Assembly: GCA_050124835.1 (NCBI GenBank)
Contig: JASFEM010000004.1
Coordinates: 3,588-67,587 of the forward strand
Reading direction: 5' to 3'
DNA length: 64,000 nt
Origin: Syntrophobacterales bacterium
Lineage (GTDB): Bacteria; Desulfobacterota; Syntrophobacteria; BM002
Program-made: the position numbers and the translations under genes
The notes under the pieces: model-generated
Seen by the model: the letters and a program-made list of their open reading frames with translations, nothing else
Databases searched by the model: none
What the model was told of the DNA's origin: nothing
In this document: piece after piece, positions 1 through 64,000 of the stretch
Layout of the letters: every line of letters begins with the position of its first letter
How positions within the stretch are numbered: the first letter of the stretch is position 1

Positions 1-32
1 GTAGACGCTTGGGGTTTATTGTGGAGTTCAGC

Positions 33-593
33 TCAGCCATTGTTCCTACTGGGTCGGCGTGTCTGGGTCCGTTCGTTACTTTTCTTTTCCCTCACCTGCC
101 TTTTTTGGCCTGTCAAGTTAAGCGTCAAGTAGATGTGTTGTTGTGGTTGGCCGAAGCCCATCTTCCGGAAAAAGTGAAGGGCCGCCAGGTTGTCTGCCTC
201 AGTGTCTGTCAGTAGCATCCGGACGCCGCTATCCAACATGAGTTCCTGAAAATGTTTGAACAGCTTCAGCGCAACACCTTGCCTTTGGAATTCGGGTTCT
301 ATGCCCAACCAGACGAGATGACCGTACTTCCAGGCGGAGTGGCTTTTCTCTATTGTGGTGCCAAGAAGGAAGCCCACTATCTGTTCATCAGACTCTGCCA
401 CTATGCAGAATTCAGGATCACTCTGGAATAAACTGACAACCTCGTACTCATCCCAGGTGCGGTAGAGGTTCGGCACCTCGCGGGCCGTAAAAATTTTCTC
501 GCCGAGATGAAACACATCGGCGATATCGTCAATCTCCATCTCCCGAATAACCAAATTGCTTCGTTTCTTTTTATTGGGATCATCTTCATTCAT
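33..593 (-). CDS. GNAT family N-acetyltransferase
   Basis: 186-aa ORF whose fold pattern (acetyl-CoA binding core RQGVALKL...) fits GNAT acetyltransferases. The start is at 593 and the stop at 33. Confidence 0.65.
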   Translation of the reverse strand: MNEDDPNKKKRSNLVIREMEIDDIADVFHLGEKIFTAREVPNLYRTWDEYEVVSLFQSDPEFCIVAESDEQIVGFLLGTTIEKSHSAWKYGHLVWLGIEPEFQRQGVALKLFKHFQELMLDSGVRMLLTDTEADNLAALHFFRKMGFGQPQQHIYLTLNLTGQKRQVREKKSNERTQTRRPSRNNG

Positions 594-951
594 AATGCTT
601 GAGCCCTCATCTGCGGGTCGACCGCAATCCTTTTTGCCTTTTTGGCCCGCCCCGGATTGCGAATGAGAATGGGTTCCACTGAATATTATTATGCCTATTT
701 GGAGTCATCGTCAAGAATTCCAGACGCGTTCCAATTCTTTTCCAATCTCCTGAAAGAAAGCGCCTCCCCCCGGCGGTCAGTGCGTCATCCCGGCGACCGC
801 TTCAGGGTGATTCTGTGATAGCAATTTTTCAATTACTTCTTCGCAGTCCTTTTTTACCATGAACAATACGGGCGGGATGTTCATTCTTACTGCACAAGTT
901 GTGCCCAAAATCATAGTAAAGGTGACGAGTGATCTCTACAGGGTGTCTCTT

Positions 952-1542
952 TCAGTGCCTAGTAGCAACAGCCGGCTTCCGGCAGACAATCTGCGCTATC
1001 GCGCGGGTGGGGTTTTCCCTGATGCCTTCGAAATAATGGTGCACCTCCCAATCTCCAAACATCTCATGCAACTCTCCTTGAGTAAGAAGGAAATTCGGAT
1101 TATGTGGCTTTCCATAGCGGGGCTGCTTAACCGTGAAGGTCTCGTATACCAGCAGCCCACCGTTTCTTAGTCCCTTTCTGATGCAGGGTATTAATGGCCG
1201 ATGCAAGTAACGAAAGACCAGGATTGCACCGTAATAGTCCTCGGCCAGTGGGTTGACTCCTTCACGTTCCAGGTCCACCTGCCATACCTCAATATTGGCA
1301 CCGCACTCCGTTGCATGTTTCTTGGCCTGCTCAAGCGCCTGTGGGGATCTGTCGCAACAGATTACTTTAAGCTGCTCCCGGGCGAGAAAAATTCCATTCC
1401 GTCCGTCGCCACAGGCGAGATCCAGTACTGGACCGGGCAGGCTCTCCTCTAAAAAGAGCCTCATGTGTTCCAACAGAAGCTGAGCTGGTTTCAGTGTGCT
1501 TTGACTGGGAGTCAAGGAAACACCTCTTGCACTTGTCGCCAA
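952..1542 (-). CDS. class I SAM-dependent methyltransferase (TehB-like)
   Basis: Motif I VLDLACGDGRNG and an acidic loop are typical of SAM methyltransferases. The ORF is 196 aa. Confidence 0.65.
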   Translation of the reverse strand: MATSARGVSLTPSQSTLKPAQLLLEHMRLFLEESLPGPVLDLACGDGRNGIFLAREQLKVICCDRSPQALEQAKKHATECGANIEVWQVDLEREGVNPLAEDYYGAILVFRYLHRPLIPCIRKGLRNGGLLVYETFTVKQPRYGKPHNPNFLLTQGELHEMFGDWEVHHYFEGIRENPTRAIAQIVCRKPAVATRH

Positions 1543-1808
1543 TAATCTGTTAAGCTCGATTATATAGAAGGAGTCCTACCAAATTTCAAGCTCCCTTGGT
1601 ATTGAGGCCATCTGGTACACACATTTTTGGTTGGAGGTATACGCTCCCTTACAGATATGGGCTGTATGATGAGCCAATTTAAGTGGTCATTTGGCGATTT
1701 TCTAACGGCATTCTCCCTCGAAAGTACACTATTGTTCCGACAACATCTGTTTTTGACATGGCGCTCCAGGATCCGTTCACATAAACGCTAAAAGAAAGGA
1801 GAACCATA

Positions 1809-3452
1809 ATGAAGAGTAAGATCGGCGCATTGCTATGTGTTTTCGCGTTGGTGTTTGGCGTGACCGCATGTGAGAAAAAAGAGCCCGAAAAAGCGGAAGC
1901 CCCGGCTCCGGCAGCAATAAAAGAGGGTGGCACATTGGTCTTCGGGCGTGGTGGCGACAGTGTGGGACTGGATCCGGCTTATGAAACCGACGGAAATTCT
2001 TTCATGATCTGTGACAACATCTATGAGGCCTTGGTGTTTTACCAAGACGAGTCCACAGCACTAGAGCCAGGTTTGGCAGAGTCGTGGGAGATTTCTCCAG
2101 ATGGTAAAACGTACACATTCCACCTGAGGAAAGGGGTCACTTTTCATGACGGGACTCCATTCAATGCTGACGCTGTAGTTTTCTCTATCGGTCGAATGAT
2201 GAAAGACAGGAAGCTTAAATTCCACAGTCAGGACAGGGATGTCCCGCCGCAGGAGCGTCCCCCCGAGTACTGGGTCTCCATGGAAATGGATGACACCATC
2301 GATGCCATTGAAGCGGTGGATGACCACACCGTTGTCTTCAAGCTTAAACGGGTCGAGGCTCCCTTCCTGGCCAACATGGGCATGGACTTTGCCGATATCA
2401 TCAGTCCCACTGCCTTCATGAAAAATCCCAAGGAGTTCCTCCGCAATCCTGTAGGGACCGGTCCATTTAAGTTTGTTGAGTGGATTAAAGACGACAGAAT
2501 CGTCCTGGAGAAAAACGAGAATTACTGGGATAAATCGGCCGGCCCTTACCTGGATAAGGTCATCTTTAGAGCCATTCCGGAGAACTCGGTACGTTTTCTA
2601 GAACTTAAGGCAGGGAACATCCACATCTGTCAGTTTCCCAACCCCGCAGATATTCCTCTGGCTGAAAAAGATCCCAATCTCAAGCTGGTATCCCAGCCCG
2701 GGATGAACATCGGTTACCTCTCTTTCAACCATACCAAGAAACTCTGGCAGAATATCCATATGCGAAATGCAATAGCCCATGCCATCAACCGCAAGGCCAT
2801 AGTGGATAACATCTACCAGGGTATGGGACAGGTGGCCAAGAACCCCATCCCACCCACCATGTGGGGCTATAACGACGAGATTGAGGATTTTCCGTACGAT
2901 CCAGAAAAGGCCAAATTGGAACTAGCCGAGGCCGGCTATCCGGGTGGTCAAGACTTACCGGAGATTACTTTATGGTCCATGCCGGTTCCAAGACCTTATA
3001 ATCCCGAAGGGTTAAAAGTAGGGGTCGCCATGATCTCAGATCTGGCCAAAGTAGGCATCAGAGCTAGAATCGTTAGTTACGACTGGGGAACCTATTTGAA
3101 AAGGCAGAGAGAGCAGCCCAAGGATATGGATCTGTTCCAGTTGGGTTGGACCGGTGACAACGGTGACCCGGACAACTTCCTTGCCGTGCTTTTTGATGGA
3201 CTTGCCTCACCCGCCATCAGAACTCAGTGGCAGAACAAAGAGTATCACAGGCTCATGCTGATGGGGAAGCAGACCATTGACCAGGCAAAAAGGGCCGAGA
3301 TCTACAAGCAAGCACTAAAGGTTTTCCATGATGAGGTGGCAGCGATCTGCGTGGCCCACTCCACCGTGATTTGGCCTATGAGAAACAACGTTATGAACTT
3401 CAAGCTCCATCCCACGGCTTCCGTGAGGATGAAGAATGTTCGACTTGAGTAG
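1809..3452 (+). CDS. peptide/nickel ABC transporter substrate-binding lipoprotein (family 5 SBP, DppA/OppA-like)
   Basis: 547 aa with a signal peptide and a lipobox (ALVFGVTAC). Length and conserved blocks match SBP_bac_5, and it is the first gene of an ABC operon. Confidence 0.8.
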   Translation: MKSKIGALLCVFALVFGVTACEKKEPEKAEAPAPAAIKEGGTLVFGRGGDSVGLDPAYETDGNSFMICDNIYEALVFYQDESTALEPGLAESWEISPDGKTYTFHLRKGVTFHDGTPFNADAVVFSIGRMMKDRKLKFHSQDRDVPPQERPPEYWVSMEMDDTIDAIEAVDDHTVVFKLKRVEAPFLANMGMDFADIISPTAFMKNPKEFLRNPVGTGPFKFVEWIKDDRIVLEKNENYWDKSAGPYLDKVIFRAIPENSVRFLELKAGNIHICQFPNPADIPLAEKDPNLKLVSQPGMNIGYLSFNHTKKLWQNIHMRNAIAHAINRKAIVDNIYQGMGQVAKNPIPPTMWGYNDEIEDFPYDPEKAKLELAEAGYPGGQDLPEITLWSMPVPRPYNPEGLKVGVAMISDLAKVGIRARIVSYDWGTYLKRQREQPKDMDLFQLGWTGDNGDPDNFLAVLFDGLASPAIRTQWQNKEYHRLMLMGKQTIDQAKRAEIYKQALKVFHDEVAAICVAHSTVIWPMRNNVMNFKLHPTASVRMKNVRLE

Positions 3453-3474
3453 GAAAACGCTCCACTAGCTGCAT

Positions 3475-3513
3475 AGTGAGGGGGAGCGGGGCAATCGCCC
3501 ACTCCCCCTCACT
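3475..3513 (+). terminator. strong stem-loop between the SBP and permease genes (possible intra-operon attenuator)
   Basis: Perfect 12-bp inverted repeat AGTGAGGGGGAG...CTCCCCCTCACT with a GC-rich loop, 23 nt after the stop at 3452. No clean T-run follows, so it is likely a partial terminator or mRNA stabiliser. Confidence 0.4.
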
Positions 3514-3619
3514 CATGTGTAAACTTGTCTGTTTCCCTGCGAAAGGTTATATCTTTCAACTCAAGGTCTCAACCTCTTTGTCATAACCTGCTACTTTCTT
3601 TAAGCAAGAATTACACTCC

Positions 3620-4624
3620 ATGCTTGCCTACATTATTAGACGAATACTATTGCTCATTCCCACCCTTTTAGGGATATCCATCATCATTTTTCTCATGATG
3701 CACATAACCCCCGGTGACCCAGCAGAACTTCTCCTCGGGGAGCGAGCCACCGAAAAGGCCCTGGAAGCACTGAGAGAGCACCTTGGCCTTAACGAACCGC
3801 TCCACGTTCAGTACGGCATGTTTTTGAAGAGGTTGGTGAAGGGGGATTTGGGAGAGACCATTTGGACGAGGCAGAAGGTCTGGATAGAGGTAAAACAGCG
3901 CTTCCCAGCCACCATAGAGTTGTCAATAGCCGCCATGCTCATCAGTAGTTTTTTGGGCATCATCCTTGGCATCATCTCCGCTACCAAGCAGTATTCCGTT
4001 TTCGACTACATAAGTATGCTCGGAGCCCTCGTGGGGGTCAGTATGCCCATATTTTGGCTAGGGCTGGTATTGATGCTGATCTTCTCCCTCCACCTGGGCT
4101 GGTTCCCCATGTCTGGAAGGCTCAGTGTGGGTATCGACTTGGATACTATCACCAATTTTTATATCTTGGATGCTTTGCTGACCAAGAACTGGGCAGCATT
4201 CAAAGACGTTCTCTGGCACCTCACCTTGCCCGCCATTACCTTGAGCACGATCCCCATGGCCATTGTCGCCCGCATGACTCGCTCAAGCATGCTGGAGGTT
4301 TTGCGCCAGGATTACATCAAGACTGCCAAGGCCAAGGGGCTCTCGCCTGGGATTGTTGTAATGAAACATGCCTTGCGTAACGCGCTCATCCCAGTGATCA
4401 CAGTCATTGGACTGATGTTCGGCATTCTCCTGGCAGGCGCCATCCTTACCGAGACCATCTTTGCCTGGCCTGGAGTAGGGAAATGGCTCTATGACGCCGT
4501 ACTGCAGAGGGACTATATGGTCATTCAGGGAGGAACGCTCTTCGTAGCCGGCATATTTGTAATTATCAACGTGGTTGTTGATGTCCTGTACGCCGTGATC
4601 AACCCGAAGATAAGCGTGCAATAG
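3620..4624 (+). CDS. ABC transporter permease (DppB/OppB family)
   Basis: 334 aa with multiple TM segments and the BPD_transp_1 signature region. It lies in operon position after the SBP. Confidence 0.8.
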   Translation: MLAYIIRRILLLIPTLLGISIIIFLMMHITPGDPAELLLGERATEKALEALREHLGLNEPLHVQYGMFLKRLVKGDLGETIWTRQKVWIEVKQRFPATIELSIAAMLISSFLGIILGIISATKQYSVFDYISMLGALVGVSMPIFWLGLVLMLIFSLHLGWFPMSGRLSVGIDLDTITNFYILDALLTKNWAAFKDVLWHLTLPAITLSTIPMAIVARMTRSSMLEVLRQDYIKTAKAKGLSPGIVVMKHALRNALIPVITVIGLMFGILLAGAILTETIFAWPGVGKWLYDAVLQRDYMVIQGGTLFVAGIFVIINVVVDVLYAVINPKISVQ

Positions 4625-4629
4625 TAAAC

Positions 4630-5526
4630 ATGGTCTCAAGGAAAAAACGGACAAAACATCCCGAAGATCGACACCCCTTCTTCGATCAGCTGGAACAGCT
4701 TTGGCGCAACAAGACTGCAGTGGCCGGGATGGTTGCCATAACTTTTTTCGCTTTGACTGGCATTCTGGCGCCGGTCATGAGTCCCCACAACCCCATTGAT
4801 GCTTCCTTGTATGATCAGATTAAACCGCCAATCTGGTCAGAGGGGGGAAGCCTGAAGAACATTCTCGGCACCGATGACCTGGGCCGGGACATCCTTTCCC
4901 GCCTTATTTATGGCGCACGGGTATCGCTGCTCGTTGCCGTCGCCACCGTCGGAATCGGTGTTGTGTTCGGATCTTTCCTTGGTGCAATTGCCGGCTATTA
5001 CAAGGGTTTTTTGGACAATGTCATCATGCGTTTCATGGACATACTCCTGGCCTTCCCCCACATCCTCTTGGCCATTGTCATCATGGCCTATCTCGGGCCC
5101 GGGTTAACAAACGCTATGATTGCAATCGGTATAATCTATATACCTCGCTTTGCCCGTATAGTTCGGGCCTCTGTTCTGGAGGAGTGTGAGAAAGATTACG
5201 TTACCGCATCCAGGGCCGTTGGTGCGAGGGACTGGAGAATAATTTTCGTGTCCATTTTCCCTAACTGCCTTGCCCCTCTCATTGTTCAGACTACCCTTGG
5301 TTTTGCATCTGCGATTCTAGATGCCGCAGCCCTAGGTTTTCTGGGGCTTGGCGCCCAACCACCCACACCCGAGTGGGGCGCTATGATTGCCATGGGACGG
5401 TCCCACATCCTTAGGGCCTGGTGGGTGATGACCTTCCCCGGCATAGCTATCCTGCTTGCGGTTCTGGGATTCAACCTCTTTGGCGATGGTCTCAGGGATG
5501 CTTTGGACCCGAGGCTTAGGGATTAA
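4630..5526 (+). CDS. ABC transporter permease (DppC/OppC family)
   Basis: 298 aa with an N-terminal OppC-type region and TM helices. It is adjacent to the first permease. Confidence 0.8.
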   Translation: MVSRKKRTKHPEDRHPFFDQLEQLWRNKTAVAGMVAITFFALTGILAPVMSPHNPIDASLYDQIKPPIWSEGGSLKNILGTDDLGRDILSRLIYGARVSLLVAVATVGIGVVFGSFLGAIAGYYKGFLDNVIMRFMDILLAFPHILLAIVIMAYLGPGLTNAMIAIGIIYIPRFARIVRASVLEECEKDYVTASRAVGARDWRIIFVSIFPNCLAPLIVQTTLGFASAILDAAALGFLGLGAQPPTPEWGAMIAMGRSHILRAWWVMTFPGIAILLAVLGFNLFGDGLRDALDPRLRD

Positions 5527-5558
5527 ATTGAGTGTAAACTGGCCTGGGGCTTTGCCCC

Positions 5559-5677
5559 GATTGGAATATTGGAACAATGGAATACTGGAATGATGGATCA
5601 CAAGGGAAAAACATTAATATGATTCTTTGTAGTTTTGTCACCCAAGATTCCATGATTCCAACATTCCACTATTCCAA
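5559..5677. repeat. inverted pair of 8-nt tandem arrays (NNNTGGAA)x4, spacer, (TTCCANNN)x4, inside the ABC operon between the second permease and the first ATPase
   Basis: Forward array TATTGGAA CAATGGAA TACTGGAA TGATGG at 5559-5596. Its reverse complement TTCCATGA TTCCAACA TTCCACTA TTCCAA lies at 5648-5677. A short GGGGC-TTT-GCCCC hairpin sits just upstream. Confidence 0.75.
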
Positions 5678-5811
5678 ACGCAGCGCAATTAGAAGCGTCG
5701 TAAAAAAGACTCAAACCTCATTAAATTGTCGTGTTTCAGATACGTTTACGATGAATAAACTATTATTAATAGCGTTCAATTGCGCATTATCGCGCAATTG
5801 AGGGTCTACAA

Positions 5812-6792
5812 ATGAGCGACAATCACAACTTACTGGAAATAGAAAATCTGCGTACCTATTTCTATGTCCGTGGTCACGTTGCTAAAGCCGTTGATGACGT
5901 CGATCTGACCATCGCATCAGGTCAGACCCTCGGATTGGTAGGTGAATCCGGTTGTGGTAAGAGTGTCACCGCCCATTCCATCATCGGTCTTATCCCCGAC
6001 CCACCTGGCAAGATAGTGGGCGGCAGGATCCTCTTTGAAGGTGCAGATCTGCTCGGACTACCTGAAACAAAAATGAGAAAGATACGGGGTAATCAAATTT
6101 CCATGATTTTCCAGGAACCCATGACCTCGCTAAACCCAGTCTATTCTGTAGGCGACCAGGTAGCAGAGGTTATAAGGCTTCACCAGAACTTGTCCCGAAG
6201 CGAAATTCGCAACCGAGTTATCGAGATTTTCCGATTGGTGGGTATCCCCGCAGCTGAAAAGCGTATCAAAAACTATCCTCACCAGATGAGTGGCGGTATG
6301 CGCCAGCGGGTGATGATCGCCATGGCCCTGGCATGCAACCCCAAACTGATGATCGCCGATGAGCCCACAACCGCTTTAGATGTGACCATTCAAGCGCAAA
6401 TCTTGGATCTGATGAACAAATTGAAACAAGAAACTGGGGCTGCTATCCTATTCATTACGCACGACCTTGGTGTGATCGCCGAAATGGCCCAGCATGTGGC
6501 AGTGATGTACGCCGGCAAGGTCATGGAGTACGCTGAAGTGAAAACCCTCTTTGCTGAGGCCAAACACCCTTACACAGTAGGACTGTTGCAGTCTATCCCG
6601 GTTGTCGGGCGGGGCCGTCCGGACCGAAGGCTCAATGCCATCGCCGGCGTGGTGCCCTCCCTGCTCAACCTCCCCCCAGGCTGTTTGTTTAGTGACCGGT
6701 GTCAGGATGTTTTTCCTGACTGCCGTACTAGTGAGCCTCAGATGTACCAGGTTGGTGACAACCACTTCGCCCGGTGTTTGAAATATGTTTGA
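5812..6792 (+). CDS. ABC transporter ATP-binding protein (DppD/OppD family)
   Basis: Walker A GESGCGKS, signature MSGGMRQR, Walker [13 protein letters not shown] and a C-terminal oligopeptide-transporter extension are present. Confidence 0.85.
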
Positions 6793-7786
6793 TGGGAACA
6801 TGATAGAAAAGAACCTGGTTCAAGTGAGGGATCTGGTCAAACATTTCCCCATCCGGGGTGGCGTTTTTTTTAAGGAGGTTGATTCAGTCAAGGCTGTTGA
6901 TGGGGTGAGCCTTGAAATACGTGAGGGTGAGACGCTGGGGTTGGTGGGCGAGTCAGGATGCGGCAAGACCACTCTTGGGCGACTTATTCTGCGTCTTGAG
7001 GAACCAACTTCAGGTGACATCTTTTTTCACGGAGAAAACATTCTTACATATGACAAGGAGAGGATGCGAAATCTGCGAAGAGATATGCAGATCATCTTCC
7101 AAGACCCTTTCTCGTCTCTGAACCCGCGGAAGACCGTCTCAAATATTGTCGGCGAACCTCTACTGGTTCACGGCATGCGCAGACGGCAGGAAAGGGAAGT
7201 CAGGGTACTGGAAATACTCAGGATTGTGGGCTTGCGACGGGAACACATGCGCCGTTACCCACACCAGTTCTCCGGCGGCCAGAGGCAAAGAATCTGTGTG
7301 GCCAGGGCCCTGGCGCTTCATCCCAAGCTGATTATTTGCGATGAGGCAGTGTCAGCCCTGGATGTCTCCATCCAAGCGCAAGTAATCAATTTGCTCAAGG
7401 AGCTGCAGGAGGAATTCCAGCTCACCTATCTCTTTATTTCCCATGACTTGGGCGTGGTGGAGCACGTCAGCAATCGGCTTGCGGTTATGTACCTCGGAAA
7501 AATAGTGGAACTAGCTGACAGCAAGATGATATACCAGGCGCCTCTTCATCCTTATACTCAAGCCTTACTTTCAGCCTCACCTATTCCCGATCCTACTCTT
7601 GAAAGGGACAGGGTAATCCTTAGAGGAGATGTCCCTAGCCCCATCGATCCTCCAAGTGGCTGCCGCTTCCACACTCGCTGCCTTTATGCAGAGGAGATTT
7701 GTAGTCGTAAAGAACCCCAACTCGAGGAAGTGAAGGAGAATCACTTAACTGCCTGTTTTTTTGCTGGTTCTGTGGGGTTGCACTGA
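6785..7786 (+). CDS. ABC transporter ATP-binding protein (DppF/OppF family)
   Basis: Walker [10 protein letters not shown], signature FSGGQRQR and Walker [11 protein letters not shown] are present. There is an 8-nt overlap with the upstream ATPase, suggesting translational coupling. Confidence 0.85.
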
Positions 7787-7834
7787 AGATCGGACTGGTG
7801 GAGTGATGGGAAAATCCTTCTGGAGAACTAATCT

Positions 7835-8977
7835 ATGAAACCAATTTACTTAGACTACAACGCCACAACCCCCATCGACCCGGAGGTTGCCGAGGCCATG
7901 CGTCCCTATCTCTTTGAGCACTTCGGCAATCCCTCAAGTTCTCACTGGTACGGTAGCCAGACCAAGAAGGCCGTTGATGAATCCCGCCGCCAAGTGGCAG
8001 ACCTCTTGAATTGCAAGCCGGATGAGATCGTCTTTACCAGTGGCGGCAGCGAATCCAACAATTACGCCATCAAGGGCACAACGTTTGCCAATCGTGAAAA
8101 GGGTAATCATATCATTACCTCAGCCATCGAACATCCTGCTGTAATCGAGGTATGCAAATTCCTGGCAGAACGAGGCCTCCAGGTAACCTACCTGGACGTT
8201 GATAAATTCGGCCTGGTGGATCCACTGAAACTGGAAGAGGCCATCACACCGCAGACCATATTGATCACCATCATGCACGCCAACAATGAAGTGGGCACCA
8301 TCCAGCCCATAGCCGAGATAGGCAAAATTACCAAGAAACACGGTATCGTTTTCCATACGGACGCCGCCCAGTCTGTAGGCAAAATACCCACAGAGGTTGA
8401 CGAGTTGGGTGTGGATCTTCTCACTATTGCCGGCCACAAGCTTTACGCGCCAAAAGGAATCGGAGCTCTTTACATTCGACGAGGGACGCGACTGGAGAAA
8501 TTAATTCACGGGGCCGATCACGAGCAAGGCTTGCGGGCGGGAACCGAGAATGTCCTCGAAATTGTTGGCTTGGGCAAGGCCTGCGAGATTGCCAAGCGTG
8601 ATCTAGAAAAAAATATGGAACACATGCAAAAAATGCGGGACCTTATTTTCGATGGGTTTCGGAAGCAGTGGGATGAGATTAGATTGAATGGCCATCCAGA
8701 AAGACGGCTGCCCAACACCCTGAGTGTGAGCTTCAGGGGAATCGAAGCCAACAAGCTCTTGTCAAAAATCAAGGATGTTGCCGCCTCTGCCGGTGCAGCC
8801 TGCCACGCCGATTCCGTGACTATCTCCTCGGTGCTAAAGGCGATGAAGGTACCGCTGGAGTATGGTATGGGCACCATTCGTTTCTCCACCGGCAAAATGA
8901 CCACCAAGGAAGAGGTCGATCGGGCTGTAGAAATCTTCCTTCAGACTGCTCAGCGCTTGCAGCTTCGCAAGGATTAG
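7835..8977 (+). CDS. cysteine desulfurase (NifS/IscS family, class V aminotransferase)
   Basis: 380 aa with the PLP-lysine region HKLYAPKGIGALYIRRG and the catalytic-loop region SAGAACHA, plus a NifS-like N-terminus. Confidence 0.8.
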   Translation: MKPIYLDYNATTPIDPEVAEAMRPYLFEHFGNPSSSHWYGSQTKKAVDESRRQVADLLNCKPDEIVFTSGGSESNNYAIKGTTFANREKGNHIITSAIEHPAVIEVCKFLAERGLQVTYLDVDKFGLVDPLKLEEAITPQTILITIMHANNEVGTIQPIAEIGKITKKHGIVFHTDAAQSVGKIPTEVDELGVDLLTIAGHKLYAPKGIGALYIRRGTRLEKLIHGADHEQGLRAGTENVLEIVGLGKACEIAKRDLEKNMEHMQKMRDLIFDGFRKQWDEIRLNGHPERRLPNTLSVSFRGIEANKLLSKIKDVAASAGAACHADSVTISSVLKAMKVPLEYGMGTIRFSTGKMTTKEEVDRAVEIFLQTAQRLQLRKD

Positions 8978-9362
8978 CAGTTAATGGAGAAGGCAAGTAG
9001 AAGGGCATGTGCTCAATTCGGTATGGACGAGCAGCCAAACGTGCCAAGATTTTAGGTTCGATAGCGCATTATTTTCAATTGAGATTTATTGGGCACCGGC
9101 CTGATTTCCGCTGCCCAGGTACCCACCAGATCGATGGAAGTCTCATCTCCGGTTCGGTCTTGCTTTTGATCAAATCCTCTTGCGAGTCCATTCCAGGCAT
9201 ATTTTCACCTACCTCCAGGCTAAAAATGGTAATTTTTTTCCTATTCTCTGGCAATAATTTCTCAATTCCCAAGATCCATTCTCCCATTCAGTACAGGATA
9301 AATATTTGAAATATCTACTATATATTATAATAATTCAATTTGGCATGATCTTTTAATAACAA

Positions 9363-9902
9363 ATGCCGTTGCCCCTTAAACTTTGCCCTGGCCGACCGCA
9401 CATAAACAAATCCAGGGGCAGTAACGCAGACCACTCCCATACGACGTGGTTTTTAACGGTAAAGTATATCTCTGGTGACCCTATGACAGACAAATCCGGC
9501 CCTTTCCATGACCGCAGAAAAAGGGGAGATAGGAGATCCGGTATAGACAGGCGATCCGGCAAAGACAGGCGAAGTGGCGCTGACCGAAGAAGTGGAGAAG
9601 ATAGAAGGGTCGGTTGGGAGCAGATAAAAGATCAAAGGTTTCAAGGCGTCTTGAGGACAACGGAAACCGTCTCTCACCTATTCAGCCAACCTTTAACGGT
9701 AATCATGGGATATGTTGATTTATTGAAGTCGAGCACCGGGGAAGAAGACACCAAAGAGAAATTGACAATTATCAAGAGCCAGCTGGAGTTAATCAGCAAA
9801 TACTTACAGAATCTCAGGAATGTCCAAGAGTACAAAACAGTGGATTTCGCCGGTGTAACTTTGCTGGATATCGAAAAAACAAAGAATGAGGAGGATAATT
9901 GA
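9363..9902 (+). CDS. small protein with a (DRRSGx)4-5 tandem repeat and an orphan HisKA-like dimerisation/phosphoacceptor helix
   Basis: Peptide GDRRSGIDRRSGKDRRSGADRRSGEDRR is encoded by an 18-nt DNA period. It is followed by HLFSQPLTVIMGYVDLL, which resembles the HisKA H-box, with no ATPase domain. The true start may be the internal Met at 9483. An AT-rich promoter-like stretch lies at 9290-9360. Confidence 0.45.
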   Translation: MPLPLKLCPGRPHINKSRGSNADHSHTTWFLTVKYISGDPMTDKSGPFHDRRKRGDRRSGIDRRSGKDRRSGADRRSGEDRRVGWEQIKDQRFQGVLRTTETVSHLFSQPLTVIMGYVDLLKSSTGEEDTKEKLTIIKSQLELISKYLQNLRNVQEYKTVDFAGVTLLDIEKTKNEEDN

Positions 9903-10070
9903 CCCTTGGCAAGAAAAATCCCACCCACATGGAACCATATTTGCCTTTCCACTTAAATTCCTGTTTGTTTTGAAACCTTGAGCGATTTGCCGCCACCTCC
10001 TTGGTCTGGTTCTTGCACCTGATGTTGGCTTGCCCGTCTTAACTCTTTTGCGAAACACGGGGGCACGAGA

Positions 10071-11225
10071 ATGACCCTACCCGTTACCGGGCCCATTCGC
10101 ATTCTTGTTGTGGATGATGACCTGCAAATCTTGATGCTATACAAGAAAACCCTCTGTCCTGAACCCAGTGCTAACAACTTCGATCTCACCCTTTGCCAGC
10201 AGGCAGAGGAGGCTGTTGAGGCTGTCCGAGCCGCTGTTGAGGGTGAAAACCCTTTCGCCGTGGCTTTCCTCGATGTAAGAATGCCTCCGGGTCCTGATGG
10301 TGTGTGGGTGGCAGAGCAAATCCGGGCGTTAGATCCCTACACAGAAATAGTGATGGTAACAGGCTATTCAGATACCACACCGGATGAAATCGCTGGCCGT
10401 GTTCCACCAGCTGATAAGTTGCTTTATTTACAAAAGCCCTTCCACAATCACGAAATCCACCACTTTGCCTCGGCACTGGGCTCCAAATGGCGTGGGGAGC
10501 GAGAGTTGCGAAAAATTTACAGCAATTTGGAAGGACTGTTTGAACAAAGAACAAGGGACTTGATTAAGCTCAACGAGCAATTAAAAACCGATATCACCAA
10601 GCGCGAAAATGCTGAAGAAGAGGTGCAAACTACTTTGGCAAAACTGCGAAGGGCCATGGGAGGGGTCATCCAAGCCATGGCATTGACAGTGGAGAGGAGG
10701 GATCCTTACACTGCAGGGCACCAACGTCGCGTGGCTGATCTCGCTCGCGGCGTGGCCGCCGAAATGGGGCTGCCAACCCACCAGATCGACGGCATTCGCA
10801 TGGCCGGCTTGATTCATGATCTTGGCAAGATCTGTGTCCCAGCCGAGATTCTGAGTAAGCCCGGCAGACTGACTGAAATCGAACACACTTTGATCAAGGA
10901 TCATCCCCAGGTCGGCTTCGACATATTGAAGGAAATAGAGTTTCCCTGGCCTGTTGCTCAAATCGTTCTTCAACATCACGAAAGGATTGATGGTTCAGGA
11001 TATCCGTCAGGTCTGACTGCAAATGACATTATACTGGAGGCAAAGACTTTAGCGGTAGCTGACGTGGTTGAGGCCATGGCTTCCCACAGACCCTACCGAC
11101 CGACTTTGGGACGAGAGATGGCCCTCAAGGAAATTTCAAAAAATAGAGGCGTGTTGTATGATCCAGATGTGGTAGATGCCTGCTTGAGACTATTGAAAGA
11201 GAAAGGTTTTCAGTTCAGGCAATAG
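10071..11225 (+). CDS. response regulator with HD-GYP phosphodiesterase output (REC, coiled coil, HD-GYP)
   Basis: Receiver aspartate context is AFLDVRMPP. The HD-GYP motifs HDLGKI and HHERIDGSGYP are present. Confidence 0.85.
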   Translation: MTLPVTGPIRILVVDDDLQILMLYKKTLCPEPSANNFDLTLCQQAEEAVEAVRAAVEGENPFAVAFLDVRMPPGPDGVWVAEQIRALDPYTEIVMVTGYSDTTPDEIAGRVPPADKLLYLQKPFHNHEIHHFASALGSKWRGERELRKIYSNLEGLFEQRTRDLIKLNEQLKTDITKRENAEEEVQTTLAKLRRAMGGVIQAMALTVERRDPYTAGHQRRVADLARGVAAEMGLPTHQIDGIRMAGLIHDLGKICVPAEILSKPGRLTEIEHTLIKDHPQVGFDILKEIEFPWPVAQIVLQHHERIDGSGYPSGLTANDIILEAKTLAVADVVEAMASHRPYRPTLGREMALKEISKNRGVLYDPDVVDACLRLLKEKGFQFRQ

Positions 11226-11519
11226 CAAAGCGGTTCCACCAGCCGCAACAGACAGCTGGCAGGGACCTTAGAGTAAAGCACCATACTATCTTTGCTTATG
11301 ATCATATTTTAGATTATTCTCTTTTACCCCAGAAATATTCGCGCTCGATTTCCGCCCACTCCCCACCGGTAGCAAGTTTTGTTTTGCTCAAGCAAACCTT
11401 TTTTGTATTAAGCAAACAAGAGTTGGTGTAAAATTAAGTGTGATGTTACCGTATAGGTAGGTTCGCCAATGGAGCTGGGAACCTTTGGCTCATAACCCCT
11501 TGTGATGTGAGGAGAAAAG

Positions 11520-12122
11520 ATGAGGCGGTCTCAAGATGACATTACTTTGGATGTCAAGGCTCTCAAACTGGGCACCAAGGTTCGAGAACTGCGGCAAAAA
11601 AAGCACTATACCCTGCAGGATGTTGCTGGCAAGACAGGCTTGTCCAAACCTTTTCTGTCACAGATCGAAAATGATCACGTGGTTCCTCCCGTGGCTACCC
11701 TGCTCAAGCTAGCCAGGGCCTTTAATGTGGGTCTGGCCCACTTCTTTCAAGATGAGGTGGGGATCGACAAAATATCTATCACCAGGCGCAAAGAAAGGGT
11801 CAGAGTGGAAAAGCGGCCTCACCACCGCAAAGGCGAAGTGAATTATGTGTATGAGGCCCTGGACACCAAAAAGACCAACAAACAGATGGAACCTTTCCTG
11901 GTGGAATTTCCTGTGCAGGACACCAGTGAAATGGTCTTCGTAAACCATGAGGGAGAGGAATTCCTGCACGTGCTCGATGGCACGCTAGAATTTCGCAGCG
12001 TAGATCGGGTGGAAGTACTCGAAGCTGGGGATAGTATCTACTTTGAATCGGAACTGAGTCACAGCTTTCGTTGCCTCGGGGAAAAACCAGCTAGAGCTAT
12101 CGTGGTGGTCTGGAACGGTTAG
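11520..12122 (+). CDS. XRE-family HTH transcriptional regulator with C-terminal cupin domain
   Basis: HTH region YTLQDVAGKTGLSKPFLSQIEN, with a cupin-like beta region in the C-terminal half. Confidence 0.7.
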   Translation: MRRSQDDITLDVKALKLGTKVRELRQKKHYTLQDVAGKTGLSKPFLSQIENDHVVPPVATLLKLARAFNVGLAHFFQDEVGIDKISITRRKERVRVEKRPHHRKGEVNYVYEALDTKKTNKQMEPFLVEFPVQDTSEMVFVNHEGEEFLHVLDGTLEFRSVDRVEVLEAGDSIYFESELSHSFRCLGEKPARAIVVVWNG

Positions 12123-12214
12123 GTATTGGGTATGCGTTTTGCAACCCATACTGGCTGAAGTCCAATGGCAATATCGACCGGTTTGTTTTTACCCATTAAC
12201 AGGACTAGACCTTC

Positions 12215-12778
12215 ATGATAGAAATCCGCTTCCATGGACGTGGCGGTCAGGGCACGGTCGTGGCCACAATTCTCCTGGCAAAAGCCTTTTTCCAGGACGG
12301 TTACTACGTGCAAAGTTTTCCTCTCTTTGGGGTTGAGAGGCGCGGGGCTCCGGTTGAGGCCTATCTGCGACTTGATCGCAAAGAGATCCTGATTAGGACC
12401 AACGTCTACACCCCAGACCATGTGGTTGTGCTCGATGATACCCTCCTTGAAGGTGTTGACGTCACCTTTGGGTTGAAACCAGGTGGTTGGATTTTGCTTA
12501 ACAAGCCATCTCCTCCGGCCGATCTGGAACCATTCGCCGGCTTTAAGCTCGCCTTTGTTGACGCCACTCAAATCGCCCTAAAAAATGTGCTGGGAACTCG
12601 TACCCATCCCATTGTCAATACAGCGATGATGGGTGGTCTTGCCCGCGTTTTGGGCATGCCCGCAATGACTGCCATAGCGGGGGCCATCCGTAATGAGGTG
12701 CCAAGTAAGCCGAAAGCAAACATAAAGGCAGCTGAGATGGCTTACAAGCGAGTCAGGGTGCTGGAGGCTAGCGAATAG
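12215..12778 (+). CDS. porG: pyruvate:ferredoxin oxidoreductase gamma subunit
   Basis: The N-terminus IEIRFHGRGGQGTVVATILLAKAFF is diagnostic for PorG. Confidence 0.8.
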   Translation: MIEIRFHGRGGQGTVVATILLAKAFFQDGYYVQSFPLFGVERRGAPVEAYLRLDRKEILIRTNVYTPDHVVVLDDTLLEGVDVTFGLKPGGWILLNKPSPPADLEPFAGFKLAFVDATQIALKNVLGTRTHPIVNTAMMGGLARVLGMPAMTAIAGAIRNEVPSKPKANIKAAEMAYKRVRVLEASE

Positions 12779-12792
12779 CGAGAATAAAAAAT

Positions 12793-14562
12793 ATGGCCAC
12801 ACAAAAAGCACAGACGAACACTGCTCCTTTGCTCATTCCATGTTCCTATCTCACTACTGAGAGCAACAAGACTGGAACCTGGCGGTTTCTCAGGCCGCAG
12901 TATGAAGAAAAAACCGCCCCCTGTAGCGCTGCGTGTCCGGCTGGCGTGGATATCCCTCGCGTTGAGATGCTGACAGCACAGGGCTTATTTAAAGAGGCTT
13001 GGGAGACTATTTTGGCCGAAAACCCGTTTCCCGGTATTTGCGGGCGTGTCTGTTACCACCCGTGTGAACAATACTGCAACAGAAAAGAATTTGACGAACC
13101 TGTTGCAATTCATACTCTGGAACGTTTTCTCGCAGATACAGCACATCGCTACGAACTGAAGCCTACTCTGGAGAAGCTTCCGGAAAAAAGACAAAAGCTC
13201 GCTATCATAGGTTCTGGCCCCAGTGGTCTTGCAGCTGCCTATTTCCTGGCTCGGCTGGGTTACCAAGCTGACATATTTGAGGCCTTGACCGAGCCGGGCG
13301 GTGTTCTCCGCTGGGGTATCCCCGTCTACCGACTGCCAGTTGACATCTTGGAGAAGGAGATCGTGCAAATCCAGGAACTCGGAGTCCGCATCCGCTGCGG
13401 CAAATTTGTCTCTCAACAATTTATCGAAGAATTAAAGGATGACTACGACGGCATTTTTCTGGGATGTGGTCATGCCCAAAGTCTTCCTCTCAGCATTCCC
13501 GGCGATGATTTGCATGGGGTGGAAGACGGCCTCCAATTCCTCGGGAAGATCCGCCGGGGTCAGGTTCCGCAGTTGCACGGTACCGCAGCCGTCATTGGCG
13601 GAGGTAATACCGCCATAGATACCGCCCGTTCGGCGGCCCGACTGGGTGTTAAGGTCCTTCTGATCTACCGGAGGAGGCGCCAGGACATGCCTGCCTTCCA
13701 TGAAGAGGTGGAAATGGCCCAGGAAGAGGGTGTCGAAATCTGGGAATTGCAGACACCTGTTGAGATAGAACCCAAGGACGGGGATCTTCTCGTCACTTTA
13801 CAAAGGATGCGGACCATCGAAGAGGACTCCCAGGGGAGAGCCCGAATTCAACCTGACTCCAACAAGAGGCAAGAGATTCGTGTCCAGCATCTCTTCAAAG
13901 CGATCGGCGCGTCAGCCGCGGAACGCTGGTACGACCCTCCAAAAAAAGGGCGTGGCGTGCTGCGGTTGAGCAATTGCGTCCTGGTTCCCCAATCCAAGTC
14001 CGCCGTTCTTGTCTATGGGGGTGATCTGGTGGCGAATATCAAGAGCGTGGTGCACGCGGTCGCTTCAGGTAAACAGGCTGCCGTGGCTTTCGACACCCTT
14101 TTCAAGGACGGTGTGGCTAGTATTGAATCCACGCTTCAGGCAGGGTTTGTGGGTGAGGGGCCAGCAATTTCCATGGAGATCCACCTGGGTGGACCTCGCT
14201 CCCAACGCAACCATCGTACCGTCCACTACGAGGACCTAAACAGCGACTACTTCAGATTCTCTCCCAGAATTATCGAGCCCCGCCTGTTGCGTGAGGAACG
14301 TCTTCAGTCCTTCGGAGAAATCAATCTCAAGATTGGCGCCAGTCTGGCTATTCGTGAAGCAGAACGTTGCTTCAATTGCGGCATCTGCAACCAGTGCGAT
14401 AACTGTAGACTCTTCTGTCCGGACATCGCCGTAATGCGCGATGACAATCCCAAAGGTCGTCATATCAACTATGACTATTGCAAGGGGTGTGGTCTTTGTG
14501 TAGTGGAATGTCCTCGCAATGCCATGACGTTAGGGGAGGAACGGCTATGCAACAAGTCCTAG
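12793..14562 (+). CDS. fusion protein: GltD-like NAD(P)H/FAD oxidoreductase plus PorD-type 2x[4Fe-4S] ferredoxin (delta subunit)
   Basis: The N-terminal Cys-rich region (CSAACPAGVD..., CGRVCYHPCEQYC) and the dinucleotide fold LAIIGSGPSGLAAAYFL plus a second GGGNTAID match the glutamate-synthase small-chain family. The C-terminal CFNCGICNQCDNCRLFCP...CKGCGLCVVECP gives two ferredoxin CxxCxxCxxxCP motifs as in PorD. Confidence 0.7.
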   Translation: MATQKAQTNTAPLLIPCSYLTTESNKTGTWRFLRPQYEEKTAPCSAACPAGVDIPRVEMLTAQGLFKEAWETILAENPFPGICGRVCYHPCEQYCNRKEFDEPVAIHTLERFLADTAHRYELKPTLEKLPEKRQKLAIIGSGPSGLAAAYFLARLGYQADIFEALTEPGGVLRWGIPVYRLPVDILEKEIVQIQELGVRIRCGKFVSQQFIEELKDDYDGIFLGCGHAQSLPLSIPGDDLHGVEDGLQFLGKIRRGQVPQLHGTAAVIGGGNTAIDTARSAARLGVKVLLIYRRRRQDMPAFHEEVEMAQEEGVEIWELQTPVEIEPKDGDLLVTLQRMRTIEEDSQGRARIQPDSNKRQEIRVQHLFKAIGASAAERWYDPPKKGRGVLRLSNCVLVPQSKSAVLVYGGDLVANIKSVVHAVASGKQAAVAFDTLFKDGVASIESTLQAGFVGEGPAISMEIHLGGPRSQRNHRTVHYEDLNSDYFRFSPRIIEPRLLREERLQSFGEINLKIGASLAIREAERCFNCGICNQCDNCRLFCPDIAVMRDDNPKGRHINYDYCKGCGLCVVECPRNAMTLGEERLCNKS

Positions 14563-15728
14563 AGGGAAGCCACGCCGTCGCAGAAGCGGTGCGCTTGGCC
14601 AGAGCTCAGGTGATATCCGCTTACCCCATAACCCCACAGACCCATATTGTGGAGCGGCTCTCAGAATACTGTGCTGACGGCACCTTGGATGCGAGGTACT
14701 TGCGGGTGGAGAGTGAACATTCAGCCTTGGCTGCTCTAATAGGTGCCGCCAGCAGTGGGGTGAGGACCTTTACCGCCACTTCATCCCAGGGGTTGGCCTT
14801 GATGCATGAACTTCTCCACTGGGCCTCGGGAGCAAGACTTCCCATTGTCATGGCGGAAGTGAACCGAGCCATGGCCCCAGGCTGGAATATTTGGGCCGAC
14901 CAGACCGATAGTCTGGCCCAGCGCGACACAGGCTGGATCCAGCTATACTGTGAAGACGGCCAGGAGGTTCTGGACACCACCATCCAGGCTTATCGCCTGG
15001 CCGAATGGGTTAACTTGCCAGTCATGGTAGTCCTGGATGCCTTCTTCCTCTCCCACACCTATGAACCTGTGGATGTCCCTGATCAAGAAGCCGCCGACCG
15101 GTTCCTACCGCCCTATCAACCCAGGTTTATGCTGGATCTTGAAAATCCCTGCGCTTTCAGCCAGCTGGCTCCTCCCAACATTTATATGGAAATGCGCTAC
15201 AACATTCAAACAGCCATGGATGAATCCTTGGCCTACTTCGACCAGATGGAAACTGAATTCGAGGGGATTTTCGGCCGGCGTCACGGTGCGGTTGAGGCAA
15301 TCCAGTGCGAGGACGCAGAGGTCATTCTGATTACCTCCGGAACGGTGACCAGTACCAGTCGGCAGGTCGTCGCTGATCTACGCCACAAAGGTGAAAAGGT
15401 TGGACTCTTGAAAATCAAACTTTTCCGCCCTTTTCCACTGAGTCGAATCAGGGAGCTTACTGGGACCGCCAGTAAACTTGCGGTCATCGACCGCAATTTT
15501 TCCTTCGGTGCCAGCGGCATCTTTGCCCAGGAAATACGGGCGGCTCTTTGTAATCTTCCCGCACACCCCCCAGTCTATGGTTACATTGCAGGACTTGGTG
15601 GTCGTGATGTTACCACAGAGGTCATAGAGAATATTTATTACCTCACGAAGAACAGTACGGCTCCCCAACAGGAGAGCGTCTGGGTGGGGCTCCACGAGGT
15701 AAATCATGCAATTGGACACCCTAGATAG
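14547..15728 (+). CDS. porA: pyruvate:ferredoxin oxidoreductase alpha subunit
   Basis: MQQVLEGSHAVAEAVRLARAQVISAYPITPQT is the canonical PorA start. GGGGAGGA at 14532-14539 is a good RBS for the ATG at 14547, 16 nt inside the upstream gene. The ORF track extends further upstream in frame. Confidence 0.8.
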   Translation: MQQVLEGSHAVAEAVRLARAQVISAYPITPQTHIVERLSEYCADGTLDARYLRVESEHSALAALIGAASSGVRTFTATSSQGLALMHELLHWASGARLPIVMAEVNRAMAPGWNIWADQTDSLAQRDTGWIQLYCEDGQEVLDTTIQAYRLAEWVNLPVMVVLDAFFLSHTYEPVDVPDQEAADRFLPPYQPRFMLDLENPCAFSQLAPPNIYMEMRYNIQTAMDESLAYFDQMETEFEGIFGRRHGAVEAIQCEDAEVILITSGTVTSTSRQVVADLRHKGEKVGLLKIKLFRPFPLSRIRELTGTASKLAVIDRNFSFGASGIFAQEIRAALCNLPAHPPVYGYIAGLGGRDVTTEVIENIYYLTKNSTAPQQESVWVGLHEVNHAIGHPR

Positions 15729-16596
15729 AGAATACATGTATTCGGGACATGTCGGCTGCCCAGGCTGCGGTGCCGCCATCGCCATGCGCTTCCTTCTTAA
15801 AGCTCTCGGTGATAAGACAATCATGATCATTCCAGCCTGCTGCTGGTCCATCATTGCCGGGCCCTACCCCCAGTCGACTCTAAAAATTCCGGTGCTCCAC
15901 ACCGCCTTTGAAACCGGGGGTGCCGTAGCCAGCGGCGTTCGGGCTGCCCAGGATGTTAAAGGGGACACTGAGACCACCGTGGTCACTTGGGCAGGAGATG
16001 GCGGCACCTTCGATATCGGGTTCCAAGCACTGAGTGGCGCCGTTGAACGCAACGAGAACTTCATCTACGTCTGCTATGACAACGAAGCCTATATGAATAC
16101 GGGCGTGCAACGCAGCTCCTCTACCCCCTACGGCGCCTGGACCACCACTACACCGGGCCAGCACTGGAAAAGATTGCGCAAGAAAAATATCGTCGAAGCC
16201 CTGGGGGCTCACCGTATTCCTTACGCCGCCACGGCTTCCATCGCCTTCCCGGAAGATCTGGTTCGCAAGACCCAGAAGGCAAAGGGTATGACCGGGTCCA
16301 GATTCATTCATATCTTTTCCAGCTGCCCCACCGGCTGGGGTATGCCATCGGAGATGTCAGTCAAGATTGCACGAATGGCGGTTCAGACGAACATCTTTCC
16401 CCTCTATGAGGTTGAGAAAGGCACTCGCTATACCATAAATTACACCCCAAAAGGTTATCTGGTGAACGAATACTTCCGTCTCCAGGGCCGCTTCAAACAT
16501 TTGACCGAGGAGGATCTTGAAGAGATTCAGCAGATGGTCGATGAGGACTGGAAGCTGCTGCTCCGAAAGGCGGGGGTTTCACCAGAGATGATTTGA
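15706..16596 (+). CDS. porB: pyruvate:ferredoxin oxidoreductase beta subunit (TPP-binding)
   Basis: The cluster-ligand cysteines GHVGCPGCGAA and the TPP-binding GDG motif (WAGDGGTFDIGF) are present. Confidence 0.8.
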   Translation: MQLDTLDREYMYSGHVGCPGCGAAIAMRFLLKALGDKTIMIIPACCWSIIAGPYPQSTLKIPVLHTAFETGGAVASGVRAAQDVKGDTETTVVTWAGDGGTFDIGFQALSGAVERNENFIYVCYDNEAYMNTGVQRSSSTPYGAWTTTTPGQHWKRLRKKNIVEALGAHRIPYAATASIAFPEDLVRKTQKAKGMTGSRFIHIFSSCPTGWGMPSEMSVKIARMAVQTNIFPLYEVEKGTRYTINYTPKGYLVNEYFRLQGRFKHLTEEDLEEIQQMVDEDWKLLLRKAGVSPEMI

Positions 16597-16727
16597 TTTA
16601 CGCTGGTCTTGGCTGTCGCATACTATGCCAAGTGTTTTGGAAGTGATTTGCTCACTTAGAGAAAATAATTTATGATTGATCTCTCTGGCTATCACGTTTT
16701 AGATCTGCTTTGGTGAATGGACGTGAC

Positions 16728-17174
16728 ATGAAACGAACGCGTATTTCCACTTTCTTGTTTTTTCCCCTCGTGATGCTACCCCTTTTATTGCCAACAAGCT
16801 CGGGTGCAGAGGATCCCATGAGGGGGCCCTGGGATTGGCCAACAAAAAGGCCAGCCGCCGAAAGAAAACAAGTAAAACCGACTGCAGCTGCAAGCTTTTT
16901 CACATCCATGCTCACCTTTTTTCAGACGGTGATTTCCCCAGTGGACGGGGATCGCTGCCCGAGCTATCCCACCTGCGCTGCCTATAGCAAGGAAGCTTAC
17001 GAAAAGCATGGGGCACTTATCGGCACGTTTATGACCGTGGACCGACTTTTCCATGAGGCCTCTGAGGCTGAGTTCTCACCGACGGTGGAGGTCTACGGCG
17101 TACCCCGTATCTATGATCCGGTATCAGCCAATGAATACTGGAAAAAGGACCGCAAGGAACAACCGGCTAAATAG
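16728..17174 (+). CDS. YidD-like (DUF37) membrane protein insertion efficiency factor homolog with N-terminal signal/TM segment
   Basis: FFQTVISPVDGDRCPSYPTCAAYSKEAYEKHGALIG parallels the YidD core (FYQ..ISP..CRFTPTCSEYA..HG). The start is taken at MKRTRIS. Confidence 0.5.
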   Translation: MKRTRISTFLFFPLVMLPLLLPTSSGAEDPMRGPWDWPTKRPAAERKQVKPTAAASFFTSMLTFFQTVISPVDGDRCPSYPTCAAYSKEAYEKHGALIGTFMTVDRLFHEASEAEFSPTVEVYGVPRIYDPVSANEYWKKDRKEQPAK

Positions 17175-17260
17175 ACTCACTCCAGAAACCCGTTGCTCTA
17201 TTCTCCCCAACCATCAATCAGCTTTTCTTTGCCCAAATAAATACTTTCCTCTGTGTTTAG

Positions 17261-17289
17261 TTGACATTGATGCAATTCAGTTGCATAAT
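17261..17289 (+). promoter_or_regulatory. sigma-70-type promoter TTGACA-N17-CATAAT with overlapping palindrome TGCAA-N5-TTGCA (candidate Zur operator) upstream of znuA
   Basis: TTGACA at 17261-17266, a 17-nt spacer, then CATAAT at 17284-17289. The inverted repeat TGCAATTCAGTTGCA at 17271-17285 spans the spacer and the -10 element. Confidence 0.45.
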
Positions 17290-17388
17290 TTAATCTAACT
17301 CAGTTGCTTCCTTTAAATCGCGGATCTTCTAGAACTCTAGCCCATTTGGACTTTGTCAACTATTGGCAGCATCAAATCTCTACACTCT

Positions 17389-18273
17389 ATGAAAAAGCTT
17401 CTTTCTTTAGGACTAATATCTCTGCTTCTCTTTGTTGCACAGTTAGCTTCCGCTGAACCAATAGAGGTATATGTGTCTATTCTGCCCCAGAAATACTTCG
17501 TAAATAAGATTGGCGCAGATCTGGTTGAAGTTTCCGTCATGGTTGAGCCCGGTGCCAGCCCGGCAACCTATGAGCCAAAACCTAAACAAATGGTCACACT
17601 AACAAAAGCCAAGATCTATTATGCTGTCGGGGTTCCATTCGAGAATGTTTGGTTGGCCAAAATTGCTGCCGCCAATCCTGAAATGATCATTGTTCACACC
17701 GAGACTGGCATCGAAAAAATGGTCATGAAATCACCTGGTCGTCATCTAGAAGGAGAGCACCAACAAGGGAATCACCACCATGGAATCAAGGATCCGCATG
17801 TGTGGCTTTCTCCTCCGCTCGTTATGCAGCAAGCAAGAAACATCCTTGACGGGCTGGTGGCGATAGATCCGGTTCACCAATCCATCTACGAAACCAATTA
17901 CAAAAAATTCATAATGGAGCTCGTTGACCTTGATTTAGAGCTTAAAAAAATATTTGCGGGTAGGGATAAGCAGATAGAATTCATGGTGTTCCACCCCTCC
18001 TGGGGCTATTTTGCTCGCGCTTATGGACTTGAGCAGATTCCAATTGAAGTGGAAGGGAAAGAACCCAAGCCTGCGGAACTTAAGGATCTCATCGATTACG
18101 CCAAAAAACGAGACATTAAGGTGATCTTTGTCCAACCTCAGTTCTCGCGGCAAGCTGCCCAAACAATCGCTCGATCGATAGGTGGACAGATTGCTTTTTT
18201 GGACCCGCTTGCTCCCGACTGGCCCCGTAACCTGCGTGAAGCAGCAAATAAGTTCAAAGCCGATTTGAGGTGA
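17389..18273 (+). CDS. znuA: zinc ABC transporter substrate-binding protein
   Basis: Signal peptide MKKLLSLGLISLLLFVAQLASA and a His-rich metal loop EGEHQQGNHHHGIKDPHVW, with the cluster-9 SBP fold pattern. Confidence 0.8.
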   Translation: MKKLLSLGLISLLLFVAQLASAEPIEVYVSILPQKYFVNKIGADLVEVSVMVEPGASPATYEPKPKQMVTLTKAKIYYAVGVPFENVWLAKIAAANPEMIIVHTETGIEKMVMKSPGRHLEGEHQQGNHHHGIKDPHVWLSPPLVMQQARNILDGLVAIDPVHQSIYETNYKKFIMELVDLDLELKKIFAGRDKQIEFMVFHPSWGYFARAYGLEQIPIEVEGKEPKPAELKDLIDYAKKRDIKVIFVQPQFSRQAAQTIARSIGGQIAFLDPLAPDWPRNLREAANKFKADLR

Positions 18274-18281
18274 GGTGTTCC

Positions 18282-19046
18282 ATGAGTGACCCAGTAATTG
18301 AGATCAAAGATCTCTGGTTTTCTTTCAACGCAATTCCAGTCCTGAAAGAGGTTAACCTCAGGGTGAATAGAGGGGATTTTGTGGCCCTTCTCGGGCCCAA
18401 TGGTGGTGGCAAGACCACCCTTCTCAAACTGATGCTTGGTCTCTTGAAGCCTGACCGGGGGAGCATACTTGTTTTTGGTGAGCCTCCGGGGGAAACTTCC
18501 CATCGCATCGGCTATACGCCCCAGCACGTCCATTTCAACCAGAGCTTTCCCATATCGGTCCTGGATGCGGTTCTCATGGGAAGGCTGCGGCCAGGAAGGG
18601 GCTGGTCCCGGTATACCCGGAAAGACAAAATGGCAGCTCAAAAGGCCCTAGAGCGGGTGGAAATGTGGGAATACCGAAATCGACGGATCGGGGAGCTTTC
18701 TGGAGGGCAGGCTCAGCGGATATTTATCGCCAGGGCGCTGGTGGATGAGCCAGAGGCTCTCTTCTTGGACGAACCAACCGCCAGTGTGGACACGAAGCAT
18801 CAGACCGATCTTTTTGATATTCTCAAAGAACTCAACGAGACCGTAACCATTCTTGTGGTCAGCCACGACGTCGGGATTGTTTCCACCCACGTCAAATCTG
18901 TTGCTTGTGTCAACCAGCAGGTCTTTAGTCACGACGACTCGGAAATCACCAAGGAGATGCTCGAGATGGCATATCAGTGCTGTCCAGTGGAACTGGTGGC
19001 GCACGGGCTACCCCATCGGGTCCTGCAAAAACATGAAGAAGAGTGA
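18282..19046 (+). CDS. znuC: zinc ABC transporter ATP-binding protein
   Basis: Walker A GPNGGGKTT, signature LSGGQAQR and Walker B LFLDEPTASVD. A GAGGTG RBS precedes it, and it abuts the znuA stop. Confidence 0.8.
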   Translation: MSDPVIEIKDLWFSFNAIPVLKEVNLRVNRGDFVALLGPNGGGKTTLLKLMLGLLKPDRGSILVFGEPPGETSHRIGYTPQHVHFNQSFPISVLDAVLMGRLRPGRGWSRYTRKDKMAAQKALERVEMWEYRNRRIGELSGGQAQRIFIARALVDEPEALFLDEPTASVDTKHQTDLFDILKELNETVTILVVSHDVGIVSTHVKSVACVNQQVFSHDDSEITKEMLEMAYQCCPVELVAHGLPHRVLQKHEEE

Positions 19047-19050
19047 GAGA

Positions 19051-19083
19051 GATTTGAGATTGCAGATTGCAGATTGCGGAGTT
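19051..19083. repeat. heptamer tandem array (AGATTGC)x4 in the znuC-znuB intergenic spacer
   Basis: The sequence reads AGATTTG AGATTGC AGATTGC AGATTGC GG. Confidence 0.8.
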
Positions 19084-19099
19084 TAAAGGATTTTATCAT

Positions 19100-19921
19100 A
19101 TGCTGGAACTGCTTCAGTTTGAGTTCATGAGAAATGCTCTTTTAGCCGGTCTTCTGGCAAGCATCGCTTGTGGGATCATCGGCACCTTCGTTGTCGTGAA
19201 TCGTATAGTATTCCTTTCTGGCGGCATCGCCCATGCTGCCTATGGCGGCATCGGTCTCGCATTCTTTTTTGGACTGCCCTACGTGGTGGGGACCATGGGT
19301 TTTGCCCTTCTCGTCGCCGTGGTGATGGCAACTGTCACCCTAAAAGCGAGACATCGCTCTGACACGATTATCGGGGTGCTCTGGGCTGTGGGGATGGCAC
19401 TTGGAGTCATTCTGCTCGATCTAGCGCCTGGATACAATGTGGATTTGATGAGCTTTCTCTTCGGCAGCATACTCACCGTACCCACGGTTGATCTTTGGTT
19501 CATGCTAGCCTTGGACAGTGTGATTCTCTTTGCGGTAGGTTACTTCTACAATGATTTTCTAGCCCTCTCCTACGACGAGGATTTTGCACAAGTTAGGGGT
19601 GTCCGCGTCAGGCTGCTATATTTTCTCCTCCTGGCCATGGTCGCTCTTTCCGTGGTAATGCTCATTCGGATCGTCGGGCTAATTCTAGTTATAGCGCTGC
19701 TGACAATTCCACCTTACATCGCAGAGAAGTACTGTGGATCGCTGAAAATTATGATGTCCATCTCTTTCATCCTGAGCGCCTCTTTTACCCTGGTCGGGCT
19801 GTACCTTTCTTACAAGTTCAATCTGACCTCGGGAGCGACCATCATCATCGTGGCAGGGGCGTGTTTTTTTATTTCCTTACTGGTGGAGTTTTTGAAGTCA
19901 AAAAGGCCGTTTTCCGCATGA
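19100..19921 (+). CDS. znuB: zinc ABC transporter permease
   Basis: Hydrophobic multi-TM protein of about 270 aa in the ABC-3 family, in operon context with znuAC. The start is taken at MLELLQFEF. Confidence 0.75.
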   Translation: MLELLQFEFMRNALLAGLLASIACGIIGTFVVVNRIVFLSGGIAHAAYGGIGLAFFFGLPYVVGTMGFALLVAVVMATVTLKARHRSDTIIGVLWAVGMALGVILLDLAPGYNVDLMSFLFGSILTVPTVDLWFMLALDSVILFAVGYFYNDFLALSYDEDFAQVRGVRVRLLYFLLLAMVALSVVMLIRIVGLILVIALLTIPPYIAEKYCGSLKIMMSISFILSASFTLVGLYLSYKFNLTSGATIIIVAGACFFISLLVEFLKSKRPFSA

Positions 19922-19994
19922 GAAGTGGCGCGAAATTCAGTAGCATTAAGTATAAACAGTAAGTCGTTAGGAGGCACCTACCACAAACGTACAT

Positions 19995-20023
19995 GGCGCA
20001 AGGCACAAGGCACAAGGAGTCAG
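19995..20023. repeat. heptamer tandem array (AAGGCAC)x3-4
   Basis: The sequence reads GGCGCAA GGCACAA GGCACAA GGAGTCA. Confidence 0.7.
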
Positions 20024-20132
20024 AATTTAGAAGATAAGAGCTGAAACGAGTCTCTCCCCTGGCTACTGACTACTTGCCTTGATCTGGTCGACAGGTCTCG
20101 TCGCAGGGCCGACTACTGGATTCTTTGAAATA

Positions 20133-20164
20133 GCCTTACGCCCTGGGCCTTGAGCCTTATGCCC
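20133..20164. repeat. heptamer tandem array (GCCTTAN/CCTTRNG)x4, the same family as 56767-56801
   Basis: GCCTTACG CCCTGGG CCTTGAG CCTTATG CCC, near-identical in pattern to the array upstream of the gene at 56881. Confidence 0.7.
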
Positions 20165-20234
20165 AAGTTACAAAATATCTACCGTTTGGAACTCGAATTT
20201 CGCGCTCAACGATAGTGGCTAATAGGAGAATATT

Positions 20235-20666
20235 ATGTGCGATCAGTGTGACTACCTTGGTCTCCTTGAAAATAGTGGTTTGGGCCATACTGCCAATCGA
20301 CTCAGTGTCCTGGAAATCATCGGAAACAGTCCCCACCCGCTGAGTGCCCAAGAAATTATTGAAAGATTGAACCGAACCCAAGGGATAAACAGAGTTACCG
20401 TTTACCGTAACCTCGACCTTTTGGTGGAGAATAGACTGGTTGAGCGCATTAGCGCCGGTGACCGCTCCTTCCGTTACGGTCTGGCTCCAAATATTAATCA
20501 TGAACCTCATTCCCACTTTTATTGTACAGAATGTGGCGAAATGGAATGCATCAAACCCGAATTTGTTTATCTGAACATGGAATCGCTCGAGCGCACTTTT
20601 CTTGGATTGATTGAAAGAGTGGAAGTCCGCTTTGATGGCATCTGCGAGGATTGTCGAAGGGGGTAA
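20235..20666 (+). CDS. zur: Fur-family metalloregulator, likely zinc uptake regulator
   Basis: 143 aa with a winged-helix N-terminus, HxH/CxxC metal sites (HEPHSHFYCTECG ... CEDC), and a position immediately after znuACB. Confidence 0.7.
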   Translation: MCDQCDYLGLLENSGLGHTANRLSVLEIIGNSPHPLSAQEIIERLNRTQGINRVTVYRNLDLLVENRLVERISAGDRSFRYGLAPNINHEPHSHFYCTECGEMECIKPEFVYLNMESLERTFLGLIERVEVRFDGICEDCRRG

Positions 20667-20670
20667 CTTT

Positions 20671-20746
20671 AGATTGTGGATTGTAGATTGCGGATTGCAG
20701 ATTGTAGATTGTGGATTGCAGATTGTAGATTGTGGATTGCAGATGC
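20671..20746. repeat. long heptamer tandem array (RGATTGY)x about 11 between the convergent zur and GAF-HD-GYP genes
   Basis: AGATTGT GGATTGT AGATTGC GGATTGC AGATTGT AGATTGT GGATTGC ... Its translation on the minus strand produces the artefactual ICNPQSTICNPQST ORF. Confidence 0.85.
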
Positions 20747-20770
20747 GAAAGATAAAGGAAATTGTGCAGG

Positions 20771-22069
20771 TCAAATTAAAATTGGTGGGAAAGAAGGATC
20801 TTCATCGCAACCTGCATACTCTTCGTTATCAGGATAGCGATGCTGAATAGAGCGGAAAACATCCAAAGAGGAAAAGAAGACCTCGATGAGGTTGGGATCG
20901 AACTGTTGCCCTGCCCCTTGCTCCATGGTCGTAAGGATATCAGCCTCGGCCCAGGCTTCCTTATACGCCCTCTTGGTGGAGAGGGCGTCGTAAACGTCCG
21001 CAATAGCGACAATCCTACCGAAAAGAGGGATCTCATCGGCCCTTTTTCCGCGTGGCTCGAGTTGTTGCACAGAGAAACTTAACCCCGGTCCTGTGGCCGC
21101 CAGATCCACGTGGCCGGGATAACCTTTGCCATTCCACCACTCATGATGGTTAAGGGCAACTTCTGCTGCGGCCTCGTCAAAATCTGATTTCCGGTCAATG
21201 AAGAGTCTTGCCCCAAAAAAGGTGTGATGTTTCATAATCTCATATTCTTCTTCAGTGAGCCGTCCAGGTTTCTTCAATATTTGATCTGATATTGCAATCT
21301 TGCCCACATCGTGGAGCATGGCTGCCATACGCAGCACATCTCGCTTCGACCGGATCTCTTCCGCGGGAATGGAATTCTCTTCTGCCCAGCGCTCGTATAT
21401 CTCCACAGAATATGATGCAACCCGGTTGACGTGAGCGCCCGTCTCCTTGGGATCCCGCAACTCAGCCATTTTGATCATCCGTAGGATGAGGGTTCGGGTC
21501 ATCTGTGCTCTTTCCAGGGCCATGGTGGCCATGCTCGCAAAGTGATCCATCATCCTTTCGTCTTCTTTTGAAAATGGTATGATACCGCCCTGTTCATCTT
21601 GGGAGTTGATCACCTGGAGCACACCGATGACCTCCTCCCTCAGGGTTTTGAGTGGGATAGCCAATACCGAGTGCGTCTTATAGCCAGAAGTCTCATCAAA
21701 TTGTCGACTGAAGCTGTATGGGACTGCGTTGTCAAGGTTGTAGACATCGGGGATATTCAACGTCTTACCGGTGATGGCCGAATAACCTGCTATACTGCTC
21801 TCATCCGCTGGAATGGCAAAAGTGTTGTAGATGAGTTTTACTCCCCTGGGCAGCCTCTTTTGGAGGGTGGCATTCTGGGTGTAGGTGAAGTGCAGTTGAC
21901 TCTTGTCTCGGATATATATTGATCCCGCATCGGCGTTCACAACTCGGCGGGCCTCCGTAAGAATGTGCTCCATGAGGATATCGAGGTCTTTGACCTGATT
22001 CAGCTCCGTTCCCAGGTTGGTCAAAACCTCGAGTTTTTGTTTCTCAGTAAGCATCCTGCCACTCAACAA
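20771..22069 (-). CDS. GAF domain / HD-GYP domain c-di-GMP phosphodiesterase
   Basis: An N-terminal GAF-like region is followed by HD-GYP motifs HDVGKIAISD and HHEWWNGKGYPG. Confidence 0.8.
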   Translation of the reverse strand: MLSGRMLTEKQKLEVLTNLGTELNQVKDLDILMEHILTEARRVVNADAGSIYIRDKSQLHFTYTQNATLQKRLPRGVKLIYNTFAIPADESSIAGYSAITGKTLNIPDVYNLDNAVPYSFSRQFDETSGYKTHSVLAIPLKTLREEVIGVLQVINSQDEQGGIIPFSKEDERMMDHFASMATMALERAQMTRTLILRMIKMAELRDPKETGAHVNRVASYSVEIYERWAEENSIPAEEIRSKRDVLRMAAMLHDVGKIAISDQILKKPGRLTEEEYEIMKHHTFFGARLFIDRKSDFDEAAAEVALNHHEWWNGKGYPGHVDLAATGPGLSFSVQQLEPRGKRADEIPLFGRIVAIADVYDALSTKRAYKEAWAEADILTTMEQGAGQQFDPNLIEVFFSSLDVFRSIQHRYPDNEEYAGCDEDPSFPPILI

Positions 22070-22441
22070 AGAAAATAGATCAGTCCCCCAAGAAGACCCC
22101 TATGATGACCCCAAAGTGAAACCAGGCCATTGAGGCAGAAGTCTTCTCCAGTATATGATATGGCCTGTTTCCGAGCCACAATTAAACCCCAAGACTCAGC
22201 AGTATGATGCGGATTTGGGGCCAAAGATCTCCAATTTCCGCCTACATACGTGCAAGAATCATTCCCCGCCCTGAAGTGGAAAGAGAGTGTCCAAACAAAC
22301 ATGGTGCTAGCCATTTGCACTTCGCCCGCCAACGATATTGGTCGCTTTCAAAAAGGTAGCGAACTTACCAATCGTTCAGCGAAAAATTGATGGCGTCAAA
22401 ACAAGTTATCAGTCTGCTTGTGGTATGGCAGGTATGCAACA

Positions 22442-22831
22442 CTAGGGTTGAGATTTCTTTCTCGTCCACTTAATTTGTGGCCGGTTCTTGAACCTAAAGG
22501 TGCCACCCTTTTCTGAAGAATAGTAGATGGGGAACTCGTATTTTAGCCCCTCGGGGATGACGTAATAGAGGACGTACAAAGTGTTTCCCGTATCGTCCAC
22601 GGTTCTGTCTATCCCCACGATGGGGTATGTGACAAAGTCAAAGTATCCTTCTCCCTGTTCAAAGACGATCGTATCCTTGGTAATTTGAATATCCCGGTTG
22701 GTATACCCTGGATATGTTGTCTCCCAAATCCCAACCAACTCATCCGGAACAATTACCTCTTTCTTACACTGCGTGGATAAAAGCAATGCTATGACAACGA
22801 ACAGTAATATGGTCTTTGATCTCATACGCAT
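22442..22831 (-). CDS. small lipoprotein, hypothetical
   Basis: Signal peptide with lipobox LLSTQC and a beta-rich mature part. No recognisable family. Confidence 0.45.
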   Translation of the reverse strand: MRMRSKTILLFVVIALLLSTQCKKEVIVPDELVGIWETTYPGYTNRDIQITKDTIVFEQGEGYFDFVTYPIVGIDRTVDDTGNTLYVLYYVIPEGLKYEFPIYYSSEKGGTFRFKNRPQIKWTRKKSQP

Positions 22832-22885
22832 TTTACAACTGGTGCCGTGGGAGTTTCATTTATCGCAAAAACATCACGCCTATTA

Positions 22886-25051
22886 TCACGAGGCAGTATG
22901 CATGCCAGCTTCTTTCACCTCTTCTTCGAGCTCACTGTCTTCCTTAGCCATGACTTCAAGAAAGGCATCCACCACCTTGGGGTCGAACTTGCTGCCAATC
23001 CCTTCCTTGATGAATTCAATGACCGTGTCACGGGCCAGCCCTTCACGGTAGGGACGATCTGAGATCAGGGCATCGTAGTGGTCGGATACAGTAAATATGC
23101 GGGCTCCAAGACTGATATCTTCACCACCGACTCCGTCCGGATACCCACTGCCGTCAAAATACTCGTGGTGTTGCAATACGATGGGTATGACGCCAGCATA
23201 GGCATCAATTGGTTCCAGTATACGCGCACCTATACGCACATGTTCGCGCATGAACTGATATTCATCATCAGTCAACTTGCCAGGCTTATCGAGAATTTCT
23301 GGAGGAATGCCTATCTTGCCAATGTCGTGAAGCAGGCCCCCTCTATGGAGGTCATCCAGTTCTTTTTGATTGAGTCCCATAACCTGGCCGATCCTCAAGG
23401 CGAGCTGGGTTACCCGCTCGGAGTGACCCGCCGTCCAGGCAGATTTGGCATCTATAGCCCTGGCCAAAGCGTAGAGGGTACCCCAGTTTAGTTCGTCCAA
23501 CTCCTCAATCAACCGGGCATTTGACATTGCCACCGCCACCTGATCCGCCAACTGACGAGCCTGGACCGCATCCTCCTCGTTGTACATCTCTGGGTCAAGG
23601 TAGCCCACGGCGATCAAACCTGAAAGCCTCTCACTAACAAACATGGGAAGAGCGAAAAATAACTCTATCCCCATCCCCGCCAGAGAGGCAAGATAGTGGG
23701 GATATTCCTCTGTCGCCTCTATCAGTAATTGTTCAGGATTATCGTTGAGCTTTTGCACCTCTTCAACCGTCAGGGTAACGGGAACCAGCCAGTTTTCACT
23801 CTCCGCGTCGCCGTACTGGATATGCATTAGCCCGGCATTAGGAGATTCAGAGTCGAGCAGGGCCACACCCACACAATCACAGGGTAGCAACTCGCGCATT
23901 CGCGTAAGCACCGTGTCTACGATTTTTCGCGTGTCCAAAGCAGAAAGGATGGCCCGATCTATTTCATTCATGGTAGTAAGGGCGTTGAACTGTCTGTCCA
24001 ATCTATTGGCCATGATATTGAACGACGCCGCCAATTCCTGAAACTCATCACCGCTGGTGACTGTCACCTGAGTCGTAAAATCCCTCTCGGCGATCCTCCT
24101 TGTCCCCTCTTGCAGTTTTTCTAGCGGGATCAGACTCCTCCTAATCTGGCTGATGCTGAGTAGCAGCACCACCCATAAAGACAGAAGGATGACGAGGGGA
24201 AAGATTTTCTTGAATCTGGCCATGGGTGCGAGCACATGCGCTTTGGATTCGCTCAGTACCAGGGTCCAACTCGGCGAAAAAAATCTGAATTTAAGAAATA
24301 TCGACCGGTAGCTCGCTGTATATGTTTTGTCCTCATGTTGCCACTCGAATTGTCCCGCCTTGGCCCCGGTCATCTGGGAGACCACCTCCTCCGTGAACGA
24401 CACCGGGTGGGAGAGGGTTGAAAAGATCATCTGATTATCAGGGTCTAGAACACAAAGCTCGGTCATCGGGGGCAGCGTACTTTCGTCGGGAGTACCCCAC
24501 AGGTAGGTTGGCTTGACCTCTGCCAACAGAATTCCCCGAGTCGGCAACTGCGGATCAAACATTCTTTGCATCAGAATGCGAGCGGGGCTATGCGGGCGAC
24601 TCTCAGTAAAAAGGAGGGTTCTGCCGGAACGTATGTGCTCCTGTTGTGCGGGGCTCAATTGCGGCGGCACCTCCTCTTGGCCCAGAAGAACCGTGGTGCT
24701 TCCCGAATCTTTGATCAGGACAAAGGTCCTGAATCGCTGGTCCAAGCGATCGCGCAGCTCTTGGAAGCCGTGGTTGGTGGTACTGACCGGGCCGCTTAAC
24801 AGCGTCGAAGCGACCATCCGCATTTCGGCATCCAGAAATAGCAGCCGTTCGGAGATGGTGTAGTTCATGGCCTTGGCCGCCTGATGCAGCCGTCTCTGGC
24901 TTTGCTCGGTAAGTTGTTTGGTCACGTGGGTAAAAGAGAGGATGGCGAGAGCGGTGATGGGAAGGAGGGCACAGGTGACGAAAAGCAGAAAAATCCTGCG
25001 CGCCACCTTGCTCCGAAGGAATGTCGAGTCAATTTTCATGATCCGCACCAA
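22886..25051 (-). CDS. membrane sensor protein: periplasmic sensing domain, HAMP, GAF, HD-GYP
   Basis: Two TM segments flank an extracytoplasmic region of about 270 aa, followed by a HAMP-like helix after TM2. The HD-GYP motifs HDIGKIGIPPEIL and HHEYFDGSGYPDG are present. Confidence 0.8.
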   Translation of the reverse strand: MVRIMKIDSTFLRSKVARRIFLLFVTCALLPITALAILSFTHVTKQLTEQSQRRLHQAAKAMNYTISERLLFLDAEMRMVASTLLSGPVSTTNHGFQELRDRLDQRFRTFVLIKDSGSTTVLLGQEEVPPQLSPAQQEHIRSGRTLLFTESRPHSPARILMQRMFDPQLPTRGILLAEVKPTYLWGTPDESTLPPMTELCVLDPDNQMIFSTLSHPVSFTEEVVSQMTGAKAGQFEWQHEDKTYTASYRSIFLKFRFFSPSWTLVLSESKAHVLAPMARFKKIFPLVILLSLWVVLLLSISQIRRSLIPLEKLQEGTRRIAERDFTTQVTVTSGDEFQELAASFNIMANRLDRQFNALTTMNEIDRAILSALDTRKIVDTVLTRMRELLPCDCVGVALLDSESPNAGLMHIQYGDAESENWLVPVTLTVEEVQKLNDNPEQLLIEATEEYPHYLASLAGMGIELFFALPMFVSERLSGLIAVGYLDPEMYNEEDAVQARQLADQVAVAMSNARLIEELDELNWGTLYALARAIDAKSAWTAGHSERVTQLALRIGQVMGLNQKELDDLHRGGLLHDIGKIGIPPEILDKPGKLTDDEYQFMREHVRIGARILEPIDAYAGVIPIVLQHHEYFDGSGYPDGVGGEDISLGARIFTVSDHYDALISDRPYREGLARDTVIEFIKEGIGSKFDPKVVDAFLEVMAKEDSELEEEVKEAGMHTAS

Positions 25052-25054
25052 TAG

Positions 25055-25558
25055 TCAAAATTTATAAGCGAGCCCAATGTATCTGCCATCATTGGCCCGG
25101 ATAATGTCATCATAACTTTGCTCGTTTAAGAGCCCCAATTTGGTTTGCCCGTCTTTTCCCCTGCTGTAGAGATCGTAGTCTGTGTTTATCGGATGATCAC
25201 TCCCGTCCTTGCGCGCGTTTGCTGGCTTTCGATCCGTGGGCGGTCCAGTCATGGTATCTGTGGCGAAATCGAGGTACTCATATGGCCTTCCCCAGGGGTC
25301 GTTAATATAGATCCAGGGGGTCTCCGACGGGACATTATTATCAGGTTCCCTGCCGTTCTCTGCTGCAAACGCAGCGATCTCCGATTGGATGGTATGAATA
25401 TCCCCTATGGCATGGGTAACGTTTGCCCGGTACTTATATTCCTCCAGCATCGGTAACGCAATAGCGAACAGGGTCGCCACTATGGCAACGCTGACCAACA
25501 CCTCCACCAATGTGAAGCCTTGGCAAGATCCTTTCCTCCTTGGATTGAAGGATATCAT
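25055..25558 (-). CDS. prepilin-type N-terminal cleavage/methylation domain protein (type IV pilin or T2SS pseudopilin-like)
   Basis: G|FTLVEVLVSVAIVATLFAIALP is a classic class III signal with Glu at +5. The start is taken at MISFNPRRKGSCQG, while the ORF track extends to 25624. Confidence 0.6.
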   Translation of the reverse strand: MISFNPRRKGSCQGFTLVEVLVSVAIVATLFAIALPMLEEYKYRANVTHAIGDIHTIQSEIAAFAAENGREPDNNVPSETPWIYINDPWGRPYEYLDFATDTMTGPPTDRKPANARKDGSDHPINTDYDLYSRGKDGQTKLGLLNEQSYDDIIRANDGRYIGLAYKF

Positions 25559-25954
25559 CGCATCAATGTGCGATTGCAGCACAGGTGAACATACAGACGA
25601 GCGCTTTAATCCGTGTTTGTCCATACGTTTTCACATGGTGCCGCAGGCTTCTACAATTAGGTTGTCGGTTAGCCTCTGATATCCGACTAATGAATGCTAG
25701 CCGGTGCCGACCTGCCCTGACCGGTAGCGGCACAATATGGGCGGCCGAGAACTTTAATGAACGTCTCAGCCTGGCAGCGCTATTTGAGCAGCCCATCCTC
25801 TCCGTCTAAAAGTACCTTTTATTCCTCTCCGATACGCTATGCCGGTTTTCAGCTCTTAGGGTTAAAAACAGCAAGAACCATACCATTCCATCCATCGCCT
25901 GTCTACCCCGGCAGCGGTAACCTATCCTCCCCCAAAGGGGTGATGCTAAATTCA

Positions 25955-26098
25955 ATTGGAATGGTGGAATAATGGAACAAAGGAATGATGGGAAAAGAGC
26001 GAAAAACTTCACAACTCATGATGCTCAACCGCTCCGTACATTCGATCTACGTACTTAAACCCATTATTCCAACATTCCAGCATTCCAGCATTCCAATA
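25955..26098. repeat. inverted pair of 8-nt tandem arrays (NNNTGGAA)x4-5, about 70-nt spacer, (NNNTTCCA)x4, same family as 5559-5677
   Basis: Forward array ATTGGAA TGGTGGAA TAATGGAA CAAAGGAA TGATGGG at 25955-25992. Reverse array TTATTCCA ACATTCCA GCATTCCA GCATTCCA at 26063-26094. Confidence 0.75.
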
Positions 26099-26396
26099 GC
26101 CCTAGGCTTGTGTTTGCAGCCAAGCCCACAACCTGCGGGACCGACCGGCTCAGAGTGACCAGGTTCTCCATGACTGATTAACTCCAAGAGATTCCGAATA
26201 TTTCGTGGAGTACCCAGACCAAATATCACTTTTTCTCTTGCCAGTTTTTCCGCCTTCTTGTAGCCTGAAATTAGCCCATTTTTTGCTCGCCAGCGCGAAT
26301 TTCATCCTGATTTTCTTTTGCTCTGATGGGCCTGCAATCCAGCATCTTGGACATTTTGGGCAACAAGTTTTAGTGTCCCTTTATGAGGACAACGAA

Positions 26397-28082
26397 ATGA
26401 AAGGCGAAGACAGGAAAAAGGAGCAACTCGAGGGGAAATCGGTGGAGTTGGTCCAGCATCCTGTGAAATCGGAGCACCCGAAAAGTGGATCCATGCAGGC
26501 TAATGAGCCGATTGCCAGCGCCAAAGACGAGTGGGAGCGAACCTTTAACATTATACCGGATCCAATAGCAATCATAGACCGGGACTATCGGATTACATGG
26601 GTAAACAGGGCAATGGCCGAGAGGTTGGGCATTGTTCCCCACGAGGCCGTAGGAATGACCTGTTACCAAAACATCCATGGAATGGAAAAACCGCCATCAT
26701 TCTGTCCCCACACCAAGTTGCTGGCCGACGGTAAGGAGCATACGGCTGAGATTCATGAAACGCGTTTGGGCGGTGATTTCCGCGTTAGTGTCTCGCCTCT
26801 CCGCACCCCTGATGGAAGCATTATCGGGAGTATCCATCTTGCCCGCGATATCACCGAAAGCAAGCAGGTGGAGGAGGAGTTGCGGAGGAGGAGTCACGAT
26901 CTTGGCGAGCGCCTAAAGGAATTGCATTGCCTTTTTGACGTTTCTAGACTGATCGAAAGGCAAGAAATAGCCCGGAGCGAGATATTTCAGGGGATCGTCA
27001 ACCTGATTCCCCCTGCCTGGCAATATCCGGAGATTACTTGTGCTCGTGTCATCCTGGGGGAACAGGAATTCAGAACTGCAAATTTCAGAGAAACCAATTG
27101 GAAACAAGTCAGAGACATTACTGTGCACGGTGAAGTACAGGGATCCTTGGAGGTCTGTTATCTGGATGAGAAACCAGAATGCGAAGAAGGGCCCTTCATG
27201 AAGGAGGAAAGGAGCCTGCTAAATGCCATTGCCGAGCGATTCGGAAGACTCATTGAGCGCGAGGAAGCAGAGGAGGCGCTCCAAGAAGCTTATGATCATT
27301 TAGAGATGCAGGTTGAACGACGTACCGCAGAGCTAGCAAAGGCTAATGAAGAGTTGCAGGTCGAAATAAATGAGCGCAAGCGAGTGGAAGAGGCTTTAAG
27401 AAAGAGTTCGGAAAAACTGGAATCTTTCGCTTACTCGGTTATGCACGACCTCAAGAGTCCCTCTGTTGGAATATATGGGCTTACAGAGCTTCTTAATAAA
27501 CACTACAAGGATGTTTTGGACGAAAGGGGCAGGAACTATTGCGAGCAAATCTTAAAGTCTGCGGTGCACCTTGCCGCTCTCATCGAAAAAATCAATGTTT
27601 ACATCACAACGAAAGAAGCTCCCTTAAATCTTGTGAAAAACAATGTAAAAGAGATTCTTGAGATCGTTAGAGACGAATTCTCACCGCGGCTGGCTGTTCG
27701 TCAAATTGAGTGGCATGAACCTGAAATTGTCCCGGAGGTCAAGGTAGACAAATTGTCGATGATAAGGGTTTTTAGAAATTTTGTGGACAATGCCCTGAAA
27801 TATGGTGGAGAAGATCTAAGCGAGATCAGAATTGGTCATCAAGAATTCGAAGATTTCCACGTTTTTTCTGTGAGCGATAACGGAGCTGGGCTCAAAGGGA
27901 CAGATTATGAAAGGCTTTTTGCACCTTTTCGCAGAGACGACGCCTCTAAAGTGATCGATGGGGCTGGCCTTGGGTTAGCCATTGTAAGTGAGATAGCGGA
28001 GCGCCATAGAGGCAGCGTCTGGGCGGAGCCTGGTGAGGTTAAGGGAACGACATTTCACATATCAGTGTCTAAGGATCTTTAA
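26397..28082 (+). CDS. PAS-domain sensor histidine kinase
   Basis: A PAS region (IAIIDRDYRITWVNRAMAERLG...) is followed by a middle sensory/coiled-coil region. HisKA H-box MHDLKSPSVGIYGLTELL and HATPase_c G-boxes ([15 protein letters not shown]) are present. The start is taken at MKGEDRKK with a GAGGA RBS. Confidence 0.75.
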   Translation: MKGEDRKKEQLEGKSVELVQHPVKSEHPKSGSMQANEPIASAKDEWERTFNIIPDPIAIIDRDYRITWVNRAMAERLGIVPHEAVGMTCYQNIHGMEKPPSFCPHTKLLADGKEHTAEIHETRLGGDFRVSVSPLRTPDGSIIGSIHLARDITESKQVEEELRRRSHDLGERLKELHCLFDVSRLIERQEIARSEIFQGIVNLIPPAWQYPEITCARVILGEQEFRTANFRETNWKQVRDITVHGEVQGSLEVCYLDEKPECEEGPFMKEERSLLNAIAERFGRLIEREEAEEALQEAYDHLEMQVERRTAELAKANEELQVEINERKRVEEALRKSSEKLESFAYSVMHDLKSPSVGIYGLTELLNKHYKDVLDERGRNYCEQILKSAVHLAALIEKINVYITTKEAPLNLVKNNVKEILEIVRDEFSPRLAVRQIEWHEPEIVPEVKVDKLSMIRVFRNFVDNALKYGGEDLSEIRIGHQEFEDFHVFSVSDNGAGLKGTDYERLFAPFRRDDASKVIDGAGLGLAIVSEIAERHRGSVWAEPGEVKGTTFHISVSKDL

Positions 28083-28110
28083 ATATTCTTAACCCCAACC
28101 CCTATCACAT

Positions 28111-28767
28111 CTATCTAGTGATCAATCCCCTTTCCATGGCGTAGGCTGTGAGAGCTGATGCGCTATGGAGATCAAGTTTTTTCATGAGGTTGGCTCGGTG
28201 TTTTTCTACTGTTTTTACACTGATATACAGATAGTCCGCGATCTCCTTGTTCTTATGTCCCTCGGCAATGAGTTTGAGGATTTCGCGCTCACGTTTGGTA
28301 AGGGTATCCCATGGTGAGCCAGACTCAAATCCCTTCTTCCCATCCAAATATCCCTCTATCACCATTTGGCTAACCGAAGGACTTATATAACGCTTTCCCC
28401 CAAGTATACTTCTTATGGCCATCATCAGTTCAACTGAGGAGGCATCCTTCAAAAGGTAACCATCTGCCCCAGCCTGCAGGACCTCGAGAATGAACTCCTC
28501 CGTCTTGTGAACGGTCAGTGCCAATATCCTTGTTTCGGGGCTTCGCTTTTTGATCTCTCTGATGGCCTCAATACCGTTCATCTTTGGCATAGAGAGATCC
28601 ATCAGAATGAGGTCAGGCCCAAGTTGCTCAACACATTGCACGGCCTCGCGGCCGTCTTCCGCTTCTCCCACCACGGTACAGTCCGGATCGGAAGATAACA
28701 AGGCCCGCAGTCCCTCTCTTAATATAGTGTGGTCTTCGGCGATAACAATTTTGTGTTTTTCTCGCAC
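28111..28767 (-). CDS. LuxR/NarL-family response regulator (REC plus HTH_LuxR)
   Basis: Receiver ILMDLSMPKMNG and a C-terminal LuxR HTH (LTKREREILKLIAEGHKNKEIADYLYISVKTVEKH). Confidence 0.85.
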   Translation of the reverse strand: MREKHKIVIAEDHTILREGLRALLSSDPDCTVVGEAEDGREAVQCVEQLGPDLILMDLSMPKMNGIEAIREIKKRSPETRILALTVHKTEEFILEVLQAGADGYLLKDASSVELMMAIRSILGGKRYISPSVSQMVIEGYLDGKKGFESGSPWDTLTKREREILKLIAEGHKNKEIADYLYISVKTVEKHRANLMKKLDLHSASALTAYAMERGLITR

Positions 28768-29009
28768 GGCATCACCAACTATGGTCTGACCATTTCCGTC
28801 TAGAATACAGTCAGAAGTCGCAACTGTAAAGCGCTTCGCCTCAGTTTCGGCTCACCCCCCGACCCGTCGCCTTTTTAAAATACCGTGCAATATGAAAGTG
28901 TCTACCACATTCACCCCATTCTTGCGCGTGAGTCGATGCTTTAAAATGTTTTATCCCCTATAGGGTTATTGACCATGGCATTAGACAATACGGGAACGGG
29001 AAAAATCGC

Positions 29010-29408
29010 ATGCTCCATACCTTAATCGTTGAGGACAACGCTACATTTAGAGAATCGCTCAAGGAGATATTGTGCGACCGATTCCCCTCTCTGGTTGTGG
29101 AAGAAGCTGGGGACGGTAAGGAGGCGCTAGAGAAAATTGAGACCTTTGTGCCGCACCTCGTCTTTATGGACATAAGACTGCCTGGAGCAAGCGGCCTTGA
29201 AATAACCGGCAAAATAAAGGCACGCCACACTCAGATTGTCGTCATAATTCTTACTAGCTATGATCTTCCAGAGTATCGACAGGCAGCAGAACAATTCGGA
29301 GCCGATTACTTCCTTTCAAAAGGGGCAACGAGTGCTAAGGAGATTTTGGCGTTGGTGGGTGATATCTCCACTCGAATAGGTTTCGATTTAAATGGTCCGA
29401 ACCGCTAA
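29010..29408 (+). CDS. single-domain response regulator (CheY-like)
   Basis: 132 aa with receiver fold only. The phospho-aspartate context is VFMDIRLPGASG. Confidence 0.75.
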   Translation: MLHTLIVEDNATFRESLKEILCDRFPSLVVEEAGDGKEALEKIETFVPHLVFMDIRLPGASGLEITGKIKARHTQIVVIILTSYDLPEYRQAAEQFGADYFLSKGATSAKEILALVGDISTRIGFDLNGPNR

Positions 29409-29649
29409 CCCATACGGAAAAGACGCGAGCTCTAATGATTCACCCGGAAGTCTACACTCCATTATTTGCAGAAATACAGTATTTCTCCGCACGATCTACT
29501 CAATTCACCTGATTTACATCTAATTCATCATCAGTAACCTAGGGGTCATATTTACATTCCTACACCCCGAAACCTCAGATAAGAGTCCGTTTCAAGAGAA
29601 TATACGAATGCGGCTCAAGCCGCCGCTCACTCTTTTTAGGAGTACAACC

Positions 29650-30918
29650 ATGCCAGTATCTCTCGATCATGAGTCCTTTAGCTTGACTATTCAAGATTTG
29701 GGCTTTGAGTATGTTTTGGACGGTGCGGAATCCTTTTCTGGGATAGAGCTCAACCCCACTGCAGCAGACCCAGCATTGGATGAGTTCAACAAAAACCAGG
29801 GTCATGCGGGGAAGATTGATCTGCCGAAATCCCACACACCTCCGCAAGCTGAGGAAGAAGAACAGTTTCAAAAAAATCTTATCAGTTTCTATCTGAGAGA
29901 TGTCTCTCAATTTTCTCTGCTAACTCCTGAGCGCGAGATTGAATTGGCCAAGACCATAAAAGAAAGCCAAGAACTGCTCGTGAACCTTGTTGTCCACAAT
30001 TGTGCTGCTGAAAACCACTTCCCCCATCTTCGTCAGAAGATCCTTAATTGGCAAAGCGACGTAGAATCTTATCCAGGATTGCGCGAGAAGATGGTGGTCT
30101 ATATTGTATCCACCCTGGAAAAAGCTGCGGCTCAAGAGGGAGCTTCTGAAATATGCCAAGAATTGAACGCTCGGGTTCGAGACATTGTTGCCAGAATCAA
30201 CTCAGCTAAGGATGAAATGGTTAAAGCTAACCTCCGACTGGTTTTAAGCATTGCCAAGCGGTATCGCGGCCGAGGCCTGAGCTTTCTCGATCTTGTCCAG
30301 GAGGGCAACATGGGGCTGCTCAAAGCGGTTGTTCGATATGACTATACCAAGGGGAACCGTTTCAGCACTTATGCTACTTGGTGGGTACGGCAGTCCATTA
30401 TCCGAGCCATCTATGAGAAGACCAACACCATTAGGCTCCCGGTGCATGTTGTTGAGATGAAAACTTTCTTTTCTAAGATCACTTCAGAACTTACAGAGGA
30501 ACTGGACCGCGCGCCCAGTCCCTTGGAGATTGCCGAACGCTGTGGATACCCTCTTGAAAAAGTCACGATGCTCGCCCAGCTCTCTAATCGACCAGCCTCT
30601 CTCGAAGCGCCGGTTGGACAGATGGAGCAGCGGCTTACTGACGTCATAGAAGACAAGACTATTCCCTCGCCTCTTGAAGGGATCAGCCAACAGGAGCTTG
30701 TGGATGTCATCCGCAAGGTTCTGGCCTCGCTATCTCCCCGGGAGGAGGGAGTGCTCAAGTCACGTTTCGGTATCGATGGCAAGCCCTCACAGACACTCAA
30801 GACTATTGGTGGGCGGTTAGGTGTATCAAAGGAACGCATCCGCCAGATAGAGAAAAGGGCCATCAATAAACTGCGACAAAACTCGCGCTCCGAGCAACTC
30901 AGGTGTTTTGTTGAATAG
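29650..30918 (+). CDS. RNA polymerase sigma-70 family factor, group 2-like (RpoD/RpoS-related) with an N-terminal extension of about 190 aa
   Basis: Region 2 DLVQEGNMGLLKAVVRYDYTKGNRFSTYATWWVRQSIIRAI is near-identical to the RpoD consensus. Regions 3 and 4.2 (LGVSKERIRQIEKRAINKL) are present. At 423 aa it is too short for a primary sigma. An AGGAG RBS precedes the ATG at 29650. Confidence 0.75.
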   Translation: MPVSLDHESFSLTIQDLGFEYVLDGAESFSGIELNPTAADPALDEFNKNQGHAGKIDLPKSHTPPQAEEEEQFQKNLISFYLRDVSQFSLLTPEREIELAKTIKESQELLVNLVVHNCAAENHFPHLRQKILNWQSDVESYPGLREKMVVYIVSTLEKAAAQEGASEICQELNARVRDIVARINSAKDEMVKANLRLVLSIAKRYRGRGLSFLDLVQEGNMGLLKAVVRYDYTKGNRFSTYATWWVRQSIIRAIYEKTNTIRLPVHVVEMKTFFSKITSELTEELDRAPSPLEIAERCGYPLEKVTMLAQLSNRPASLEAPVGQMEQRLTDVIEDKTIPSPLEGISQQELVDVIRKVLASLSPREEGVLKSRFGIDGKPSQTLKTIGGRLGVSKERIRQIEKRAINKLRQNSRSEQLRCFVE

Positions 30919-31020
30919 GGTTATACCGGCCCAATGAATGGATCGGCTTATAGAACCTGATAAATTTAGGCAATTTCAGAGAAGGTGTTTCGCATGTTTT
31001 GGAAAACGGTTATAAACTTT

Positions 31021-31222
31021 GCTCCGCAACTGCTATTGAGGGCTGAGTCATTCCCTCCGCTTACGCTCAGTCTGCTACCTCGCGGGGGGAAGTCCTTCGG
31101 AGCGGAGGCAGAGGCAGCCTGAGCTGCGGATGTGCCAGCCTTTGCTGTTTTGCTTGGGTAGAGTTGTCTCCTTTAAAAGACAAAGGCTGGCCACATACGC
31201 CGCTTCGGGAATATGCCAGCCC
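31021..31222 (-). repeat. copy C (reverse orientation) of an approximately 200-bp dispersed element with terminal inverted repeats
   Basis: Reverse complement aligns to 44346-44552 over both ends (CTCCGC..TTGAGGGCTGAG.CATTCCC ... GGGAATATGCCAGCCC). This copy carries an internal 11-bp-stem hairpin GCCAGCCTTTG...CAAAGGCTGGC. Confidence 0.7.
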
Positions 31223-31330
31223 ACATCTATACGGAGTTAAGTACATAGGCGTTTTCTAAATATACGGCCCCGCTATTATCTTAGCGGTGTGGAATGAAGT
31301 GGCTGCAACATTGGGGTAAGGAGGAAAACC

Positions 31331-31531
31331 ATGCATATTTGTAATCAGTGTGAGAGAAGATTCGCTGAGAGTAAACCTAATATGATCGTTTGTAGCGGTA
31401 AGGAGATCTGTTTTTTCTGCAGTGCAAGCTGTAGGGATGAATGGATGTTCCCTAAGTTATTGCTTGAATGGGTGCGCACCACTGTTCCAAATAGCGAGTT
31501 GGATCGAGCGCTGCAACCATTAAAATCGTGA
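31331..31531 (+). CDS. small TRASH-domain (C-X2-C-X22-C-X3-C) metal-binding protein
   Basis: 66 aa with Cys4, Cys7, Cys30 and Cys34 in TRASH/YHS spacing. A strong AAGGAGG RBS lies 7 nt upstream. Confidence 0.55.
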   Translation: MHICNQCERRFAESKPNMIVCSGKEICFFCSASCRDEWMFPKLLLEWVRTTVPNSELDRALQPLKS

Positions 31532-31544
31532 AGAATAAAGGGAC

Positions 31545-31583
31545 ACGCCTTGGGCTGCCCCCCCAAGGGGGCTTTAGGCGTCT
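31545..31583 (+). terminator. rho-independent terminator-like nested hairpin after the TRASH gene
   Basis: ACGCCTTGGGCTGCCCCCCCAAGGGGGCTTTAGGCGT followed by CTTT. Confidence 0.45.
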
Positions 31584-31630
31584 TTCCTGCACACGGTAGT
31601 CAGTTGGAGTAATGGAGCCCAACGACTTTA

Positions 31631-31738
31631 GATTTTAGAATGCAGATTTAAGATTTAAGAGCTTAGGACCTCATAGTAAGGAAAGCATGTAACCTCAATC
31701 TGGAATCTGCAATCTGAAGTCTGCAATCTGCAATCCTT
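31631..31738. repeat. composite element: forward heptamer array (AGATTNN)x4-5, 34-nt spacer, reverse array (CAATCTG)x6
   Basis: Forward AGATTTT AGAATGC AGATTTA AGATTTA at 31631-31663. Reverse CAATCTG GAATCTG CAATCTG AAGTCTG CAATCTG CAATCC at 31698-31738. It shares the left flank GTTGGAGTAATGGAG with the copy at 32684. Confidence 0.8.
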
Positions 31739-32248
31739 TAGGTCATCACTAGGGCGGTAATCGTTGACTTGTTTGAGCTCTAGTCATGACCCTTCCGCAT
31801 TACCAAGTCTCCGCCTTCCGCAGTGCCTCTTCTATCTCCTCGATCATCTTAAATCCATGGATCAATCCGTTCTCCGTTCACTTAAACGCCCTGCGCATTG
31901 CTGAAAATAGGAAAACCCCACCTCTGCGGCTCCATGCAGAGGTGGGGCGAATCCAGGGAGGTTTCAATAGGATAGAGTGTAAACGGGGAAAATTTATACC
32001 CTACCCGTCTGATAGTATAACCTGAAAATAAGGCAGAGGGAATATGGTGGTCCCGGAGTAAGCAAAAATGGAAGATTGATGCCCCATGAGTCCAAGTAGG
32101 TTAGCCTTTTCGGATAAAAACGGATCCCAAAAGAATCGCCACTAGTAAAAACTATCAAACGGAGTGAGAACAGGAGAATGAGGCTTCTTTACCTACTATT
32201 CTATGTAGTATATGGTTGTAAGAAAACGAAAGAGAGGAGGATACCGTT

Positions 32249-32584
32249 TTGGCATGGACCATCGACGATGCAGTTTCAGATAAGAATCTTAGAGATGCCA
32301 AGATTCATCTTCAAGAGGTGTCTTTTCGCCTCGGCGACCTTACTCCCAAAATTCGGATAAGACTTTTTAGATACCCAGGAGACAAAGAAGTCTACTTTGA
32401 GCAAAGCCACTTCATTCAAACACCCGGTCAAGAAAGTGTATTTTTTCCGGCGATGAAATCTGATAATAGTGAAGCCTATGCGTTGACCCATGCTGTTGAG
32501 GGTCTGACTCACACTTACGAAGCTGCCGTGGAACTGGGGCACGAGCCCTCTGACGTTTGGTTGGTGACTAATCCAGACTTCTGA
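32249..32584 (+). CDS. hypothetical protein
   Basis: 111-aa ORF with reasonable codon usage and no recognisable motifs. It lies between two repeat composites. Confidence 0.3.
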   Translation: MAWTIDDAVSDKNLRDAKIHLQEVSFRLGDLTPKIRIRLFRYPGDKEVYFEQSHFIQTPGQESVFFPAMKSDNSEAYALTHAVEGLTHTYEAAVELGHEPSDVWLVTNPDF

Positions 32585-32683
32585 GCAAAGAATCCAGAAC
32601 AGGGACCTTTCTTTGAGCTGCGTCCAGAGCTAGTCTTTCCTTGGGGCGAGAGTCTGTTGGTGTAATGGAGTAAGGATCATTTC

Positions 32684-32763
32684 AGATTTTAGAATGCAGA
32701 TTGCAGATTTTTTTAACGAATTAAAAACAGCAACTTTAAAACAAAATCTGAAATCTACAATCC
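32684..32763. repeat. second copy of the composite element: forward (AGATTNN)x4, AT-rich spacer, reverse (AAATCTR)x3
   Basis: AGATTTT AGAATGC AGATTGC AGATTTT ... AAATCTG AAATCTA CAATCC. The flanks GTAATGGAG upstream and CAATCCT downstream are shared with 31631-31738. Confidence 0.8.
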
Positions 32764-32775
32764 TCTGAGCTTTGG

Positions 32776-32811
32776 CCTGGCCCAAAGGACCAGGTTACCG
32801 GGACGCTAATG
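32776..32811 (+). promoter_or_regulatory. conserved leader motif CCTGGCCCAAAGGACCAGGTTACCGGGAC..AATGAG, shared with 56833-56880
   Basis: About 29 of 32 nt are identical between the two loci. It contains the imperfect palindrome TGGCCC-AAA-GGACCA. Here the AATGAG includes the annotated start codon of the radical SAM gene. Confidence 0.5.
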
Positions 32812-33816
32812 AGCTCTGAGAATGACCTAAAAGAGTGCACGCTTTGTGAGCACAGGTGCGGCGTGGACCGTGTGGCTGGCGAACTGGGCGTGTGCCGCAT
32901 CGCCGGTCCCATTGTCGCATCGAGAACCCTTCATCCAGCCCCTCCGGAAAGCTATACCATCTTCGTTGCGGGATGCAACTTCAAGTGCGTAGGCTGTCAA
33001 AATTGGACCATATCCCAGTTTCCTGATAATCGGATGCCCATAGAGGGTTATGTGGATCCCAAATCCCTCGCCCAGGAATCCGTAAAAATGCTGGAATCGA
33101 CCGCTGGAATTCTTATGGGCGCCGACAGGATATTCTTCTCTGGGGGTGAACCCACAATCCATCTTCCTTTCATAGAAGAGGTTGTAAAAGAGGCCAGACG
33201 GCTCAGGCCCTCTTTGAAGGTTAATTTTGATACCAATGGCTTTATGACGGAAGAATCTCTCAAAAGAATCTTGAATTTCACCACCTCCATGACTTTTGAC
33301 ATCAAAGCCTTCTATAACGACACCATGAGGGCTATTACCGGGGCCCCGGTTGAACCTGTCCTGAGAAATGCAGAAATAGTAGCTAGAACTGCCAGTGAAA
33401 AGCTGTGGGAATATAGAATAGTCGCAATACCCGAGGTAAACGAGGATGATATTGAACCTCTCTGCCGTTTCCTCGCCTCCATATCTAAAAATCTTCCTGT
33501 CTGTTTTCTCTCTTTCAGACCAAACTATGTTATGGATGAACACCCCGGGGCCACGCGGGAACTCATGAGGCAGTGCGTTGAGCAGGCCAGGCTTGCTGGT
33601 TTAAGAAATGTTACCTATGCCGGTACAACGAATATTCCGGGAAAGGTAGGAGTCCTCCAGAGAAAGGTGGAGGGGGATTATAGCAGAAGAGGGGCCAAGA
33701 TGGCCGCGTCTTACGCTCTTTCAAAAGGCTGTAATACACACCCCAGAGATTGCTCTAATTGTCCGTCTATGAGTACGTGCCCACTCAAGAAGTATTTACC
33801 CCTCAGGAGTTCCTAA
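32809..33816 (+). CDS. radical SAM enzyme (PFL-activase / AmmeMemoRadiSam-like)
   Basis: N-terminal Cys cluster CTLCEHRCGV...GVC, followed by the canonical CNFKCVGCQNW (CxxxCxxC) motif and a GGEPT glycine-rich SAM motif. Confidence 0.65.
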   Translation: MSSENDLKECTLCEHRCGVDRVAGELGVCRIAGPIVASRTLHPAPPESYTIFVAGCNFKCVGCQNWTISQFPDNRMPIEGYVDPKSLAQESVKMLESTAGILMGADRIFFSGGEPTIHLPFIEEVVKEARRLRPSLKVNFDTNGFMTEESLKRILNFTTSMTFDIKAFYNDTMRAITGAPVEPVLRNAEIVARTASEKLWEYRIVAIPEVNEDDIEPLCRFLASISKNLPVCFLSFRPNYVMDEHPGATRELMRQCVEQARLAGLRNVTYAGTTNIPGKVGVLQRKVEGDYSRRGAKMAASYALSKGCNTHPRDCSNCPSMSTCPLKKYLPLRSS

Positions 33817-33894
33817 CCGTCCGGATTCGCAAGTCAAGATTAGAAGGCGGCGCTGAGGCCGGTGGACTTTGGATCACGCGATGCAACTCTTGCC

Positions 33895-33927
33895 AAATGA
33901 CCATTGACTAATGACCAATGACTATCC
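33895..33927. repeat. heptamer tandem array (NAATGAC)x4 between the convergent radical SAM and glycoside hydrolase genes
   Basis: The sequence reads AAATGAC CATTGAC TAATGAC CAATGAC TATCC. Confidence 0.7.
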
Positions 33928-33946
33928 ACAAGCTGTAAGCTTCGGC

Positions 33947-36622
33947 CTAGCTCCGGCCTCCTGATTGCTGGATGAGCTTGGCCACCAGCCCGGTCCAACC
34001 CGTCTGATGGCTGGCCCCTAAGCCGGCACCATTGTCACCGTGAAAATATTCGTTGAACAAGATCAGATCGCGCCATAAGGGATCTCGCTGGAATTTTTCC
34101 AGTCCACCGTAAATCGGACGATCACCCTCGCCATTTATAAGAAAGAGACTCATCAGACGCCGGGACAACTCGGTGGCCACCTCCCACAGAGTCATCCACT
34201 GACCAGACCCGGTGGGACATTCGATTTTCAGGTCATCACCATAGTAGTGATGGAATTTCTGCAAAGACTCAATAATTAGGTAATTCATGGGAAACCAGAT
34301 GGGACCCCTCCAGTTGGAGTTGCCTCCGAACAGACCGCTCTCAGACTCGGCTGGTTGGTAATTGATCGTGTGGGGTTGCCCGTCAACGTGGAAGCTGTAA
34401 GGATGCGTCCAGTGATACTTCGAAACAGAGCGAATGCCATAATCGGAGAGAAACTCATTTTCATCCAGCATTTTCCCCAAAACCCGCACGAGCCGGTCCT
34501 GGGTCAAGATGGCTAGCAGCCGACGCTCGCCAATACCTGGCGTTTCGATACAGGCCAGATTTCCGCTCAAGTGAGGGCGATTGCTGTAGAACCACTGCAT
34601 TCGCCTCTCAAAAACCGGCATGGTTTCCAGGATTTCCGGTTCGATGGTGTCCACTGCAAACAAGGGAAGCAGTCCCACCATGGAGCGCACCTTCAAAGCA
34701 ACGACCCGATCGTCGGGCAGATGAAGCGCGTCGTAGAAGAAGCCGTCCTCCTCATCCCAGAGACTGTGCCCATGACCACCACAGTCGGTCATTGCATGAG
34801 CTATACGCAGAAAGTGCTCGAAAAATTTTGTGGCCACATCCTGATAAACAGGGTTCTCCTTGGCCAATTCTAGAGCTATTTTCAGCATGGACAAGCAGAA
34901 CGCGCCCATCCAGGCAGTGCCATCTGCTTGGTCTATGTGTCCACCTGTGGGTAGCGCTTGGCTGCGATCAAAAACACTGACGTTATCCATGCCAAGAAAA
35001 CCGCCCTGGAAAACGTTTCTGCCGTCTTCATCTTTGCGGTTGACCCACCAGGTGAAATTCAAAAGCAATTTGTGAAAAACTGATTCCAAGAAGTCACGGT
35101 CCGGTCGTCCCCATTGCTTCCCGTCAATTTTGTACACTCTCCAGGCAGCCCAGGCCGGAACCGGCGGATTAACGTCGCCAAAGGACCATTCATAGGCCGG
35201 CAACTGCCCGTTGGGATGCATGTACCACTCTCGGGTAATCAACTCCAGCTGCCGCTTGGCGAAATCGGGATCAACCAGGGTCAGAGGGATGCAGTGAAAG
35301 GCCAGATCCCAAGTGGCGTACCAGGGGTACTCCCATTTGTCCGGCATGGAGATGATGTCGAAGTTAACGAGATGATCCCAATCATGGTTACGCCCGTGCA
35401 TGCGAGATCGTGGTGGTGTCGGTTCGCCAGGATCGCCCTTTAACCATTGTTCTATGTCGTAGTAATAAAGTTGCTTGGACCAGAGCATTCCGGCCAGGGC
35501 TTGGCGCTGCACCCGTTTCTCATCTTCACTTAGATTGTGGGGTTGCACGGCCGCGTAAAACTCATCCGCTTCAGCCAGTCGCTGCCCGAAGATTGCATCG
35601 AAGTTCTGAAATGGCTCTTTGTGCGCCATCTTTGACAATCGTAGTCGGAGAGCGACTGATCCCTCAGGAGTGATGGTTTCCTTAAAGAGCGCGGCCGTTT
35701 TCGTACCCGTCCGCTCAGGGTTGACTGCAGTGGTTTCAGCGTCGATCACATACCGATGAAATGCGTCTTTGACATAGGGATTAGGGTTGGGAAGACCGTA
35801 GAGCCGTTCTGCGTTGGTCTCATTTTCCGTGAAGATCAGCTCCTCCGCCCCTTCGGCATAGAGAAAGTAGGTCCCGGCTGCCGGGTGGTCAACCTCCACC
35901 GTGGATACACCCGCAGTCCTTTCCAGCAGGTGCAGCTGGGGTTTACCCGGTGTGTCGGCCATGGGGCCGTCCTCGTAGCCCCAACTCCAGGTGTTCCTGA
36001 ACCAGAATGTCGGCAAAATATGACACTCGGCCGGTTCAGGCCCACGATTAACCACGGTAATTTTTACCAAAATATCTTCTCGGTCCGCTTTGGCGTACTC
36101 AACAAACACATCAAAGTAGCGATTATCTCCAAAAATTCCAGTATCGAGGAGCTCGTATTCTAAATCGTGGTATCCGCGCCGCCCATTTTCGGCGACCAGT
36201 TCTGCATAAGGAAACTCGCCCTGCGGGTACTTGTAGAGCATTTTCATGTAGCTGTGGGTAGGGGTGCTGTCGAGATAGAAGTAATACTCTTTCACGTCCT
36301 CACCGTGATTGCCTTGCGAGCCAGTGAGCCCAAACAGTCGTTCTTTTAAGATCGGGTCGCGACCATTCCAGAGAGCCAGCCCGAAGCAAAGATGCTGATT
36401 TCGGTCACTGATCCCTGCCAGGCCGTCCTCACCCCAACGGTAGGCTTTGCTGTGGGCATGATCGTGCGGGAAAAAGTCCCAGGCTTCTCCGTCCTCACTG
36501 TAATCCTCTCGTACCGTTCCCCAGGAGCGCTCACTGATATATGGCCCCCATTTTTTCCAATTCGACTTGCGCTCGCGGTATTCGGTCAACCGCTTATGTT
36601 CATCTGTTTGCTTCATGGACAT
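33947..36622 (-). CDS. large (alpha/alpha)6-barrel glycoside hydrolase (clan GH-G, GH63 / glucosidase or mannosylglycerate-hydrolase-like)
   Basis: 891 aa with aromatic/acidic blocks ([46 protein letters not shown]) typical of GH63/GH37-type six-hairpin enzymes. Glucokinase is adjacent. Confidence 0.55.
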
Positions 36623-36705
36623 TCCCCTGCGACCCTGAACTGCCAGGAGACTTGCTTAAGAAATCGCAAATCATTTCGAAAAACACATTTATTAACCTCA
36701 TCACA

Positions 36706-36840
36706 GGTTGGGCTTGAGGGCTGAGGTATTCCCGACGCGGCGTATGTTGCCAGCCTATGCAAACTTGAATGGTTAGGCCGTCCTGCATGTTGCTGCAGAG
36801 GATGGCAATCCCGCGTCTCGCGGGACTCGGGCTGCCAGCT
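36706..36840 (+). repeat. copy B (truncated) of the approximately 200-bp dispersed element
   Basis: GGTTGGGCTTGAGGGCTGAGGTATTCCCGACGCGGCGTATGTTGCCAGCCTATGCAAACTTGAATGGTTAGGCCGT matches copy A over its first 130 nt or so. It lies in the 270-bp gap between the glycoside hydrolase start and the glucokinase stop. Confidence 0.7.
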
Positions 36841-36891
36841 GTCTGCTGTCTGCTTAGAAGTGCTCTATGCTCTCTGCCCCATGCCCTATGC

Positions 36892-37899
36892 TTATTTCGA
36901 CAAGCGGCTAAGGGCACAATGTGCCGCCCCCAACAGGGCCGCCTGCTCGTTGAGAATCACCCGGACAGGTATTTTCTCTAACAATTCACTGAACCTGCCT
37001 TTGTTTGTAAATGCCTGCATAAACATAGATTCCTTCAGTTTAGGCAGGATTTTAGGTGGGATCCCACCACCCAGGTAAACACCTCCCGTCGTCATCGCGA
37101 TTAAGGCCAGGTTACCGGCAACTGCTCCAAATATGGAGACAAACATATTCAATGCCGCCACGCACACGGGATGTTTACCATCCAGTGCGGCTTCGGTAAT
37201 CGCCCTTGCCGGATCCATCTCTTCCATGTTCCTGGCTAACCAGGTAGGTATCCGATGGCGGCCGGTGTCTTTGAGCCATAGATAAATATTTACCAATCCG
37301 GGACCAGACAAGACCCTTTCTACGCTGACGTGCCCAAATCGTTTATGAAGGTAACGCCACAATTTGATTTCCGCTTCGGTGTTTGGAGAAAAATCGATGT
37401 GCCCCCCCTCAGAAGGTACAGGGACGTACTCCCCGTCTCGAAAAATAAGCAATGCCTTCCCCAGACCCGTGCCTGGAGCGACCAACGCAAGGTTTTGCCC
37501 TTTGCGACTTTTTGCCTTGTTCAAGCGAAAGAGCTCTCGACTGTTCAGAAGAGGAATGGCATGCGCCGTGGCTGTCAAGTCATTTATAAGAGAGACATGG
37601 GCCCACTCGAAGCGTTTTTTAATCTTATCTTCGGCGACGTACCACGGCAAATTGGTTGTTTGGCATCGCCCATTTATCACCGGACCCGCAATACCAAAGC
37701 ATGCACTCTGAACCGGCACCTGATGTTTGTCCAAAAATCGTGCGATGATCCACTCCAGATTCGGCGCCTCCCTGCTGGAATAAGTCTCAATTACCTTTGC
37801 AGCAGGACGGGTCCTTCCTTGACGGAAAAAGCCGAGGTTCGTCTTTGTCCCCCCAATATCACCGGCTAAAACAAAAAGATCACTCTCAGGATTTTTCAT
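36892..37899 (-). CDS. glk: glucokinase (Glk family)
   Basis: N-terminal ATP motif LAGDIGGTKTNLGFF, with length and downstream blocks consistent with bacterial Glk. Confidence 0.7.
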   Translation of the reverse strand: MKNPESDLFVLAGDIGGTKTNLGFFRQGRTRPAAKVIETYSSREAPNLEWIIARFLDKHQVPVQSACFGIAGPVINGRCQTTNLPWYVAEDKIKKRFEWAHVSLINDLTATAHAIPLLNSRELFRLNKAKSRKGQNLALVAPGTGLGKALLIFRDGEYVPVPSEGGHIDFSPNTEAEIKLWRYLHKRFGHVSVERVLSGPGLVNIYLWLKDTGRHRIPTWLARNMEEMDPARAITEAALDGKHPVCVAALNMFVSIFGAVAGNLALIAMTTGGVYLGGGIPPKILPKLKESMFMQAFTNKGRFSELLEKIPVRVILNEQAALLGAAHCALSRLSK

Positions 37900-38433
37900 T
37901 GGCTATCTCTCCTCAGAACGTTTGAGCCCAGTTTATCTTGATAATTCTCTCTTCTGAGCTTCATACAAATTAATATAAGACACTTGCTCACAATTTAAAG
38001 GAGGCTGACTCCATAATATTTTACCTTCGCACTTTGCCTGGTCGCCACTTTAAACAAGAAAACCCTGACCGCTTACTCAGAAGCTTGATCAGGGTATAAC
38101 AGTATTACGATGAGAATCGGAGTGTAAAAGTACTCTCGTATTTATACTTTTTGAATTCTTATATAGATCCTTTAAAAGAATATTAAACTGTCATATAAAG
38201 AGCTTTGAAAATGTATTTATGTTTCAAAAATTGTAGATAAAATATTATTGTTCTATTAGTACATTACATATTCTTAATTGATTATGGCATTTCTTATTAT
38301 TTATCCTGATATTTTGGTCAAATTGTGTATAAGATTTTTCAAAAATAAAGAATTTTGTATTTTTTTCTTGACAGATAAAAATTTTTTAGCTAAACACCTA
38401 TGCTAGATATAGTGTAATTTGAGCAAATTTTTG

Positions 38434-38907
38434 CTAAATATTAGCACATTTTTTCACACTAGCGGTTTTTATAAACATTATTGCTAGCTCTTGCTTCTCT
38501 TTTGTTAATCTTTTGATTCGACCACTTAGTTTAATTACATTAGTTCTTACTGGATCAGAAACCTTATCATCCGAGTATAGCTGTAAATCAACCTTTTCAT
38601 CTTGGGCGAAGTTCACCCAATCGTCTAGCTTGACAAGGGCACCGTTGATACTCACATCGACAATGGTGCCCTCAATGGCTTTTTTCGGTTTTTTGTTGGT
38701 GACTACAACCCTGAAAGGCCTGGTTATCCGCTTATACTTTCTTTTTTCATCATCGCATTTTTCGCAATGCTCACAGATTCTTTTTGCGGTTTCGATCTCG
38801 GAGGGTTCAAGTAGCTGGGGAATCAAATAGGCCTTGTCAATGGCTTGATTTTTTGGGCAATGCCCGCTACTGTAATACTGGCACTTTTCCCAGGCTGGCT
38901 CTTTCAT
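38434..38907 (-). CDS. PilZ-domain c-di-GMP receptor with N-terminal Cys-rich (C..C..CxxCxxC) module
   Basis: PilZ motifs RITRPFR (RxxxR) and DVSINGALV (D/NxSxxG). Cysteines at positions 9, 17, 45, 48 and 51. The gene sits in a low-GC islet. Confidence 0.65.
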   Translation of the reverse strand: MKEPAWEKCQYYSSGHCPKNQAIDKAYLIPQLLEPSEIETAKRICEHCEKCDDEKRKYKRITRPFRVVVTNKKPKKAIEGTIVDVSINGALVKLDDWVNFAQDEKVDLQLYSDDKVSDPVRTNVIKLSGRIKRLTKEKQELAIMFIKTASVKKCANI

Positions 38908-39173
38908 AGGACCACCTCCACATGGAGACTCTGGGTCCGGAGCTTAGGGGATCAGGCTGCTTGGTAAATATCAATGCTTGGAGAATAGCTAGGACCGAAA
39001 ATTTTGGATAAATACGTAACTCTTATATTTTGCTATTAAATTATGTTTCTTGTTGATTGTAAATACGAAAAATTCGTAGATTGTGAATTTTTTGTCAGTT
39101 TTTTGTTAATTATTTGTGAAGAATTGGTCATGGTGCATATAATAAGAAAGTAGCGATTTATTTTTTCTTCGAC

Positions 39174-39512
39174 TTGAAGGGCCACAAGATGGAGTCTTTC
39201 GAAAGACGGAAGTACACGAGAACCCTTAGAAGTTTCAGAATAAAGATCAAGCTCGCTCGTACTTCCAAAGAGGTAGACGGGGTCACCCAGGACTTGTCCC
39301 AAGGTGGTGCCTTTATCTCGAGCCCATCCTGGCCTACCTTCCATCAGAATGATCAAGCGGAAATGCGAGTTTATTTACCTCCTGAATTTACCGGACAAAA
39401 CAACACTTTAGTTCTCACTGGCCCGGCGTTAGTCAAGAGGATAGAGAAGGAAAGACAAGGGGTAGCCGTTGAGTTCTTAAGAGAATTAAGAACCTTCCAG
39501 CCTTCGTTGTAG
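39174..39512 (+). CDS. PilZ-domain protein
   Basis: Motifs RRKYTRTLR and DLSQGGAFIS. It is divergent from the other PilZ gene across an AT-rich 266-bp spacer. The start may be the Met at 39189. Confidence 0.6.
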   Translation: MKGHKMESFERRKYTRTLRSFRIKIKLARTSKEVDGVTQDLSQGGAFISSPSWPTFHQNDQAEMRVYLPPEFTGQNNTLVLTGPALVKRIEKERQGVAVEFLRELRTFQPSL

Positions 39513-39593
39513 ATGGGTCACAGTTGTTGGCTCTTTCACCCTCGATGGTATGTCAGAAAACTTTTCCTGGTTTTGGTTCGGTTTACATCAAAC

Positions 39594-40022
39594 CTACTGC
39601 CGACTCTTCTCAAGTTCCTTTATATAAGCCACAGCTCTTTCCAGTTCATCGGTTAGGTAGCGTGTACGGAGAATCGACTTCACCCGGATTGCCAGCTCCA
39701 CCAAGTCAATGGGTTTGTTGACGAAATCATCGGCTCCCACTTCAATCGCAGCTATCTTGTTTTCATCGTATCCCGTTATCATTATGATGGGTATGTACTG
39801 CGTTTTCGGATCAGTCTTTAATCTCTTGCAGACTTCTATCCCATCAATACCGGGCATCCTAACATCCAGCAAGATTACATGTGGAGTCTCTCCTTTTGCC
39901 AACTCTATGGCCTCTTCTCCGGCTGAAGCCAGAAGCACGTCGTAGCCTTCTTGCTGTAGAACCTCGCTGAGCAAATCCCTTATTTCAAGTTCATCATCCA
40001 CCACCAAAACCTTCTCCTCCAT
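39594..40022 (-). CDS. single-domain response regulator with short C-terminal helix
   Basis: Receiver motifs VLVVDDE, ILLDVRMPGIDG and a conserved K in NKP. Confidence 0.8.
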   Translation of the reverse strand: MEEKVLVVDDELEIRDLLSEVLQQEGYDVLLASAGEEAIELAKGETPHVILLDVRMPGIDGIEVCKRLKTDPKTQYIPIIMITGYDENKIAAIEVGADDFVNKPIDLVELAIRVKSILRTRYLTDELERAVAYIKELEKSRQ

Positions 40023-40628
40023 GGTACCCCTCCCTTCCTGGATGTCAAAATTATCGGATAAATGATTTTTCCGCTTTCAGGCGCCTGAGATTGGACAAAG
40101 TAGACCCTCCAAGACTTCAGTGATGAGCCTCCCGTATCGGACCGCCCAATTTCTCATCATTAATCCAGTTTGGGCTTACGATGACTTGGTTGAATCTGGA
40201 TGTTTGTATGCTAACGCATAGCTTCGTGTGAACTTACCTATCGAGGTCATGCGCCTTTGGTAGGTTCAACGCTTACAGTCTCAGAGGGCTTGCGGTTTGT
40301 CAAGGAGTTAGTTAAAGGGCCACCGCAATGCTGCCAGCGTCAAGAGTTACATTCCCATAGTTAATCGTTTTCTTGGGGGAGATAGAAAGCGGATTTAAGT
40401 AGGGACGTGGTGGATGTGATGCCGTCCTGCCACGGTAGGTAGATTTCTGCCATTTCCGAAAAAATAGCAGTTTCCTATTCTTGATTAGACTCAAGATATC
40501 GTGGCAGAATCTTAAAGGGCAAAGTTTAGATTAAAATATGAAATGCAAACTCCCAGGAAAAAGGTAGGAGAGCTTACATGCTGGCGATTTCACTTCTGTC
40601 TGCCCGTACTAGCAGATAAATCGGTGAC

Positions 40629-41249
40629 CTACTTTTCTAGGTTTTTGATCTTGCCCCTCAGAATCTTTTTGTATTTTCTACAAGCCACAGGAATGGTTAT
40701 AGCGCCAAAAGGATACTTCGAATAGTCTTTCTCGGGATCGAAACATTCGGGTTTGCCACCATCTAATCCCCATTTATTTGGATTATAAGTATTTGAAATA
40801 TATGCTCCCCCACCATGCGTTTTGACAAGCCCAAAGTGGAGATGTTGATAACCATTATGTGACTCACCAGAAAGACCGATTAATTGTCCCCTTTGTACTG
40901 TTTGAAAGTAGGAAACAAAGACCTCAGACAGGTGTGCATATACAGAATAATATGGTTTGGAGACTTCATCGTAATGTTCAAGAAACACATAGAATCCGCC
41001 CTTACCAGGGTCAGTCGGATCATTACGTTCTCTGATCGATACAACCTTTCCGTCAGAACACGCAATAATGGGAGTCCCTTTAGGAATGGAGTAGTCAAGC
41101 CCTGGATGTCTACCTTCTCCGTATTTAACAGGTGCGCCATACCCAACGCCAATGCGAGGTCTACCTTCTTTGATGGCACTACACGACAAATTCAAGGAGG
41201 CAACGAGGGCCAAAAGGATGAGCACCGAGAAGCGTTTAGTTTTTGCCAT
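40629..41249 (-). CDS. M23-family (LytM) metallopeptidase lipoprotein
   Basis: Signal peptide plus lipobox NLSCSA. Catalytic motifs HPGLDYSIP (HxxxD) and HLHFGL (HxH). Confidence 0.7.
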   Translation of the reverse strand: MAKTKRFSVLILLALVASLNLSCSAIKEGRPRIGVGYGAPVKYGEGRHPGLDYSIPKGTPIIACSDGKVVSIRERNDPTDPGKGGFYVFLEHYDEVSKPYYSVYAHLSEVFVSYFQTVQRGQLIGLSGESHNGYQHLHFGLVKTHGGGAYISNTYNPNKWGLDGGKPECFDPEKDYSKYPFGAITIPVACRKYKKILRGKIKNLEK

Positions 41250-41739
41250 TTTTCCCTCCTTTGCCTGTCGGCAGGTGGGAAGCCTTTGACTCCAGTGGTT
41301 AGTGTTTGTCCTCGGTGAAACTCAGGAGAGCAGGAAGGTCTCTCGATGTTCAACTAGCGAGGGAACGTGAGCTACTTTCAGAATAGGACGTTCAGGTAAT
41401 TCACGTCAATACGCAATGTCAGGCTTTCGGGATTCCTCGGTTGGCTCGAAAAGGCAAGCGCGCACTGTGCCTTCCATCCCTTAATTAACACTCGTGTGGA
41501 GATTACTCTGGTCCAATATGTTGAGAAATGAGGTTACTCGTTACCAATAAAGAACGGTAATCTTCTCCAGCTCAGGCAGATAGGGAGCCCCTCCGAGAGG
41601 TGGCAGCCTCATATTCTCACATTCAGATCGAAATATATCGCTGCCAGTAAATAGAAACAGTAGCTAGATCTGATCGAGACACATCCTCATACAGACGATG
41701 CTTTGTCACAATGGAAGAGGGCAGACCGAAGCGGTTACA

Positions 41740-42132
41740 CTAGTCTTTCACAAGAAGCTTCACATTATGGATGAGTTCTTCTGGCTCGATGGGCTTTTCC
41801 ATGAAGATATCCGCATGAATCCAGTCCAAATCCTCATCTAACGTTCGGCCATATCCCTTTTCCACCGGCGGCCTGGCAGAAACGATGAGTATGGGCACTC
41901 CGAAAACGCCATCGTTCTTTTTGACTTCGGTGGCAAAGTTTAACCCCTCATCCATGGTTTCCATCATGATGTCGAGGATGAGTAGATCCGGACGAGTGTC
42001 AGAAAAGAGCTGGAAACCTTTGCGTGTATCCAGGGCAGTAAAAACCTGATAGCCATACTGGGAGAGAATTTGGCTCAGCGCATCACAAATTTCCGGATCA
42101 TCATCGATGATTACAATTCTCTTTGCACTCAT
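41740..42132 (-). CDS. single-domain response regulator
   Basis: Receiver motifs IVIIDDD, LLILDIMM and SARPP. It is 130 aa. Confidence 0.75.
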   Translation of the reverse strand: MSAKRIVIIDDDPEICDALSQILSQYGYQVFTALDTRKGFQLFSDTRPDLLILDIMMETMDEGLNFATEVKKNDGVFGVPILIVSARPPVEKGYGRTLDEDLDWIHADIFMEKPIEPEELIHNVKLLVKD

Positions 42133-42506
42133 AGATGAATCCCTCCTTGCCCAAGTCCAGGGCCTATTAATGTTACGCTTCCAAAAATTTTCTCTGGATT
42201 AAAACTACTATGGTAATGAAGATGGGCTATACAGATGGTGGCAATGTTGAGGCAAGAGATATCCCCAAGGATAAAAAATCCGAACAGCGCAGTACTTGCA
42301 CCTTAACACAAACAAGGTTCCCAATGTCAAGCTAAAAAACCACGAACTTGATAGGGAATAGCGAGGTCAGGAGGAGAATGCGGATCTAGATAATGATGAG
42401 GTATACCATAACTGATCTCGAGCACCGTGACAGTTCAGTTGTTAAGCCAGTGGGGGCATCCCTGATTGAGGGGCACTAAAAGGCAAGGCGCAGAAGAGGA
42501 GAATTT

Positions 42507-43268
42507 TCAGGCTTCGTGCTTAATCCTCTTTATAATCTTCGGAATAAGAAATGAAAATATGAAGAGGCCTATTGAAAAAAAGACCTTGAAAGAAATCAAC
42601 TCGCCCCAGTTGCCAGAAACCCAGACATCCTTCAGGGTCCCTATGAAAAAGGTGAAGATAAAAGTCCCCACGATAATGCCCAGGCCAGTGCCGAAAAAGT
42701 AGTCCCAAAATCGCACCTTGGTAAGGCCCATGCCGAAATTCATCGGTGTGAAAGGAAAATACACAAGACGCAAGTAGAGAACGGTTGCAAAACCATTTCG
42801 CTCAATGGCATCATCGTACTTCTTGAGTTTGTCTCCAATCAGTGAAGCCGCGAACTCTCTGCCAAGGGTGCGCCCGATCCAAAAGGCTGCACTTGCACCA
42901 GCCATTGCGCCAATCCACACGTATAGAAAGCCCCAGTAGGCTCCAAAAATGGCGGCGCCAAGACCCGTTAGCAAAGTCCCGGGCAGGAATAAGCATATCC
43001 CTGCAGTATAAACAACAATAAAAACCAGGGGTGCCCAAAACCCTGCACTGTCTAGAAAACTCCCGAGTGCTTCAGCTGTGAGATACCCTTTTACTGGTGT
43101 AAACCGAAAAATGTAAATGGCTATAGCAACAAAAGCCAGAAGCATCGACGCCTTTATCACGGCTTTTTTCCGATTTGCTGTTGGCGCCTGTATGACATCT
43201 CCCATGCTTTCCCCCCCGACCTTGGTGTCAGTTTCCAGCGATTTGTTGTCCGTTGAAGAATTTGTCAT
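42507..43268 (-). CDS. TVP38/TMEM64 (DedA-like) family membrane protein
   Basis: A multi-TM protein with the family core FLPGTLLTGLGAAIFG...GRTLGR. Confidence 0.6.
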   Translation of the reverse strand: MTNSSTDNKSLETDTKVGGESMGDVIQAPTANRKKAVIKASMLLAFVAIAIYIFRFTPVKGYLTAEALGSFLDSAGFWAPLVFIVVYTAGICLFLPGTLLTGLGAAIFGAYWGFLYVWIGAMAGASAAFWIGRTLGREFAASLIGDKLKKYDDAIERNGFATVLYLRLVYFPFTPMNFGMGLTKVRFWDYFFGTGLGIIVGTFIFTFFIGTLKDVWVSGNWGELISFKVFFSIGLFIFSFLIPKIIKRIKHEA

Positions 43269-43292
43269 TGGTCATTCGCTATTGGTGATGAG
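43265..43292. repeat. heptamer tandem array (TCATTSG)x3-4 immediately upstream of the DedA-like gene start
   Basis: TCATTGG TCATTCG CTATTGG TGATGAG. It is related to the array at 33895 (CATTGAC). Confidence 0.6.
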
Positions 43293-43369
43293 TCGGAGGA
43301 ACGGCAAATAAATTACAATCTGTCGATAATAGACATCGAATGTCTAGAAAATAACCGGCTTAACCGGCT

Positions 43370-44281
43370 CTATTCATCCTTGGCTGTCTTAACCGCGTGA
43401 CCGCCAAATTCCCTCCGCAGGGCCGCAAGAACCCTGTCCTCGAAAGCATTCTCTTGCCTGGATCTGAATCTTCTAAAAAGCGACAAGGCTATAACTGGAG
43501 CGGATACGCCACTTTCAACTGCCTGTTGCACAGTCCAGCGCCCTTCCCCCGAGTCTTCCACATATCCGCGAATTTCTGTGAGCCTTTCATCCTTGGCAAA
43601 GGCTGTCTCCAAGAGCTCCAGAAGCCACGAACGTACCACACTTCCCTGATTCCACAGGTGCGCCACTTTGGAGTAATCAAGGGATTCTGCGTAAGGAGAG
43701 CCCTCCAAAATGGCAAACCCTTCCCCGTAGGCCTGCATCATTCCATACTCGATACCGTTATGAACCATTTTGACAAAGTGACCAGCGCCAATGGGACCGC
43801 AATGGAGATAGCCATCCTCGGGTGCCAGTGTCTTGAAAATTGGCTCGAGATATTCATAGATCTGGCGGTCTCCGCCCATCATCATGCAATACCCTACCTG
43901 GAGTCCCCAGATGCCCCCGCTCACACCAACATCCATAAACTTAATTCCGGCCTCAGCCAGCATCTCGGAGCGGCGGATGTCATCTTTATAGTAGGTGTTA
44001 CCTCCATCAATGATGATGTCGTCAACAGACAGCAAGTCTTTAAGCTGCTCGAGGTGATCATCGACGGGCTTGCCAGCAGGAAGCATAAGCCAGACGACTC
44101 GTGGCGGTTCCAACTTCTCAACCAGTTCGGTTAAAGAAAAGCTCCCTATTGCGCCCTCCTTGACAATTTCCTCTGTCTTGTTGGGCGTTCGATTGAAGGC
44201 TACCACCTCATGCCCCCCCTGAAGCAGCCGCTTCGCCATATTCATTCCCATGCGGCCCAAGCCAATCATAGCCAATTTCAT
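43370..44281 (-). CDS. 6-phosphogluconate dehydrogenase (decarboxylating)-like, short YqeC-type
   Basis: N-terminal Rossmann motif MIGLGRMGMNMAKRL, a length of about 300 aa and a Gnd-family C-terminal domain. Confidence 0.7.
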   Translation of the reverse strand: MKLAMIGLGRMGMNMAKRLLQGGHEVVAFNRTPNKTEEIVKEGAIGSFSLTELVEKLEPPRVVWLMLPAGKPVDDHLEQLKDLLSVDDIIIDGGNTYYKDDIRRSEMLAEAGIKFMDVGVSGGIWGLQVGYCMMMGGDRQIYEYLEPIFKTLAPEDGYLHCGPIGAGHFVKMVHNGIEYGMMQAYGEGFAILEGSPYAESLDYSKVAHLWNQGSVVRSWLLELLETAFAKDERLTEIRGYVEDSGEGRWTVQQAVESGVSAPVIALSLFRRFRSRQENAFEDRVLAALRREFGGHAVKTAKDE

Positions 44282-44345
44282 TTCATAACCTCCAAATTGC
44301 CAATTAGAGAATTTCGCAATACGTACATAAATTTAACCTAGCATA

Positions 44346-44552
44346 GGTTGGGCTTGAGGGCTGAGTTATTCCCAAAGCGGCGTATGTTGTAAGCCTATGC
44401 AAGCTTCAATGGTTAGGCCGTGCTGCCTTTAGCTGCAGAGGCTGGCGACATCCGCAGCTCGGGCTGCCATTGCCTCCGGTCCGAAGCACTTCCCCCCGCA
44501 AGTGTAGCAGACCGAGCGTAAGCGGAGGGAATGGCTTAGCGCTCAAGCCTTT
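44346..44552 (+). repeat. copy A (full length) of the approximately 200-bp dispersed element with terminal inverted repeats
   Basis: 5-prime end GGTTGGGCTTGAGGGCTGAGTTATTCCC. 3-prime end GGGAATGGCTTAGCGCTCAAGCC. These are imperfect reverse complements of each other. Confidence 0.7.
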
Positions 44553-44587
44553 GAGCGGAGCTAAGACAAGAGGCATATTTTCGAATT

Positions 44588-46045
44588 CTAGCTCTCTTCG
44601 CCGCAGGCCCTTCCTTTCAGATTGAAAAAGAGTTTTAATCCCTTCTTTACTCTATCGGAGAATATCTTGGGAGAAAAGAATGTCCCTGCGACCCTTTTGT
44701 TGATTTCACCCAGGGTCGGATATGGATGCACCGCCGAGGCAAGCGTGGAGAGTTTCACCTTTCCATTTAACACAGCTACCCATTCACCCAGTAATTCTCC
44801 TGCTTGTGGACCCAATATCTGAACCCCAATTGGCTTTTCTTTTTCATCAAGGATCATTTTGATCTTTCCGACTTTTTCACCCTCTGCCAGACTTCTGTCG
44901 TTATCTTTAAACTCTTCAGTCCACACAGCATACTGGATTCCGGCAGCCTCGGCTGCTTTTTCATTCATACCAATGCTAGCGAGTTCAGGGTCAGTATAGG
45001 TGCACCACGGCAAGAAGGTGTAGTCTACCTTTCTCGGGAGATGAAAAATCGCATTGGTGAACACGACACCGCCCTCGTAACCGGCAGCATGAGTGAACTG
45101 ATACTCACCGGTGACATCTCCTGCTGCATATATGTGCTTTTGTTTTGTTCTCAAGCGCTTGTCTACCTGTATGCCTTTCCCACTAAACTCTATGCCCAAC
45201 TCTTCCAGCCCTAAACCTTCCACGTTGGCTTCTCGACCCATGGCAACCAGGATTTTTTCGCCCCTAAGCTGGATCGTTTTGTTCGCGCCATTCTTAAGAA
45301 CCACCTCTCTCTCGTTCCCCAGGTCCCGAACAGCCACCACAGAGGAGTTGAGATAAAATGTGACCCCCTCAGCTTGCAAAACCTCCTTGACTGCGTCGGC
45401 CATATCTTTGTCTTCTTTGCTCAAGATCTGATTACTCCGCTGAACCACAGAGACCTTCGCACCAAGGCGGCAGAATGCCTGTGCCATCTCTATGGCTATG
45501 GGTCCAGCTCCAAGAATTATCAAGGATTTTGGCAGATGATCGAGGGAAAAGATTTCCTTGTTGGTGATATAAGGGGTTTTATCCAACCCCTCTATTTGAG
45601 GTATGGCAGGAGAGGAACCTGTAGAAAGTACCCAGGCTTTGGCTGAGAAGGTCGCTCCATTCAGACGGATGGTGTGCTCATCGGTAAAGGTTGGATCACC
45701 AAATTCCACCCTGGCGCCGAGCTTGCAGAATCTTTCCACTGAATCGTGCTCTTGAATGGTATTGATAACCGATTGAATTCTATTTGCCACCTCACGATAA
45801 TCAACAGGTGGAAGCTCAACCCCCGGAAGTCCGTATTCTCTTGAGCTTTTCATCAGATGGTAGACGTGAGCTGTTCTGATCAGGGTTTTGCTCGGCACGC
45901 ACCCGTAGTGCAGGCAGTCGCCCCCAAGTTCTTTTTCCTTTTCAACCAGCAGAGTCTTGGCACCAGCTTGGGCAGCTCCAGCCGTCACGGTTAAACCTGC
46001 TGCGCCACCGCCAATTACACCTATGTCAAAATCATAATCAGCCAT
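44588..46045 (-). CDS. class I pyridine nucleotide-disulfide oxidoreductase (dihydrolipoyl dehydrogenase / mercuric reductase-like core)
   Basis: FAD motif GVIGGGAAG. Redox-active disulfide GGDCLHYGCVPSK, a second Rossmann fold and the interface domain. No HMA domain and no C-terminal Cys pair. Confidence 0.7.
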   Translation of the reverse strand: MADYDFDIGVIGGGAAGLTVTAGAAQAGAKTLLVEKEKELGGDCLHYGCVPSKTLIRTAHVYHLMKSSREYGLPGVELPPVDYREVANRIQSVINTIQEHDSVERFCKLGARVEFGDPTFTDEHTIRLNGATFSAKAWVLSTGSSPAIPQIEGLDKTPYITNKEIFSLDHLPKSLIILGAGPIAIEMAQAFCRLGAKVSVVQRSNQILSKEDKDMADAVKEVLQAEGVTFYLNSSVVAVRDLGNEREVVLKNGANKTIQLRGEKILVAMGREANVEGLGLEELGIEFSGKGIQVDKRLRTKQKHIYAAGDVTGEYQFTHAAGYEGGVVFTNAIFHLPRKVDYTFLPWCTYTDPELASIGMNEKAAEAAGIQYAVWTEEFKDNDRSLAEGEKVGKIKMILDEKEKPIGVQILGPQAGELLGEWVAVLNGKVKLSTLASAVHPYPTLGEINKRVAGTFFSPKIFSDRVKKGLKLFFNLKGRACGEES

Positions 46046-46447
46046 AGCCCTCTCCTTGTCTTTTCTCTGTACTTAGTTCCCCTGCGAGCGCCAGCGATAG
46101 GACGCTTAAGCTTATGTGAACAAACTGCACCAAGTTTTGTCGTCTCCCTTTTTTGGATCGGAAGGCAATAAGAAGCTCATGCGGAACTCTACCCTGCTTG
46201 TTATCTAAGCAAACTAAGACATCTAACGGGAATATCAAGAGAGAATTCCTCCAAGAGTTTCCCCAATAGTCGTGATTAGCCCGACTATCTTACCGCTGGA
46301 TTCGGGTTTTTGCATTGGAATATTTGCGGATTTTCTTTGTTACAGTCGGAAACTGCTTGACACCACTAAGAATAATTCAGAAATTGAGAATTAGAGATCA
46401 GTTCTGGAGTATTGAAATAATGTAATTAAGAGACGCAAGAAACTGCC

Positions 46448-48109
46448 GTGAGTTCAATGACTGTAAAAAACTCGGAGAAACTCAAGTGGTGGGGCTGGGG
46501 ACCAGAAGGCCAGAGTTACGCTCTGCCCGATCCGCAGGGTTTCTGGTCATTTCTTGAAAACAGCCTGGGCCCACTTCAAAAGAGCTCGCGGGTTGCTTCC
46601 CCGAATGACATCCATTTGCCGCCTTCTCGTCTGGCCTCCGCGGACCTTGAAGAACTCACAAAGTTACTCGGTGACAACGGGGTGACCACTGGACCATCGG
46701 ACCGGTTAGTTCACGCTCTGGGGAAATCCTACGTTGATCTTCTCCAGATACGTCAAGGGCATGTATCCGCTGCACCAGATGGAGTTATTTTCCCAGAGAA
46801 AGAGGAACATGTTCAGGCTGTATTGGAACTAGCCCACCAAAAGAACTGGGCTATTATCCCCTTCGGCGGGGGGACTTCGGTAGTGGGTGGCGTGGAACCC
46901 ATGCCTGATAGTCAGGTAGTGCTCACGCTTGATCTGGAACGCATGAACCGCGTCCTTGAAATAGATCCCGTCTCCAACACCGCAAGAATCCAGAGTGGTA
47001 TCCGGGGACCAGAACTGGAGGCACAGCTTTATGCTAATGGCTTTACCTTGGGACATTTCCCCCAATCTTTTGAATTCTCGACACTAGGTGGCTGGATTGC
47101 GACGCGCTCGGCAGGGCAGAATTCCACCAAGTATGGGAAGATCGAGCACATGGTGGTCAGCCTGAGGATAATCACACCAACCGGTATTTTGGATTCCCCA
47201 GTGGTACCGGCAGATGCAGTGGGGCCTTCCCTGCTTCAATGTCTGATTGGTTCAGAGGGCACTTTAGGGGTAATCACCCAAGCTGTAGTCCGTCTTCATC
47301 CTATCCCCCAGCACAGGGTTTTCGCTACATACCTTTTTCCGGATTTCGCTGAAGGCGTCTCTGCTGTGCGTCAAATGTTGCAAGCAGATCTGCGGCCAGC
47401 GGTGCTCAGGCTTTCTGACCCTGACGAGACCGCAATGGCTGTGTTGCTTGGTAAATCGCCGCGCTCATCTTTCAAGGAATTCCTAGGCCATTGGTATATC
47501 CGCTTTCGGGGATTTGACCTCCAGCGGTCCGCTCTCCTTATCTTGATTTTCGAGGGAACTCGCAATCTGGTTTCGGCGGCGAGACGCGAAACGCACCGCT
47601 TCTTGCGATCGGGACTTTATCTGGGGGGCCACCCTGCCAGGGAGTGGATGAAATCTCGCTTTCACCATCCGTATCTCCGGGATGACCTGCTGGATCGCTC
47701 GGTAATGGTGGACACTTTGGAGACTGCCGCACCCTGGGAGAGACTGCCAACGCTTTATGCAGCGGTACGCCAGACACTCTCCGAATCGATCCTTAGCACT
47801 GCCCCGGGCGCGTTGGTGTTCAGCCATCTATCCCACGCCTATCCGGATGGTGCCTCCCTGTATTTTACCTTTATGGCCCGGCAGCAAGCCGGACGTGAGT
47901 TGGAGCAATGGCAGTTGATTAAAGAAGCGGCCACCGAAGCGATAATCAAGCATGGCGGTGCCCTTAGCCATCACCATGGTATCGGTAGCATGCACAAACC
48001 CTGGGTTCAGTCTTATCTGGGGCCTGGAGCTCTGGCATTTCTCGAGCAGCTGAAAAGAAAAATAGACCCAGAGAACATCATGAATCCCGGAAAACTATTG
48101 GGAACTTAA
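46448..48109 (+). CDS. FAD-linked oxidase, alkyl-dihydroxyacetonephosphate synthase (AGPS)-like
   Basis: N-terminal KWWGWG tryptophan/glycine motif as in AGPS. PCMH-type FAD-binding region (VIFPEKEEHVQAVLELAHQKNWAIIPFGGGTSVVGG). The C-terminal HHHGIG motif is typical of the FAD-oxidase_C family. Confidence 0.6.
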   Translation: MSSMTVKNSEKLKWWGWGPEGQSYALPDPQGFWSFLENSLGPLQKSSRVASPNDIHLPPSRLASADLEELTKLLGDNGVTTGPSDRLVHALGKSYVDLLQIRQGHVSAAPDGVIFPEKEEHVQAVLELAHQKNWAIIPFGGGTSVVGGVEPMPDSQVVLTLDLERMNRVLEIDPVSNTARIQSGIRGPELEAQLYANGFTLGHFPQSFEFSTLGGWIATRSAGQNSTKYGKIEHMVVSLRIITPTGILDSPVVPADAVGPSLLQCLIGSEGTLGVITQAVVRLHPIPQHRVFATYLFPDFAEGVSAVRQMLQADLRPAVLRLSDPDETAMAVLLGKSPRSSFKEFLGHWYIRFRGFDLQRSALLILIFEGTRNLVSAARRETHRFLRSGLYLGGHPAREWMKSRFHHPYLRDDLLDRSVMVDTLETAAPWERLPTLYAAVRQTLSESILSTAPGALVFSHLSHAYPDGASLYFTFMARQQAGRELEQWQLIKEAATEAIIKHGGALSHHHGIGSMHKPWVQSYLGPGALAFLEQLKRKIDPENIMNPGKLLGT

Positions 48110-49786
48110 ATGTTTCGTCCACAACCCAAATCGTACGGTGGAACCTTCTCTTACAGAACCCGGATCGCCAACCTTAAAAGGATGCAGGAGGAGGAGTTTG
48201 ACCTCGTCGTGATTGGCGGGGGTGTTACAGGTGCTGCTATCGCAAGGGACGCGGCCATGCGCGGCATGAAAGTGGCACTCATTGAAAAGATAGATTTTGC
48301 CAGTGGTACCAGCAGCAAGTCTTCAAGGATGATCCACGGGGGACTGCGCTACCTGAAACAGCTAGATATCGGTCTGGTGAAGGAATCGCTGTCTGAACGG
48401 GAGAAACTTCTTCATCTGGCACCCCACCTGGTTCACCCGGCCCCTTACTTAATCCCCATCTATTCAGGCTGGCTAGGGCGTCTTGAGCTGCACATAGGGA
48501 TGCACGGCTACGATTTATTGGCCCGCGACAGTTCTCTGGGACGCCACCGCAACCTGTCGCCCCAGGAAGTCTTGCACGAAGAACCCCTGCTTCGTGAGGA
48601 AAACCTCTCTGGGGGCTTCATTTATTATGACTGCCTGGTAAACGATTCTCGGCTCACCCTTGCTATTGTGAAATCCGCACACGAAAACGGCGCGGTGGTG
48701 GCCAATTACACCCAGGCTATTGGTTTCGGCCTGGATAAAAAACCCCTTCGCGAGGTGAGATTTCGCGAGATCTTGAAGGGTAAGGAGGGGGTAATTCGCA
48801 CCCGAGTGGTGGTGGTTGCGGCAGGGCACTGGACCGATGAACTCCTTCAACGTCATGACCACCCAGGACCCACCCTCCGCCCCACCAAGGGTGTCCACCT
48901 GGTCTTTCCCAAAAATCGACTTAAGGTGAACAAGATTGTCGTGGTGCCCACTGCGGACAAACGCATGATCTTCGTAGTTCCCCTGGGTGAATACGCCTAT
49001 GTTGGAACGACCGACACCGACTATACAGGCTCACTCGATACTGTGCTTGTGGATGATACTGATGTAACTTACCTTCTAGACGCGATAAATCAATGTTTTC
49101 CATCGCTGAATTTGCGCCCCACCGACATCGTCTCTTCCTGGGCCGGACTCCGGCCCCTCACTAAAGAGGAAGGTGCCCCCTCTAAGGTGAGCCGCGACTA
49201 TCACGTTGACTTATACGACGATGGGCTTGCACTCATCACCGGGGGCAAACTGACCACCCATCGCACCATGGCCAAAAGTCTCGTTGACCAGGTACTGAAG
49301 CGCTACGACGACCTCCTAGAGGGTGACTTCAGCCCGTGCAGTACGGCAGAGACTCCCCTCGTGGGCGGGGAGATGGCCGATTTTCCCTCTTATCTCAAAG
49401 CGCAATCCCTAGGTCTAAAGGACCGGTGGGGTCTCTCTCAAATCAATGTGGAGCATCTGATTCATAGCTACGGCCGAAATCATATGGATATTCTTGCCCT
49501 GGGACTCAGAAATCGAAAGCTGCTGGAACCATTGGGTCCGGGCTGCCGGGTGATTAGAGCACAGGTAATCTATGCCGTTGAAGACGAAATGGCCCTCACC
49601 CTAGAGGATTTTATGAGCAGGAGAACAAGCCTCATCTATTTCAATGGTCAGCAAGATCTTGCTTCGACCGCAGCCAAACTCATGGGCAGAGTGCTGGGTT
49701 GGAACCGCACCCGCCGGTTAGCTGAAATTCGCAAATACCGAGAAACAGTTCAACAGATGTTCAACTTCAGATCAGCGTTAGCATAA
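48110..49786 (+). CDS. FAD-dependent glycerol-3-phosphate dehydrogenase (GlpA/GlpD family)
   Basis: DLVVIGGGVTGAAIARDAAMRGMKVALIEKIDFASGTSSKSSRMIHGGLRYL is the GlpD signature N-terminus. The start codon abuts the stop of the upstream gene. Confidence 0.8.
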   Translation: MFRPQPKSYGGTFSYRTRIANLKRMQEEEFDLVVIGGGVTGAAIARDAAMRGMKVALIEKIDFASGTSSKSSRMIHGGLRYLKQLDIGLVKESLSEREKLLHLAPHLVHPAPYLIPIYSGWLGRLELHIGMHGYDLLARDSSLGRHRNLSPQEVLHEEPLLREENLSGGFIYYDCLVNDSRLTLAIVKSAHENGAVVANYTQAIGFGLDKKPLREVRFREILKGKEGVIRTRVVVVAAGHWTDELLQRHDHPGPTLRPTKGVHLVFPKNRLKVNKIVVVPTADKRMIFVVPLGEYAYVGTTDTDYTGSLDTVLVDDTDVTYLLDAINQCFPSLNLRPTDIVSSWAGLRPLTKEEGAPSKVSRDYHVDLYDDGLALITGGKLTTHRTMAKSLVDQVLKRYDDLLEGDFSPCSTAETPLVGGEMADFPSYLKAQSLGLKDRWGLSQINVEHLIHSYGRNHMDILALGLRNRKLLEPLGPGCRVIRAQVIYAVEDEMALTLEDFMSRRTSLIYFNGQQDLASTAAKLMGRVLGWNRTRRLAEIRKYRETVQQMFNFRSALA

Positions 49787-49982
49787 CTTGTATCACAAAA
49801 ATATCTATGTCTTTTATCTCTCACAGAGATCACAACCGGCTTATAATCCATTGTTTACCAATAACTAGGCAGTAGGCACATAAAACTTGCCTCTTAGAGC
49901 TAGTCTGTTACTCTAGAGCTTTCGGCATTTGCGCCTGACAATTTCTTTCAAACAGTAAACAAATAGTTGTTTGTATTTTTTT

Positions 49983-50014
49983 GTGCTTAGTGCTTAGTGT
50001 TTAGTGGTTAGTTA
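49983..50014. repeat. heptamer tandem array (GCTTAGT/TTAGTGN)x4
   Basis: The sequence reads GTGCTTA GTGCTTA GTGTTTA GTGGTTA GTTA. Confidence 0.75.
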
Positions 50015-50099
50015 TCGAGCGACCCGGAGATCGCCGAAGCAAAGAGTGGGCGAGAGGATAGATAATAATAACAGAACATAGGTCTTGTGATCTGGTGGT

Positions 50100-51074
50100 A
50101 TGAATAGTCGACAGAGATTCTTAGAAACGATGCGTTATGGCAAGCCCGACCGGGTGCCCTACTTCGAGGAGGGCATACGGAAAGATGTCCTCAAAGCATG
50201 GCGGCGCCAGGGCTTACCGGCTCAGGCTGATCTTGCTCAAATGTTTCCTTCCGACAGGCGTGAGGTGATAGAGGCAGACTTGGATCCCCGTCCCAAGCTT
50301 AAGAAGTGGCCCACCTCACGGTCCGAAATCAACACACTGCGGAAACACCTCGATCCATACACTCGAGGCCGTTTGCCCTGGGGCTGGTCCAAGCGGGTTC
50401 GCGGTTGGCAGAATCGTGAGCATGTACTGATGCTGCGGGTTCACCGTGGCTTTTTCCTTTCCATGGGTGTGTATGACTGGCGCAGATTCGACGAGTTGAT
50501 GGACCTGCTCATAGATGATCCTGAATTTGTGCGTGAAGCCATGGCCGTCCAGGGTGAATTCGCCGCTGGTCTCACGGAACGGGTGCTGCGGGACGTTGAA
50601 ATCGATGCGGCTTTGTTCAGTGAACCCATCGGAGGAAATGACCAACCCTTGATCGGGCCCCAGATGTATGAAGAGCTCGTGCTGACCAGCTATGAGCCGG
50701 TTCTGGCGGTATTGAAGAAATATGGGGTGGAAAACATAGTCTTTGTGACTTACGCCAATGCCCGAATATTGCTGCCGAGCATTCTAAAGTGGGGGTTTAA
50801 CTGCCTCTGGGCCTGCGAGGTGAATATAGAGGCAATGGACTATCGCGATCTGCGCCGGGAGTTCGGTGGTGATCTCCGGTTGATCGGGGGTATAGATCTG
50901 GACGCACTTCGGCGTGATAAGGATGCAATCAAACGTGAAGTCGAGCAGAAAGTACCCCCCCTCCTTGCCGACGGTGGCTACGTGCCTCTGGCAGATGGCA
51001 GGGTTCGGGCGGATGTGCCTTATGAAAATTACGTCTACTATCGGCAGTTATTGGAGCAGGTGACAAGGGCGTAA
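50100..51074 (+). CDS. uroporphyrinogen decarboxylase (URO-D) family protein
   Basis: The N-terminus RFLETMRYGKPDRVPYF and overall length match the URO-D/MtaA-like superfamily. The specific substrate is not inferable. Confidence 0.55.
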   Translation: MNSRQRFLETMRYGKPDRVPYFEEGIRKDVLKAWRRQGLPAQADLAQMFPSDRREVIEADLDPRPKLKKWPTSRSEINTLRKHLDPYTRGRLPWGWSKRVRGWQNREHVLMLRVHRGFFLSMGVYDWRRFDELMDLLIDDPEFVREAMAVQGEFAAGLTERVLRDVEIDAALFSEPIGGNDQPLIGPQMYEELVLTSYEPVLAVLKKYGVENIVFVTYANARILLPSILKWGFNCLWACEVNIEAMDYRDLRREFGGDLRLIGGIDLDALRRDKDAIKREVEQKVPPLLADGGYVPLADGRVRADVPYENYVYYRQLLEQVTRA

Positions 51075-51263
51075 TCCCGGTCGCAGCGAGAGGATCACCA
51101 GGCACTGGGGGGCAACGCGGTGAAACGGCGAGACGGAGACGCGGCGAAAATGCCAGCAAATTGAGAGGGATTCAGTTTTGATGGCTTTTCCCCTGACTAC
51201 TGGATTCTGACTCCTGGCTCCTTCCGCTATGAAACTCTACCGACTGAATAAGACTGATTAAGA

Positions 51264-52085
51264 ATGTGGACACCTATGAACACCACAGATGGTTTATTGA
51301 CAGAGGAATATTATATTAAAGCGGCCGGACATCGGCTTCGTGTGCGAAAGCTTTTGCACCCCAACAGTGATAAAAAGAATGCAGGCCCAACTTTGGTGTT
51401 TCTCCACGAGGCATTGGGTTCTATTGAACAGTGGCGAGACTTTCCCTCTATCCTGGTGGAGGCAACAGGCTTCGATGCATTGTTATATGACCGCTGGGGC
51501 CATGGAAAATCTGATCCGCTCGATGCAAAAAGAACGCTCCGCTATGTCCATGATGAAGCCTTGGACAGTCTGCCTGAAGTTCTGAAAAAATCCAACGTCC
51601 ATGATGCGATCCTCATCGGTCACAGCGATGGTGGCTCCATTGCCCTGATATTCGCGGCAGATTATCCACAGCTAGCCCGCGGTGTCGTTTCTGAGGCCGC
51701 ACATGTTTTTGTGGAAGAGATTACCTTGGAAGGAATTAAAGACGTCGTCAACAAATACGAAACGACGAACTTGGTTGAAAGGCTGTCACGTTATCACGGT
51801 GATAATACAGAAAAGATTTTTAGAGCTTGGCATGAGACCTGGCTCTCTGCTGAATTCAAACGTTGGAATATTGAGAATTGTCTTCCCCGAATCAAGTGTC
51901 CAGTATTGGTAATACAAGGTGAAGACGACCAATATGGCACTGAAGCTCAGGTTGAAGCCATCGCATCACAGGTATCCGGACCGTCCAAGTCTTTGCTAAT
52001 TCCAAATTGTTCTCACATACCTCACAAACAAGCCAAAGACATAGTTGTTCAAGAAATGACAGATTTCATTCTCAAGATCCTTTAG
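51264..52085 (+). CDS. alpha/beta-fold hydrolase
   Basis: Nucleophile elbow GHSDGG, with the acid in GEDDQYG and the His in SHIP. Confidence 0.7.
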   Translation: MWTPMNTTDGLLTEEYYIKAAGHRLRVRKLLHPNSDKKNAGPTLVFLHEALGSIEQWRDFPSILVEATGFDALLYDRWGHGKSDPLDAKRTLRYVHDEALDSLPEVLKKSNVHDAILIGHSDGGSIALIFAADYPQLARGVVSEAAHVFVEEITLEGIKDVVNKYETTNLVERLSRYHGDNTEKIFRAWHETWLSAEFKRWNIENCLPRIKCPVLVIQGEDDQYGTEAQVEAIASQVSGPSKSLLIPNCSHIPHKQAKDIVVQEMTDFILKIL

Positions 52086-52092
52086 GAACCAT

Positions 52093-52153
52093 TAAGGAAT
52101 TGAGGGATTGGGGGATTACGGAATTAATCAGTCAAGACTCTAATTCCTTAATT
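52093..52153. repeat. degenerate 8-nt array (NNGGRATT)x4 plus short inverted partner
   Basis: AAGGAATT GAGGGATT GGGGGATT ACGGAATT, then AATTCCTTAATT. It lies between the hydrolase and fabH. Confidence 0.55.
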
Positions 52154-52170
52154 AGAGTGGAAGGAAAGCT

Positions 52171-53175
52171 ATGAGACGGGCAAGAATTTTGGGTGTAGGC
52201 ATGTACCTGCCGGAACGGCAGGTCCCCAACATGGAACTTGAAAACATCAAAGAACTCGAGACCTCCGATGAATGGATTCGACAACGCACCGGCATCAACT
52301 TTCGGCACTTCGTCTCTGAGGGTGAATCTGGCACTGACCTTGCCGTACACGCCTCAAAGCAAGCCATTATAGAAGCTGCACTGACCCCGGAGGACATTGA
52401 CTTCATTATCTATGCCACTCTAAGCCCGGACTACTTTTTCCCCGGCAACGGCTGTTTTTTGCAGGACAGGCTTTTTCCCGATAGAACCATCGGTGCCATG
52501 GACGTCCGCACCCAGTGTTGCGGCTTCATTTATAGCCTTGCCATGGCAGACAGCTTAATCAAGAGTGGCCATTATGATCACATTCTTGTGGTTGGTACGG
52601 AGGTCCACTCCACAGCCTTGGACTTTACTTCTAGAGGTCGGGATGTAACTGTACTTTTCGGCGATGGGGCGGGAGCAGTGGTGGTTGGCCCGGCCCCGGA
52701 TGGCCATCCAGGCATACTCACCACCGCCATGCACTCGGAGGGGAAATATGCCAGAGAACTCTGGACAGAGTATCCGGCCAGCGCACACAATCCGAGGCTC
52801 AGCCATGAAGCGCTGGAACAAGGCAGGCATTACCCTAAAATGAACGGACGCATGGTCTTTAAGCATGCGGTCACCAGGATGGTAGAAGTCAGTCATGAGG
52901 TCTTAGCAAAAGCGGGTCGAACGGTGGATGATATCGACCTGTTTCTGCCCCACCAGGCGAACCTCCGTATCAACCAGATGGTAGCTTCTCAGCTGGGCAT
53001 TCAGGAGGAGAAGATGGTAAACACCATCTCCTGGACCGGCAACACCACAGCTGCCACCATTCCCATTTGTATGCATGAAGCACTAAGGCAGGATAAATTG
53101 GCAGAAAACAATCTTGTCCTACTCACAGCCTTCGGGGCTGGCTTTACGTGGGCAGCCTCGCTATTGCACTGGTAA
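52171..53175 (+). CDS. fabH: 3-oxoacyl-ACP synthase III
   Basis: The N-terminus RILGVGMYLPERQV, an active-site Cys region (MDVRTQCCGF) and an H/N catalytic region (HQANLRIN ... WTGNTTAATIP). Confidence 0.8.
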   Translation: MRRARILGVGMYLPERQVPNMELENIKELETSDEWIRQRTGINFRHFVSEGESGTDLAVHASKQAIIEAALTPEDIDFIIYATLSPDYFFPGNGCFLQDRLFPDRTIGAMDVRTQCCGFIYSLAMADSLIKSGHYDHILVVGTEVHSTALDFTSRGRDVTVLFGDGAGAVVVGPAPDGHPGILTTAMHSEGKYARELWTEYPASAHNPRLSHEALEQGRHYPKMNGRMVFKHAVTRMVEVSHEVLAKAGRTVDDIDLFLPHQANLRINQMVASQLGIQEEKMVNTISWTGNTTAATIPICMHEALRQDKLAENNLVLLTAFGAGFTWAASLLHW

Positions 53176-53250
53176 TAAACTCGCTCGCTTATCACGAAGC
53201 GGTTTATTCCTTATACCTTGTGCCTTGCACCTTATATCTAGTACCGTACT

Positions 53251-55404
53251 TTGCACCGAAGTTGGAGACGCTCGATGAGCATCCGGTGGAAATTTTTGAT
53301 TATTCTCCTGGTTTTCAGTCTTACGCCTTTACTCTTGGTCACTGCCGTGAGTCAGAAGGTCACAATCAACCTGGGTGAGACCATCTCCAATTTGGCGAAG
53401 CGTACCCGCACCGAAATCGTCAGTAAAGAGCTGCAGCAGACCGCCAGAGACCATGCCAAGATACTGGGTCGCGAAAAGGAAATCTTGGAGCTTACCCTGA
53501 GGATTATAGCCAGAGATGCCAAACGTGTTTTGTCCGAGAAACCAAAAGCCACTCCCAGAGTCTATTTCGCCGATGACTATGACAATTCTCGTAGGGCCCC
53601 CGGTGATCTGAGCCGCTCGCCACAACATCTTAGGGAAGCGTCAGGTGGTGGCACCGAACCCATGCCCGTAAGCATGGGGCATCAGGTCTTCTGGCTTCCC
53701 TCCAACCTCGATAGAAGGGTCGTGGCAAAAGACATTGCCAGACTGGCACAGTTGCTTCCTCTGCACCAAGAATTCGAACGTCGGTATGGAGACATTCTCT
53801 ATTGGCAATACGTTAGCCTCAATAGCGGTGTTCACGCCGCTTTCCCTGGTCATGGGGGTTATTCGCCGGACTATACCCCACAGAGGCGACCGTGGTTCAT
53901 TCTCGCCAAGGAAAGAAAAGAGTTGGCTTGGTCCACCCCTTACATCGACGCCACTTCCCACCAGGTTATTATGACCGCTTCAATACCCGTTCATCACCCA
54001 GACGGCACCTTTGCCGGAGTTGCCGCCATTGACGTGCTCGTTTCTAAAATTTTGCAAGTCCATGAGCTCTCTTCCCAGTGGTCGCCGGCCATGCGCTCTT
54101 TTCTCGTCTGGTCGGGCATAAACAGCAAAACCGGCGAATCCGGCCTTTGGGTTCTCGCCCAGAAAGATTACGTTGAGCATGCAGCTGCTTGGACCGGCGT
54201 TACCCAGCTGGAGCGGTTGGCCTCTTCAGACGCTCAAAAGATGAGTCGACTCTCTAGTGGGATTGAAACCAGGACATCTGGCTATCTGGACATGCCGTAT
54301 TATGGGGTGGACTCCATCTGGGCATACGCTCACGCGGTCGAGGATGTAAGTCTAGTACTCATCGTTCCACACAAGATAATCCTGGAACAGGTTAAACAAA
54401 TTCGAGAAGCCGTGCTGTCCTTGGCCAAAAGACACTGGCTGATTACGGGGATAACCGCCACCGCTGTAATTCTCTTTCTGATCCTAGCGGCTTTTTGGTT
54501 TTCCCGAGCAATGATCAGGCCTATGTTCGTCATGGTTGAGGCGGTCAGAAAACTTGCTGTGGGCGACTTTTCCGCACGGATGCATATAGCCACCGGAGAT
54601 GAGCGAGACCTGGTAGCCGATACCTTCAACGAAATGGTCCCTAAGCTCGAAGATAGAATGCATATCCGCAAAGCCCTCGAAGTCGCCCAGGAGGTGCAAC
54701 AGAACCTCCTGCCCGAAGAAATTCCCAAAGTGCCAGGCTTTGACATCTCGGCGAAAAGTGTTTATTGCGACGAAACGGGCGGAGATTACTTTGACTTCTT
54801 CCCTAGTGGAGATGAGGACTCTGCTCGCACCGGCGTTTTGGTGGGTGACGTAACCGGCCACGGTATTGGGGCGGCTTTACTCATGGCTACAGCCCGAGCG
54901 CTCATAAGAGGTCTTGCCAGCAAGCAACAAAATCTAGCCGAGTGTGTCAGCCAGGTCAACAGGCTCCTAACTGCTGACGTCCGTCAGAGTGGCAATTTCA
55001 TGACCCTGTTTTTTCTCGAGCTTGAGGTGGGATCACGCCTTGTCAGGTGGGTTAGGGCAGGACACGACCCTGCTATCTTATACGATCCAGCAACCGAGTC
55101 CTTCGAAGAGCTCAAGGGATCCGGTCTGGTCTTGGGAGTTGACGAAGACTATTCATACCAACAGATCGAAAAGACCATCGAGACCGCCGGAACCATCATA
55201 CTCGTCGGCACGGACGGCATCTGGGAGGCTCATAACGGAGATGGAGAGATGTTCGGTAAAGCCCGCCTTTATGAAATAATCCGGATAAATGCTCGCAAGA
55301 CCGCTGAGGAAATTCAAGACGCGGTGTTGGAAGCACTCAGCGATTTTCGTGGGGATGTCGCCCAGGAAGATGATGTTACCATTGTGGTGATCAAGGTACT
55401 TTAG
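53251..55404 (+). CDS. membrane sensor with extracytoplasmic Cache-like domain, HAMP and PP2C/SpoIIE-type Ser/Thr phosphatase domain
   Basis: Two TM segments bracket a region of about 330 aa. HAMP-like AVRKLAVGDFSARM. The C-terminal PP2C motifs GGDYFDFF and GDVTGHGIGAAL...GTDGIWEA. Confidence 0.7.
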   Translation: MHRSWRRSMSIRWKFLIILLVFSLTPLLLVTAVSQKVTINLGETISNLAKRTRTEIVSKELQQTARDHAKILGREKEILELTLRIIARDAKRVLSEKPKATPRVYFADDYDNSRRAPGDLSRSPQHLREASGGGTEPMPVSMGHQVFWLPSNLDRRVVAKDIARLAQLLPLHQEFERRYGDILYWQYVSLNSGVHAAFPGHGGYSPDYTPQRRPWFILAKERKELAWSTPYIDATSHQVIMTASIPVHHPDGTFAGVAAIDVLVSKILQVHELSSQWSPAMRSFLVWSGINSKTGESGLWVLAQKDYVEHAAAWTGVTQLERLASSDAQKMSRLSSGIETRTSGYLDMPYYGVDSIWAYAHAVEDVSLVLIVPHKIILEQVKQIREAVLSLAKRHWLITGITATAVILFLILAAFWFSRAMIRPMFVMVEAVRKLAVGDFSARMHIATGDERDLVADTFNEMVPKLEDRMHIRKALEVAQEVQQNLLPEEIPKVPGFDISAKSVYCDETGGDYFDFFPSGDEDSARTGVLVGDVTGHGIGAALLMATARALIRGLASKQQNLAECVSQVNRLLTADVRQSGNFMTLFFLELEVGSRLVRWVRAGHDPAILYDPATESFEELKGSGLVLGVDEDYSYQQIEKTIETAGTIILVGTDGIWEAHNGDGEMFGKARLYEIIRINARKTAEEIQDAVLEALSDFRGDVAQEDDVTIVVIKVL

Positions 55405-55420
55405 ACGAGGCATAAAGTTG

Positions 55421-55445
55421 GTAGTCAGTAGCCAGTAGCCAGCAG
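55421..55445. repeat. heptamer tandem array (GTAGYCA)x3
   Basis: GTAGTCA GTAGCCA GTAGCCA GCAG. A second GCTGCCT-type 7-nt periodicity follows at 55534-55570, overlapping the 3-prime end of the next ORF. Confidence 0.6.
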
Positions 55446-55533
55446 AAAAAACTTCTTACTGATCCCTTATCACTGATCCTAGTGACCATTTCTTTCTCTT
55501 TTCGCCGGGTCCCCGTGTCGCTGGGTCACCGCG

Positions 55534-56151
55534 TCACTGCCTTGGCTGCCTGCTGCTGGCTGCCATCTGCCTGCTCATAATTCCCTTCTCCGTCTGCTGA
55601 AATGCTTCGCTGCTCCTTTCTCGCAGCCGACTCAATCTTCTCTGGTATTCACCCTTCCTGGAATAATCGGCCATCACCAGCAGATTTGCCTGGGCAATCC
55701 GATAAGCCCCAAGATTTGCGGCCTGGAGGAGATCGCAGACAACCAGTAGGTCCGAAAGTAGGTGGCCCTTGCAATGTTTCCCCACCTGGGAGACCGAGCT
55801 CAGACAGTGTTGGGCCGCCTCCATGATCTTCATGGGGCATTCGATTGCCTCCTCCAGGGCAGCAATGACCTCCCTTTCTCCGTCTCCAGAGTTTCGTGCT
55901 TCAGCGAAACGCAAGTAGGCGGCTCCGTCTTCCTCACGAAGTTGGAGGAAAACTTTTGCCGAGGTCCTTACCTCCTCGAGCAAATCACCCCATTTTGCGT
56001 TAGCCTCAGAACCGTCTCGTTGACGCTGACCCTCCACCCGAACTATTTTCTCGAGAAGCGCAAGCCCCAAGACGGCACCATGGGCCGCTGCGGCGCCGCC
56101 TCCTGGCACAACCTCAGGTTTCGCAAGAGCTTCTAGGAACGTGTCTTCCAT
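55534..56151 (-). CDS. formiminotransferase-cyclodeaminase C-terminal domain (cyclodeaminase / methenyl-THF cyclohydrolase-like) protein
   Basis: The PGGGAAAAHGAVLGLALLEKIV glycine-rich motif is the hallmark of FTCD_C. The C-terminal 20 aa or so are encoded by a heptamer-periodic stretch and may be artefactual. Confidence 0.6.
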   Translation of the reverse strand: MEDTFLEALAKPEVVPGGGAAAAHGAVLGLALLEKIVRVEGQRQRDGSEANAKWGDLLEEVRTSAKVFLQLREEDGAAYLRFAEARNSGDGEREVIAALEEAIECPMKIMEAAQHCLSSVSQVGKHCKGHLLSDLLVVCDLLQAANLGAYRIAQANLLVMADYSRKGEYQRRLSRLRERSSEAFQQTEKGIMSRQMAASSRQPRQ

Positions 56152-56766
56152 AAACGGTGCCTCGGGGGGAAAACCCCACCTTGCTTTTTAAAGGATTCGG
56201 TTTGCGGTTCCCCTTGGGAACCATACTAACAGTTAATTCTTAGTGATGTAACTCCCGGCAAAACTTTTGACTCCGTGTTGCATTCTTCCAACACCTGAGG
56301 TGATTACCCAACATTTTTTCACCCGGCCTTGAGTGCAAGCTAGACGGCACCAAGTAGACTAAGTCATTAAAAAATCTCAATAATTTTCCAAAAACAGTAA
56401 TTGGCATGTTTCTTGTTTTAGGAGCAGGGTCGTTTATTGGCTTCTACCAGTATGGGTTTGGATTGAAACGAAAGGAAATGCAGATGAAGACTGACCTGCA
56501 ACATATATTGAATCCTTTGAAACTATGGAGCCGATTTGGTGGCAATTTCACCCAAGTCTTTAAGCTATACGAAACCTACTGCTGGAAACCTTTCTTGAGG
56601 AGATGGCTCAGCAAAGACTTGAAGGCTTAGGGTCAATTTGTGAATAACGTCCATAACATAGGAGTAGAGAATCCAGGTCCAGATAACTTGACTTTGAGCT
56701 GCCCCAAGGGGAAGGCACAGGGCTCAAGGTACCTGCTAAAATGAATCTTGAATACTCTTTTCTTCC

Positions 56767-56801
56767 CTGCGCCTTACGCCTTCAGCCTTATGCCTTGAAT
56801 C
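56767..56801. repeat. heptamer tandem array (GCCTTAN)x5
   Basis: CTGCGCC TTACGCC TTCAGCC TTATGCC TTGAATC. Same family as 20133-20164. Confidence 0.7.
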
Positions 56802-56832
56802 TCTTCTACCGGCAAAGCCATTGAAACTTGAC

Positions 56833-56880
56833 CTGGCCCAAAGGACCAGGTTTCCAGGACTACAATGAGGTGAGAGTATC
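56833..56880 (+). promoter_or_regulatory. second copy of the conserved leader motif CCTGGCCCAAAGGACCAGGTTTCCAGGAC..AATGAG
   Basis: Near-identical to 32776-32811. Here the AATGAG opens a 2-codon uORF (ATG AGG TGA) 16 nt upstream of the main ATG at 56881. Confidence 0.5.
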
Positions 56881-59259
56881 ATGGCAGACTTTAGTCCGTT
56901 CGCCATTTCTTTAGGCAGGCTGGGAATAAAGGCTCTGGAGAGGCTTTCCAAGGCTTCAGTACATATCCACGGCACAGAAAACATTCCGGATGGGGTGACC
57001 ATTTTTGCGGTGAACCACTTCACCCGATTGGAAACACTGTTACTTTTCTCCGAATTCCATCGACTTACCGGTAAGCCGGTGATGTCCCTCGCCTATCACG
57101 GGTTGTTTACCGGCGTGCTCGGCGCCGTTCTTGAGAAGGTGGGTGCGGTATCCACTAAAGACCCTAATCGTTACAAGATCATCATCCGTTCCCTACTCAC
57201 TGGTGATCACTCCTGGTTGATTTTCCCGGAAGGCGTCATGGTCAAAGACAAAAAAATTATTGAGAACGGTGAATTACTCATCAATGGTGCTGAGGGCACT
57301 CTACGGCCGCCACACACTGGCGCTGCGGCCCTGGCCTTGCGCGCCGAGTTCTATCGTCAGCGAATTCTTCACTTACAACGCACCGACGCCGCGTTACTCC
57401 GACAGCAACTAGATTTTTTTGATCTCACCTCCATTGAGCAGGTGAGCGAGCAGGAGACGTTCCTGGTACCGGTCAACGTGAGCTATTATCCCATTCGTTC
57501 TCAGCAAAACGGCTTTGAAAAACTTGCCTCCTACTTGGTGAAGGATATTCCCGAACGCGCACTGGAGGAACTGCGAACCGAGGGAACCATGCTCTTGTCA
57601 GGTGTGGACATGGATATTAGTTTCGGCAAACCCTTAGACGTTAAACAATGGCTCAAGAAACCCAGTATTCAAGAAGATATCGTCACCCCAAACCGCATCT
57701 CACCCAAGCAGGTGCTCCCCTCCAGACCTCTGATGCGACGGATTGCTAAAGACTTGACCGAGGAGGTTATGACCTCCATTTACCGCAATACCATGGTCAA
57801 TTACGACCACCTGGCCGGTTACATCTTGAAGTATTATCCCGGCCAATGTCTGAGCTTTTCTGATTTGGCCGAGCGAGTTTACCTTGCTGCGGAGATGGCA
57901 TCCCAAATGAAGTCAATTCGGTTCCACCCTGCCCTGCATCAAGATCAGAATGGCCACTTTTGGGGCCAATTCCAACACAAATTGGCTGATTTTCTCCAGA
58001 TGGCACAGAAAAGCGGCGTGGTGGAGATAGTAGGAGATACCATACACCAGAAAAAACTGAAGACAATAAAACCTTTCAATTTCCACACTATCCGGAGTGA
58101 AAACCCCTTTCAGGTTATTCTAAATGAGGTGGAATTTCTCCGTCCCCTCACCAGGCGGTTACGTCGCATCGCCTGGTATCCCAGACGGCTTAATCAGCTA
58201 CGGTTGAAAGGTCATTCCAGCCGTTTGTCTCAATTGAAATTCGCCACCGACAACAACGGTTCGAAGCGCGTTCAGTCAAGCGGCGCTCCACGTTTTCGGG
58301 TTTTGCCCAAGCTCTCGGCTCTAAACGGGACGTTCAAGCTTGCTCATCTCTCTGACCTGCATTTGACATCCCCCAACGACTTCAGGACGCAGGAATTGCT
58401 AAATAAGCGGGCGTACGGGTATCTGAGTTGGCGGTTGCGGCGGCGTGCTGAGCACAGTGGCGAGGTGCTTGAGGCTCTGCTCCGTGACCTCAAATTTACC
58501 AAACCCGATCACATCGTCATCACGGGCGACCTGACTCATCTAAGTTTGCCCAGTGAGTTTCAAGAAGTTGAACAATGGCTGCAATCAATGGGGGCGCCCT
58601 CCCAGGTTACCATAATACCAGGAAACCACGACGCTTATGTCAATACCGCCTGGGACCAGACCTTTGTCCTCTGGAAAGACTACATGACATCTGATGCAGC
58701 CTACCTTGATAACGGGTCGGACGCAAATTTGCAGACCACCTTTCCCAGCTTGCGGGTACGGGGTAAAACCGCCCTAATCGGAGTCTCCTCGGCCCGACCC
58801 ACCGCACCATTTCTTGCCGTCGGCACTATTGGGCAAGCACAGCTGCACAAGCTGGAAAAGATTCTGGAGGAGACGGGGCGGCAGGGTTTATTCAGGGTGG
58901 TTCTCATTCACCATCCACCCGGACCGAACACCGTTAGCTGGCGCAAGAGGCTTACGGATGGCAAGGCTTTCCGTTCGGTGTTGGCGCGATACGGTGCAGA
59001 GTTGGTCCTACACGGCCACGCGCATCGCAGTGCCATGTCAGAACTTGAGACGTCGGCGGGCTCGGTTCCTTCCATCGGCGTCCCTTCCGCATCATCCCTA
59101 GGTCGGAACCCCTGGCGCCGGGCTCGATACCATATCTACGAATTATCTCGAAACGGCAATGACTGGAGGGTGCAACTCTCAGAGCGCGGCTATTCGGTGT
59201 CGGAAGATCGTTTTATTGCAGATGGTGAAAAACAGCTGACCCTGCCACGCACTGTATGA
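56881..59259 (+). CDS. bifunctional-looking protein: N-terminal PlsC-type acyltransferase domain plus C-terminal calcineurin-like metallophosphoesterase domain
   Basis: N-terminal block NHFTRLET (HX4D/E-like) with FPEG. C-terminal GDLTH, GNHD and GHAHR metallophosphoesterase motifs. The ORF is 792 aa. Confidence 0.55.
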   Translation: MADFSPFAISLGRLGIKALERLSKASVHIHGTENIPDGVTIFAVNHFTRLETLLLFSEFHRLTGKPVMSLAYHGLFTGVLGAVLEKVGAVSTKDPNRYKIIIRSLLTGDHSWLIFPEGVMVKDKKIIENGELLINGAEGTLRPPHTGAAALALRAEFYRQRILHLQRTDAALLRQQLDFFDLTSIEQVSEQETFLVPVNVSYYPIRSQQNGFEKLASYLVKDIPERALEELRTEGTMLLSGVDMDISFGKPLDVKQWLKKPSIQEDIVTPNRISPKQVLPSRPLMRRIAKDLTEEVMTSIYRNTMVNYDHLAGYILKYYPGQCLSFSDLAERVYLAAEMASQMKSIRFHPALHQDQNGHFWGQFQHKLADFLQMAQKSGVVEIVGDTIHQKKLKTIKPFNFHTIRSENPFQVILNEVEFLRPLTRRLRRIAWYPRRLNQLRLKGHSSRLSQLKFATDNNGSKRVQSSGAPRFRVLPKLSALNGTFKLAHLSDLHLTSPNDFRTQELLNKRAYGYLSWRLRRRAEHSGEVLEALLRDLKFTKPDHIVITGDLTHLSLPSEFQEVEQWLQSMGAPSQVTIIPGNHDAYVNTAWDQTFVLWKDYMTSDAAYLDNGSDANLQTTFPSLRVRGKTALIGVSSARPTAPFLAVGTIGQAQLHKLEKILEETGRQGLFRVVLIHHPPGPNTVSWRKRLTDGKAFRSVLARYGAELVLHGHAHRSAMSELETSAGSVPSIGVPSASSLGRNPWRRARYHIYELSRNGNDWRVQLSERGYSVSEDRFIADGEKQLTLPRTV

Positions 59260-59759
59260 GAAAGGAGTCAGATCGGTAAAAAATAAACGGTGAACGGATC
59301 AGTCCATGGATTTAATACTGCTCGCTGCTCACCGTTTACCCCGTTTGATGCTTTAGATTATTTTTTGCTTATCTTTGTGCGCTTTGTGGTGAAACACTAG
59401 CGCATAGAGACAAAGCCGGTCTGGGCAACAGCCCCTCAAGACCTGACCCCGTTTTGTTGCTCGGCCTTCTCTTCTCTCCTTATTATCTGTATATCCTTCT
59501 GCGTCTCTTCTTGACCAAACGTTTTATAGCTTTTTCGTGTTTCAGCCTGCTTCTCTCGCCTTTACTCAAATAGTAACGATGTCTTTTTATGGAGGGTCCG
59601 ACATTCCTCTGAAAGTCTTTCTTGAGTCGCTTTAGCCTCTTTTCAAAAGTATGCAAGTCGTGCCACCTTTCGTTAATGCAAATCTAGGCAAAGGAATTAT
59701 GCTGGGACTGGTTTCTTCCGTCTGACTGAAAGATGCCCATAATAATGGTGTCGTCGCCT

Positions 59760-59960
59760 CTAAATCTTCGTCACGTTCTGTGCTGCGGGGCCCTTTTTGC
59801 CCTCTCCCACATCAAAGCTCACCCGCTCACCTTCAGAAAGAGTCTTAAAACCTTCCATGTTGATCTCCGAGTGGTGTACAAATATATCCCCACCCTCATC
59901 TTGCTCGATAAAGCCATAGCCTTTCTGTTCACTGAACCATTTAACCGTTCCTTCTGCCAT
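59760..59960 (-). CDS. cspA: cold-shock protein (CspA family)
   Basis: [31 protein letters not shown] carries the RNP1 and RNP2 motifs. An AGGAGG RBS is present. The ORF track extends 16 codons upstream, but the RBS supports the shorter start. Confidence 0.85.
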
Positions 59961-60565
59961 ACTCCTAACCTCCTTGAATGATGTCCTATTGTGATCTAAA
60001 TCGTCCATTTGCTGGACTTGCGAAACAAAACCAACCCTCGAATATAAACGGGGCCTCCATTAAAAACCGTTTTTGTTACAGGGGTACATTTCGCCACATG
60101 GGTGCGGAAATGAGAACCTCCAATCATCCAGCATCCGGGTTTCTAGTGGTGCAGCAGCAAAGGTGGGTTAGATCGCTGAAGTATTCCTTAAAAGTGGTGA
60201 ACAAAAGCAAAGAAATGTCGAGAATGACAAACCGCTCAATTTACTGCAGTAGCTAAAATCTTAGGGTATTAAAAATTCCCCGTCGATCATTTCCTCTGTA
60301 GTGACCGAATCGCACTTTTTGGGGCACTTCTTCCCACAATCTATAACTGCCTCAACCTCATCTTTTCACGGAGCCTAACAACAATCAGCCCAACAATCAA
60401 TACTAAATCGCATCTTGAGGATTGGGGACGTCCATTGATTTATTGATAGTTATCATCATCTCAACAGACGTCCCCCTTTTTCTCAGGAGAATCTGATTTG
60501 CGGTTGTGATATAAGTACAGTTGCTTTACTTCAGGCGAAAACTCAACAATTGAAGGGGAATCAAT

Positions 60566-61786
60566 ATGGATCTAGACCTCCTTTCTTCGTTAGCCGTTCA
60601 GAACGATACGAAAGTCTTATTACTGGTTTTAGACGGTGTGGGTGGTTTGGCTGGGCCGCAGGGAAAAACTTCACTGGAGGCTGCCCACACCCCGAACCTG
60701 GATGACCTGGCCAAATCCGGTGTCTGTGGGTTTCACGATCCAGTGGCCCCGGGGATCACACCAGGATCGGGACCGGCGCATATCGGACTATTCGGCTACG
60801 ACCCGTTCCGGTATCTCATCGGGCGGGGCGTGCTGGATACGGCTGGCACACCGTTCGTTTTCGCGAAGGGTGATCTGGCCAGTCGGCTGAACTTTGCTAC
60901 CCTTGCAGCCGATGGCACAATTTCCGACCGACGCGCGGGACGCATCCCCGATGAAGAGGGCCAGCGGGTGACCGATTTACTTGCCAAAGAGATAAAGGAA
61001 ATTGAAGGAGTGCAGGTGCTTCTTCAGCATGTCAAGGAGTATCGGGCGGCGGCTATTTTCCGGGGGAAGCGGCTGGATGGAGACCTCTGCGACAGCGATC
61101 CCCAAAAAGTCGGTTTGAAGCCGCTGGATGTAGCACCCACGCAGAAAAACCCGACGGTTGAGGCCAAGGAAGCTGCACGCCTCGCCAATACTTTTATCGG
61201 AAGGGCAAAAGAGATACTGGCAGGAGAAGCGAAGGCCAATTTCGTCATGATGCGTGGCTTCGATGTCTACGAACCCCTGCCGGATTTTTGTGAGCTTTAC
61301 AAGTGGCAGGCATGCGCGGTGGCTGGTTACCCAATGTACAAGGGCGTGGCCAAGTTGGCCGGTATGCGGGTGATCGAGGAGGGACAATCCTCGGTTGAGG
61401 AGGAGATCGATTTGGTTATACGCGAGCTACCAAACACTGACTTTCTTTTCCTCCATGTCAAGAAAACCGATTCCAAGGGTGAAGACGGAGACTTCGAGGG
61501 AAAGGTGGAGGTGATCGAGCATTTCGATCGGTTGTTGCCCCGCCTTGTGGATCTGAAACCGGATGTCTTTTGTGTCACCGGCGACCACTCTACGCCGTGC
61601 AGCCTTCGCAGCCACTCATGGCACCCGGTCCCCATCTGCATTGCTGCTGAGACTGCACGGGTGGACGCGTGCCAGACGTTTAGCGAGACCTCTTTTCTCA
61701 CCGGGGGACTGGGCCGCATTCACAGTACCGATGTGGTTCCGCTGCTATTAGCTCATGCAGAGCGACTGCAAAAATACGGAGCTTAA
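60566..61786 (+). CDS. apgM: cofactor-independent phosphoglycerate mutase, archaeal type
   Basis: The N-terminus KVLLLVLDGVGG matches the metalloenzyme superfamily. Length and internal blocks (GDHSTP) match ApgM. Confidence 0.7.
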   Translation: MDLDLLSSLAVQNDTKVLLLVLDGVGGLAGPQGKTSLEAAHTPNLDDLAKSGVCGFHDPVAPGITPGSGPAHIGLFGYDPFRYLIGRGVLDTAGTPFVFAKGDLASRLNFATLAADGTISDRRAGRIPDEEGQRVTDLLAKEIKEIEGVQVLLQHVKEYRAAAIFRGKRLDGDLCDSDPQKVGLKPLDVAPTQKNPTVEAKEAARLANTFIGRAKEILAGEAKANFVMMRGFDVYEPLPDFCELYKWQACAVAGYPMYKGVAKLAGMRVIEEGQSSVEEEIDLVIRELPNTDFLFLHVKKTDSKGEDGDFEGKVEVIEHFDRLLPRLVDLKPDVFCVTGDHSTPCSLRSHSWHPVPICIAAETARVDACQTFSETSFLTGGLGRIHSTDVVPLLLAHAERLQKYGA

Positions 61787-61825
61787 AGTAAAGATTAGAG
61801 GACTTATCTGTCCCCATAGGGGTTT

Positions 61826-61850
61826 CGGATTTTAGATTGCAGATTTTTCT
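61826..61850. repeat. heptamer array (AGATTNN)x3, same family as 19051 and 20671
   Basis: GGATTTT AGATTGC AGATTTT, 20 nt upstream of the next gene. Confidence 0.65.
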
Positions 61851-61869
61851 GAAGAAAGAAAGAGACTGA

Positions 61870-62724
61870 TTGACAATGAGACCAGTTTGCGATGTTTCCG
61901 CGCTGGACAGGCCAGAGGTACTGGAGCGTCTTTTTCATCCTCGGCAAGATGACGCCGAGAGCAAACCCGAGGGTGCCATAGATCTGTTTTTTGCGGTGGA
62001 AGAAACCGTGCATCTCGGTGCCCGATTTTTCCCGAGCGATCCGTCCGGATCCCATATTCTGTTTTTTCACGGAAACGGCGAGATTGCCAGCGATTACAAT
62101 ACCATTGCTCCAGCCTACAACAGCTACGGTATGAGCTTTCTTGTTGCTGATTATCGGGGTTACGGGCACAGTGGCGGCAATCCCACCGCCACTTCCTTGC
62201 TATCCGACGCCCACACTGTTTTCACCGAAACGAGAGGTTGGTTGGAGAGCCAGAATCGAACCGGACTCCTTATCGTAATGGGCAGGTCTCTGGGTAGCGT
62301 TTCTGCTATCGAGATAGCATCCAGCTATCAAGATGAAATCGATGCTCTTATTATCGACAGTGGGTTCGCCAGGACCATGCCCCTTCTCAATCGCCTCGGC
62401 GTGCCAACGGACAGCTTGGGCATTTCGGAAACGGATGGTTTTGCCAACTTTGGCAAGATGAGGGCTGTGGGCAAGCCCACCCTGATTATTCACGGCCAGA
62501 GGGACGAGATCATCCCCCCCGAAGAAGCTGACATTCTAATGGCAAATTCAGCAACCATGAGAAAGCAGCTTATGCTCGCGGCAGGTTGTGGCCACAACAA
62601 CATCTTGCTCCGTTGTAGAGATGCGTATTTTCAGACAATTAGCAATTTCGTCGAGATGGTTGAACGAATCAAAAAGAGAAACGCTATGAGCCGAGGCTTC
62701 GACAGGAGATATCCGAGAAGATAG
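61870..62724 (+). CDS. alpha/beta-fold hydrolase (S9/S33-like)
   Basis: Nucleophile elbow GRSLGS, HGxxD, and a His in GCGHNN. Confidence 0.6.
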   Translation: MTMRPVCDVSALDRPEVLERLFHPRQDDAESKPEGAIDLFFAVEETVHLGARFFPSDPSGSHILFFHGNGEIASDYNTIAPAYNSYGMSFLVADYRGYGHSGGNPTATSLLSDAHTVFTETRGWLESQNRTGLLIVMGRSLGSVSAIEIASSYQDEIDALIIDSGFARTMPLLNRLGVPTDSLGISETDGFANFGKMRAVGKPTLIIHGQRDEIIPPEEADILMANSATMRKQLMLAAGCGHNNILLRCRDAYFQTISNFVEMVERIKKRNAMSRGFDRRYPRR

Positions 62725-62899
62725 CAGGCAGCGGACAGCGGGCACTAGGCACTCTGGTAATTGCGGATTTTGAAATTATCAGGCGTGATATCCGATCTCT
62801 GTTATCTGTCCTCTAGTCTCCGTCTCGCCGTTTCTCCGCGCCTGCCCGCCATCGGCTTCGCCTTCAGGCGAGGCGGGCGGGTCCCCGCGTCGTCCTCCT

Positions 62900-62930
62900 G
62901 TGCCTAGTCCCTAGTGTTTAGTGCTAGTAA
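62900..62930. repeat. heptamer array (YCTAGTN)x4
   Basis: GTGCCTA GTCCCTA GTGTTTA GTGCTAG. A related 2-unit GCACTAG GCACTCT lies at 62737-62752. A GC-rich hairpin at about 62825-62885 precedes it. Confidence 0.6.
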
Positions 62931-62946
62931 AAATGCTGCCTGCTGG

Positions 62947-64000
62947 TTAGGCGGTTGGTGCTTCCTGCTTTGTGAATTTAGCTTTCAGTTCTCCAAACAG
63001 ATTTGTCAGATCTTCCAGAATCATGTAGCCGCAAGGAACCAAGAGCAGCGTAATGCCGGTGGCAAACAGAACGCCGAAACCAAGGCTAATGGCCATGGGG
63101 ATAAGAAATTGAGCCTGAAGGCTCCGTTCCAAGAGCATGGGTGTGAGACCAGCAAAGGTGGTCAAAGAGGTGAGAATGATGGCTCTGAATCGTAAGGCCC
63201 CAGCGGTACTGATGGCGTCATGAGCGTTCAGCCCCTGCCGACGGAACCGATTGGTGGCGTGCACCAATACCAGCGAGTCATTGACCACCACACCGGCCAG
63301 GCCGACAACCCCGAACATGCTCAAAAGGCTGAGGTTGTGACCCATGATAAGATGCCCAACTACTGCCCCGACTATACCAAATGGAATGGCCGCCATCACC
63401 ACAAAGGGTTGGAAAAATGATCTGAAAGGAATGGCCAATAGGGCATAAATGGCGAACAGGGCAATGATGAAACCTCTGATGACATCGGCCATGGACTCCT
63501 TCTGCTCTTTTCCTTCCCCTTCCATGGTGTATCTCAAACCGGGGTAGCGCAGCTGAAGTTGCGGCAGAAACCTGCTCTCCAGATCAACACGCACCTCGTT
63601 GGCGTTTGTGACTGTCTCATCCACATCGGCTGTGACTTTGATCACCCTGAAACGTTGAGCCCGCTCGATCGCGGCGTAGCCTTGCTCCATTCTTATCTTA
63701 GCCACCTCACTGAACGGAACCTCAGAGCCGTCCGGCGTCCGAATGCGCATATCTTCCACATGACCCAGGGACTTTCTCTCTGATTCCGGATAGCGAACCA
63801 TAACCTTGACTTCATCTTGATCACGCTGCAAGCGCAGTGCCTCGGCCCCGTAGAAGGCATGCCGCACCTGCTGGGCCAAATCGTCCAAAGTCAATCCCAA
63901 ACTGCGGGCAGCCAGCTTGAGCTTGAGCTGCATTTCCTCTTTGCCCGGAAAGAAACTGTCGCTCACATCGAATACCCCGGGATAGCCTTTCAGTTCCTCC
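62947..64000 (-). CDS. RND efflux transporter (AcrB/HAE1 family), C-terminal portion; the gene continues beyond the window end
   Basis: A periplasmic loop and the TM7-12 bundle are present (LLAIPFRSFFQPFVVMAAIPFGIVGAVVGHLIMG). The reading frame stays open to nt 64000. Confidence 0.75.
   Translation of the reverse strand, partial: EELKGYPGVFDVSDSFFPGKEEMQLKLKLAARSLGLTLDDLAQQVRHAFYGAEALRLQRDQDEVKVMVRYPESERKSLGHVEDMRIRTPDGSEVPFSEVAKIRMEQGYAAIERAQRFRVIKVTADVDETVTNANEVRVDLESRFLPQLQLRYPGLRYTMEGEGKEQKESMADVIRGFIIALFAIYALLAIPFRSFFQPFVVMAAIPFGIVGAVVGHLIMGHNLSLLSMFGVVGLAGVVVNDSLVLVHATNRFRRQGLNAHDAISTAGALRFRAIILTSLTTFAGLTPMLLERSLQAQFLIPMAISLGFGVLFATGITLLLVPCGYMILEDLTNLFGELKAKFTKQEAPTA

What the first reader, a model, noticed from the sequence alone, without database searches (positions are those of the whole stretch)
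5541..5690. 8-nt TGGAA inverted arrays in the intergenic gap between the ABC permease and ATPase genes
A 285-bp gap in an otherwise tightly packed dpp/opp-type operon holds (NNNTGGAA)x4, a 50-nt spacer, then (TTCCANNN)x4. This is the same architecture as the heptamer composites, with an 8-nt unit. A near-identical family member is at 25955-26098 and a degenerate one at 52093-52153. An element inside an operon could act as an internal terminator or RNase site that decouples binding-protein and permease expression from ATPase expression, or as a protein-binding array.
Basis: seen in the sequence. Interest (0 to 1): 0.55.

Follow-up and report, generated by a model that had tools for sequence, protein, structure and literature searches.

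The report
Mobile TGGAAT-octamer hairpin repeat in operon
The gap in this peptide-transporter operon holds one copy of a small non-coding repeat made of two facing arrays of the 8-base unit TGGAATRN; copies occur in several bacterial phyla, I found no description of it in Rfam or in the paper library I could search, and what recognises it is unknown.

Summary
Window 5562-5676 holds five TGGAATRN units, a 35-nt centre and five NYATTCCA units. A second copy lies at 25957-26095. It has the same architecture but is only 64% identical, so it is not "near-identical". The array at 52093-52153 is a doubtful relative.

Orthologous dpp/opp operons (permease 89-91% identical) have 5-nt or 40-nt gaps at this junction. 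The roughly 245 nt at 5533-5777 is therefore an insertion. One relative carries a different heptamer-array composite at the same junction.

They come from MAGs labelled Desulfobacterota, Bacteroidota, Planctomycetota, Verrucomicrobiota, Kiritimatiellae and others. Near-identical copies sit in unrelated flanks, both within one MAG and between MAGs. Copies are intergenic, mostly downstream of genes, and match no Rfam family.

The two variable unit positions show no compensatory pairing between the arms. Conservation is therefore of the motif, not of the helix.

Best reading: a REPIN/MITE-like non-autonomous mobile element. Its arms are probably arrays of a recognition site for an unidentified protein. 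In the operon transcript it should fold into a strong interrupted hairpin.

It has no intrinsic-terminator or promoter features. The closest description is the paired octa/heptanucleotide arrays noted in the Geobacter metallireducens genome paper.

The parts
4630..5526 (+). DppC/OppC-type ABC permease gene upstream of the element (context)
   Evidence: ORF list. Pfam BPD_transp_1 and OppC_N. NCBI name 'ABC transporter permease subunit [Syntrophobacterales bacterium]'.
5526..5532 (+). AATTGAG, left copy of an imperfect direct repeat (right copy AATTGCG at 5778-5784) bounding the inserted segment. It may be a target duplication, or it may come from insertion next to the native hairpin.
   Evidence: the repeat finder family D3. 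Alignment with empty-site orthologs. The independent insert in L347 is likewise bounded by CAATTGAA ... CAATTGAG. Only two cases, so this is suggestive.
5533..5777 (+). Segment absent from orthologous operons: the insertion, about 245 nt
   Evidence: Orthologs with permease 89-91% identical have 5-nt (L237, L238, L348) or 40-nt (L233-L236) gaps.
5546..5558 (+). Small GC hairpin GGGGC-TTT-GCCCC, present on one side only; matches the family's 5' module
   Evidence: Profile HMM of the 5' module hits 5547-5567 (E = 0.0075 within the window; the hit includes the first unit). In 24 of 126 elements a GC-TTY-GC core lies on one side and never on both.
5562..5601 (+). Left arm: four TGGAATRN units plus the degenerate inner unit TGGATCAC
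5602..5636 (+). Variable centre, purine-rich 5' half and pyrimidine-rich 3' half, which extends the hairpin
   Evidence: Family centres measure 17-84 nt (median 56), vary in sequence and are not unusually structured (median z = -0.72).
5637..5676 (+). Right arm: degenerate inner unit GTCACCCA plus four NYATTCCA units (reverse complement of TGGAATRN)
5678..5777 (+). 3' part of the inserted segment, of unknown relationship. It resembles the family's 3' module by eye, but the match is not significant.
   Evidence: Absent from orthologs. The 3'-module HMM gives no significant hit here. No significant similarity to the L347 or L241 inserts.
5776..5801 (+). Native perfect hairpin TCAATTGCGC-ATTATC-GCGCAATTGA just before the ATPase ribosome-binding site. 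Present without the element in relatives as CAATTGAGC-ATTATC-GCTCAATTG; the A>C and T>G changes compensate each other.
   Evidence: the repeat finder I10. Alignments.
5812..6792 (+). DppD/OppD-type ABC ATPase gene downstream (context)
25957..26095 (.). Second family member: TGGAATGG/TGGAATAA/TGGAACAA/AGGAATGA/TGGGAAAA, a longer centre, then ACCCA and four TTCCA units. It lies between a pilin-like gene on the minus strand and a PAS histidine kinase gene on the plus strand.
   Evidence: Whether it is an insertion could not be resolved, because synteny is broken in the 73% ortholog and contigs are cut in the 90% ortholog.
52093..52153 (+). Doubtful relative: four GGRATTNN units at 8-nt spacing plus one complementary unit, forming an 11-bp inverted repeat ATTAAGGAATT/AATTCCTTAAT
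   Evidence: Not matched by the family pattern.

Best explanation
The element is one copy of a non-autonomous, non-coding mobile repeat of the REPIN/MITE kind. Its core is a composite: 3-6 head-to-tail TGGAA-K-R-N octamers, an inner TGGGT, a variable centre of about 35-60 nt, then ACCCA and the same octamers inverted. In a Desulfobacterales-centred subfamily the core carries a one-sided 5' hairpin module and a 76-nt 3' module.

Shown: it entered the dppC-dppD junction of this Syntrophobacterales lineage next to a native hairpin, and relatives lack it. Family members are multi-copy, and near-identical copies lie in unrelated flanks.

Inferred: the six constant positions of each unit are a recognition site, read many times over by a protein supplied in trans. 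That protein could be the mobilising enzyme or a host DNA/RNA-binding protein. This would explain why the motif, its 8-nt spacing and its orientation are kept while the two spacer positions and the centre drift.

Inferred consequence here: the element is transcribed with the operon and folds into a rod of 6-bp helices separated by 2x2 internal loops (about -37 kcal/mol for the composite alone). By analogy with REP and ERIC elements, such a structure could block 3'-to-5' exonucleases or attract RNase III or RNase E. That would give the upstream (binding protein and permease) and downstream (ATPase) segments different stability. It is not a canonical intrinsic terminator.
For: Insertion. Orthologous operons have 5-nt or 40-nt gaps against 285 nt here. 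The same junction carries an unrelated heptamer composite in L347 and L241, so it is a hot spot.

Family. The composite pattern has 30 specified bases. My own estimate of the chance expectation in 596 Gb is about 3e-5. Up to 6 loci fell in one MAG, and 10 loci were found in viral contigs.

Mobility. L116 and L215, from different MAGs, are 95.5% identical over 221 nt with unrelated flanks. L113 and L222, from the same MAG, are 96.5% identical. L180/L186 (94%) and L157/L194 (90%) share only the composite.

Motif-level constraint. Positions the search pattern did not fix are still conserved: position 6 is T in 67% of units and position 7 is a purine in 93%. Position 7 is a purine in 94-95% of units in the Desulfobacterota-labelled, PVC and other/unclear groups, and in 75% in the Bacteroidota group. 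Positions 7 and 8 pair no better in the native register than in a register shifted by one unit (0.39 vs 0.43 and 0.28 vs 0.23). RNAalifold on 20 copies finds no compensatory pairs. Arrays are nearly always paired in the order TGGAA...TTCCA (288 paired against 11 orphan; 10 loci against 1 in viral contigs).

Context resembles that of REPs: 56 between tandem genes, 14 between convergent genes, 8 between divergent genes, and close to upstream stop codons (compare PMC3733652).

No coding capacity and no Rfam family. The RNA fold has z = -5.5.
Against: No transposase or other partner protein was found: no protein family recurs within 2.5 kb of 125 copies. There is no target-site duplication and no extended palindrome at the arm ends across the family. 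The 7-8-bp direct repeats at this junction rest on two alleles only.

No sibling of this particular copy was found: the metagenome scan with its centre 20-mer returned only the same locus. Its 3' 100 nt do not significantly match the family's 3' module.

The search pattern itself required three perfect TGGAA units per arm, so conservation of positions 1-5 is partly ascertainment. An orthologously retained copy (L140/L211) diverges about as fast as its flanks, so in-place purifying selection is not shown.

Any effect on operon expression is pure inference; no transcript data were available.
Confidence: 0.6

Rival explanations
1. The arrays are chromosomal binding sites for a nucleoid-associated or global regulatory protein acting on double-stranded DNA, as was proposed for the analogous paired arrays of Geobacter metallireducens. 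On this view spread and retention reflect host function rather than selfish mobility. One dimer would bind each 8-bp unit, as in MetJ metbox arrays or the omega-repressor heptad arrays (both recalled from my own knowledge).
For: Six of eight positions are constant, with no compensatory pattern between the arms. Spacing and head-to-tail order are fixed, and only the facing orientation occurs. The same unit is found in several phyla. Precedent for the idea: PMC2700814.
Against: Only 8 of 78 resolved contexts lie between divergent genes, where promoters are found. Most copies lie downstream of genes or between convergent genes. Near-identical copies in unrelated flanks show transposition-like spread. 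No candidate protein was identified. Close relatives do without the site at this junction.
Confidence: 0.2
2. It is a cis-regulatory RNA device selected for this operon: an internal terminator or attenuator, or a dedicated RNase processing site that sets the ratio of binding protein and permease to ATPase.
For: It lies inside the operon on the coding strand, with a very stable predicted hairpin. The native ribosome-binding site and hairpin of the ATPase gene are kept intact downstream. The element is fixed and invariant in 7 assemblies.
Against: No T-tract and no terminator or promoter consensus in the gap. The family flanks are mostly not T-rich. The same element type lies next to unrelated genes, in both orientations. 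Orthologous operons work with a 5-nt gap. No covariation supports a selected RNA fold.
Confidence: 0.12
3. It is a locally generated simple-sequence structure with no family relationship: replication slippage built tandem octamers on both sides of a pre-existing palindrome, and similar arrays elsewhere are convergent.
For: Unit numbers on the two arms are usually equal or differ by one. Other unit types (heptamers) build the same architecture in this genome and in relatives.
Against: Adjacent units share the same 3-nt tail in only 12.6% of cases against 7% by chance, so the arrays are not recent slippage products. There is no unit-number polymorphism among 7 assemblies. Whole elements including their centres are copied to unrelated loci. 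The same unit, with a purine at position 7, recurs across phyla.
Confidence: 0.05

Closest known systems
Paired tandem octa/heptanucleotide arrays of Geobacter metallireducens (Gmet_I classes 1-3; Aklujkar et al. 2009, PMC2700814)
   Same: Two arrays of 3-5 tandem 7-9-nt units on opposite strands, a variable distance apart (about 100 nt in the class 3 examples). They are intergenic and present in tens of copies per genome. Several unit families coexist in one genome.
   Different: The units differ (GTTGCTYN, TCTCCGTS[Y], MTYCTGA). No TGGAAT arrays occur in that paper's supplements. Those sets were reported as unique to one species, whereas TGGAAT composites occur in MAGs of several phyla. They were interpreted, without a test, as IHF/HU sites. 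IS110-family and IS481-family elements sit between or beside some pairs there; nothing like that is seen here.
REP sequences and REPINs (Bertels and Rainey 2011, PMC3116915; Di Nocera et al. 2013, PMC3733652)
   Same: Short non-coding repeats in inverted pairs with a spacer, forming hairpins in single-stranded DNA or mRNA. They are multi-copy, lie mostly downstream of genes between tandem or convergent ORFs, are non-autonomous, and show within-genome copies at new loci.
   Different: Each REP is itself a 20-40-bp imperfect palindrome with a GTAG or CGTC tag. Here each arm is a tandem array of a non-palindromic octamer with no such tag. No RAYT gene was found nearby. REP families are usually lineage-specific, whereas this unit is shared across phyla.
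Modular or transcribed intergenic repeats such as pneumococcal BOX, enterobacterial ERIC and Neisseria Correia elements (from my own knowledge)
   Same: Modular build with a variable number of internal units (BOX). Insertion inside operons, with effects on mRNA segment stability through RNase E or RNase III (ERIC, Correia). Strong hairpins in transcripts.
   Different: There is no sequence relationship. Those elements have defined terminal inverted repeats and TA or other target duplications (Correia), or 45-nt boxB units; none is built from octamer arrays.
Operator arrays read by ribbon-helix-helix proteins: MetJ 8-bp metboxes and omega-repressor 7-bp heptads (from my own knowledge)
   Same: Contiguous 7-8-bp units, each bound by one dimer, in direct or inverted arrays. 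This is the only well-understood way of reading DNA with an 8-bp period.
   Different: Those arrays lie at promoters and are few per genome. Nothing here links the element to such a protein. This is an analogy of mechanism only.

Membership tests
REP / REPIN | The repeat unit is a 20-40-bp imperfect palindrome | tested here: not met
   Each arm is a head-to-tail array of TGGAATRN and is not self-complementary.
REP / REPIN | Unpaired GTAG or CGTC tag at one end of each unit (PMC3733652) | tested here: not met
   Arm ends read (C)AATTGGAAT with no tag. A GTAG occurs only inside the subfamily's 3' module (GTTGTAGAA).
REP / REPIN | Inverted doublets with a spacer that form a hairpin; doublets far outnumber singlets | tested here: met
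   288 paired against 11 orphan arrays. Fold z-scores of -5.5 and -6.7.
REP / REPIN | A cognate RAYT (Y1 transposase) gene in the genome, flanked by the repeats | tested here: inconclusive
   No recurrent protein family within 2.5 kb of 125 copies. Whole genomes could not be searched.
REP / REPIN | Extragenic position, mainly downstream of genes between tandem or convergent ORFs | tested here: met
   56 tandem, 14 convergent and 8 divergent contexts, using heuristic ORF calls.
Classical MITE (derived from a DDE transposon) | Terminal inverted repeats flanked by a target-site duplication of fixed length | tested here: inconclusive
   The arms are inverted, but no duplication exceeds the shuffled control at the arm ends. 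At this junction two independent inserts are bounded by 7-8-bp imperfect direct repeats. In the modular subfamily a TTAG-like tetranucleotide lies at the left boundary, and several right ends also read TTAG, TTAA or TTAC; these could be part of the element.
Classical MITE (derived from a DDE transposon) | A related autonomous element with the same ends around a transposase gene | tested here: inconclusive
   No arrays were found flanking a gene in about 1 Mb of loci and no recurrent neighbour protein. The collections could not be scanned with kilobase-sized gaps.
Classical MITE (derived from a DDE transposon) | Presence/absence polymorphism, and near-identical copies at different loci | tested here: met
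Gmet_I-type paired tandem-repeat sites (PMC2700814) | Two arrays of 3-5 tandem 7-9-nt units on opposite strands, a variable distance apart, multi-copy and intergenic | tested here: met
   compared with the published description. This is an architectural class, not a sequence family: the units differ and TGGAAT is absent from that paper's files.
Intrinsic (Rho-independent) terminator | GC-rich stem-loop followed directly by a T-tract | tested here: not met
   No sites in 5300-6000. 22% of family flanks are T-rich against 10% background.
Any Rfam 15 RNA family | Score at or above the family's gathering threshold | tested here: not met
   No hits in the window at gathering level. Only sub-threshold plant microRNA hairpin look-alikes in the element and in a canonical copy.
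Structured non-coding RNA (generic) | Base pairs maintained by compensatory changes | tested here: not met
   0 of 20 consensus pairs show a double change. The variable positions pair no better than in a shifted register. The small 5' hairpin shows a single compensatory variant, CGCGC/GCGCG in L183.

The most novel reading that the evidence does not exclude
The TGGAA-K-R-N octamer array may be the binding code of a dedicated, still unidentified protein that is shared by Desulfobacterota, the PVC group, Bacteroidota and other phyla. That protein might be a transposase or recombinase, or a ribbon-helix-helix-like array binder. On this reading the 'tandem-oligonucleotide hairpins' form a distinct superfamily of miniature mobile elements with interchangeable unit types (octamer TGGAATRN; heptamers such as GTTATNN and AGATTGC; the Geobacter classes). 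They would use a shared insertion route that targets small hairpins at gene ends.
Probability: 0.3. Interest if true: 0.7.

Novelty: new variant of a known kind. Interest (0 to 1): 0.5.

Why it matters
Small intergenic repeats such as REP, REPIN, BOX, ERIC and Correia shape operon expression and genome plasticity. They are known almost entirely from cultured Proteobacteria, Firmicutes and cyanobacteria. This is a compact element from uncultured sediment bacteria whose defining motif, spacing and orientation are kept across phyla while everything else varies. That pattern points to a conserved trans-acting reader that nobody has named.

If the element proves to be only a selfish passenger, the finding is an ordinary though undescribed repeat family.

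Tried and rejected
1. Cyanobacterial origin (STRR or HIP1): HIP1 is not enriched, and the proteins are named Syntrophobacterales.

2. Rfam: no family matches.

The pattern of four TGGAAN3 units alone is too unspecific, giving 107 viral loci, most of them probably unrelated tandem repeats (not examined).

4. The 3' module as an outward promoter or 5'-UTR element. By eye the downstream genes often looked co-oriented, but the count is 14 co-oriented against 10 opposed and the hexamer spacing is poor. Rejected.

5. Sigma-54 promoter in the GATGGCAC...TGCCAC hairpin: the GG-to-GC spacing is inconsistent (read). Rejected.

6. Similarity of GTTGTAGAAATT to the Cas12a repeat, or to an omega-RNA: a resemblance from memory only. 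No associated protein was found. Dropped.

7. CsrA sponge: the GGA motifs would be sequestered by the complementary arm, and from my own knowledge Bacteroidota carriers generally lack CsrA. Dropped.

8. Eyeball match of window 5728-5752 to the family's 3' module: not significant by HMM.

9. Window insert nested in a relic of the L347 heptamer composite: local alignments score at shuffle level. Rejected.

10. Siblings of this copy: the metagenome scan with the centre 20-mer returned only the same locus, plus unrelated AT-rich gut contigs.

11. Insertion status of copy 2: synteny is broken in the 73% ortholog and contigs are cut in the 90% ortholog. Unresolved.

12. Plasmid collection BLAST of the window insert and of a canonical copy: no match.

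13. Literature searches by exact sequence found only unrelated primers.

14. Unit-number (phase) variation among strains: none seen.

Full report
**1. The observation**

The gap between the permease gene (4630-5526) and the ATPase gene (5812-6792) is 285 nt. Pfam confirms a dpp/opp-type operon: SBP_bac_5, two BPD_transp_1 permeases, two ABC_tran/oligo_HPY ATPases, then a class-V aminotransferase.

The gap contains TGGAATAT, TGGAACAA, TGGAATAC, TGGAATGA and TGGATCAC at 5562-5601. A 35-nt centre follows, then GTCACCCA, AGATTCCA, TGATTCCA, ACATTCCA and CTATTCCA at 5637-5676. The three-unit pattern with up to two mismatches occurs 13 times in the window against 0.18 expected, and 12 of those matches lie in two composites.

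Folded as RNA, the gap gives -84.6 kcal/mol with z = -5.5. The composite alone gives about -37 kcal/mol. Seven independent assemblies carry the identical sequence apart from one SNP at 5734. The feature is therefore real and stable, with no unit-number variation.

The second copy (25957-26095) shares unit and architecture but is only 64% identical. It scores 62% against its own reverse complement, so the similarity lies in the arms. The third site (52093-52153) has four GGRATTNN units and a single complementary unit. It may be related, but that is not shown.

**2. It is an insertion at a hot spot**

The exact permease protein occurs on contigs named Syntrophobacterales bacterium (MAG), all with the same gap. 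Orthologous operons whose permease is 89-91% identical show three other states:
- a 5-nt gap (L237, L238, L348);
- a 40-nt gap holding only the hairpin CAATTGAGC-ATTATC-GCTCAATTG (L233-L236);
- in L347, a 191-nt gap.

The L347 gap holds a different composite. Its left arm is GTTATCG GTTATCA GTTATTG GTTATTC and its right arm is TGGTAAC GAGTAAC GAATAAC. L241 carries a relative of that heptamer composite (local score 54 against 15.7 for shuffles). The window's insert is not significantly similar to either.

Two unrelated array-hairpin elements have therefore entered the same junction. Both lie just 5' of the native hairpin, which the window keeps as TCAATTGCGC-ATTATC-GCGCAATTGA (5776-5801) with a compensating A>C / T>G pair.

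Both inserts are bounded by imperfect direct repeats: AATTGAG ... AATTGCG in the window and CAATTGAA ... CAATTGAG in L347. This could be a 7-8-bp target duplication or a preference for this hairpin. Two cases do not decide it. The inserted segment is about 245 nt (5533-5777), roughly twice the length of the arrays.

**3. The family**

The pattern specifies 30 bases, and my estimate of the chance expectation is about 3e-5.

The records are MAGs. Most are labelled Desulfobacterales, Desulfobacteraceae, Syntrophaceae or Thermodesulfobacteriota. Others are labelled Bacteroidota, Planctomycetota, Verrucomicrobiota, Kiritimatiellae, Lentisphaerae, Calditrichia, Acidobacteria, Gemmatimonadaceae and Nitrospinaceae. 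Up to six loci come from a single MAG.

In 126 elements the pooled unit is T-G-G-A-A, then T (67%), then a purine (93%), then any base. Arms hold 3-6 units, most often 4, and the two arms differ by at most one unit in 100 of 126 elements. The arms end inward with TGGGT ... ACCCA. The centre measures 17-84 nt (median 56), varies in sequence and is not unusually structured.

The search pattern did not fix positions 6 and 7, so their conservation is not ascertainment. Position 7 is a purine in 94-95% of units in the Desulfobacterota-labelled, PVC and other/unclear groups, and in 75% in Bacteroidota. Position 6 shifts from T to G in the GC-rich PVC genomes.

Arrays are almost always paired in the order TGGAA...TTCCA (288 paired against 11 orphan). 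In viral contigs the facing order gives 10 loci and the reverse order gives 1, which is an unrelated exact repeat.

**4. Motif, not helix**

If the hairpin itself were under selection, the two variable positions of each unit should co-vary with the unit they face. They do not. Watson-Crick pairing at positions 7 and 8 is 0.39 and 0.28 in the native register, against 0.43 and 0.23 when the partner is shifted by one unit.

RNAalifold on 20 copies of the best-conserved subfamily finds only the arm pairs, and none shows a compensatory change. Adjacent units share a tail only slightly more often than chance (12.6% against 7%), so the arrays are not fresh slippage products.

What is conserved is the hexamer, its 8-nt spacing and its orientation. 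That is what arrays of a protein recognition site look like. The hairpin follows automatically from placing two such arrays face to face.

**5. A modular subfamily, and mobility**

About a fifth of the copies (24 of the 126 elements in the flank clustering; 26 in the later HMM search), including one from a MAG labelled Acidobacteria, carry extra modules.
- On one side only there is a roughly 24-nt module: TTAG, then GGGGC-TTC-GCCCC or GTTCGC-TTC-GCTCAC, then AAT.
- On the other side there is a roughly 76-nt module ending in the strongly conserved block GTTGTAGAAATTCCGAGACGTTTAATTA.

Profile HMMs of the two modules find them almost only next to composites (26 of 27 hits and 28 of 30 hits). The 5' core never occurs on both sides. 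One exception, L116 6449-6544, joins the 5' module, a single array of five TGGAGTRN units and the distal 3' module. The two types of 5' module are found with the same 3' module. The parts therefore recombine.

The window copy has the 5' hairpin (GGGGC-TTT-GCCCC at 5546-5558; HMM E = 0.0075). It has no significant match to the 3' module.

Direct evidence of movement:
- L116 and L215, from different MAGs, are 95.5% identical over 221 nt with unrelated flanks.
- L113 and L222, from one MAG, are 96.5% identical at different loci.
- L180/L186 (94%) and L157/L194 (90%) share the composite and only a few flanking bases.

A copy can also persist at an orthologous locus. In L140/L211 it diverges about as fast as its flanks.

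**6. Context, and what it is not**

With heuristic ORF calls, 56 copies lie between tandem genes, 14 between convergent genes and 8 between divergent genes. In convergent pairs the element nearly fills the gap. The element tends to sit close to the upstream stop codon. This is the distribution reported for REPs (PMC3733652).

The modular copies face the downstream gene in 14 cases and oppose it in 10, so they are not promoter or leader elements. The window gap has no sigma-70-like promoter and no terminator-like site. Only 22% of family flanks are T-rich, against 10% background.

No Rfam family matches. No protein family recurs near the copies. No target duplication appears at the arm ends across the family. 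The plasmid collection has no match.

**7. Literature**

The closest description I found is in the Geobacter metallireducens genome paper (PMC2700814). It lists 24 pairs of sites with four tandem octanucleotides (GTTGCTYN), 21 pairs with three TCTCCGTS[Y] repeats and 8 pairs with five MTYCTGA heptanucleotides. The members of each pair lie on opposite strands at a variable distance. The authors interpreted them, without a test, as IHF/HU "global regulator binding sites".

In that paper, IS110-family (ISGme8) and IS481-family (ISGme9) transposase genes sit between or beside some pairs. TGGAAT arrays do not occur in that paper's files. Exact-sequence searches of the library found nothing relevant.

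REPINs (PMC3116915) are the nearest mechanistic model. The defining REP features, a palindromic unit and a GTAG or CGTC tag, are not met here, and the RAYT link could not be resolved with these tools.

**8. Most likely mechanism**

Shown: this is a non-coding, multi-copy, mobile, modular repeat, and in this lineage it inserted into the operon.

Inferred: the arms are arrays of a recognition site for a protein supplied in trans. That protein could be the mobilising enzyme or a host binder, and it keeps motif, spacing and orientation constant across phyla. In the operon transcript the element forms a rod of 6-bp helices with regular 2x2 loops. Such a rod could act as an exonuclease barrier or an RNase III/E substrate, uncoupling the upstream and downstream mRNA segments as REP and ERIC elements do (my own knowledge).

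Rivals are a host DNA-binding array with a nucleoid or regulatory role (0.2), a dedicated operon regulator (0.12), and local slippage with convergence (0.05).

**9. Verdict**

It is a member of a cross-phylum repeat family that I could not find described in Rfam or in the searchable literature. Its architecture was noted once before and never explained.

It is a new variant of a known kind, the small intergenic mobile repeats. The open and interesting question is what reads the octamer. Interest is 0.5.

Noticed in passing
window 31631-31738 and 32680-32762: Two 'heptamer composites' with the same architecture: (AGATTKN)n, a centre, then (NMAATCT)n. Both are preceded by a shared motif, TTGGAGTAATGGAG (31604-31617) and TTGGTGTAATGGAG (32657-32670), that looks like two TGGAGTAA-type octamer units.
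   Followed up: partly
window 20670-20744: A one-armed array of about 10.7 heptamers (TAGATTG / TGGATTG / CGGATTG / CAGATTG) with a 21-nt super-period and no inverted partner nearby.
   Followed up: no
L347 2106-2298 and L241 3406-3589: Relatives carry a GTTATNN / NNNTAAC heptamer composite at exactly the dppC-dppD junction where the window has the TGGAAT element. In L347 it is preceded by a second CAATTGA...TCAATTG hairpin. The junction is therefore a repeated insertion target.
   Followed up: yes
L116 6440-6560: A half-element: the 5' module, five TGGAGTRN units on one strand only, then the distal 3' module abutting the start of an ORF (from its N-terminal sequence I took it for a valyl-tRNA synthetase; not checked). 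It shows that the modules can combine with a different unit and without a second arm.
   Followed up: partly
window 26256-26282; L343 1-30; L346 2340-2365: The block TCTTGTAGCCTGAAATTAGCCCATTT, about 115 nt upstream of the PAS histidine kinase start, is conserved in orthologs of 90% and 73% protein identity while the surrounding sequence diverges. It is probably a regulatory site of that gene.
   Followed up: no
window 26205-28082: The mechanical ORF over-extends the histidine kinase. All homologs are 561 aa, which places the real start near 26397 (ATG in 'aacgaaATGaaagg').
   Followed up: partly
window 5776-5801 compared with L233 3415-3438: The native hairpin before the ATPase gene shows a compensatory double change (CAATTGAGC/GCTCAATTG to CAATTGCGC/GCGCAATTG). 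This suggests the hairpin itself is functional. It is absent from the 5-nt-gap relatives.
   Followed up: partly
L343, L344 and L345, position 1: Three Logan contigs from three different sequencing runs that carry the 90% histidine kinase ortholog each have only 134 nt upstream of the gene; for L344 and L345 this is certainly a contig end, and L343 starts at the same sequence. The point lies about 160 nt downstream of where copy 2 sits in the window, as would be expected if a repeat upstream disrupts assembly.
   Followed up: no
L136 about 1595-1608: Directly after the 3' end of one modular element the sequence reads ACTCGCTTC. This resembles the start of another 5' module and may indicate tandem elements.
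   Followed up: no

Follow-up and report, generated by a model that had tools for sequence, protein, structure and literature searches.

What are the short tandem arrays that lie between genes at this locus, and how did they come to be there? An earlier note on the 64-kb window (the whole stretch of DNA analyzed) described heptamer arrays resembling cyanobacterial STRR sequences in a non-cyanobacterial anaerobe, and suggested either a structural or regulatory role or a specific means of spreading. We searched the window with Tandem Repeats Finder and our own period scan, with dinucleotide shuffles as background. Every heptamer array listed in the note was recovered no more than a few bases from its position, in the STRR-like form described (intergenic tandem heptamers of several families); those at 61826 (~2.5 units), 62737 and 43265 (~3 degenerate units each) are weak. 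Overlooked were the heptamer arrays at 31697-31735, 32743-32762, 36831-36891, 51193-51222 and 53204-53233, all period-8 arrays, and the inverted pairing of many arrays (Table 1).

At a lenient score, the window contains 21 period-7 and 10 period-8 arrays, against 1.3 of each in shuffled sequence; at a strict score these numbers are 8 versus 0.3 and 4 versus 0.15. Period-7 arrays are thus far above shuffle expectation. Other periods are at background level, save period 14 (2 × 7), and the excess is confined to periods 7 and 8. At least ten unrelated unit families occur in the 64 kb. About 29 of the 31 arrays (about 90%) are intergenic, although 82% of the window is coding. The statement that almost every longer intergenic region carries an array was too strong, as the proportion is ~44% for regions of 100-400 nt in the window and its relatives.

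The placement described earlier holds: arrays lie inside operons (znuC-znuB, also dppC-dppD), between convergent genes or upstream of genes. Those at znuC-znuB, dppC-dppD, 52091 and 53204 fill operon spacers or come close to a start codon, at distances from a few bases to some tens. Relative to genes there is a bias of position, with density highest between convergent gene ends (4.5/kb) and lowest in divergent promoter regions (1.4/kb), but none of strand (main family, 6 sense and 8 antisense).

Table 1 Tandem 7- and 8-nt arrays of the window (TRF, Tandem Repeats Finder; scan, period scan)
Position	Strand	Feature	Setting	Detection
~5543-5556		Small outer hairpin GGGGCTTTGCCCC	Beside the 5560..5676 element	
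5560..5676	.	TGGAATRN octamer hairpin element without ORF: left arm 5560-5597, core 5598-5641, inverted right arm 5642-5676	Between dppC and dppD	TRF, scan
19049..19080	+	Solo AGATTGC heptamer array	Fills znuC-znuB spacer	TRF, scan
19992..20163	.	Inverted heptamer pair CAAGGCA (19992-20017) / GCCTTNN (20133-20163)	Between znuB and zur	
20666..20744	+	GATTGYR array, eleven units; 10.7 copies at period 7, higher-order period 21 nt at 94%	Between convergent zur and GAF-HD genes	TRF
25957..26095	.	Second TGGAATRN octamer hairpin element: arms 25957-25985 and 26061-26095	Divergent intergenic region	
31624..31735	.	Inverted heptamer pair AGATTNN (31624-31660) / NNAATCT (31697-31735); ~95 nt common to copy at 32640-32710		Scan
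32679..32762	.	Inverted heptamer pair AGATTGC (32679-32709) / AAATCTR (32743-32762)	Upstream of radical-SAM gene	
33891..33922	+	AATGACC heptamer array	Between convergent genes	TRF, scan
36831..36891	+	Adjoining heptamer arrays GCTGTCT (36831-36854) and TGCYCTA (36861-36891); families recur in L005, L008, L012		TRF, scan
43260..43283	+	Weak GTCATTG array, reverse complement of AATGACC family		Scan
49983..50012	+	GTGCTTA heptamer array, 4.3 units; 88% identity to 62899-62923		TRF, scan
51116..51222	+	Composite: GC-rich period-8 block CGGNGANN (51116-51150), then CTGACTA/CTGGATT heptamers (51193-51222); 96% complementarity to 62816-62840		
52091..52126	+	ATTGAGGG octamer array	85-nt spacer, co-directional genes	TRF, scan
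53204..53233	+	CCTTRYR heptamer array	75-nt spacer, co-directional genes	TRF, scan
55416..55571	.	Cluster: AGTAGCC heptamers (55416-55445), period-8 TCNCCGNG block (55502-55540), weak GCTGCCN heptamers (55545-55571)	Between convergent genes	
56765..56796	+	GCCTTAN heptamer array	Upstream of conserved 65-nt leader and phosphoesterase gene	
61820..61845	+	Short AGATTGC array	83-nt spacer	Scan
62716..62923	.	Nested cluster: outer inverted pair AGGCACT (62716-62753) / AGTGCCT (62900-62923), enclosing GATMTCY heptamers (62787-62814) and period-8 block TCTCCGYS (62817-62850)	Between convergent genes	

Many arrays are inverted pairs that fold into long hairpins with periodic mismatches (19992/20133, 31624/31697, 32679/32743, 62716/62900 and both TGGAAT pairs). 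Relative to shuffles, the elements at 5560..5676 and 25957..26095 fold at -37.9 kcal/mol (z -4.7) and -52.4 kcal/mol (z -8.0), and a third inverted pair reaches z -7.5. Arm duplexes lie between -29 and -39 kcal/mol as compared to -11 to -16 for shuffles (for 19992/20133, -29.3 versus -16.1).

Related genomes show that the arrays are a trait of the lineage. At 96-98% identity, the window matches ‘MAG: Deltaproteobacteria bacterium bin40’ (CP070735.1), and related genomes carry the names Desulfobacterales or Syntrophobacteria. The host thus belongs to a lineage of uncultured, Desulfobacterales-like MAGs related to sulfate reducers, and the earlier assignment to a non-cyanobacterial anaerobe is borne out. 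In sampled 20-kb loci of the closest dozen or so related genomes we counted 2.4-9.5 arrays per 10 kb, the same density as in the window, which rules out a local duplication; most other Desulfobacterales loci have ~0-1 per 10 kb, and one closely related genome (L006) is nearly array-free. The elements also enter operon junctions that are otherwise tight: relatives outside the clade all have 1-2 nt between znuC and znuB, and every clade member has 53-480 nt, with arrays.

Arrays evolve fast. Genes of the window and of CP070735.1 are 96-98% identical and show no indels, while in the spacers array blocks of 130-200 nt occur in only one of the two genomes or are swapped for another family; the comparison of strains proposed in the earlier note thus found blocks inserted, deleted and replaced. 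All units of one array change in concert between these two genomes (AGATTGC versus GGATTGC), and copy number and unit identity vary together at one site among strains and species (AGATTGC, GGATTGC or AGATTGT). At znuC-znuB, the close strain L008 has three GGATTGC units, a ~100-nt core and an inverted arm, and in place of the znuB-zur pair it carries another family (GTTATTA/GTATAAC).

Unit families are nonetheless common to distant places. Identical-unit pairs between loci or species number 93, versus 9 ± 3 by chance, and whole arms recur in distant genomes with their unit variants in the same order and with matching flanks. The 5560..5676 TGGAATRN arm and flank, for example, match a copy at a different locus of a distant MAG (L055), with 89% identity over 54 nt. 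This family has at least 120 metagenomic copies (median length 107 nt, unit consensus TGGAATRN), 89 of them with both arms. TCTCCGYS-type period-8 blocks occur at 51118-51147, 55502-55540 and 62817-62850, and one period-8 block is present in four copies. Arms are therefore dispersed rather than made de novo; unit families shared beyond chance and the recurrence of whole arms support the specific spreading mechanism that the earlier note preferred to slippage noise.

The long TGGAATRN forms (L148, L159, L198 and the L236 group) have an ORF of 134-136 aa between their arms, and partial copies (L235, L199, L193) are ORF-bearing too. The ORF matches PF05635 (E 1e-18), TIGR02436 and PDB 2GSC (E 4e-8). 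PF05635 is the ‘23S rRNA intervening-sequence protein’, a four-helix bundle that forms a pentameric toroid and is related to Avd, the accessory protein of DGRs. On plasmids of seven cyanobacterial genera, Riemerella and Gemmatirosa, arrays flank PF05635 genes on both sides in 11 of 12 cases and on one side in the other; the two arrays are inverted in 10 of those 11, and the distance to an ORF end is at most 160 nt for 24 of 28 arrays (p 1e-13). The gene in L018 (Eth-SRB2) is array-flanked, as are five of five others taken from Desulfobacterales, Thermodesulfobacteriota, Cloacimonetes and Sumerlaeota, and the arms around that of L258, a Desulfobacterales MAG (ATGACCA/ATGATAA), are of the window’s AATGACC family (33891..33922). 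In an unselected IMG/VR sample, arrays occur on both sides of 15 of 22 genes, on one side of five and on neither side of two, at 3.3/kb in the flanks versus 0.29/kb outside. Most PF05635 genes examined, a modest ~45 in at least six phyla with one source a ‘viral’ contig collection, thus stand between 7/8-nt tandem arrays, in most cases inverted. Arm unit and protein diverge together: units agree within one mismatch for 80% of protein pairs at least 70% identical, and for 2-3% of pairs below 50% identity.

A published instance of this architecture is the Coxiella burnetii 23S intervening sequence (IVS), in which terminal inverted repeats around an S23p ORF form a 28-bp stem cut by RNase III, with two to three tandem, strain-variable GACAGAT heptamers (PMC4990558). 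We consider it probable that the window arrays represent arms of PF05635 hairpin cassettes of this kind, either decayed or in miniature form without the ORF. The arrays would belong to small dispersed palindromes, as their paired arms or as single arms left by decay, with 3-11 tandem 7- or 8-nt units per arm (a conserved 4-6-nt core plus 1-3 variable positions) and the two arms inverted around a variable core. The full-length form of this widespread cassette, of ~0.5 kb with the PF05635 gene between similar arms, would fall into one class of element with the ORF-bearing IVS of 23S rRNA genes. Elements may settle in intergenic DNA, operon junctions included, and be tolerated there because transcribed arms pair into a long stem, which by analogy with the IVS may be an RNase III substrate or may simply be read through; replication slippage would then expand, contract and homogenize the arms. 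Such elements are probably selfish or neutral, not regulatory. The window heptamer pairs beyond TGGAATRN and AATGACC probably fall in the same class, and for most window families (AGATTGC, GCCTTAN, GTGCTTA, AGTAGCC) only the architecture in common suggests membership.

Several observations count against reading the arrays as cassette arms. A PF05635 ORF turned up neither in the window nor in 237 kb from close relatives, and no target-site duplications, transposase or defined element ends were found. The non-array cores of strain-specific insertions had no repeat in the sampled DNA, and many window arrays are solo. Around the PF05635 genes of L018 and L254 the arrays are direct rather than inverted, which would also fit gene insertion into a pre-existing array. 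The window arms show periodic mismatches, whereas stems around most PF05635 ORFs are near-perfect. Finally, the znuC-znuB and yidD-znuA arrays are kept across species in which orthologous Znu proteins are ~60-86% identical, a persistence that could reflect selection for a host function.

Heptamer arrays outside cyanobacteria, implied to be new in the earlier note, had been reported before. Among periodic repeats in prokaryotic intergenic DNA, tandem heptamers are reported to be the most abundant (PMC6344855), and arrays are known from Xanthomonas, with 70-75 convergent pairs (PMC4692102), Beggiatoaceae and Bacteroidetes (PMC4679880), and Geobacter metallireducens (PMC2700814). The new lead is the link to a PF05635 protein gene, and the cassette reading offers a testable source for a class of bacterial repeats that, though very common, lacks an explanation.

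Omega repressor binds 7-bp heptads and MetJ 8-bp metboxes, and the arrays could be candidate operator-like sites for abundant global regulators or nucleoid proteins, with one dimer or subunit per 7-8-bp unit, serving chromosome organization or gene control. The hepta- and octanucleotide ‘paired global-regulator sites’ of G. metallireducens, for which IHF/HU was proposed as binder, agree in period (7-8 bp), units per arm (3-5) and inverted pairing at variable distance, and the window block at 62817-62850 fits their class-2 consensus TCTCCGTS[Y] (PMC2700814). The conserved core with variable spacer, the retention of arrays at the same sites across species, and the absence of RNA strand asymmetry, as expected of a DNA-level feature, are in line with this view. 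But the many unit families would need equally many binders, arrays are gained, lost and family-swapped between strains with 96-98% identical genes, and they peak between convergent gene ends and are rarest in divergent promoter regions. We therefore regard operator-like sites as unlikely, while they would be compatible with the cassette explanation if the PF05635 protein itself were the binder.

Plain long SSRs, made in place by slippage through a replisome preference for 7 nt (Mrazek et al. 2007) with neither dispersal nor function, are a slightly poorer prospect. Confinement to intergenic DNA would follow since neither 7 nor 8 is divisible by 3. Concerted change of copy number and unit, the 21-nt structure of 20666-20744 (typical of block duplication) and the missing strand bias all fit, and among long SSRs heptamers form the commonest class in many bacteria (cited in PMC4679880 and PMC4692102; PMC6344855). 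As a sole explanation, slippage is largely refuted by the ten-fold excess of shared unit families, the recurring arms with ordered variants and flanks, the inverted pairs, the tight association with PF05635 and the array-poor close relative. Variable unit positions also cluster next to one another, which keeps a core of the unit invariant (longest run without variation 3.5 versus 2.75 ± 0.16, in a test that ignores block duplication).

REP/BIME elements set differential expression within E. coli operons. An analogous RNA-level role for the arrays, in leaders and operon spacers, as platforms for S1, Csp, CsrA-type or further RNA-binding proteins or as stability or processing hairpins, would suit their position near start codons, the transcription of most Xanthomonas heptamer arrays (PMC4692102) and the likeness of long stems to the RNase III-cut IVS (PMC4990558), but is very improbable given the balanced orientation, the lack of G-U/A-C strand asymmetry in folding of 89 TGGAATRN elements (p 0.17), the peak between convergent genes, a form that proved not terminator-like, the absence of any Rfam match, and strain-level family replacement, which argues against a sequence-specific regulon. 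Turnover, together with the missing strand bias and folding asymmetry, likewise disfavors the conserved regulatory role raised in the earlier note. An RNA-level cis-regulatory role has earlier been proposed for the TAACTGA repeats of Beggiatoaceae.

Relative to shuffled sequence, tandem arrays in the window were in excess at periods 7 and 8 only. At a strict score, 8 arrays of period 7 (0.3 in shuffles) and 4 of period 8 (0.15) were detected; at a lenient score these numbers were 21 (1.3) and 10 (1.3), and the remaining periods stayed at background level save for 14, which is twice 7. The window arrays fit the description of long SSRs, head-to-tail repeats of 5-11 nt units that are longer than chance (Mrazek et al. 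2007, as summarized in PMC4679880). Approximately 29 of the 31 arrays lie outside ORFs although the window is 82% coding, and an array apparently within an ORF (20157-20774) is actually downstream of the Fur/Zur gene on the other strand. Tandem Repeats Finder recovered essentially all of the period-7 coordinates listed in an earlier note on this DNA, which had overlooked the octamer arrays, several further heptamer arrays and the inverted pairing. In 237 kb of DNA from the clade formed by the window and its close relatives, 90% of 116 arrays are intergenic and ~44% of the intergenic regions 100-400 nt long bear one. Of the two biases relative to genes that had been raised, the positional one is present, with arrays densest between convergent genes (4.5/kb) and sparser between co-directional (2.1/kb) and divergent ones (1.4/kb); the main family has no strand preference (sense:antisense 6:8).

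Many window arrays form inverted pairs around 35-115 nt (see table), and many others are solo. The paired arrays, or arms, fold as hairpins in which 5-6-bp helices are broken by 1-2-nt mismatches, with a stability far above that of shuffled sequence (arm duplexes of -29 to -39 kcal/mol versus -11 to -16 in shuffles). The terminal inverted repeats of the window pairs are able to form a stem of at least ~20 bp.

Coordinates of paired arrays and other features in the window
Feature	Position	Strand	Remarks
Inverted array pairs	5560/5642, 25957/26061, 19992/20133, 31624/31697, 32679/32743, 62716/62900		
Class-2 block	62817-62850		reads TCTCCGTC TCGCCGTT TCTCCGCG; Geobacter metallireducens TCTCCGTS[Y] consensus
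Class-2 block copies	51118-51147, 55502-55540		reverse complement at 51118-51147, related block at 55502-55540; G. metallireducens consensus
Dispersed repeat, ~130-200 nt, 3 copies	31017-31227, 36673-36806, 44311-44565		84-85% identical, partly in opposite orientation
Conserved 65-nt leader	32759-32823, 56815-56879		hairpin CCTGGCCCAAAGGACCAGG, then GGAC..AATGAG
Terminator-like hairpin	31915-31948	-	13 pairs, 9 G-C, then T-run
35-nt inverted repeat	31849-31883, 59281-59315		83% complementary, 27 kb apart
Sigma-70 promoter	17261-17289		near-consensus TTGACA-17-CATAAT; overlaps palindrome TGCAATTCAGTTGCA, upstream of znuA

The gene content of the window is anaerobic, including a 2-oxoacid:ferredoxin oxidoreductase operon and NADPH-dependent FeS flavoproteins, and sensor kinases and HD-GYP proteins are abundant. 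Relatives of its ZnuB bear the names Desulfobacterales, Syntrophobacteria or Desulfococcaceae. The same strain was recovered in JGI metagenomes, in contigs (L001-L004) that are 99.97% identical to the window without indels. Array distribution was surveyed in 80 ZnuB-anchored loci from GTDB species as period-7 density per 10 kb. The closest dozen genomes carry 2.4-9.5 arrays per 10 kb, and Eth-SRB2, Desulfococcaceae HSG8 and a Desulfatirhabdium MAG likewise have a high density; elsewhere it is ~0-1, the fairly close genome CP070692 included. The arrays are therefore a lineage-level trait and not the local duplication that the earlier note had named as the finding that would count against it.

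Compared with the closed MAG CP070735.1 ('Deltaproteobacteria bacterium bin40', hereafter bin40), coding DNA is 96-98% identical and genes align without indels, whereas intergenic regions do not. The arrays are polymorphic between the two strains, with blocks gained, lost and swapped. In the yidD-znuA spacer, bin40 alone has a ~200-nt array-bearing block. Between znuC and znuB, the window holds AGATTGC x3 alone, and bin40 holds GGATTGC x3 plus an inverted arm and a core of 100 nt; the pair in the znuB-zur spacer is CAAGGCA/GCCTTNN in the window and GTTATTA/GTATAAC in bin40. The gap between znuC and znuB is 1-2 nt wide throughout the non-clade genomes. Clade members all have 53-480 nt there, usually with a GATT-family array directly after the znuC stop, and its units vary by species. 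From these comparisons we infer that arrays persist at a site, for long at particular sites, with slippage-type homogenization, and are also gained, lost or replaced.

A metagenome scan with a four-unit pattern defined an octamer family, TGGAATRN, of at least 120 loci, and two of its copies lie in the window. Among the matches listed, the unit consensus is TGGAATRN, the inner ends are TGGG/CCCA, the cores are highly variable, and 89 of the at least 120 loci have both arms within 400 nt; these 89 two-armed copies are 107 nt long at the median, have arms of 3-4 units and show no RNA strand asymmetry in folding. In several copies (L148, L159, L198 and the L236 group, along with the partial copies L235, L199 and L193) a 134-136-aa ORF makes up the core. 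This ORF matches PF05635, the Avd-like four-helix-bundle family of 23S rRNA intervening-sequence (IVS) proteins or S23p, at E 1e-18, as well as TIGR02436 'four helix bundle protein' and PDB 2GSC (XCC0516, five chains; E 4e-8). PF05635, not a known transposase, is the sole ORF type found in the TGGAATRN long forms. The subfamily of this ORF has >2000 relatives in databases; most are on very short contigs, and those that carry a name are Desulfobacterales. The occurrence of P0221 on 22 contigs was considered as a case of multiple insertion sites and rejected, being one locus sampled repeatedly.

Small hairpin modules recur outside the TGGAATRN arms among the matches listed (L144, L147, L161, L188, L213, L222, L223 and others). 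Module A (GTTAGTTCGCTTCGCTCACAAT) and module B (TTAGGGGCTTCGCCCCAAT) occur on one side of the arms, and module C, a T-run plus a GAGGCC..GGCCTC hairpin, on the opposite side, which suggests that the full element is asymmetric and larger than its arms. A scan of viral contigs with the octamer pattern returned mostly perfect SSRs of giant-virus- or eukaryote-like contigs and one related element (L111).

The association of arrays with PF05635 genes extends well beyond the TGGAATRN family. By tblastn, plasmid PF05635 genes were found chiefly in cyanobacteria (Nostoc, Calothrix and others) and Riemerella. Arrays of tandem 7- or 8-nt units flank 11 of 12 fetched plasmid genes on both sides, 10 of the 11 pairs are inverted, and 24 of the 28 arrays at these 12 loci lie no more than 160 nt from the ORF ends (p 1e-13). 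The units differ by lineage (heptamers GGGTGTA, AGGGAAC, AAAAGGG, GGTTTAA, TTAGCTG and AAGGCAG; period-8 units GGAGA and GAGGGCAG). All five further homologues, from Desulfobacterales, Thermodesulfobacteriota, a 'Deltaproteobacteria' MAG, Cloacimonetes and Sumerlaeota, are bracketed as well. Among 22 PF05635 loci sampled from IMG/VR without selection, located with a narrower PF05635 alignment because the wide one was too divergent, arrays occur on both sides in 15 (nearly all inverted), on one side in 5 and on neither in 2. A broader HMM added one PF05635 ORF in the ZnuB-anchored set, in Eth-SRB2 (L018), between a 42-unit heptamer array and another array. Over all samples, arms of tandem heptamers or octamers surround ~40 of ~45 PF05635 genes; 20-36-bp duplexes are possible between them (-28 to -88 kcal/mol), and the arm unit co-diverges with the protein. 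The arrays are direct, not inverted, at L018 and L254. Of 17 loci, 14 have the gene in the same orientation as both neighbours, often within operons. Both the association and the co-divergence of ORF and arm are shown by this analysis, and the association is strong and apparently undescribed. No generalized link between heptamer arrays and PF05635 was found in the literature searched, and a full-text search with arm sequences gave no relevant match.

Several of these cassettes are located between two genes: cheW and cheB (L259), moxR and a DUF58 gene (L262), and MTA phosphorylase and a deaminase (L236). In L254, on Pseudanabaena galeata plasmid NZ_CP112875.1 (45577-47321), the PF05635 gene is flanked by (TAAAAGC)14 and (AAAAGCC)9 and the cassette lies between cas6 and cas4 of a CRISPR-cas operon.

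The ATGACCA/ATGATAA arms of the Desulfobacterales MAG locus L258 and two window arrays, those at 33891 and 43260, are of one family. Neither the window nor 237 kb of DNA from close relatives yielded a PF05635 ORF. Since none lies between the window arms and long forms of the same family carry one, the window copies are classed as ORF-less derivatives, not as full members of the PF05635 cassettes.

A close described parallel is the 23S rRNA IVS of Coxiella burnetii, in which an S23p (PF05635) ORF lies between inverted termini that are cut by RNase III and carry two to three tandem GACAGAT heptamers, their number varying by strain (PMC4990558). Window elements likewise have terminal inverted repeats forming a long stem and tandem heptamers at their termini; in the TGGAATRN, AATGACC-type and other families, long forms bear the PF05635 gene in the loop, and the elements here also lie within a host transcription unit. 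Unlike the IVS, which occupies an rRNA helix, the window arrays are intergenic among protein-coding genes and operons, and no rRNA or tRNA genes were found in the window. The window elements further differ in being ORF-less, 60-300 nt long, with periodic mismatches in their stems, and in having many copies and many unit families per genome. The S23p homologue of Xanthomonas campestris is a pentameric toroid (Lin et al. 2006, as cited in PMC4990558), and PF05635 is similar to Avd, a protein of DGRs (PMC10053308).

In Geobacter metallireducens, sites built from 3-5 tandem octa- or heptanucleotides come in pairs, on opposite strands and at variable spacing. Their units are GTTGCTYN, TCTCCGTS[Y] and MTYCTGA (classes 1-3), and GGACCGG x4 elements occur too (Aklujkar et al. 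2009, PMC2700814). These sites are intergenic, also between the operon genes proB-proA, and were hypothesized in that paper to be IHF/HU binding sites (PMC2700814). The window pairs agree in strand arrangement, variable distance and unit number, and the period-8 block of the window is the class-2 repeat. MTYCTGA-like arrays occur in the relatives L055 (a distant MAG), L005 and L068; the class-1 consensus was not seen in the window. Most unit families differ from those of the window, and the Geobacter work drew no link to PF05635 or an IVS and did not include strain-level turnover, which was compared here.

More generally, a survey of ~7000 genomes ranked heptamer arrays first in abundance among the intergenic periodic repeats of prokaryotes and gave 'no clear clue' to what they do (PMC6344855). 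Xanthomonas has ~180 GGGAATC arrays, mostly transcribed and conserved in position with varying length, and Xcc/Xac have 70-75 convergent heptamer pairs (PMC4692102); TAACTGA repeats are common to Beggiatoaceae, cyanobacteria and Bacteroidetes (PMC4679880). Heptamer arrays outside cyanobacteria, which the earlier note had implied to be a novelty, are of a kind already known and widespread; the value of the present case lies in the inverted pairs, the extreme strain-level turnover, the identity with Geobacter paired sites and the PF05635 association. The proposed likeness to STRRs holds for tandem intergenic heptamers in several dispersed families and fails for the host, a Desulfobacterales-like MAG. 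To our knowledge, none of the window units (AGATTGC, GCCTTAN, AATGACC and others) is a canonical STRR unit. The window shares with cyanobacterial STRRs and the heptamers of Xanthomonas, Nostoc and Beggiatoaceae an intergenic location, several families and frequent convergent (inverted) pairs; in those systems positions are kept across related species, lengths vary and arrays are transcribed (PMC4692102, PMC4679880, PMC6344855). The PF05635 genes found here on plasmids of Nostoc, Calothrix and other cyanobacteria are bracketed by STRR-like heptamer arrays. The window differs in host phylum, in its units, which are more degenerate (73-100% match), and in having octamers too. Earlier explanations of these heptamers (G-quadruplexes, translational control, slippage) involve no protein-coding partner.

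The elements also resemble MITEs, REPINs and BOX-type repeats in being small, non-coding, dispersed, intergenic and within operons, with inverted ends and hairpins; the TGGAATRN elements are MITE-like in size (<~500 nt) and multicopy. Presence varies between strains, ORF-bearing long forms coexist with ORF-less short ones, and modules combine as in BOX-type mosaics (for example, the outer hairpins A/B/C beside the arms). Unlike MITEs and REPINs, they have no transposase or RAYT, the long-form ORF being a four-helix-bundle protein, and their arms are tandem 7/8-nt units, not unique terminal inverted repeats. No transposase-encoding autonomous element was found, and no target-site duplications were seen at filled versus empty sites or around aligned TGGAATRN copies.

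The best-supported reading takes the window arrays for arms, or remnants of arms, of miniature elements that lack the ORF and are related to PF05635 cassettes, their unit number being modulated by slippage. This link is direct for TGGAATRN and AATGACC; for the other window families it is a putative one, drawn from architecture only. A broader proposal, which we advance tentatively and hold at somewhat under even chances, is that 7/8-nt arrays in general, the classic cyanobacterial STRRs among them, are the cis-acting arms of very widespread mobile cassettes, with the pentameric PF05635 protein as putative trans partner. Each PF05635 lineage would then have a repeat unit that it recognizes, plausibly with one subunit to each unit, and ORF-less pairs and solo arrays such as those of the window would be miniature derivatives kept or mobilized in trans. 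A putative route would be an RNA intermediate that RNase III sets free, a parallel to the Avd-assisted reverse transcription of DGRs.

Arrays could alternatively serve as binding sites for a regulator or nucleoid protein, an idea that fuses with the cassette reading if the predicted binder is the PF05635 pentamer. Another reading treats them as RNA cis-regulators. Rfam searches of the window and 13 element-bearing loci, run with gathering as well as E-value thresholds, yielded nothing beyond miRNA-like hairpin matches below threshold, and in a terminator/promoter scan the arrays did not coincide with terminator-like sites, which show no enrichment.

Pure slippage, by which arrays arise in place, locus by locus and without dispersal, is not supported as the sole explanation: slippage-type copy-number change occurs, but identical canonical-unit pairs between arrays number 93 against 9±3 by chance, a ten-fold excess, and arm variants recur across loci and taxa. 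Unit sharing was counted on exact canonical units; single linkage at one mismatch chained all units together. Longer tracts are also shared. The AGATT pairs at 31624 and 32679 have ~95 nt in common, the GC-rich period-8 block has three copies in the window and one in bin40, and the TGGAATRN arm at 5560, together with a flanking small hairpin and the order of its unit variants, recurs at 89% identity between znuC and znuB in a distant Desulfobacterales MAG. Within-array variation is bunched at adjacent positions and leaves an invariant unit core, in a test that ignores block duplication, and substitutions are not transition-dominated. CpG decay as a general cause of the variable unit positions was rejected; it fits GATTGYR, and transitions to transversions are 255:369 overall. 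The non-array cores of strain-specific insertions had no further copies in the DNA sampled.

Tandem heptamers have been catalogued for >30 years, as cyanobacterial STRRs, Xanthomonas GGGAATC, Beggiatoaceae TAACTGA and Geobacter paired sites, and PF05635 proteins, known from 23S rRNA IVSs and related to the DGR factor Avd, are equally enigmatic. If the arrays are arms of PF05635 cassettes, these two orphan phenomena would account for each other, and the arrays would mark a selfish element, not candidate regulons. Operon insertions (znu, dpp, cas6-cas4, cheW-cheB) would then be natural experiments on mRNA processing, and a defined protein/repeat pair would be available for binding and mobility assays. 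The association with PF05635 thus makes an old puzzle experimentally approachable. In practice, the elements break up metagenome assemblies and lead annotators to false ORFs across arrays. Very long heptamer arrays also occur in cultured or enriched Desulfobacterales; the 42-unit array of Eth-SRB2 spans 20023-20316 of its locus, and in Desulfonema magnum (NZ_CP061800.1, L020) 16 GTGATTT units lie directly after znuB (10831-10944). D. magnum would be experimentally tractable.

Other features of the window were recorded in passing. The three-copy dispersed repeat has internal GC-rich palindromic parts and no short tandem units, and one copy creates a spurious 105-aa ORF (36600-36917). An 891-aa ORF on the minus strand (33947-36622) had no NCBIfam match at E <= 0.001. 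The znuA promoter is probably Zur-controlled, and the array block of bin40 in the yidD-znuA spacer lies upstream of it. The two copies of the 65-nt leader directly precede the start codons of two genes, one for a radical-SAM protein and one for a metallophosphoesterase. Upstream of each copy lies a heptamer array, and the two arrays are of different families. The leader matches nothing in Rfam and may be a cis-regulatory RNA or promoter module. The terminator-like hairpin lies within ~500 nt that hold no convincing ORF (31740-32250) and could mark the end of a minus-strand small RNA gene. The 35-nt inverted repeat may represent another small dispersed repeat family.

Follow-up and report, generated by a model that had tools for sequence, protein, structure and literature searches.

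Two related mosaic repeats, copy 1 and copy 2, lie in the 64-kb stretch of Syntrophobacterales DNA analysed here (hereafter the window), and both sit between same-strand ORFs. The unit common to them runs, in order, through a left array of AGATTNN heptamers (left arm), a non-repeat centre and a right array of AGATTNN on the opposite strand (right arm), and is flanked by optional modules with M numbers; copies with a centre like that of copy 1 are referred to as type A and those with a centre like that of copy 2 as type B. For comparison, CP070735.1 (L243-L247), a closed genome ~93% identical to and syntenic with the window, was used. The features of the two copies, all on the + strand, are as follows.

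31545-31806, + strand: copy 1, a type A mosaic; the whole segment is unlike the 93%-identical relative L243, homology with which ends at 31543 and restarts at 31807
31555-31587, + strand: copy 1 module M2, a small G+C hairpin (CCCC-N-GGGG) and then GCTTTAGGCGTCTTTCC, fitting the family consensus CTGCCCCCTGAGGGGGCTTCAATGGTCTTTCC
31588-31626, + strand: copy 1 module M3, with the octamer mini-array GTTGGAGTAATGGAG (31603-31617), i.e. the 'left flank' of the earlier note
31630-31657, + strand: copy 1 left arm, four heptamers (AGATTTT AGAATGC AGATTTA AGATTTA), with the 19-nt family core at 31630-31648
31658-31695, + strand: copy 1 non-repeat centre of type A, 38 nt, conserved (AGAGCTTAGGACCTCATAGTAAGGAAAGCATGTAACCT)
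31696-31737, + strand: copy 1 right arm, six NNAATCT-type heptamers (CAATCTG GAATCTG CAATCTG AAGTCTG CAATCTG CAATCCT)
32585-32805, + strand: copy 2, type B, occupying the entire spacer from a 111-aa ORF (stop at 32582-32584) to a radical SAM gene (ATG at 32809)
32585-32640, + strand: copy 2 M1-like module (GCAAAGAATCCAGAAC...CTTTGAGCTG) and degenerate M2, aligned with the family consensus AAAGAATCCGGGCCCAAAGGACCCGGCTTTGGGCTG
32656-32670, + strand: copy 2 octamer mini-array GTTGGTGTAATGGAG
32684-32711, + strand: copy 2 left arm (AGATTTT AGAATGC AGATTGC AGATTTT), with the 19-nt core at 32684-32702
32712-32743, + strand: copy 2 centre of type B, with homologous centres in L132, L188, L212 and L234
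32744-32764, + strand: copy 2 right arm (AAATCTG AAATCTA CAATCCT)
32776-32794, + strand: copy 2 module M8, a REP-like G+C palindrome CCTGGCCCAAAGGACCAGG located 14 nt before the ATG of the radical SAM gene

Both arms of copy 1 were detected by TRF, and 17 (AGATTGC)n-like 20-mers were observed in the 64-kb window versus 0.02 expected. The earlier note had recognized the two arrays as well, although its coordinates required correction, the left one being 31630-31657 (not 31631-31663) and the right one 31696-31737 (not 31698-31738), with a spacer of 38 nt instead of 34 nt. Its description of the arms as reverse complements is true of the 5-nt core AGATT/AATCT only, and the best inverted-repeat pair of copy 1 comprised 26 nt with 81% complementarity.

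The left flank does recur at the second copy as was claimed, with the octamer sequence GTTGGNGTAATGGAG present at 31603 (copy 1) and 32656 (copy 2). The two copies further have in common a 30-nt stretch of 90% identity, containing the exact 19-mer AGATTTTAGAATGCAGATT at 31630 and 32684, and 21 nt of 86% identity at their right ends, where the last arm unit is the same; thus CAATCCT, formerly taken for a right flank, recurs at copy 2 but is the last heptamer of the right arm. Copy 2 was found, whole or in part, in four independent assemblies (L001, L002, L003 and L219), with one SNP at 32675 in L002 and a cut at 32683 in L003, and L001 and L219 span copy 1 too. Because the repeat numbers were unchanged in all four assemblies, copies 1 and 2 are not an assembly artefact.

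Dispersal and composition of the repeat family

The 19-nt core matched at least 119 metagenome stretches, while the 19-mer had 0 matches in viral contigs, and duplicate removal left ∼33 distinct type A and 5 type B copies among the matches listed. Counted across metagenomes, the distinct copies number at least 38, set in unrelated gene contexts and in both orientations. All-against-all BLASTP of 155 neighbouring ORFs found the neighbouring proteins to be unrelated except in four sets of orthologous contigs, ruling out a tie to one neighbouring gene family. When used as a genome-contig pattern, GTTGGNGTAATGGAG was too short for specificity and gave mostly chance matches, but it also led to a further copy in L022, another Syntrophobacterales MAG, where it lies upstream of hypA-like genes, and to cross-phylum arrays of the unit TGGAGTNN, whose arrays and foldbacks occur in many phyla. 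Over the full length, unlinked copies matched each window copy at ∼80-82%. With the window copies set against each other, the figures were lower (62% of copy 1 and 77% of copy 2), i.e. a clear margin for copy 1 and a small one for copy 2. Within the 64-kb window, nhmmer found only these two copies.

Arms, centre and several flank modules are common to type A and type B copies among the matches listed. The constant unit, i.e. arms plus centre, measures ∼110-135 nt and the whole mosaic ∼220-260 nt (∼260 nt at copy 1 and ∼220 nt at copy 2), a larger element than the ∼150 bp described earlier. Copies from many samples agree well in their centre, e.g. GAATGCAT, with the type A centre homologous in 29 of 31 type A copies among the matches listed, and the type A consensus ends GATTTTAGATTT and AAATCATAAATC match at 10 of 12 positions. 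The optional modules comprise an octamer mini-array of TGGAGTNN, a hairpin (CCCC-N3-GGGG) and REP-like G+C palindromes with short T-runs after them. Among the matches listed, M3 was present in 16 of 36 family copies and the M2 consensus CTGCCCCCTGAGGGGGCTTCAATGGTCTTTCC in 6 of 36, while M1 and M8 (CCKGGCCC-NAA-GGACCMGG) stood at the ends of 11/36 and 13/36 copies, joining other modules in varying sets with M8 at the right end. M8 has GGTTACC in copy 2 and GGTTTTC, a weak T-run, in many other copies; in the 64-kb window, the REP-like unit is limited to two occurrences (32776-32794 and 56832-56850).

The arms contain 3-6 units and are separated by spacers of 0-86 nt (median: 36), with a few arm pairs 0.4-1.4 kb apart, and they keep a fixed polarity, at a ratio of 39:1 in heptamers and 12:0 in octamers. 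Right-arm unit numbers differ among family copies and at orthologous loci, the latter by whole units, as L222 has one more than L180 and L200, and L216 two more than L192. Small palindromic elements are nested in the family copies L143, L156 and L146, one of them with a TCTG duplication. ORFs across the element are short and unconserved, and a mini-ORF on the reverse strand of the centre (an RBS-like GAGGTG and then ATG) was rejected as a candidate, having 17 codons in the consensus and 5 in the window, with unit indels shifting its frame.

Further repeat elements were identified in the window.

5546-5676, no strand assigned: octamer foldback, GGGGCTTTGCCCC hairpin, then TGGAATNN four times, then NNATTCCA four times; fold z = -4.2 (+ strand) and -5.5 (- strand)
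19050-19077, + strand: single-arm AGATTGC array within the short spacer separating same-strand ORFs
19995-20165, no strand assigned: two heptamer arrays, one of GGCACAA type and one of GCCTTNN type, forming an inverted pair ∼115 nt apart
20672-20744, + strand: single-arm AGATTGY array lying between the ends of two convergent ORFs, with 10.7 units and a super-period of 21 nt (94% matches)
25930-26095, no strand assigned: octamer foldback, CCCCAAAGGGG hairpin, then TGGAATNN four times, then NNATTCCA four times; fold z = -8.2 and -7.1
56668-56850, + strand: third mosaic element, with the scaffold M1, CCCCAAGGGG, M7 and M8 as in the family and arms from a different heptamer (AAGGCAC type at 56712-56732, GCCTTNN type at 56766-56800)
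61787-61860, + strand: truncated type B element, CCCCATAGGGG hairpin, GGATTTT AGATTGC AGATTTT and the start of a type B centre, without a right arm

At orthologous sites, close relatives variously have a copy, lack it or carry a replacement. Copy 2 is absent from CP070735.1, where the spacer is 46 nt (L243-L247) versus 224 nt in the window, and the comparison with L243 displayed a replacement of the whole spacer rather than a clean interruption. At the site of copy 1, L243 carries 129 nt with an AAGGTAC/GTACCTT foldback, i.e. one of a different heptamer; at the octamer-foldback site 25930-26095, it has a single AATCT arm and a REP-like hairpin, and more repeat-bearing spacers are also unlike between the window and CP070735.1. 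The segments differing from this relative amount to ∼260 nt at copy 1 and ∼220 nt at copy 2. AGAA(A)TCCA of the M1-like/M2 region of copy 2 is also found at the empty site in L243. With many copies elsewhere, a relative lacking copy 2 and another element at the site of copy 1, the earlier view of a dispersed element rather than independent slippage is borne out. No direct repeat was found at the L243-defined junctions of either window copy, where the flanks have diverged, and a search for target-site duplications at both window copies, L136 and L137 yielded nothing convincing; nor was any transposase present among the Pfam-annotated neighbours in L001 and L243.

Folding, transcription and rival explanations

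A hairpin of -39.2 kcal/mol (z = -2.0) was predicted for copy 1 on the + strand and one of -35.3 kcal/mol (z = -2.1) on the - strand, and the family mean was z ∼ -2 on both strands. The shape predicted is a chain of 5-7 bp helices with internal loops between them, so of the long hairpin proposed before, a modest fold is retained, whereas a stem of ∼35 bp was an overstatement. The RNAalifold alignment of 30 copies among the matches listed gave only -2.0 and -4.0 kcal/mol and contained no compensatory changes, the covariation looked for across copies being thus absent from it. The variable bases of opposed arm units paired at chance level in both heptamers (41.6% versus 39.4 ± 2.9%) and octamers (43% versus 48 ± 3%), and the base preceding the innermost AGATT, which may be any of C, T, A or G, varied with no matching change on the opposite side. 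Rfam produced no match over the whole window at gathering thresholds and only chance-level matches (E of 0.7 or more) in 31300-33000 at permissive thresholds. The flanking genes displayed no orientation bias (++ 10, -+ 6, +- 6 and -- 5 among the matches listed), as counted by a greedy longest-ORF gene call, which is crude and replaced a nearest-ORF analysis that was noisy from shadow ORFs. Without an Rfam match, covariation or orientation bias, a structured non-coding RNA gained no support; of the two natures that the earlier note had offered, a MITE-like element or a structured RNA, the former fits the anatomy. Neither copy contains a terminator-like site according to the terminator scan, whose sole site in 31000-33000 lies at 31915-31948 (- strand), and an intrinsic terminator, i.e. 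a G+C-rich stem with a U-run directly after it, was discarded accordingly. Promoter readings of the centre were discarded as well, as the scan gave no sigma-70-like site and a sigma-54 spacing was not seen by eye.

An element selected at the RNA level could be a 3′-UTR or intercistronic hairpin acting on mRNA stability, termination or downstream translation, or a series of heptamer sites that an RNA-binding protein (cold-shock protein, S1 or CsrA-like) would bind in single-stranded form. The position of both window copies between same-strand ORFs, with copy 2 filling an intercistronic spacer, is consistent with this, as are the REP-like hairpins with forward short T-runs 14-30 nt upstream of start codons (32776/32809 and 56832/56881), the fixed foldback polarity by which any transcript has the purine-rich arm first, and a mean folding that beats shuffles (z ∼ -2); such a role has been argued for another heptamer, TAACTGA (MacGregor 2015, PMC4679880). 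However, a consensus folding energy near zero without compensatory changes, the chance-level pairing of variable arm positions, the unbiased orientation relative to flanking genes and the absence of an Rfam family match argue against it, and so do the absence of a promoter-like site, the location of the sole terminator-like site of 31000-33000 outside both copies and the absence of copy 2 from the close relative, so that we regard an RNA-level function as unlikely.

If the convergent arrays were instead chromosomal binding sites of a nucleoid-associated or regulatory protein (IHF/HU-like or other) and the family were maintained by that function, arms conserving only a 5-6 nt motif without co-evolution and with fixed polarity would be expected, and the 21-nt and 16-nt super-periods of arrays in the window and the recurrence of the same units in distant phyla would fit too. 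Analogous paired arrays of G. metallireducens are read as putative IHF/HU sites in the account of them given by Aklujkar et al. (2009, PMC2700814). Against this, at least six different unit sequences exist within the one 64-kb window, so that many proteins, or one that reads shape, would be required, and gain and loss between 93%-identical genomes is unlike the behaviour of conserved regulatory sites; a binding-site family of this kind is thus quite improbable to us. A purely local origin, in which one tandem duplication of ∼1.05 kb plus independent slippage made both copies, would account for their distance of 1,054 nt and for a few weak extra direct matches at similar spacing. It has next to no probability and is already refuted because copies were found elsewhere, dozens of them in unrelated contexts, which also disposes of the single local tandem duplication that the earlier note had named as the finding to overturn it; moreover, the two copies belong to different subtypes, each with closer relatives elsewhere, and the ORFs upstream of them (66 aa versus 111 aa) have translations without evident similarity by eye.

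Known repeat systems and the preferred reading

A literature search with the heptamer strings returned only irrelevant primer matches, and the family was compared with known classes of repeats. MITEs (e.g. Correia/NEMIS of Neisseria) are short, non-coding, dispersed intergenic elements with inverted ends, presence/absence polymorphism and a hairpin when transcribed. The family resembles them in being short (under ∼600 bp) and non-coding, with terminal inverted repeats and many dispersed copies showing insertion polymorphism, but each of its arms is an array in which a 7-nt unit recurs and the variable bases are not complementary, whereas MITE TIRs are unique and near-perfect, and neither a target-site duplication at either window copy nor a cognate IS among the annotated neighbours in L001 and L243 was found. 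REP, BIME and REPIN elements of Proteobacteria are mosaics of short G+C-rich palindromes in extragenic spacers, often just after stop codons, and REP/BIME composition at a given site varies between strains. The G+C-rich imperfect palindromes in extragenic mosaics are a trait in common with them, and M1 and M8 look REP-like, but the heptamer-array foldback at the centre of the family is absent from REP and BIME elements. Hundreds of copies per genome and an associated RAYT (TnpA-REP) gene are further hallmarks of these classes; the DNA of the lineage covered here amounted to 64 kb plus 20 kb. In eukaryotic Foldback (FB) transposons and the subterminal arrays of Ac/Ds and En/Spm, the long inverted ends consist of short tandem repeats that act as transposase-binding sites, and the internal sequence is short or absent; these are eukaryotic and much larger with known transposases, so that any likeness to the family would be architectural only.

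The closest precedent, as far as the description in Aklujkar et al. (2009, PMC2700814) extends, is found in G. metallireducens, whose multicopy, intergenic arrays paired on opposite strands were termed 'putative global regulator binding sites' (classes 1-3). A site there consists of 4-5 tandem octanucleotides (GTTGCTYN) or heptanucleotides (MTYCTGA) at variable pair distance in that account (PMC2700814). The family fits this descriptive class (3-6 units, opposite strands, multicopy and intergenic), and Geobacter, like the source lineage, comes from the former Deltaproteobacteria. Going by the same description, it is set apart by its units (AGATTNN, TGGAGTNN, AAGGCAC and others) and by its conserved non-repeat centre with attached REP-like modules; it is also widespread in metagenomes and polymorphic between close relatives. 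Tandem heptamers are also abundant between the genes of heterocystous cyanobacteria (STRR) and of Beggiatoaceae, Cyanobacteria and Bacteroidetes (TAACTGA), where they are patchily distributed over the phyla and have no known means of spreading; the TAACTGA sets, nearly all of them direct repeats (169 direct and 1 indirect), lie a few nucleotides upstream of start codons (MacGregor 2015, PMC4679880). The units of the family differ from these, and its arrays are paired and convergent around a conserved centre, with no fixed relation to start codons.

From these comparisons, copy 1 is probably one member of a MITE/BIME-like family of short non-coding mosaic intergenic repeats, whose hosts would be a Syntrophobacterales (Desulfobacterota) lineage and related sediment bacteria, in their intergenic spacers. 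The element is best read as an intergenic repeat that looks mobile and belongs to a loosely known kind, and not as a demonstrable RNA gene. Copies may spread or be exchanged between intergenic sites through a trans-acting activity, either a transposase/recombinase or recombination between repeats, which would recognize either the convergent arrays of the motif or the foldback that these can adopt, and the arrays may grow and shrink by replication slippage. If the 111-aa and radical SAM genes form one operon, copy 2 would be co-transcribed and the mRNA would gain a REP-like stem as well as an imperfect hairpin, presumably as a side effect and not as the reason that the element exists. The fixed arm polarity and the nested small palindromic elements are TIR-like and speak for this reading. 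Against it, no target-site duplication was found at the window copies and no autonomous element or transposase with matching ends among the annotated neighbours in L001 and L243, and one scaffold with different heptamers is not predicted by a model of one transposase and one end sequence; the well-conserved centre could mean function rather than recent spread.

In a more speculative reading, which we consider doubtful, the AGATTNN element would be one face of a wider, unrecognised system in which a limited vocabulary of 7- and 8-nt units forms convergent, fixed-polarity arrays between the genes of many environmental phyla, and a dedicated trans-acting machinery writes, copies or reads these arrays. 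The vocabulary may include AGATTNN, TGGAGTNN, TGGAATNN, AAGGYAC, CTATGCY, GTAGYCA and others. The interchange of arrays on a common scaffold, the swaps at orthologous sites and the lack of a pairing constraint between arms would point to such machinery, which could be a family of site-specific recombinases or transposases, an activity for templated synthesis, or a nucleic-acid-binding protein that reads repeats. The TAACTGA and STRR repeats, themselves unexplained, might be instances of the same phenomenon.

Under the preferred reading of a mobile-looking intergenic repeat, the long, repetitive and non-homologous spacers between 93%-identical genomes of the lineage are there because of the element, which also warns against annotating such hairpins as sRNAs, riboswitches or terminators. 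A well-delimited and widespread family, with a conserved centre, two subtypes and optional modules, is thus added to the poorly understood class of tandem hepta- and octanucleotide arrays known from Geobacter, cyanobacteria and Beggiatoaceae. Its mechanism is constrained by the fixed arm polarity, the absence of arm co-evolution and the exchange of different heptamer foldbacks at one site, and a dedicated enzyme or binding protein behind the arrays, if true, would be new.

Heptamer arrays and related elements in the window

Both arms of copy 1 were picked up by TRF, and a repeat finder returned them as an inverted pair of 26 nt with 81% complementarity; (AGATTGC)n-like 20-mers occurred 17 times in the window versus 0.02 expected. 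The second copy described in the earlier note was confirmed, as copy 1 and copy 2 have in common the flank GTTGGNGTAATGGAG, a 30-nt stretch of 90% identity containing the exact 19-mer AGATTTTAGAATGCAGATT, and the right end (21 nt, 86% identity). The 'left flank' of that note, GTTGGAGTAATGGAG, is real and forms an octamer array of two units (TGGAGTAA TGGAG).

Arrays and elements of the window (coordinates of the three copy 1 parts verified)
31630-31657, copy 1 left array, AGATTTT AGAATGC AGATTTA AGATTTA
31658-31695, copy 1 non-repeat centre, 38 nt
31696-31737, copy 1 right array, CAATCTG GAATCTG CAATCTG AAGTCTG CAATCTG CAATCCT
32656-32764, copy 2, with flank, core and right end as in copy 1
5561-5676, octamer foldback TGGAATNN ... 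NNATTCCA, strong fold
25957-26095, octamer foldback TGGAATNN ... NNATTCCA, strong fold
19050-19077, single-arm AGATTGY array
20672-20744, single-arm AGATTGY array, long
19995-20165, inverted GGCACAA/GCCTTNN pair
56668-56850, element with modules M1, M2, M7 and M8, arms of a different heptamer, AAGGCAC/GCCTTNN
61787-61860, truncated type B element
53195-53245, 55421-55442, 51200-51230, 49983-50012 and 36831-36892, intergenic arrays of other units (CCTTRNA, GTAGYCA and its complement, GTGCTTA, GCTGTCT, CTATGCY)

Copy 2 was found, whole or partial, in four independent assemblies of the same organism (L001, L002, L003 and L219, the last being the window's own organism among the metagenome matches listed); L002 carries one SNP at 32675, L003 starts at 32683 and so holds a partial copy, and copy 1 is covered in L001 and L219 too. 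Repeat numbers are the same in all four, which rules out an assembly artefact.

The two octamer foldbacks, each preceded by a small GGGG/CCCC hairpin, gave fold z values from -4 to -8. The 20672-20744 array showed 94% matches at a 21-nt super-period (three heptamers) versus 80% at the 7-nt period, and octamer arrays showed a 16-nt super-period (window 5642-5677; L039, a Rhodopirellula MAG locus), so array expansion seems to proceed by blocks of two to three units. Several window units recur in metagenome loci (e.g. CTATGCY in L215 and L243, GTGCTTA in L139), suggesting a limited shared vocabulary of array units.

Between the copies lies a strong minus-strand terminator-like hairpin (31915-31948; 13 bp, 9 G-C pairs, then TTTCCTATTT), with no convincing minus-strand gene upstream and a weak, sub-threshold PsrR1 match overlapping it (E = 0.73); a small RNA or small gene that lacks annotation could end here.

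Dispersed copies and orthologous sites

The 19-mer core matched at least 119 metagenome stretches, with copies in unrelated contexts, which refutes a purely local duplication as the source of the two window copies and upholds the dispersed element proposed earlier. De-duplicated, the matches listed comprised 33 of type A, with a centre like that of copy 1 (consensus AAAAGCTCAATACCTCCCGGTAAGGAATGCATACACCTC), and 5 of type B, with a centre like that of copy 2; about 70 others were simple AGATTNN foldbacks, single arrays in A+T-rich contigs and chance coding matches. Nine loci (L126, L133, L135, L140, L153, L161, L208, L228 and L238) were rejected as chance matches; in these the core falls within a nearly identical stretch that looks like a conserved coding gene and has many TGA triplets close by. 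The ORFs flanking type A and B copies were unrelated, except in four sets of orthologous contigs, and the spread of their orientations (++ 10, -+ 6, +- 6, -- 5, by a crude greedy longest-ORF gene call) indicates no preferred orientation relative to transcription. Orthologous metagenome loci differed by whole heptamer units, L222 having one more than L180 and L200, and L216 two more than L192, as slippage would produce.

Genome contigs were queried with the 15-nt flank, whose 14 specified bases give low specificity, so that the 120 loci listed are mostly chance matches. A true homologue with octamer flank, 19-mer core and inverted AATCT arm was identified in another Syntrophobacterales MAG (L022), in opposite orientation and in an unrelated gene context, flanked by an 81-aa ORF on one side and hypA/hypB/hypF-like ORFs on the other (names from reading translations). 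TGGAGTNN arrays occurred in 26 of the 120 loci, followed in 10 of these by an inverted NNACTCCA array; the hosts, as labelled in database records, were Nitrospirota, Latescibacterota, Verrucomicrobiota, Calditrichia, Binatia, Thermodesulfobacteriota and several 'Deltaproteobacteria', and single TGGAGTNN arrays among the loci listed came from Bacteroidota, Planctomycetota and others. In L039 a single-arm TGGAGTAA/TGGAGTGT array is very long (>20 units) and reaches the contig end, and L048, a Prolixibacteraceae MAG locus, has three arrays inside 250 nt; thus the octamer unit of the 'left flank' is an array-forming repeat in distant phyla.

By the NCBI names of their cluster members, the window's proteins belong to a Syntrophobacterales bacterium. 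The closed MAG CP070735.1 contains an orthologous 20-kb region, L243, in synteny with window 21708-40570 and ~93% identical to it in most blocks; homology between the two breaks exactly at repeat-bearing spacers. The copy 2 site spans 224 nt in the window versus a 46-nt element-free spacer in L243 and likewise in L244-L247, and the AGAA(A)TCCA on the left side of copy 2 recurs at the empty site of L243. At the copy 1 site (window 31544-31806), L243 has 129 nt forming a foldback from another heptamer (AAGGTAC x5 ... GTACCTT-type x5), while at the octamer foldback site (25923-26160) it has a single AATCT arm and a REP-like hairpin; spacers 30942-31266 and 36681-36865 differ as well. No clean target-site duplication was found at the window/L243 junctions, the spacers being replaced rather than simply interrupted. 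The element is dispersed, present, absent or replaced at orthologous sites, and polymorphic in unit number.

Other differences from L243 were also observed. A repeated GAGGGCTGAG(T/G)(C/T)ATTCCC... (31040-31075 and 36712-36745), in two spacers absent or different in L243, probably represents one more family of dispersed elements. Also missing from L243 are ~100 nt at 22116-22217 with CAGGCCAT...ATGGCCTG as an inverted repeat, a further small insertion/deletion polymorphism that is not built of heptamers. The radical SAM and glycoside hydrolase block, bounded on both sides by repeat-bearing spacers, is 82.7% identical (window 32805-36681 versus L243 10379-14255) compared with 92-94% in all other syntenic blocks, which suggests recombination or allelic replacement.

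Mosaic composition and arm pairing

Alignment and module mapping of 36 copies show that the family is a mosaic whose constant unit is the arms plus the centre, the type A centre being detected in 29 of 31 type A copies. Around this unit, M3 (the octamer flank) occurred in 16 of the 36, M8 (the REP-like palindrome CCTGGCCC-NAA-GGACCAGG, then TTTTC) in 13, M1 (a similar palindrome preceded by AAAGAATCC) in 11, M2 (CCCC-N3-GGGG, then GCTTCAATGGTCTTTCC) in 6 and M7 in 5. The window elements at 56668-56850 and 61787-61860 and the hairpin-preceded octamer foldbacks fit this picture. By our own reading, other small palindromic elements are nested inside some type A copies (L143, flanked by a TCTG duplication, and L156), and L146 carries the same loop insertion (TCGAAGATCCCGC..GCGGGGAAGG) in both REP-like end hairpins, suggesting gene conversion or a loop-targeting mini-element.

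The hairpin noticed earlier exists as a prediction but is modest, a chain of 5-7 bp helices split by internal loops. The predicted fold of copy 1 has z = -2.0 on the plus strand (-39.2 kcal/mol) and -2.1 on the minus strand, and that of copy 2 z = +0.35 and -2.3, respectively; over 37 copies the mean z was -2.1 forward and -2.2 reverse, with the reverse strand more stable in 27. RNAalifold on 30 type A copies yielded only -2.0 and -4.0 kcal/mol. With AGATT taken as core and NN as variable positions, and units paired in the hairpin's natural register, core positions matched in 89% across 38 heptamer foldbacks, whereas variable positions were complementary in 41.6% versus 39.4 ± 2.9% for shuffled partners (octamers: 43% versus 48 ± 3%, 12 foldbacks). 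Just before the innermost AGATT, by our own reading, C, T, A and G all occur, and the facing position shows no change to match. The arms thus have a motif in common but do not co-evolve, and their ability to form a hairpin simply follows from one motif being arrayed convergently; several tests say that the hairpin is not selected. Polarity is fixed, the purine-rich arm coming first in 39 of 40 heptamer pairs (the exception being a regex ambiguity) and in all 12 octamer pairs, 9 of them from genome-contig loci with hosts in several phyla.

Nature of the element

The element is probably a MITE/BIME-like mosaic repeat, dispersed among intergenic spacers and turning over rapidly, and the data fit arms that are convergent arrays of a short motif evolving by slippage. 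It resembles MITEs in size, inverted ends, dispersal and polymorphism; no target-site duplication was visible at the L243 junctions, where the flanks have diverged, and no cognate IS was found, with no transposase among the Pfam-annotated neighbours in L001 and L243. It also has REP-like modules as in BIME/REP mosaics, resembles the STRR and TAACTGA heptamer repeats, and is similar to eukaryotic foldback transposons in architecture only. The closest published description, compared by description, is that of the Geobacter metallireducens paired arrays on opposite strands, with four tandem octanucleotides GTTGCTYN at 48 sites or five tandem heptanucleotides MTYCTGA at 16 sites, and insertion sequences at fixed distances (Aklujkar et al. 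2009, PMC2700814).

An RNA-level role, as proposed for the TAACTGA repeats (MacGregor 2015, PMC4679880), appears unlikely for the element, which fails the structured-RNA tests: the near-zero RNAalifold energies, the chance-level arm pairing and the lack of a matching Rfam family speak against the structured RNA offered as an alternative in the earlier note, and neither structural covariation nor orientation bias is present. The arrays could instead bind protein at the DNA level, the guess made for G. metallireducens (Aklujkar et al. 2009, PMC2700814); this is compatible with motif-only conservation of the arms, and we rate it slightly lower still. For the dispersed mosaic repeat, mobilisation would proceed via a trans-acting enzyme or via recombination, the motif arrays may be recognised during it, and transcripts might be affected, if at all. 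The interchangeable heptamers on one scaffold, the fixed polarity and the cross-phylum units leave room for a more general mechanism. The element is a well-delimited new addition to a loosely known class of repeats.
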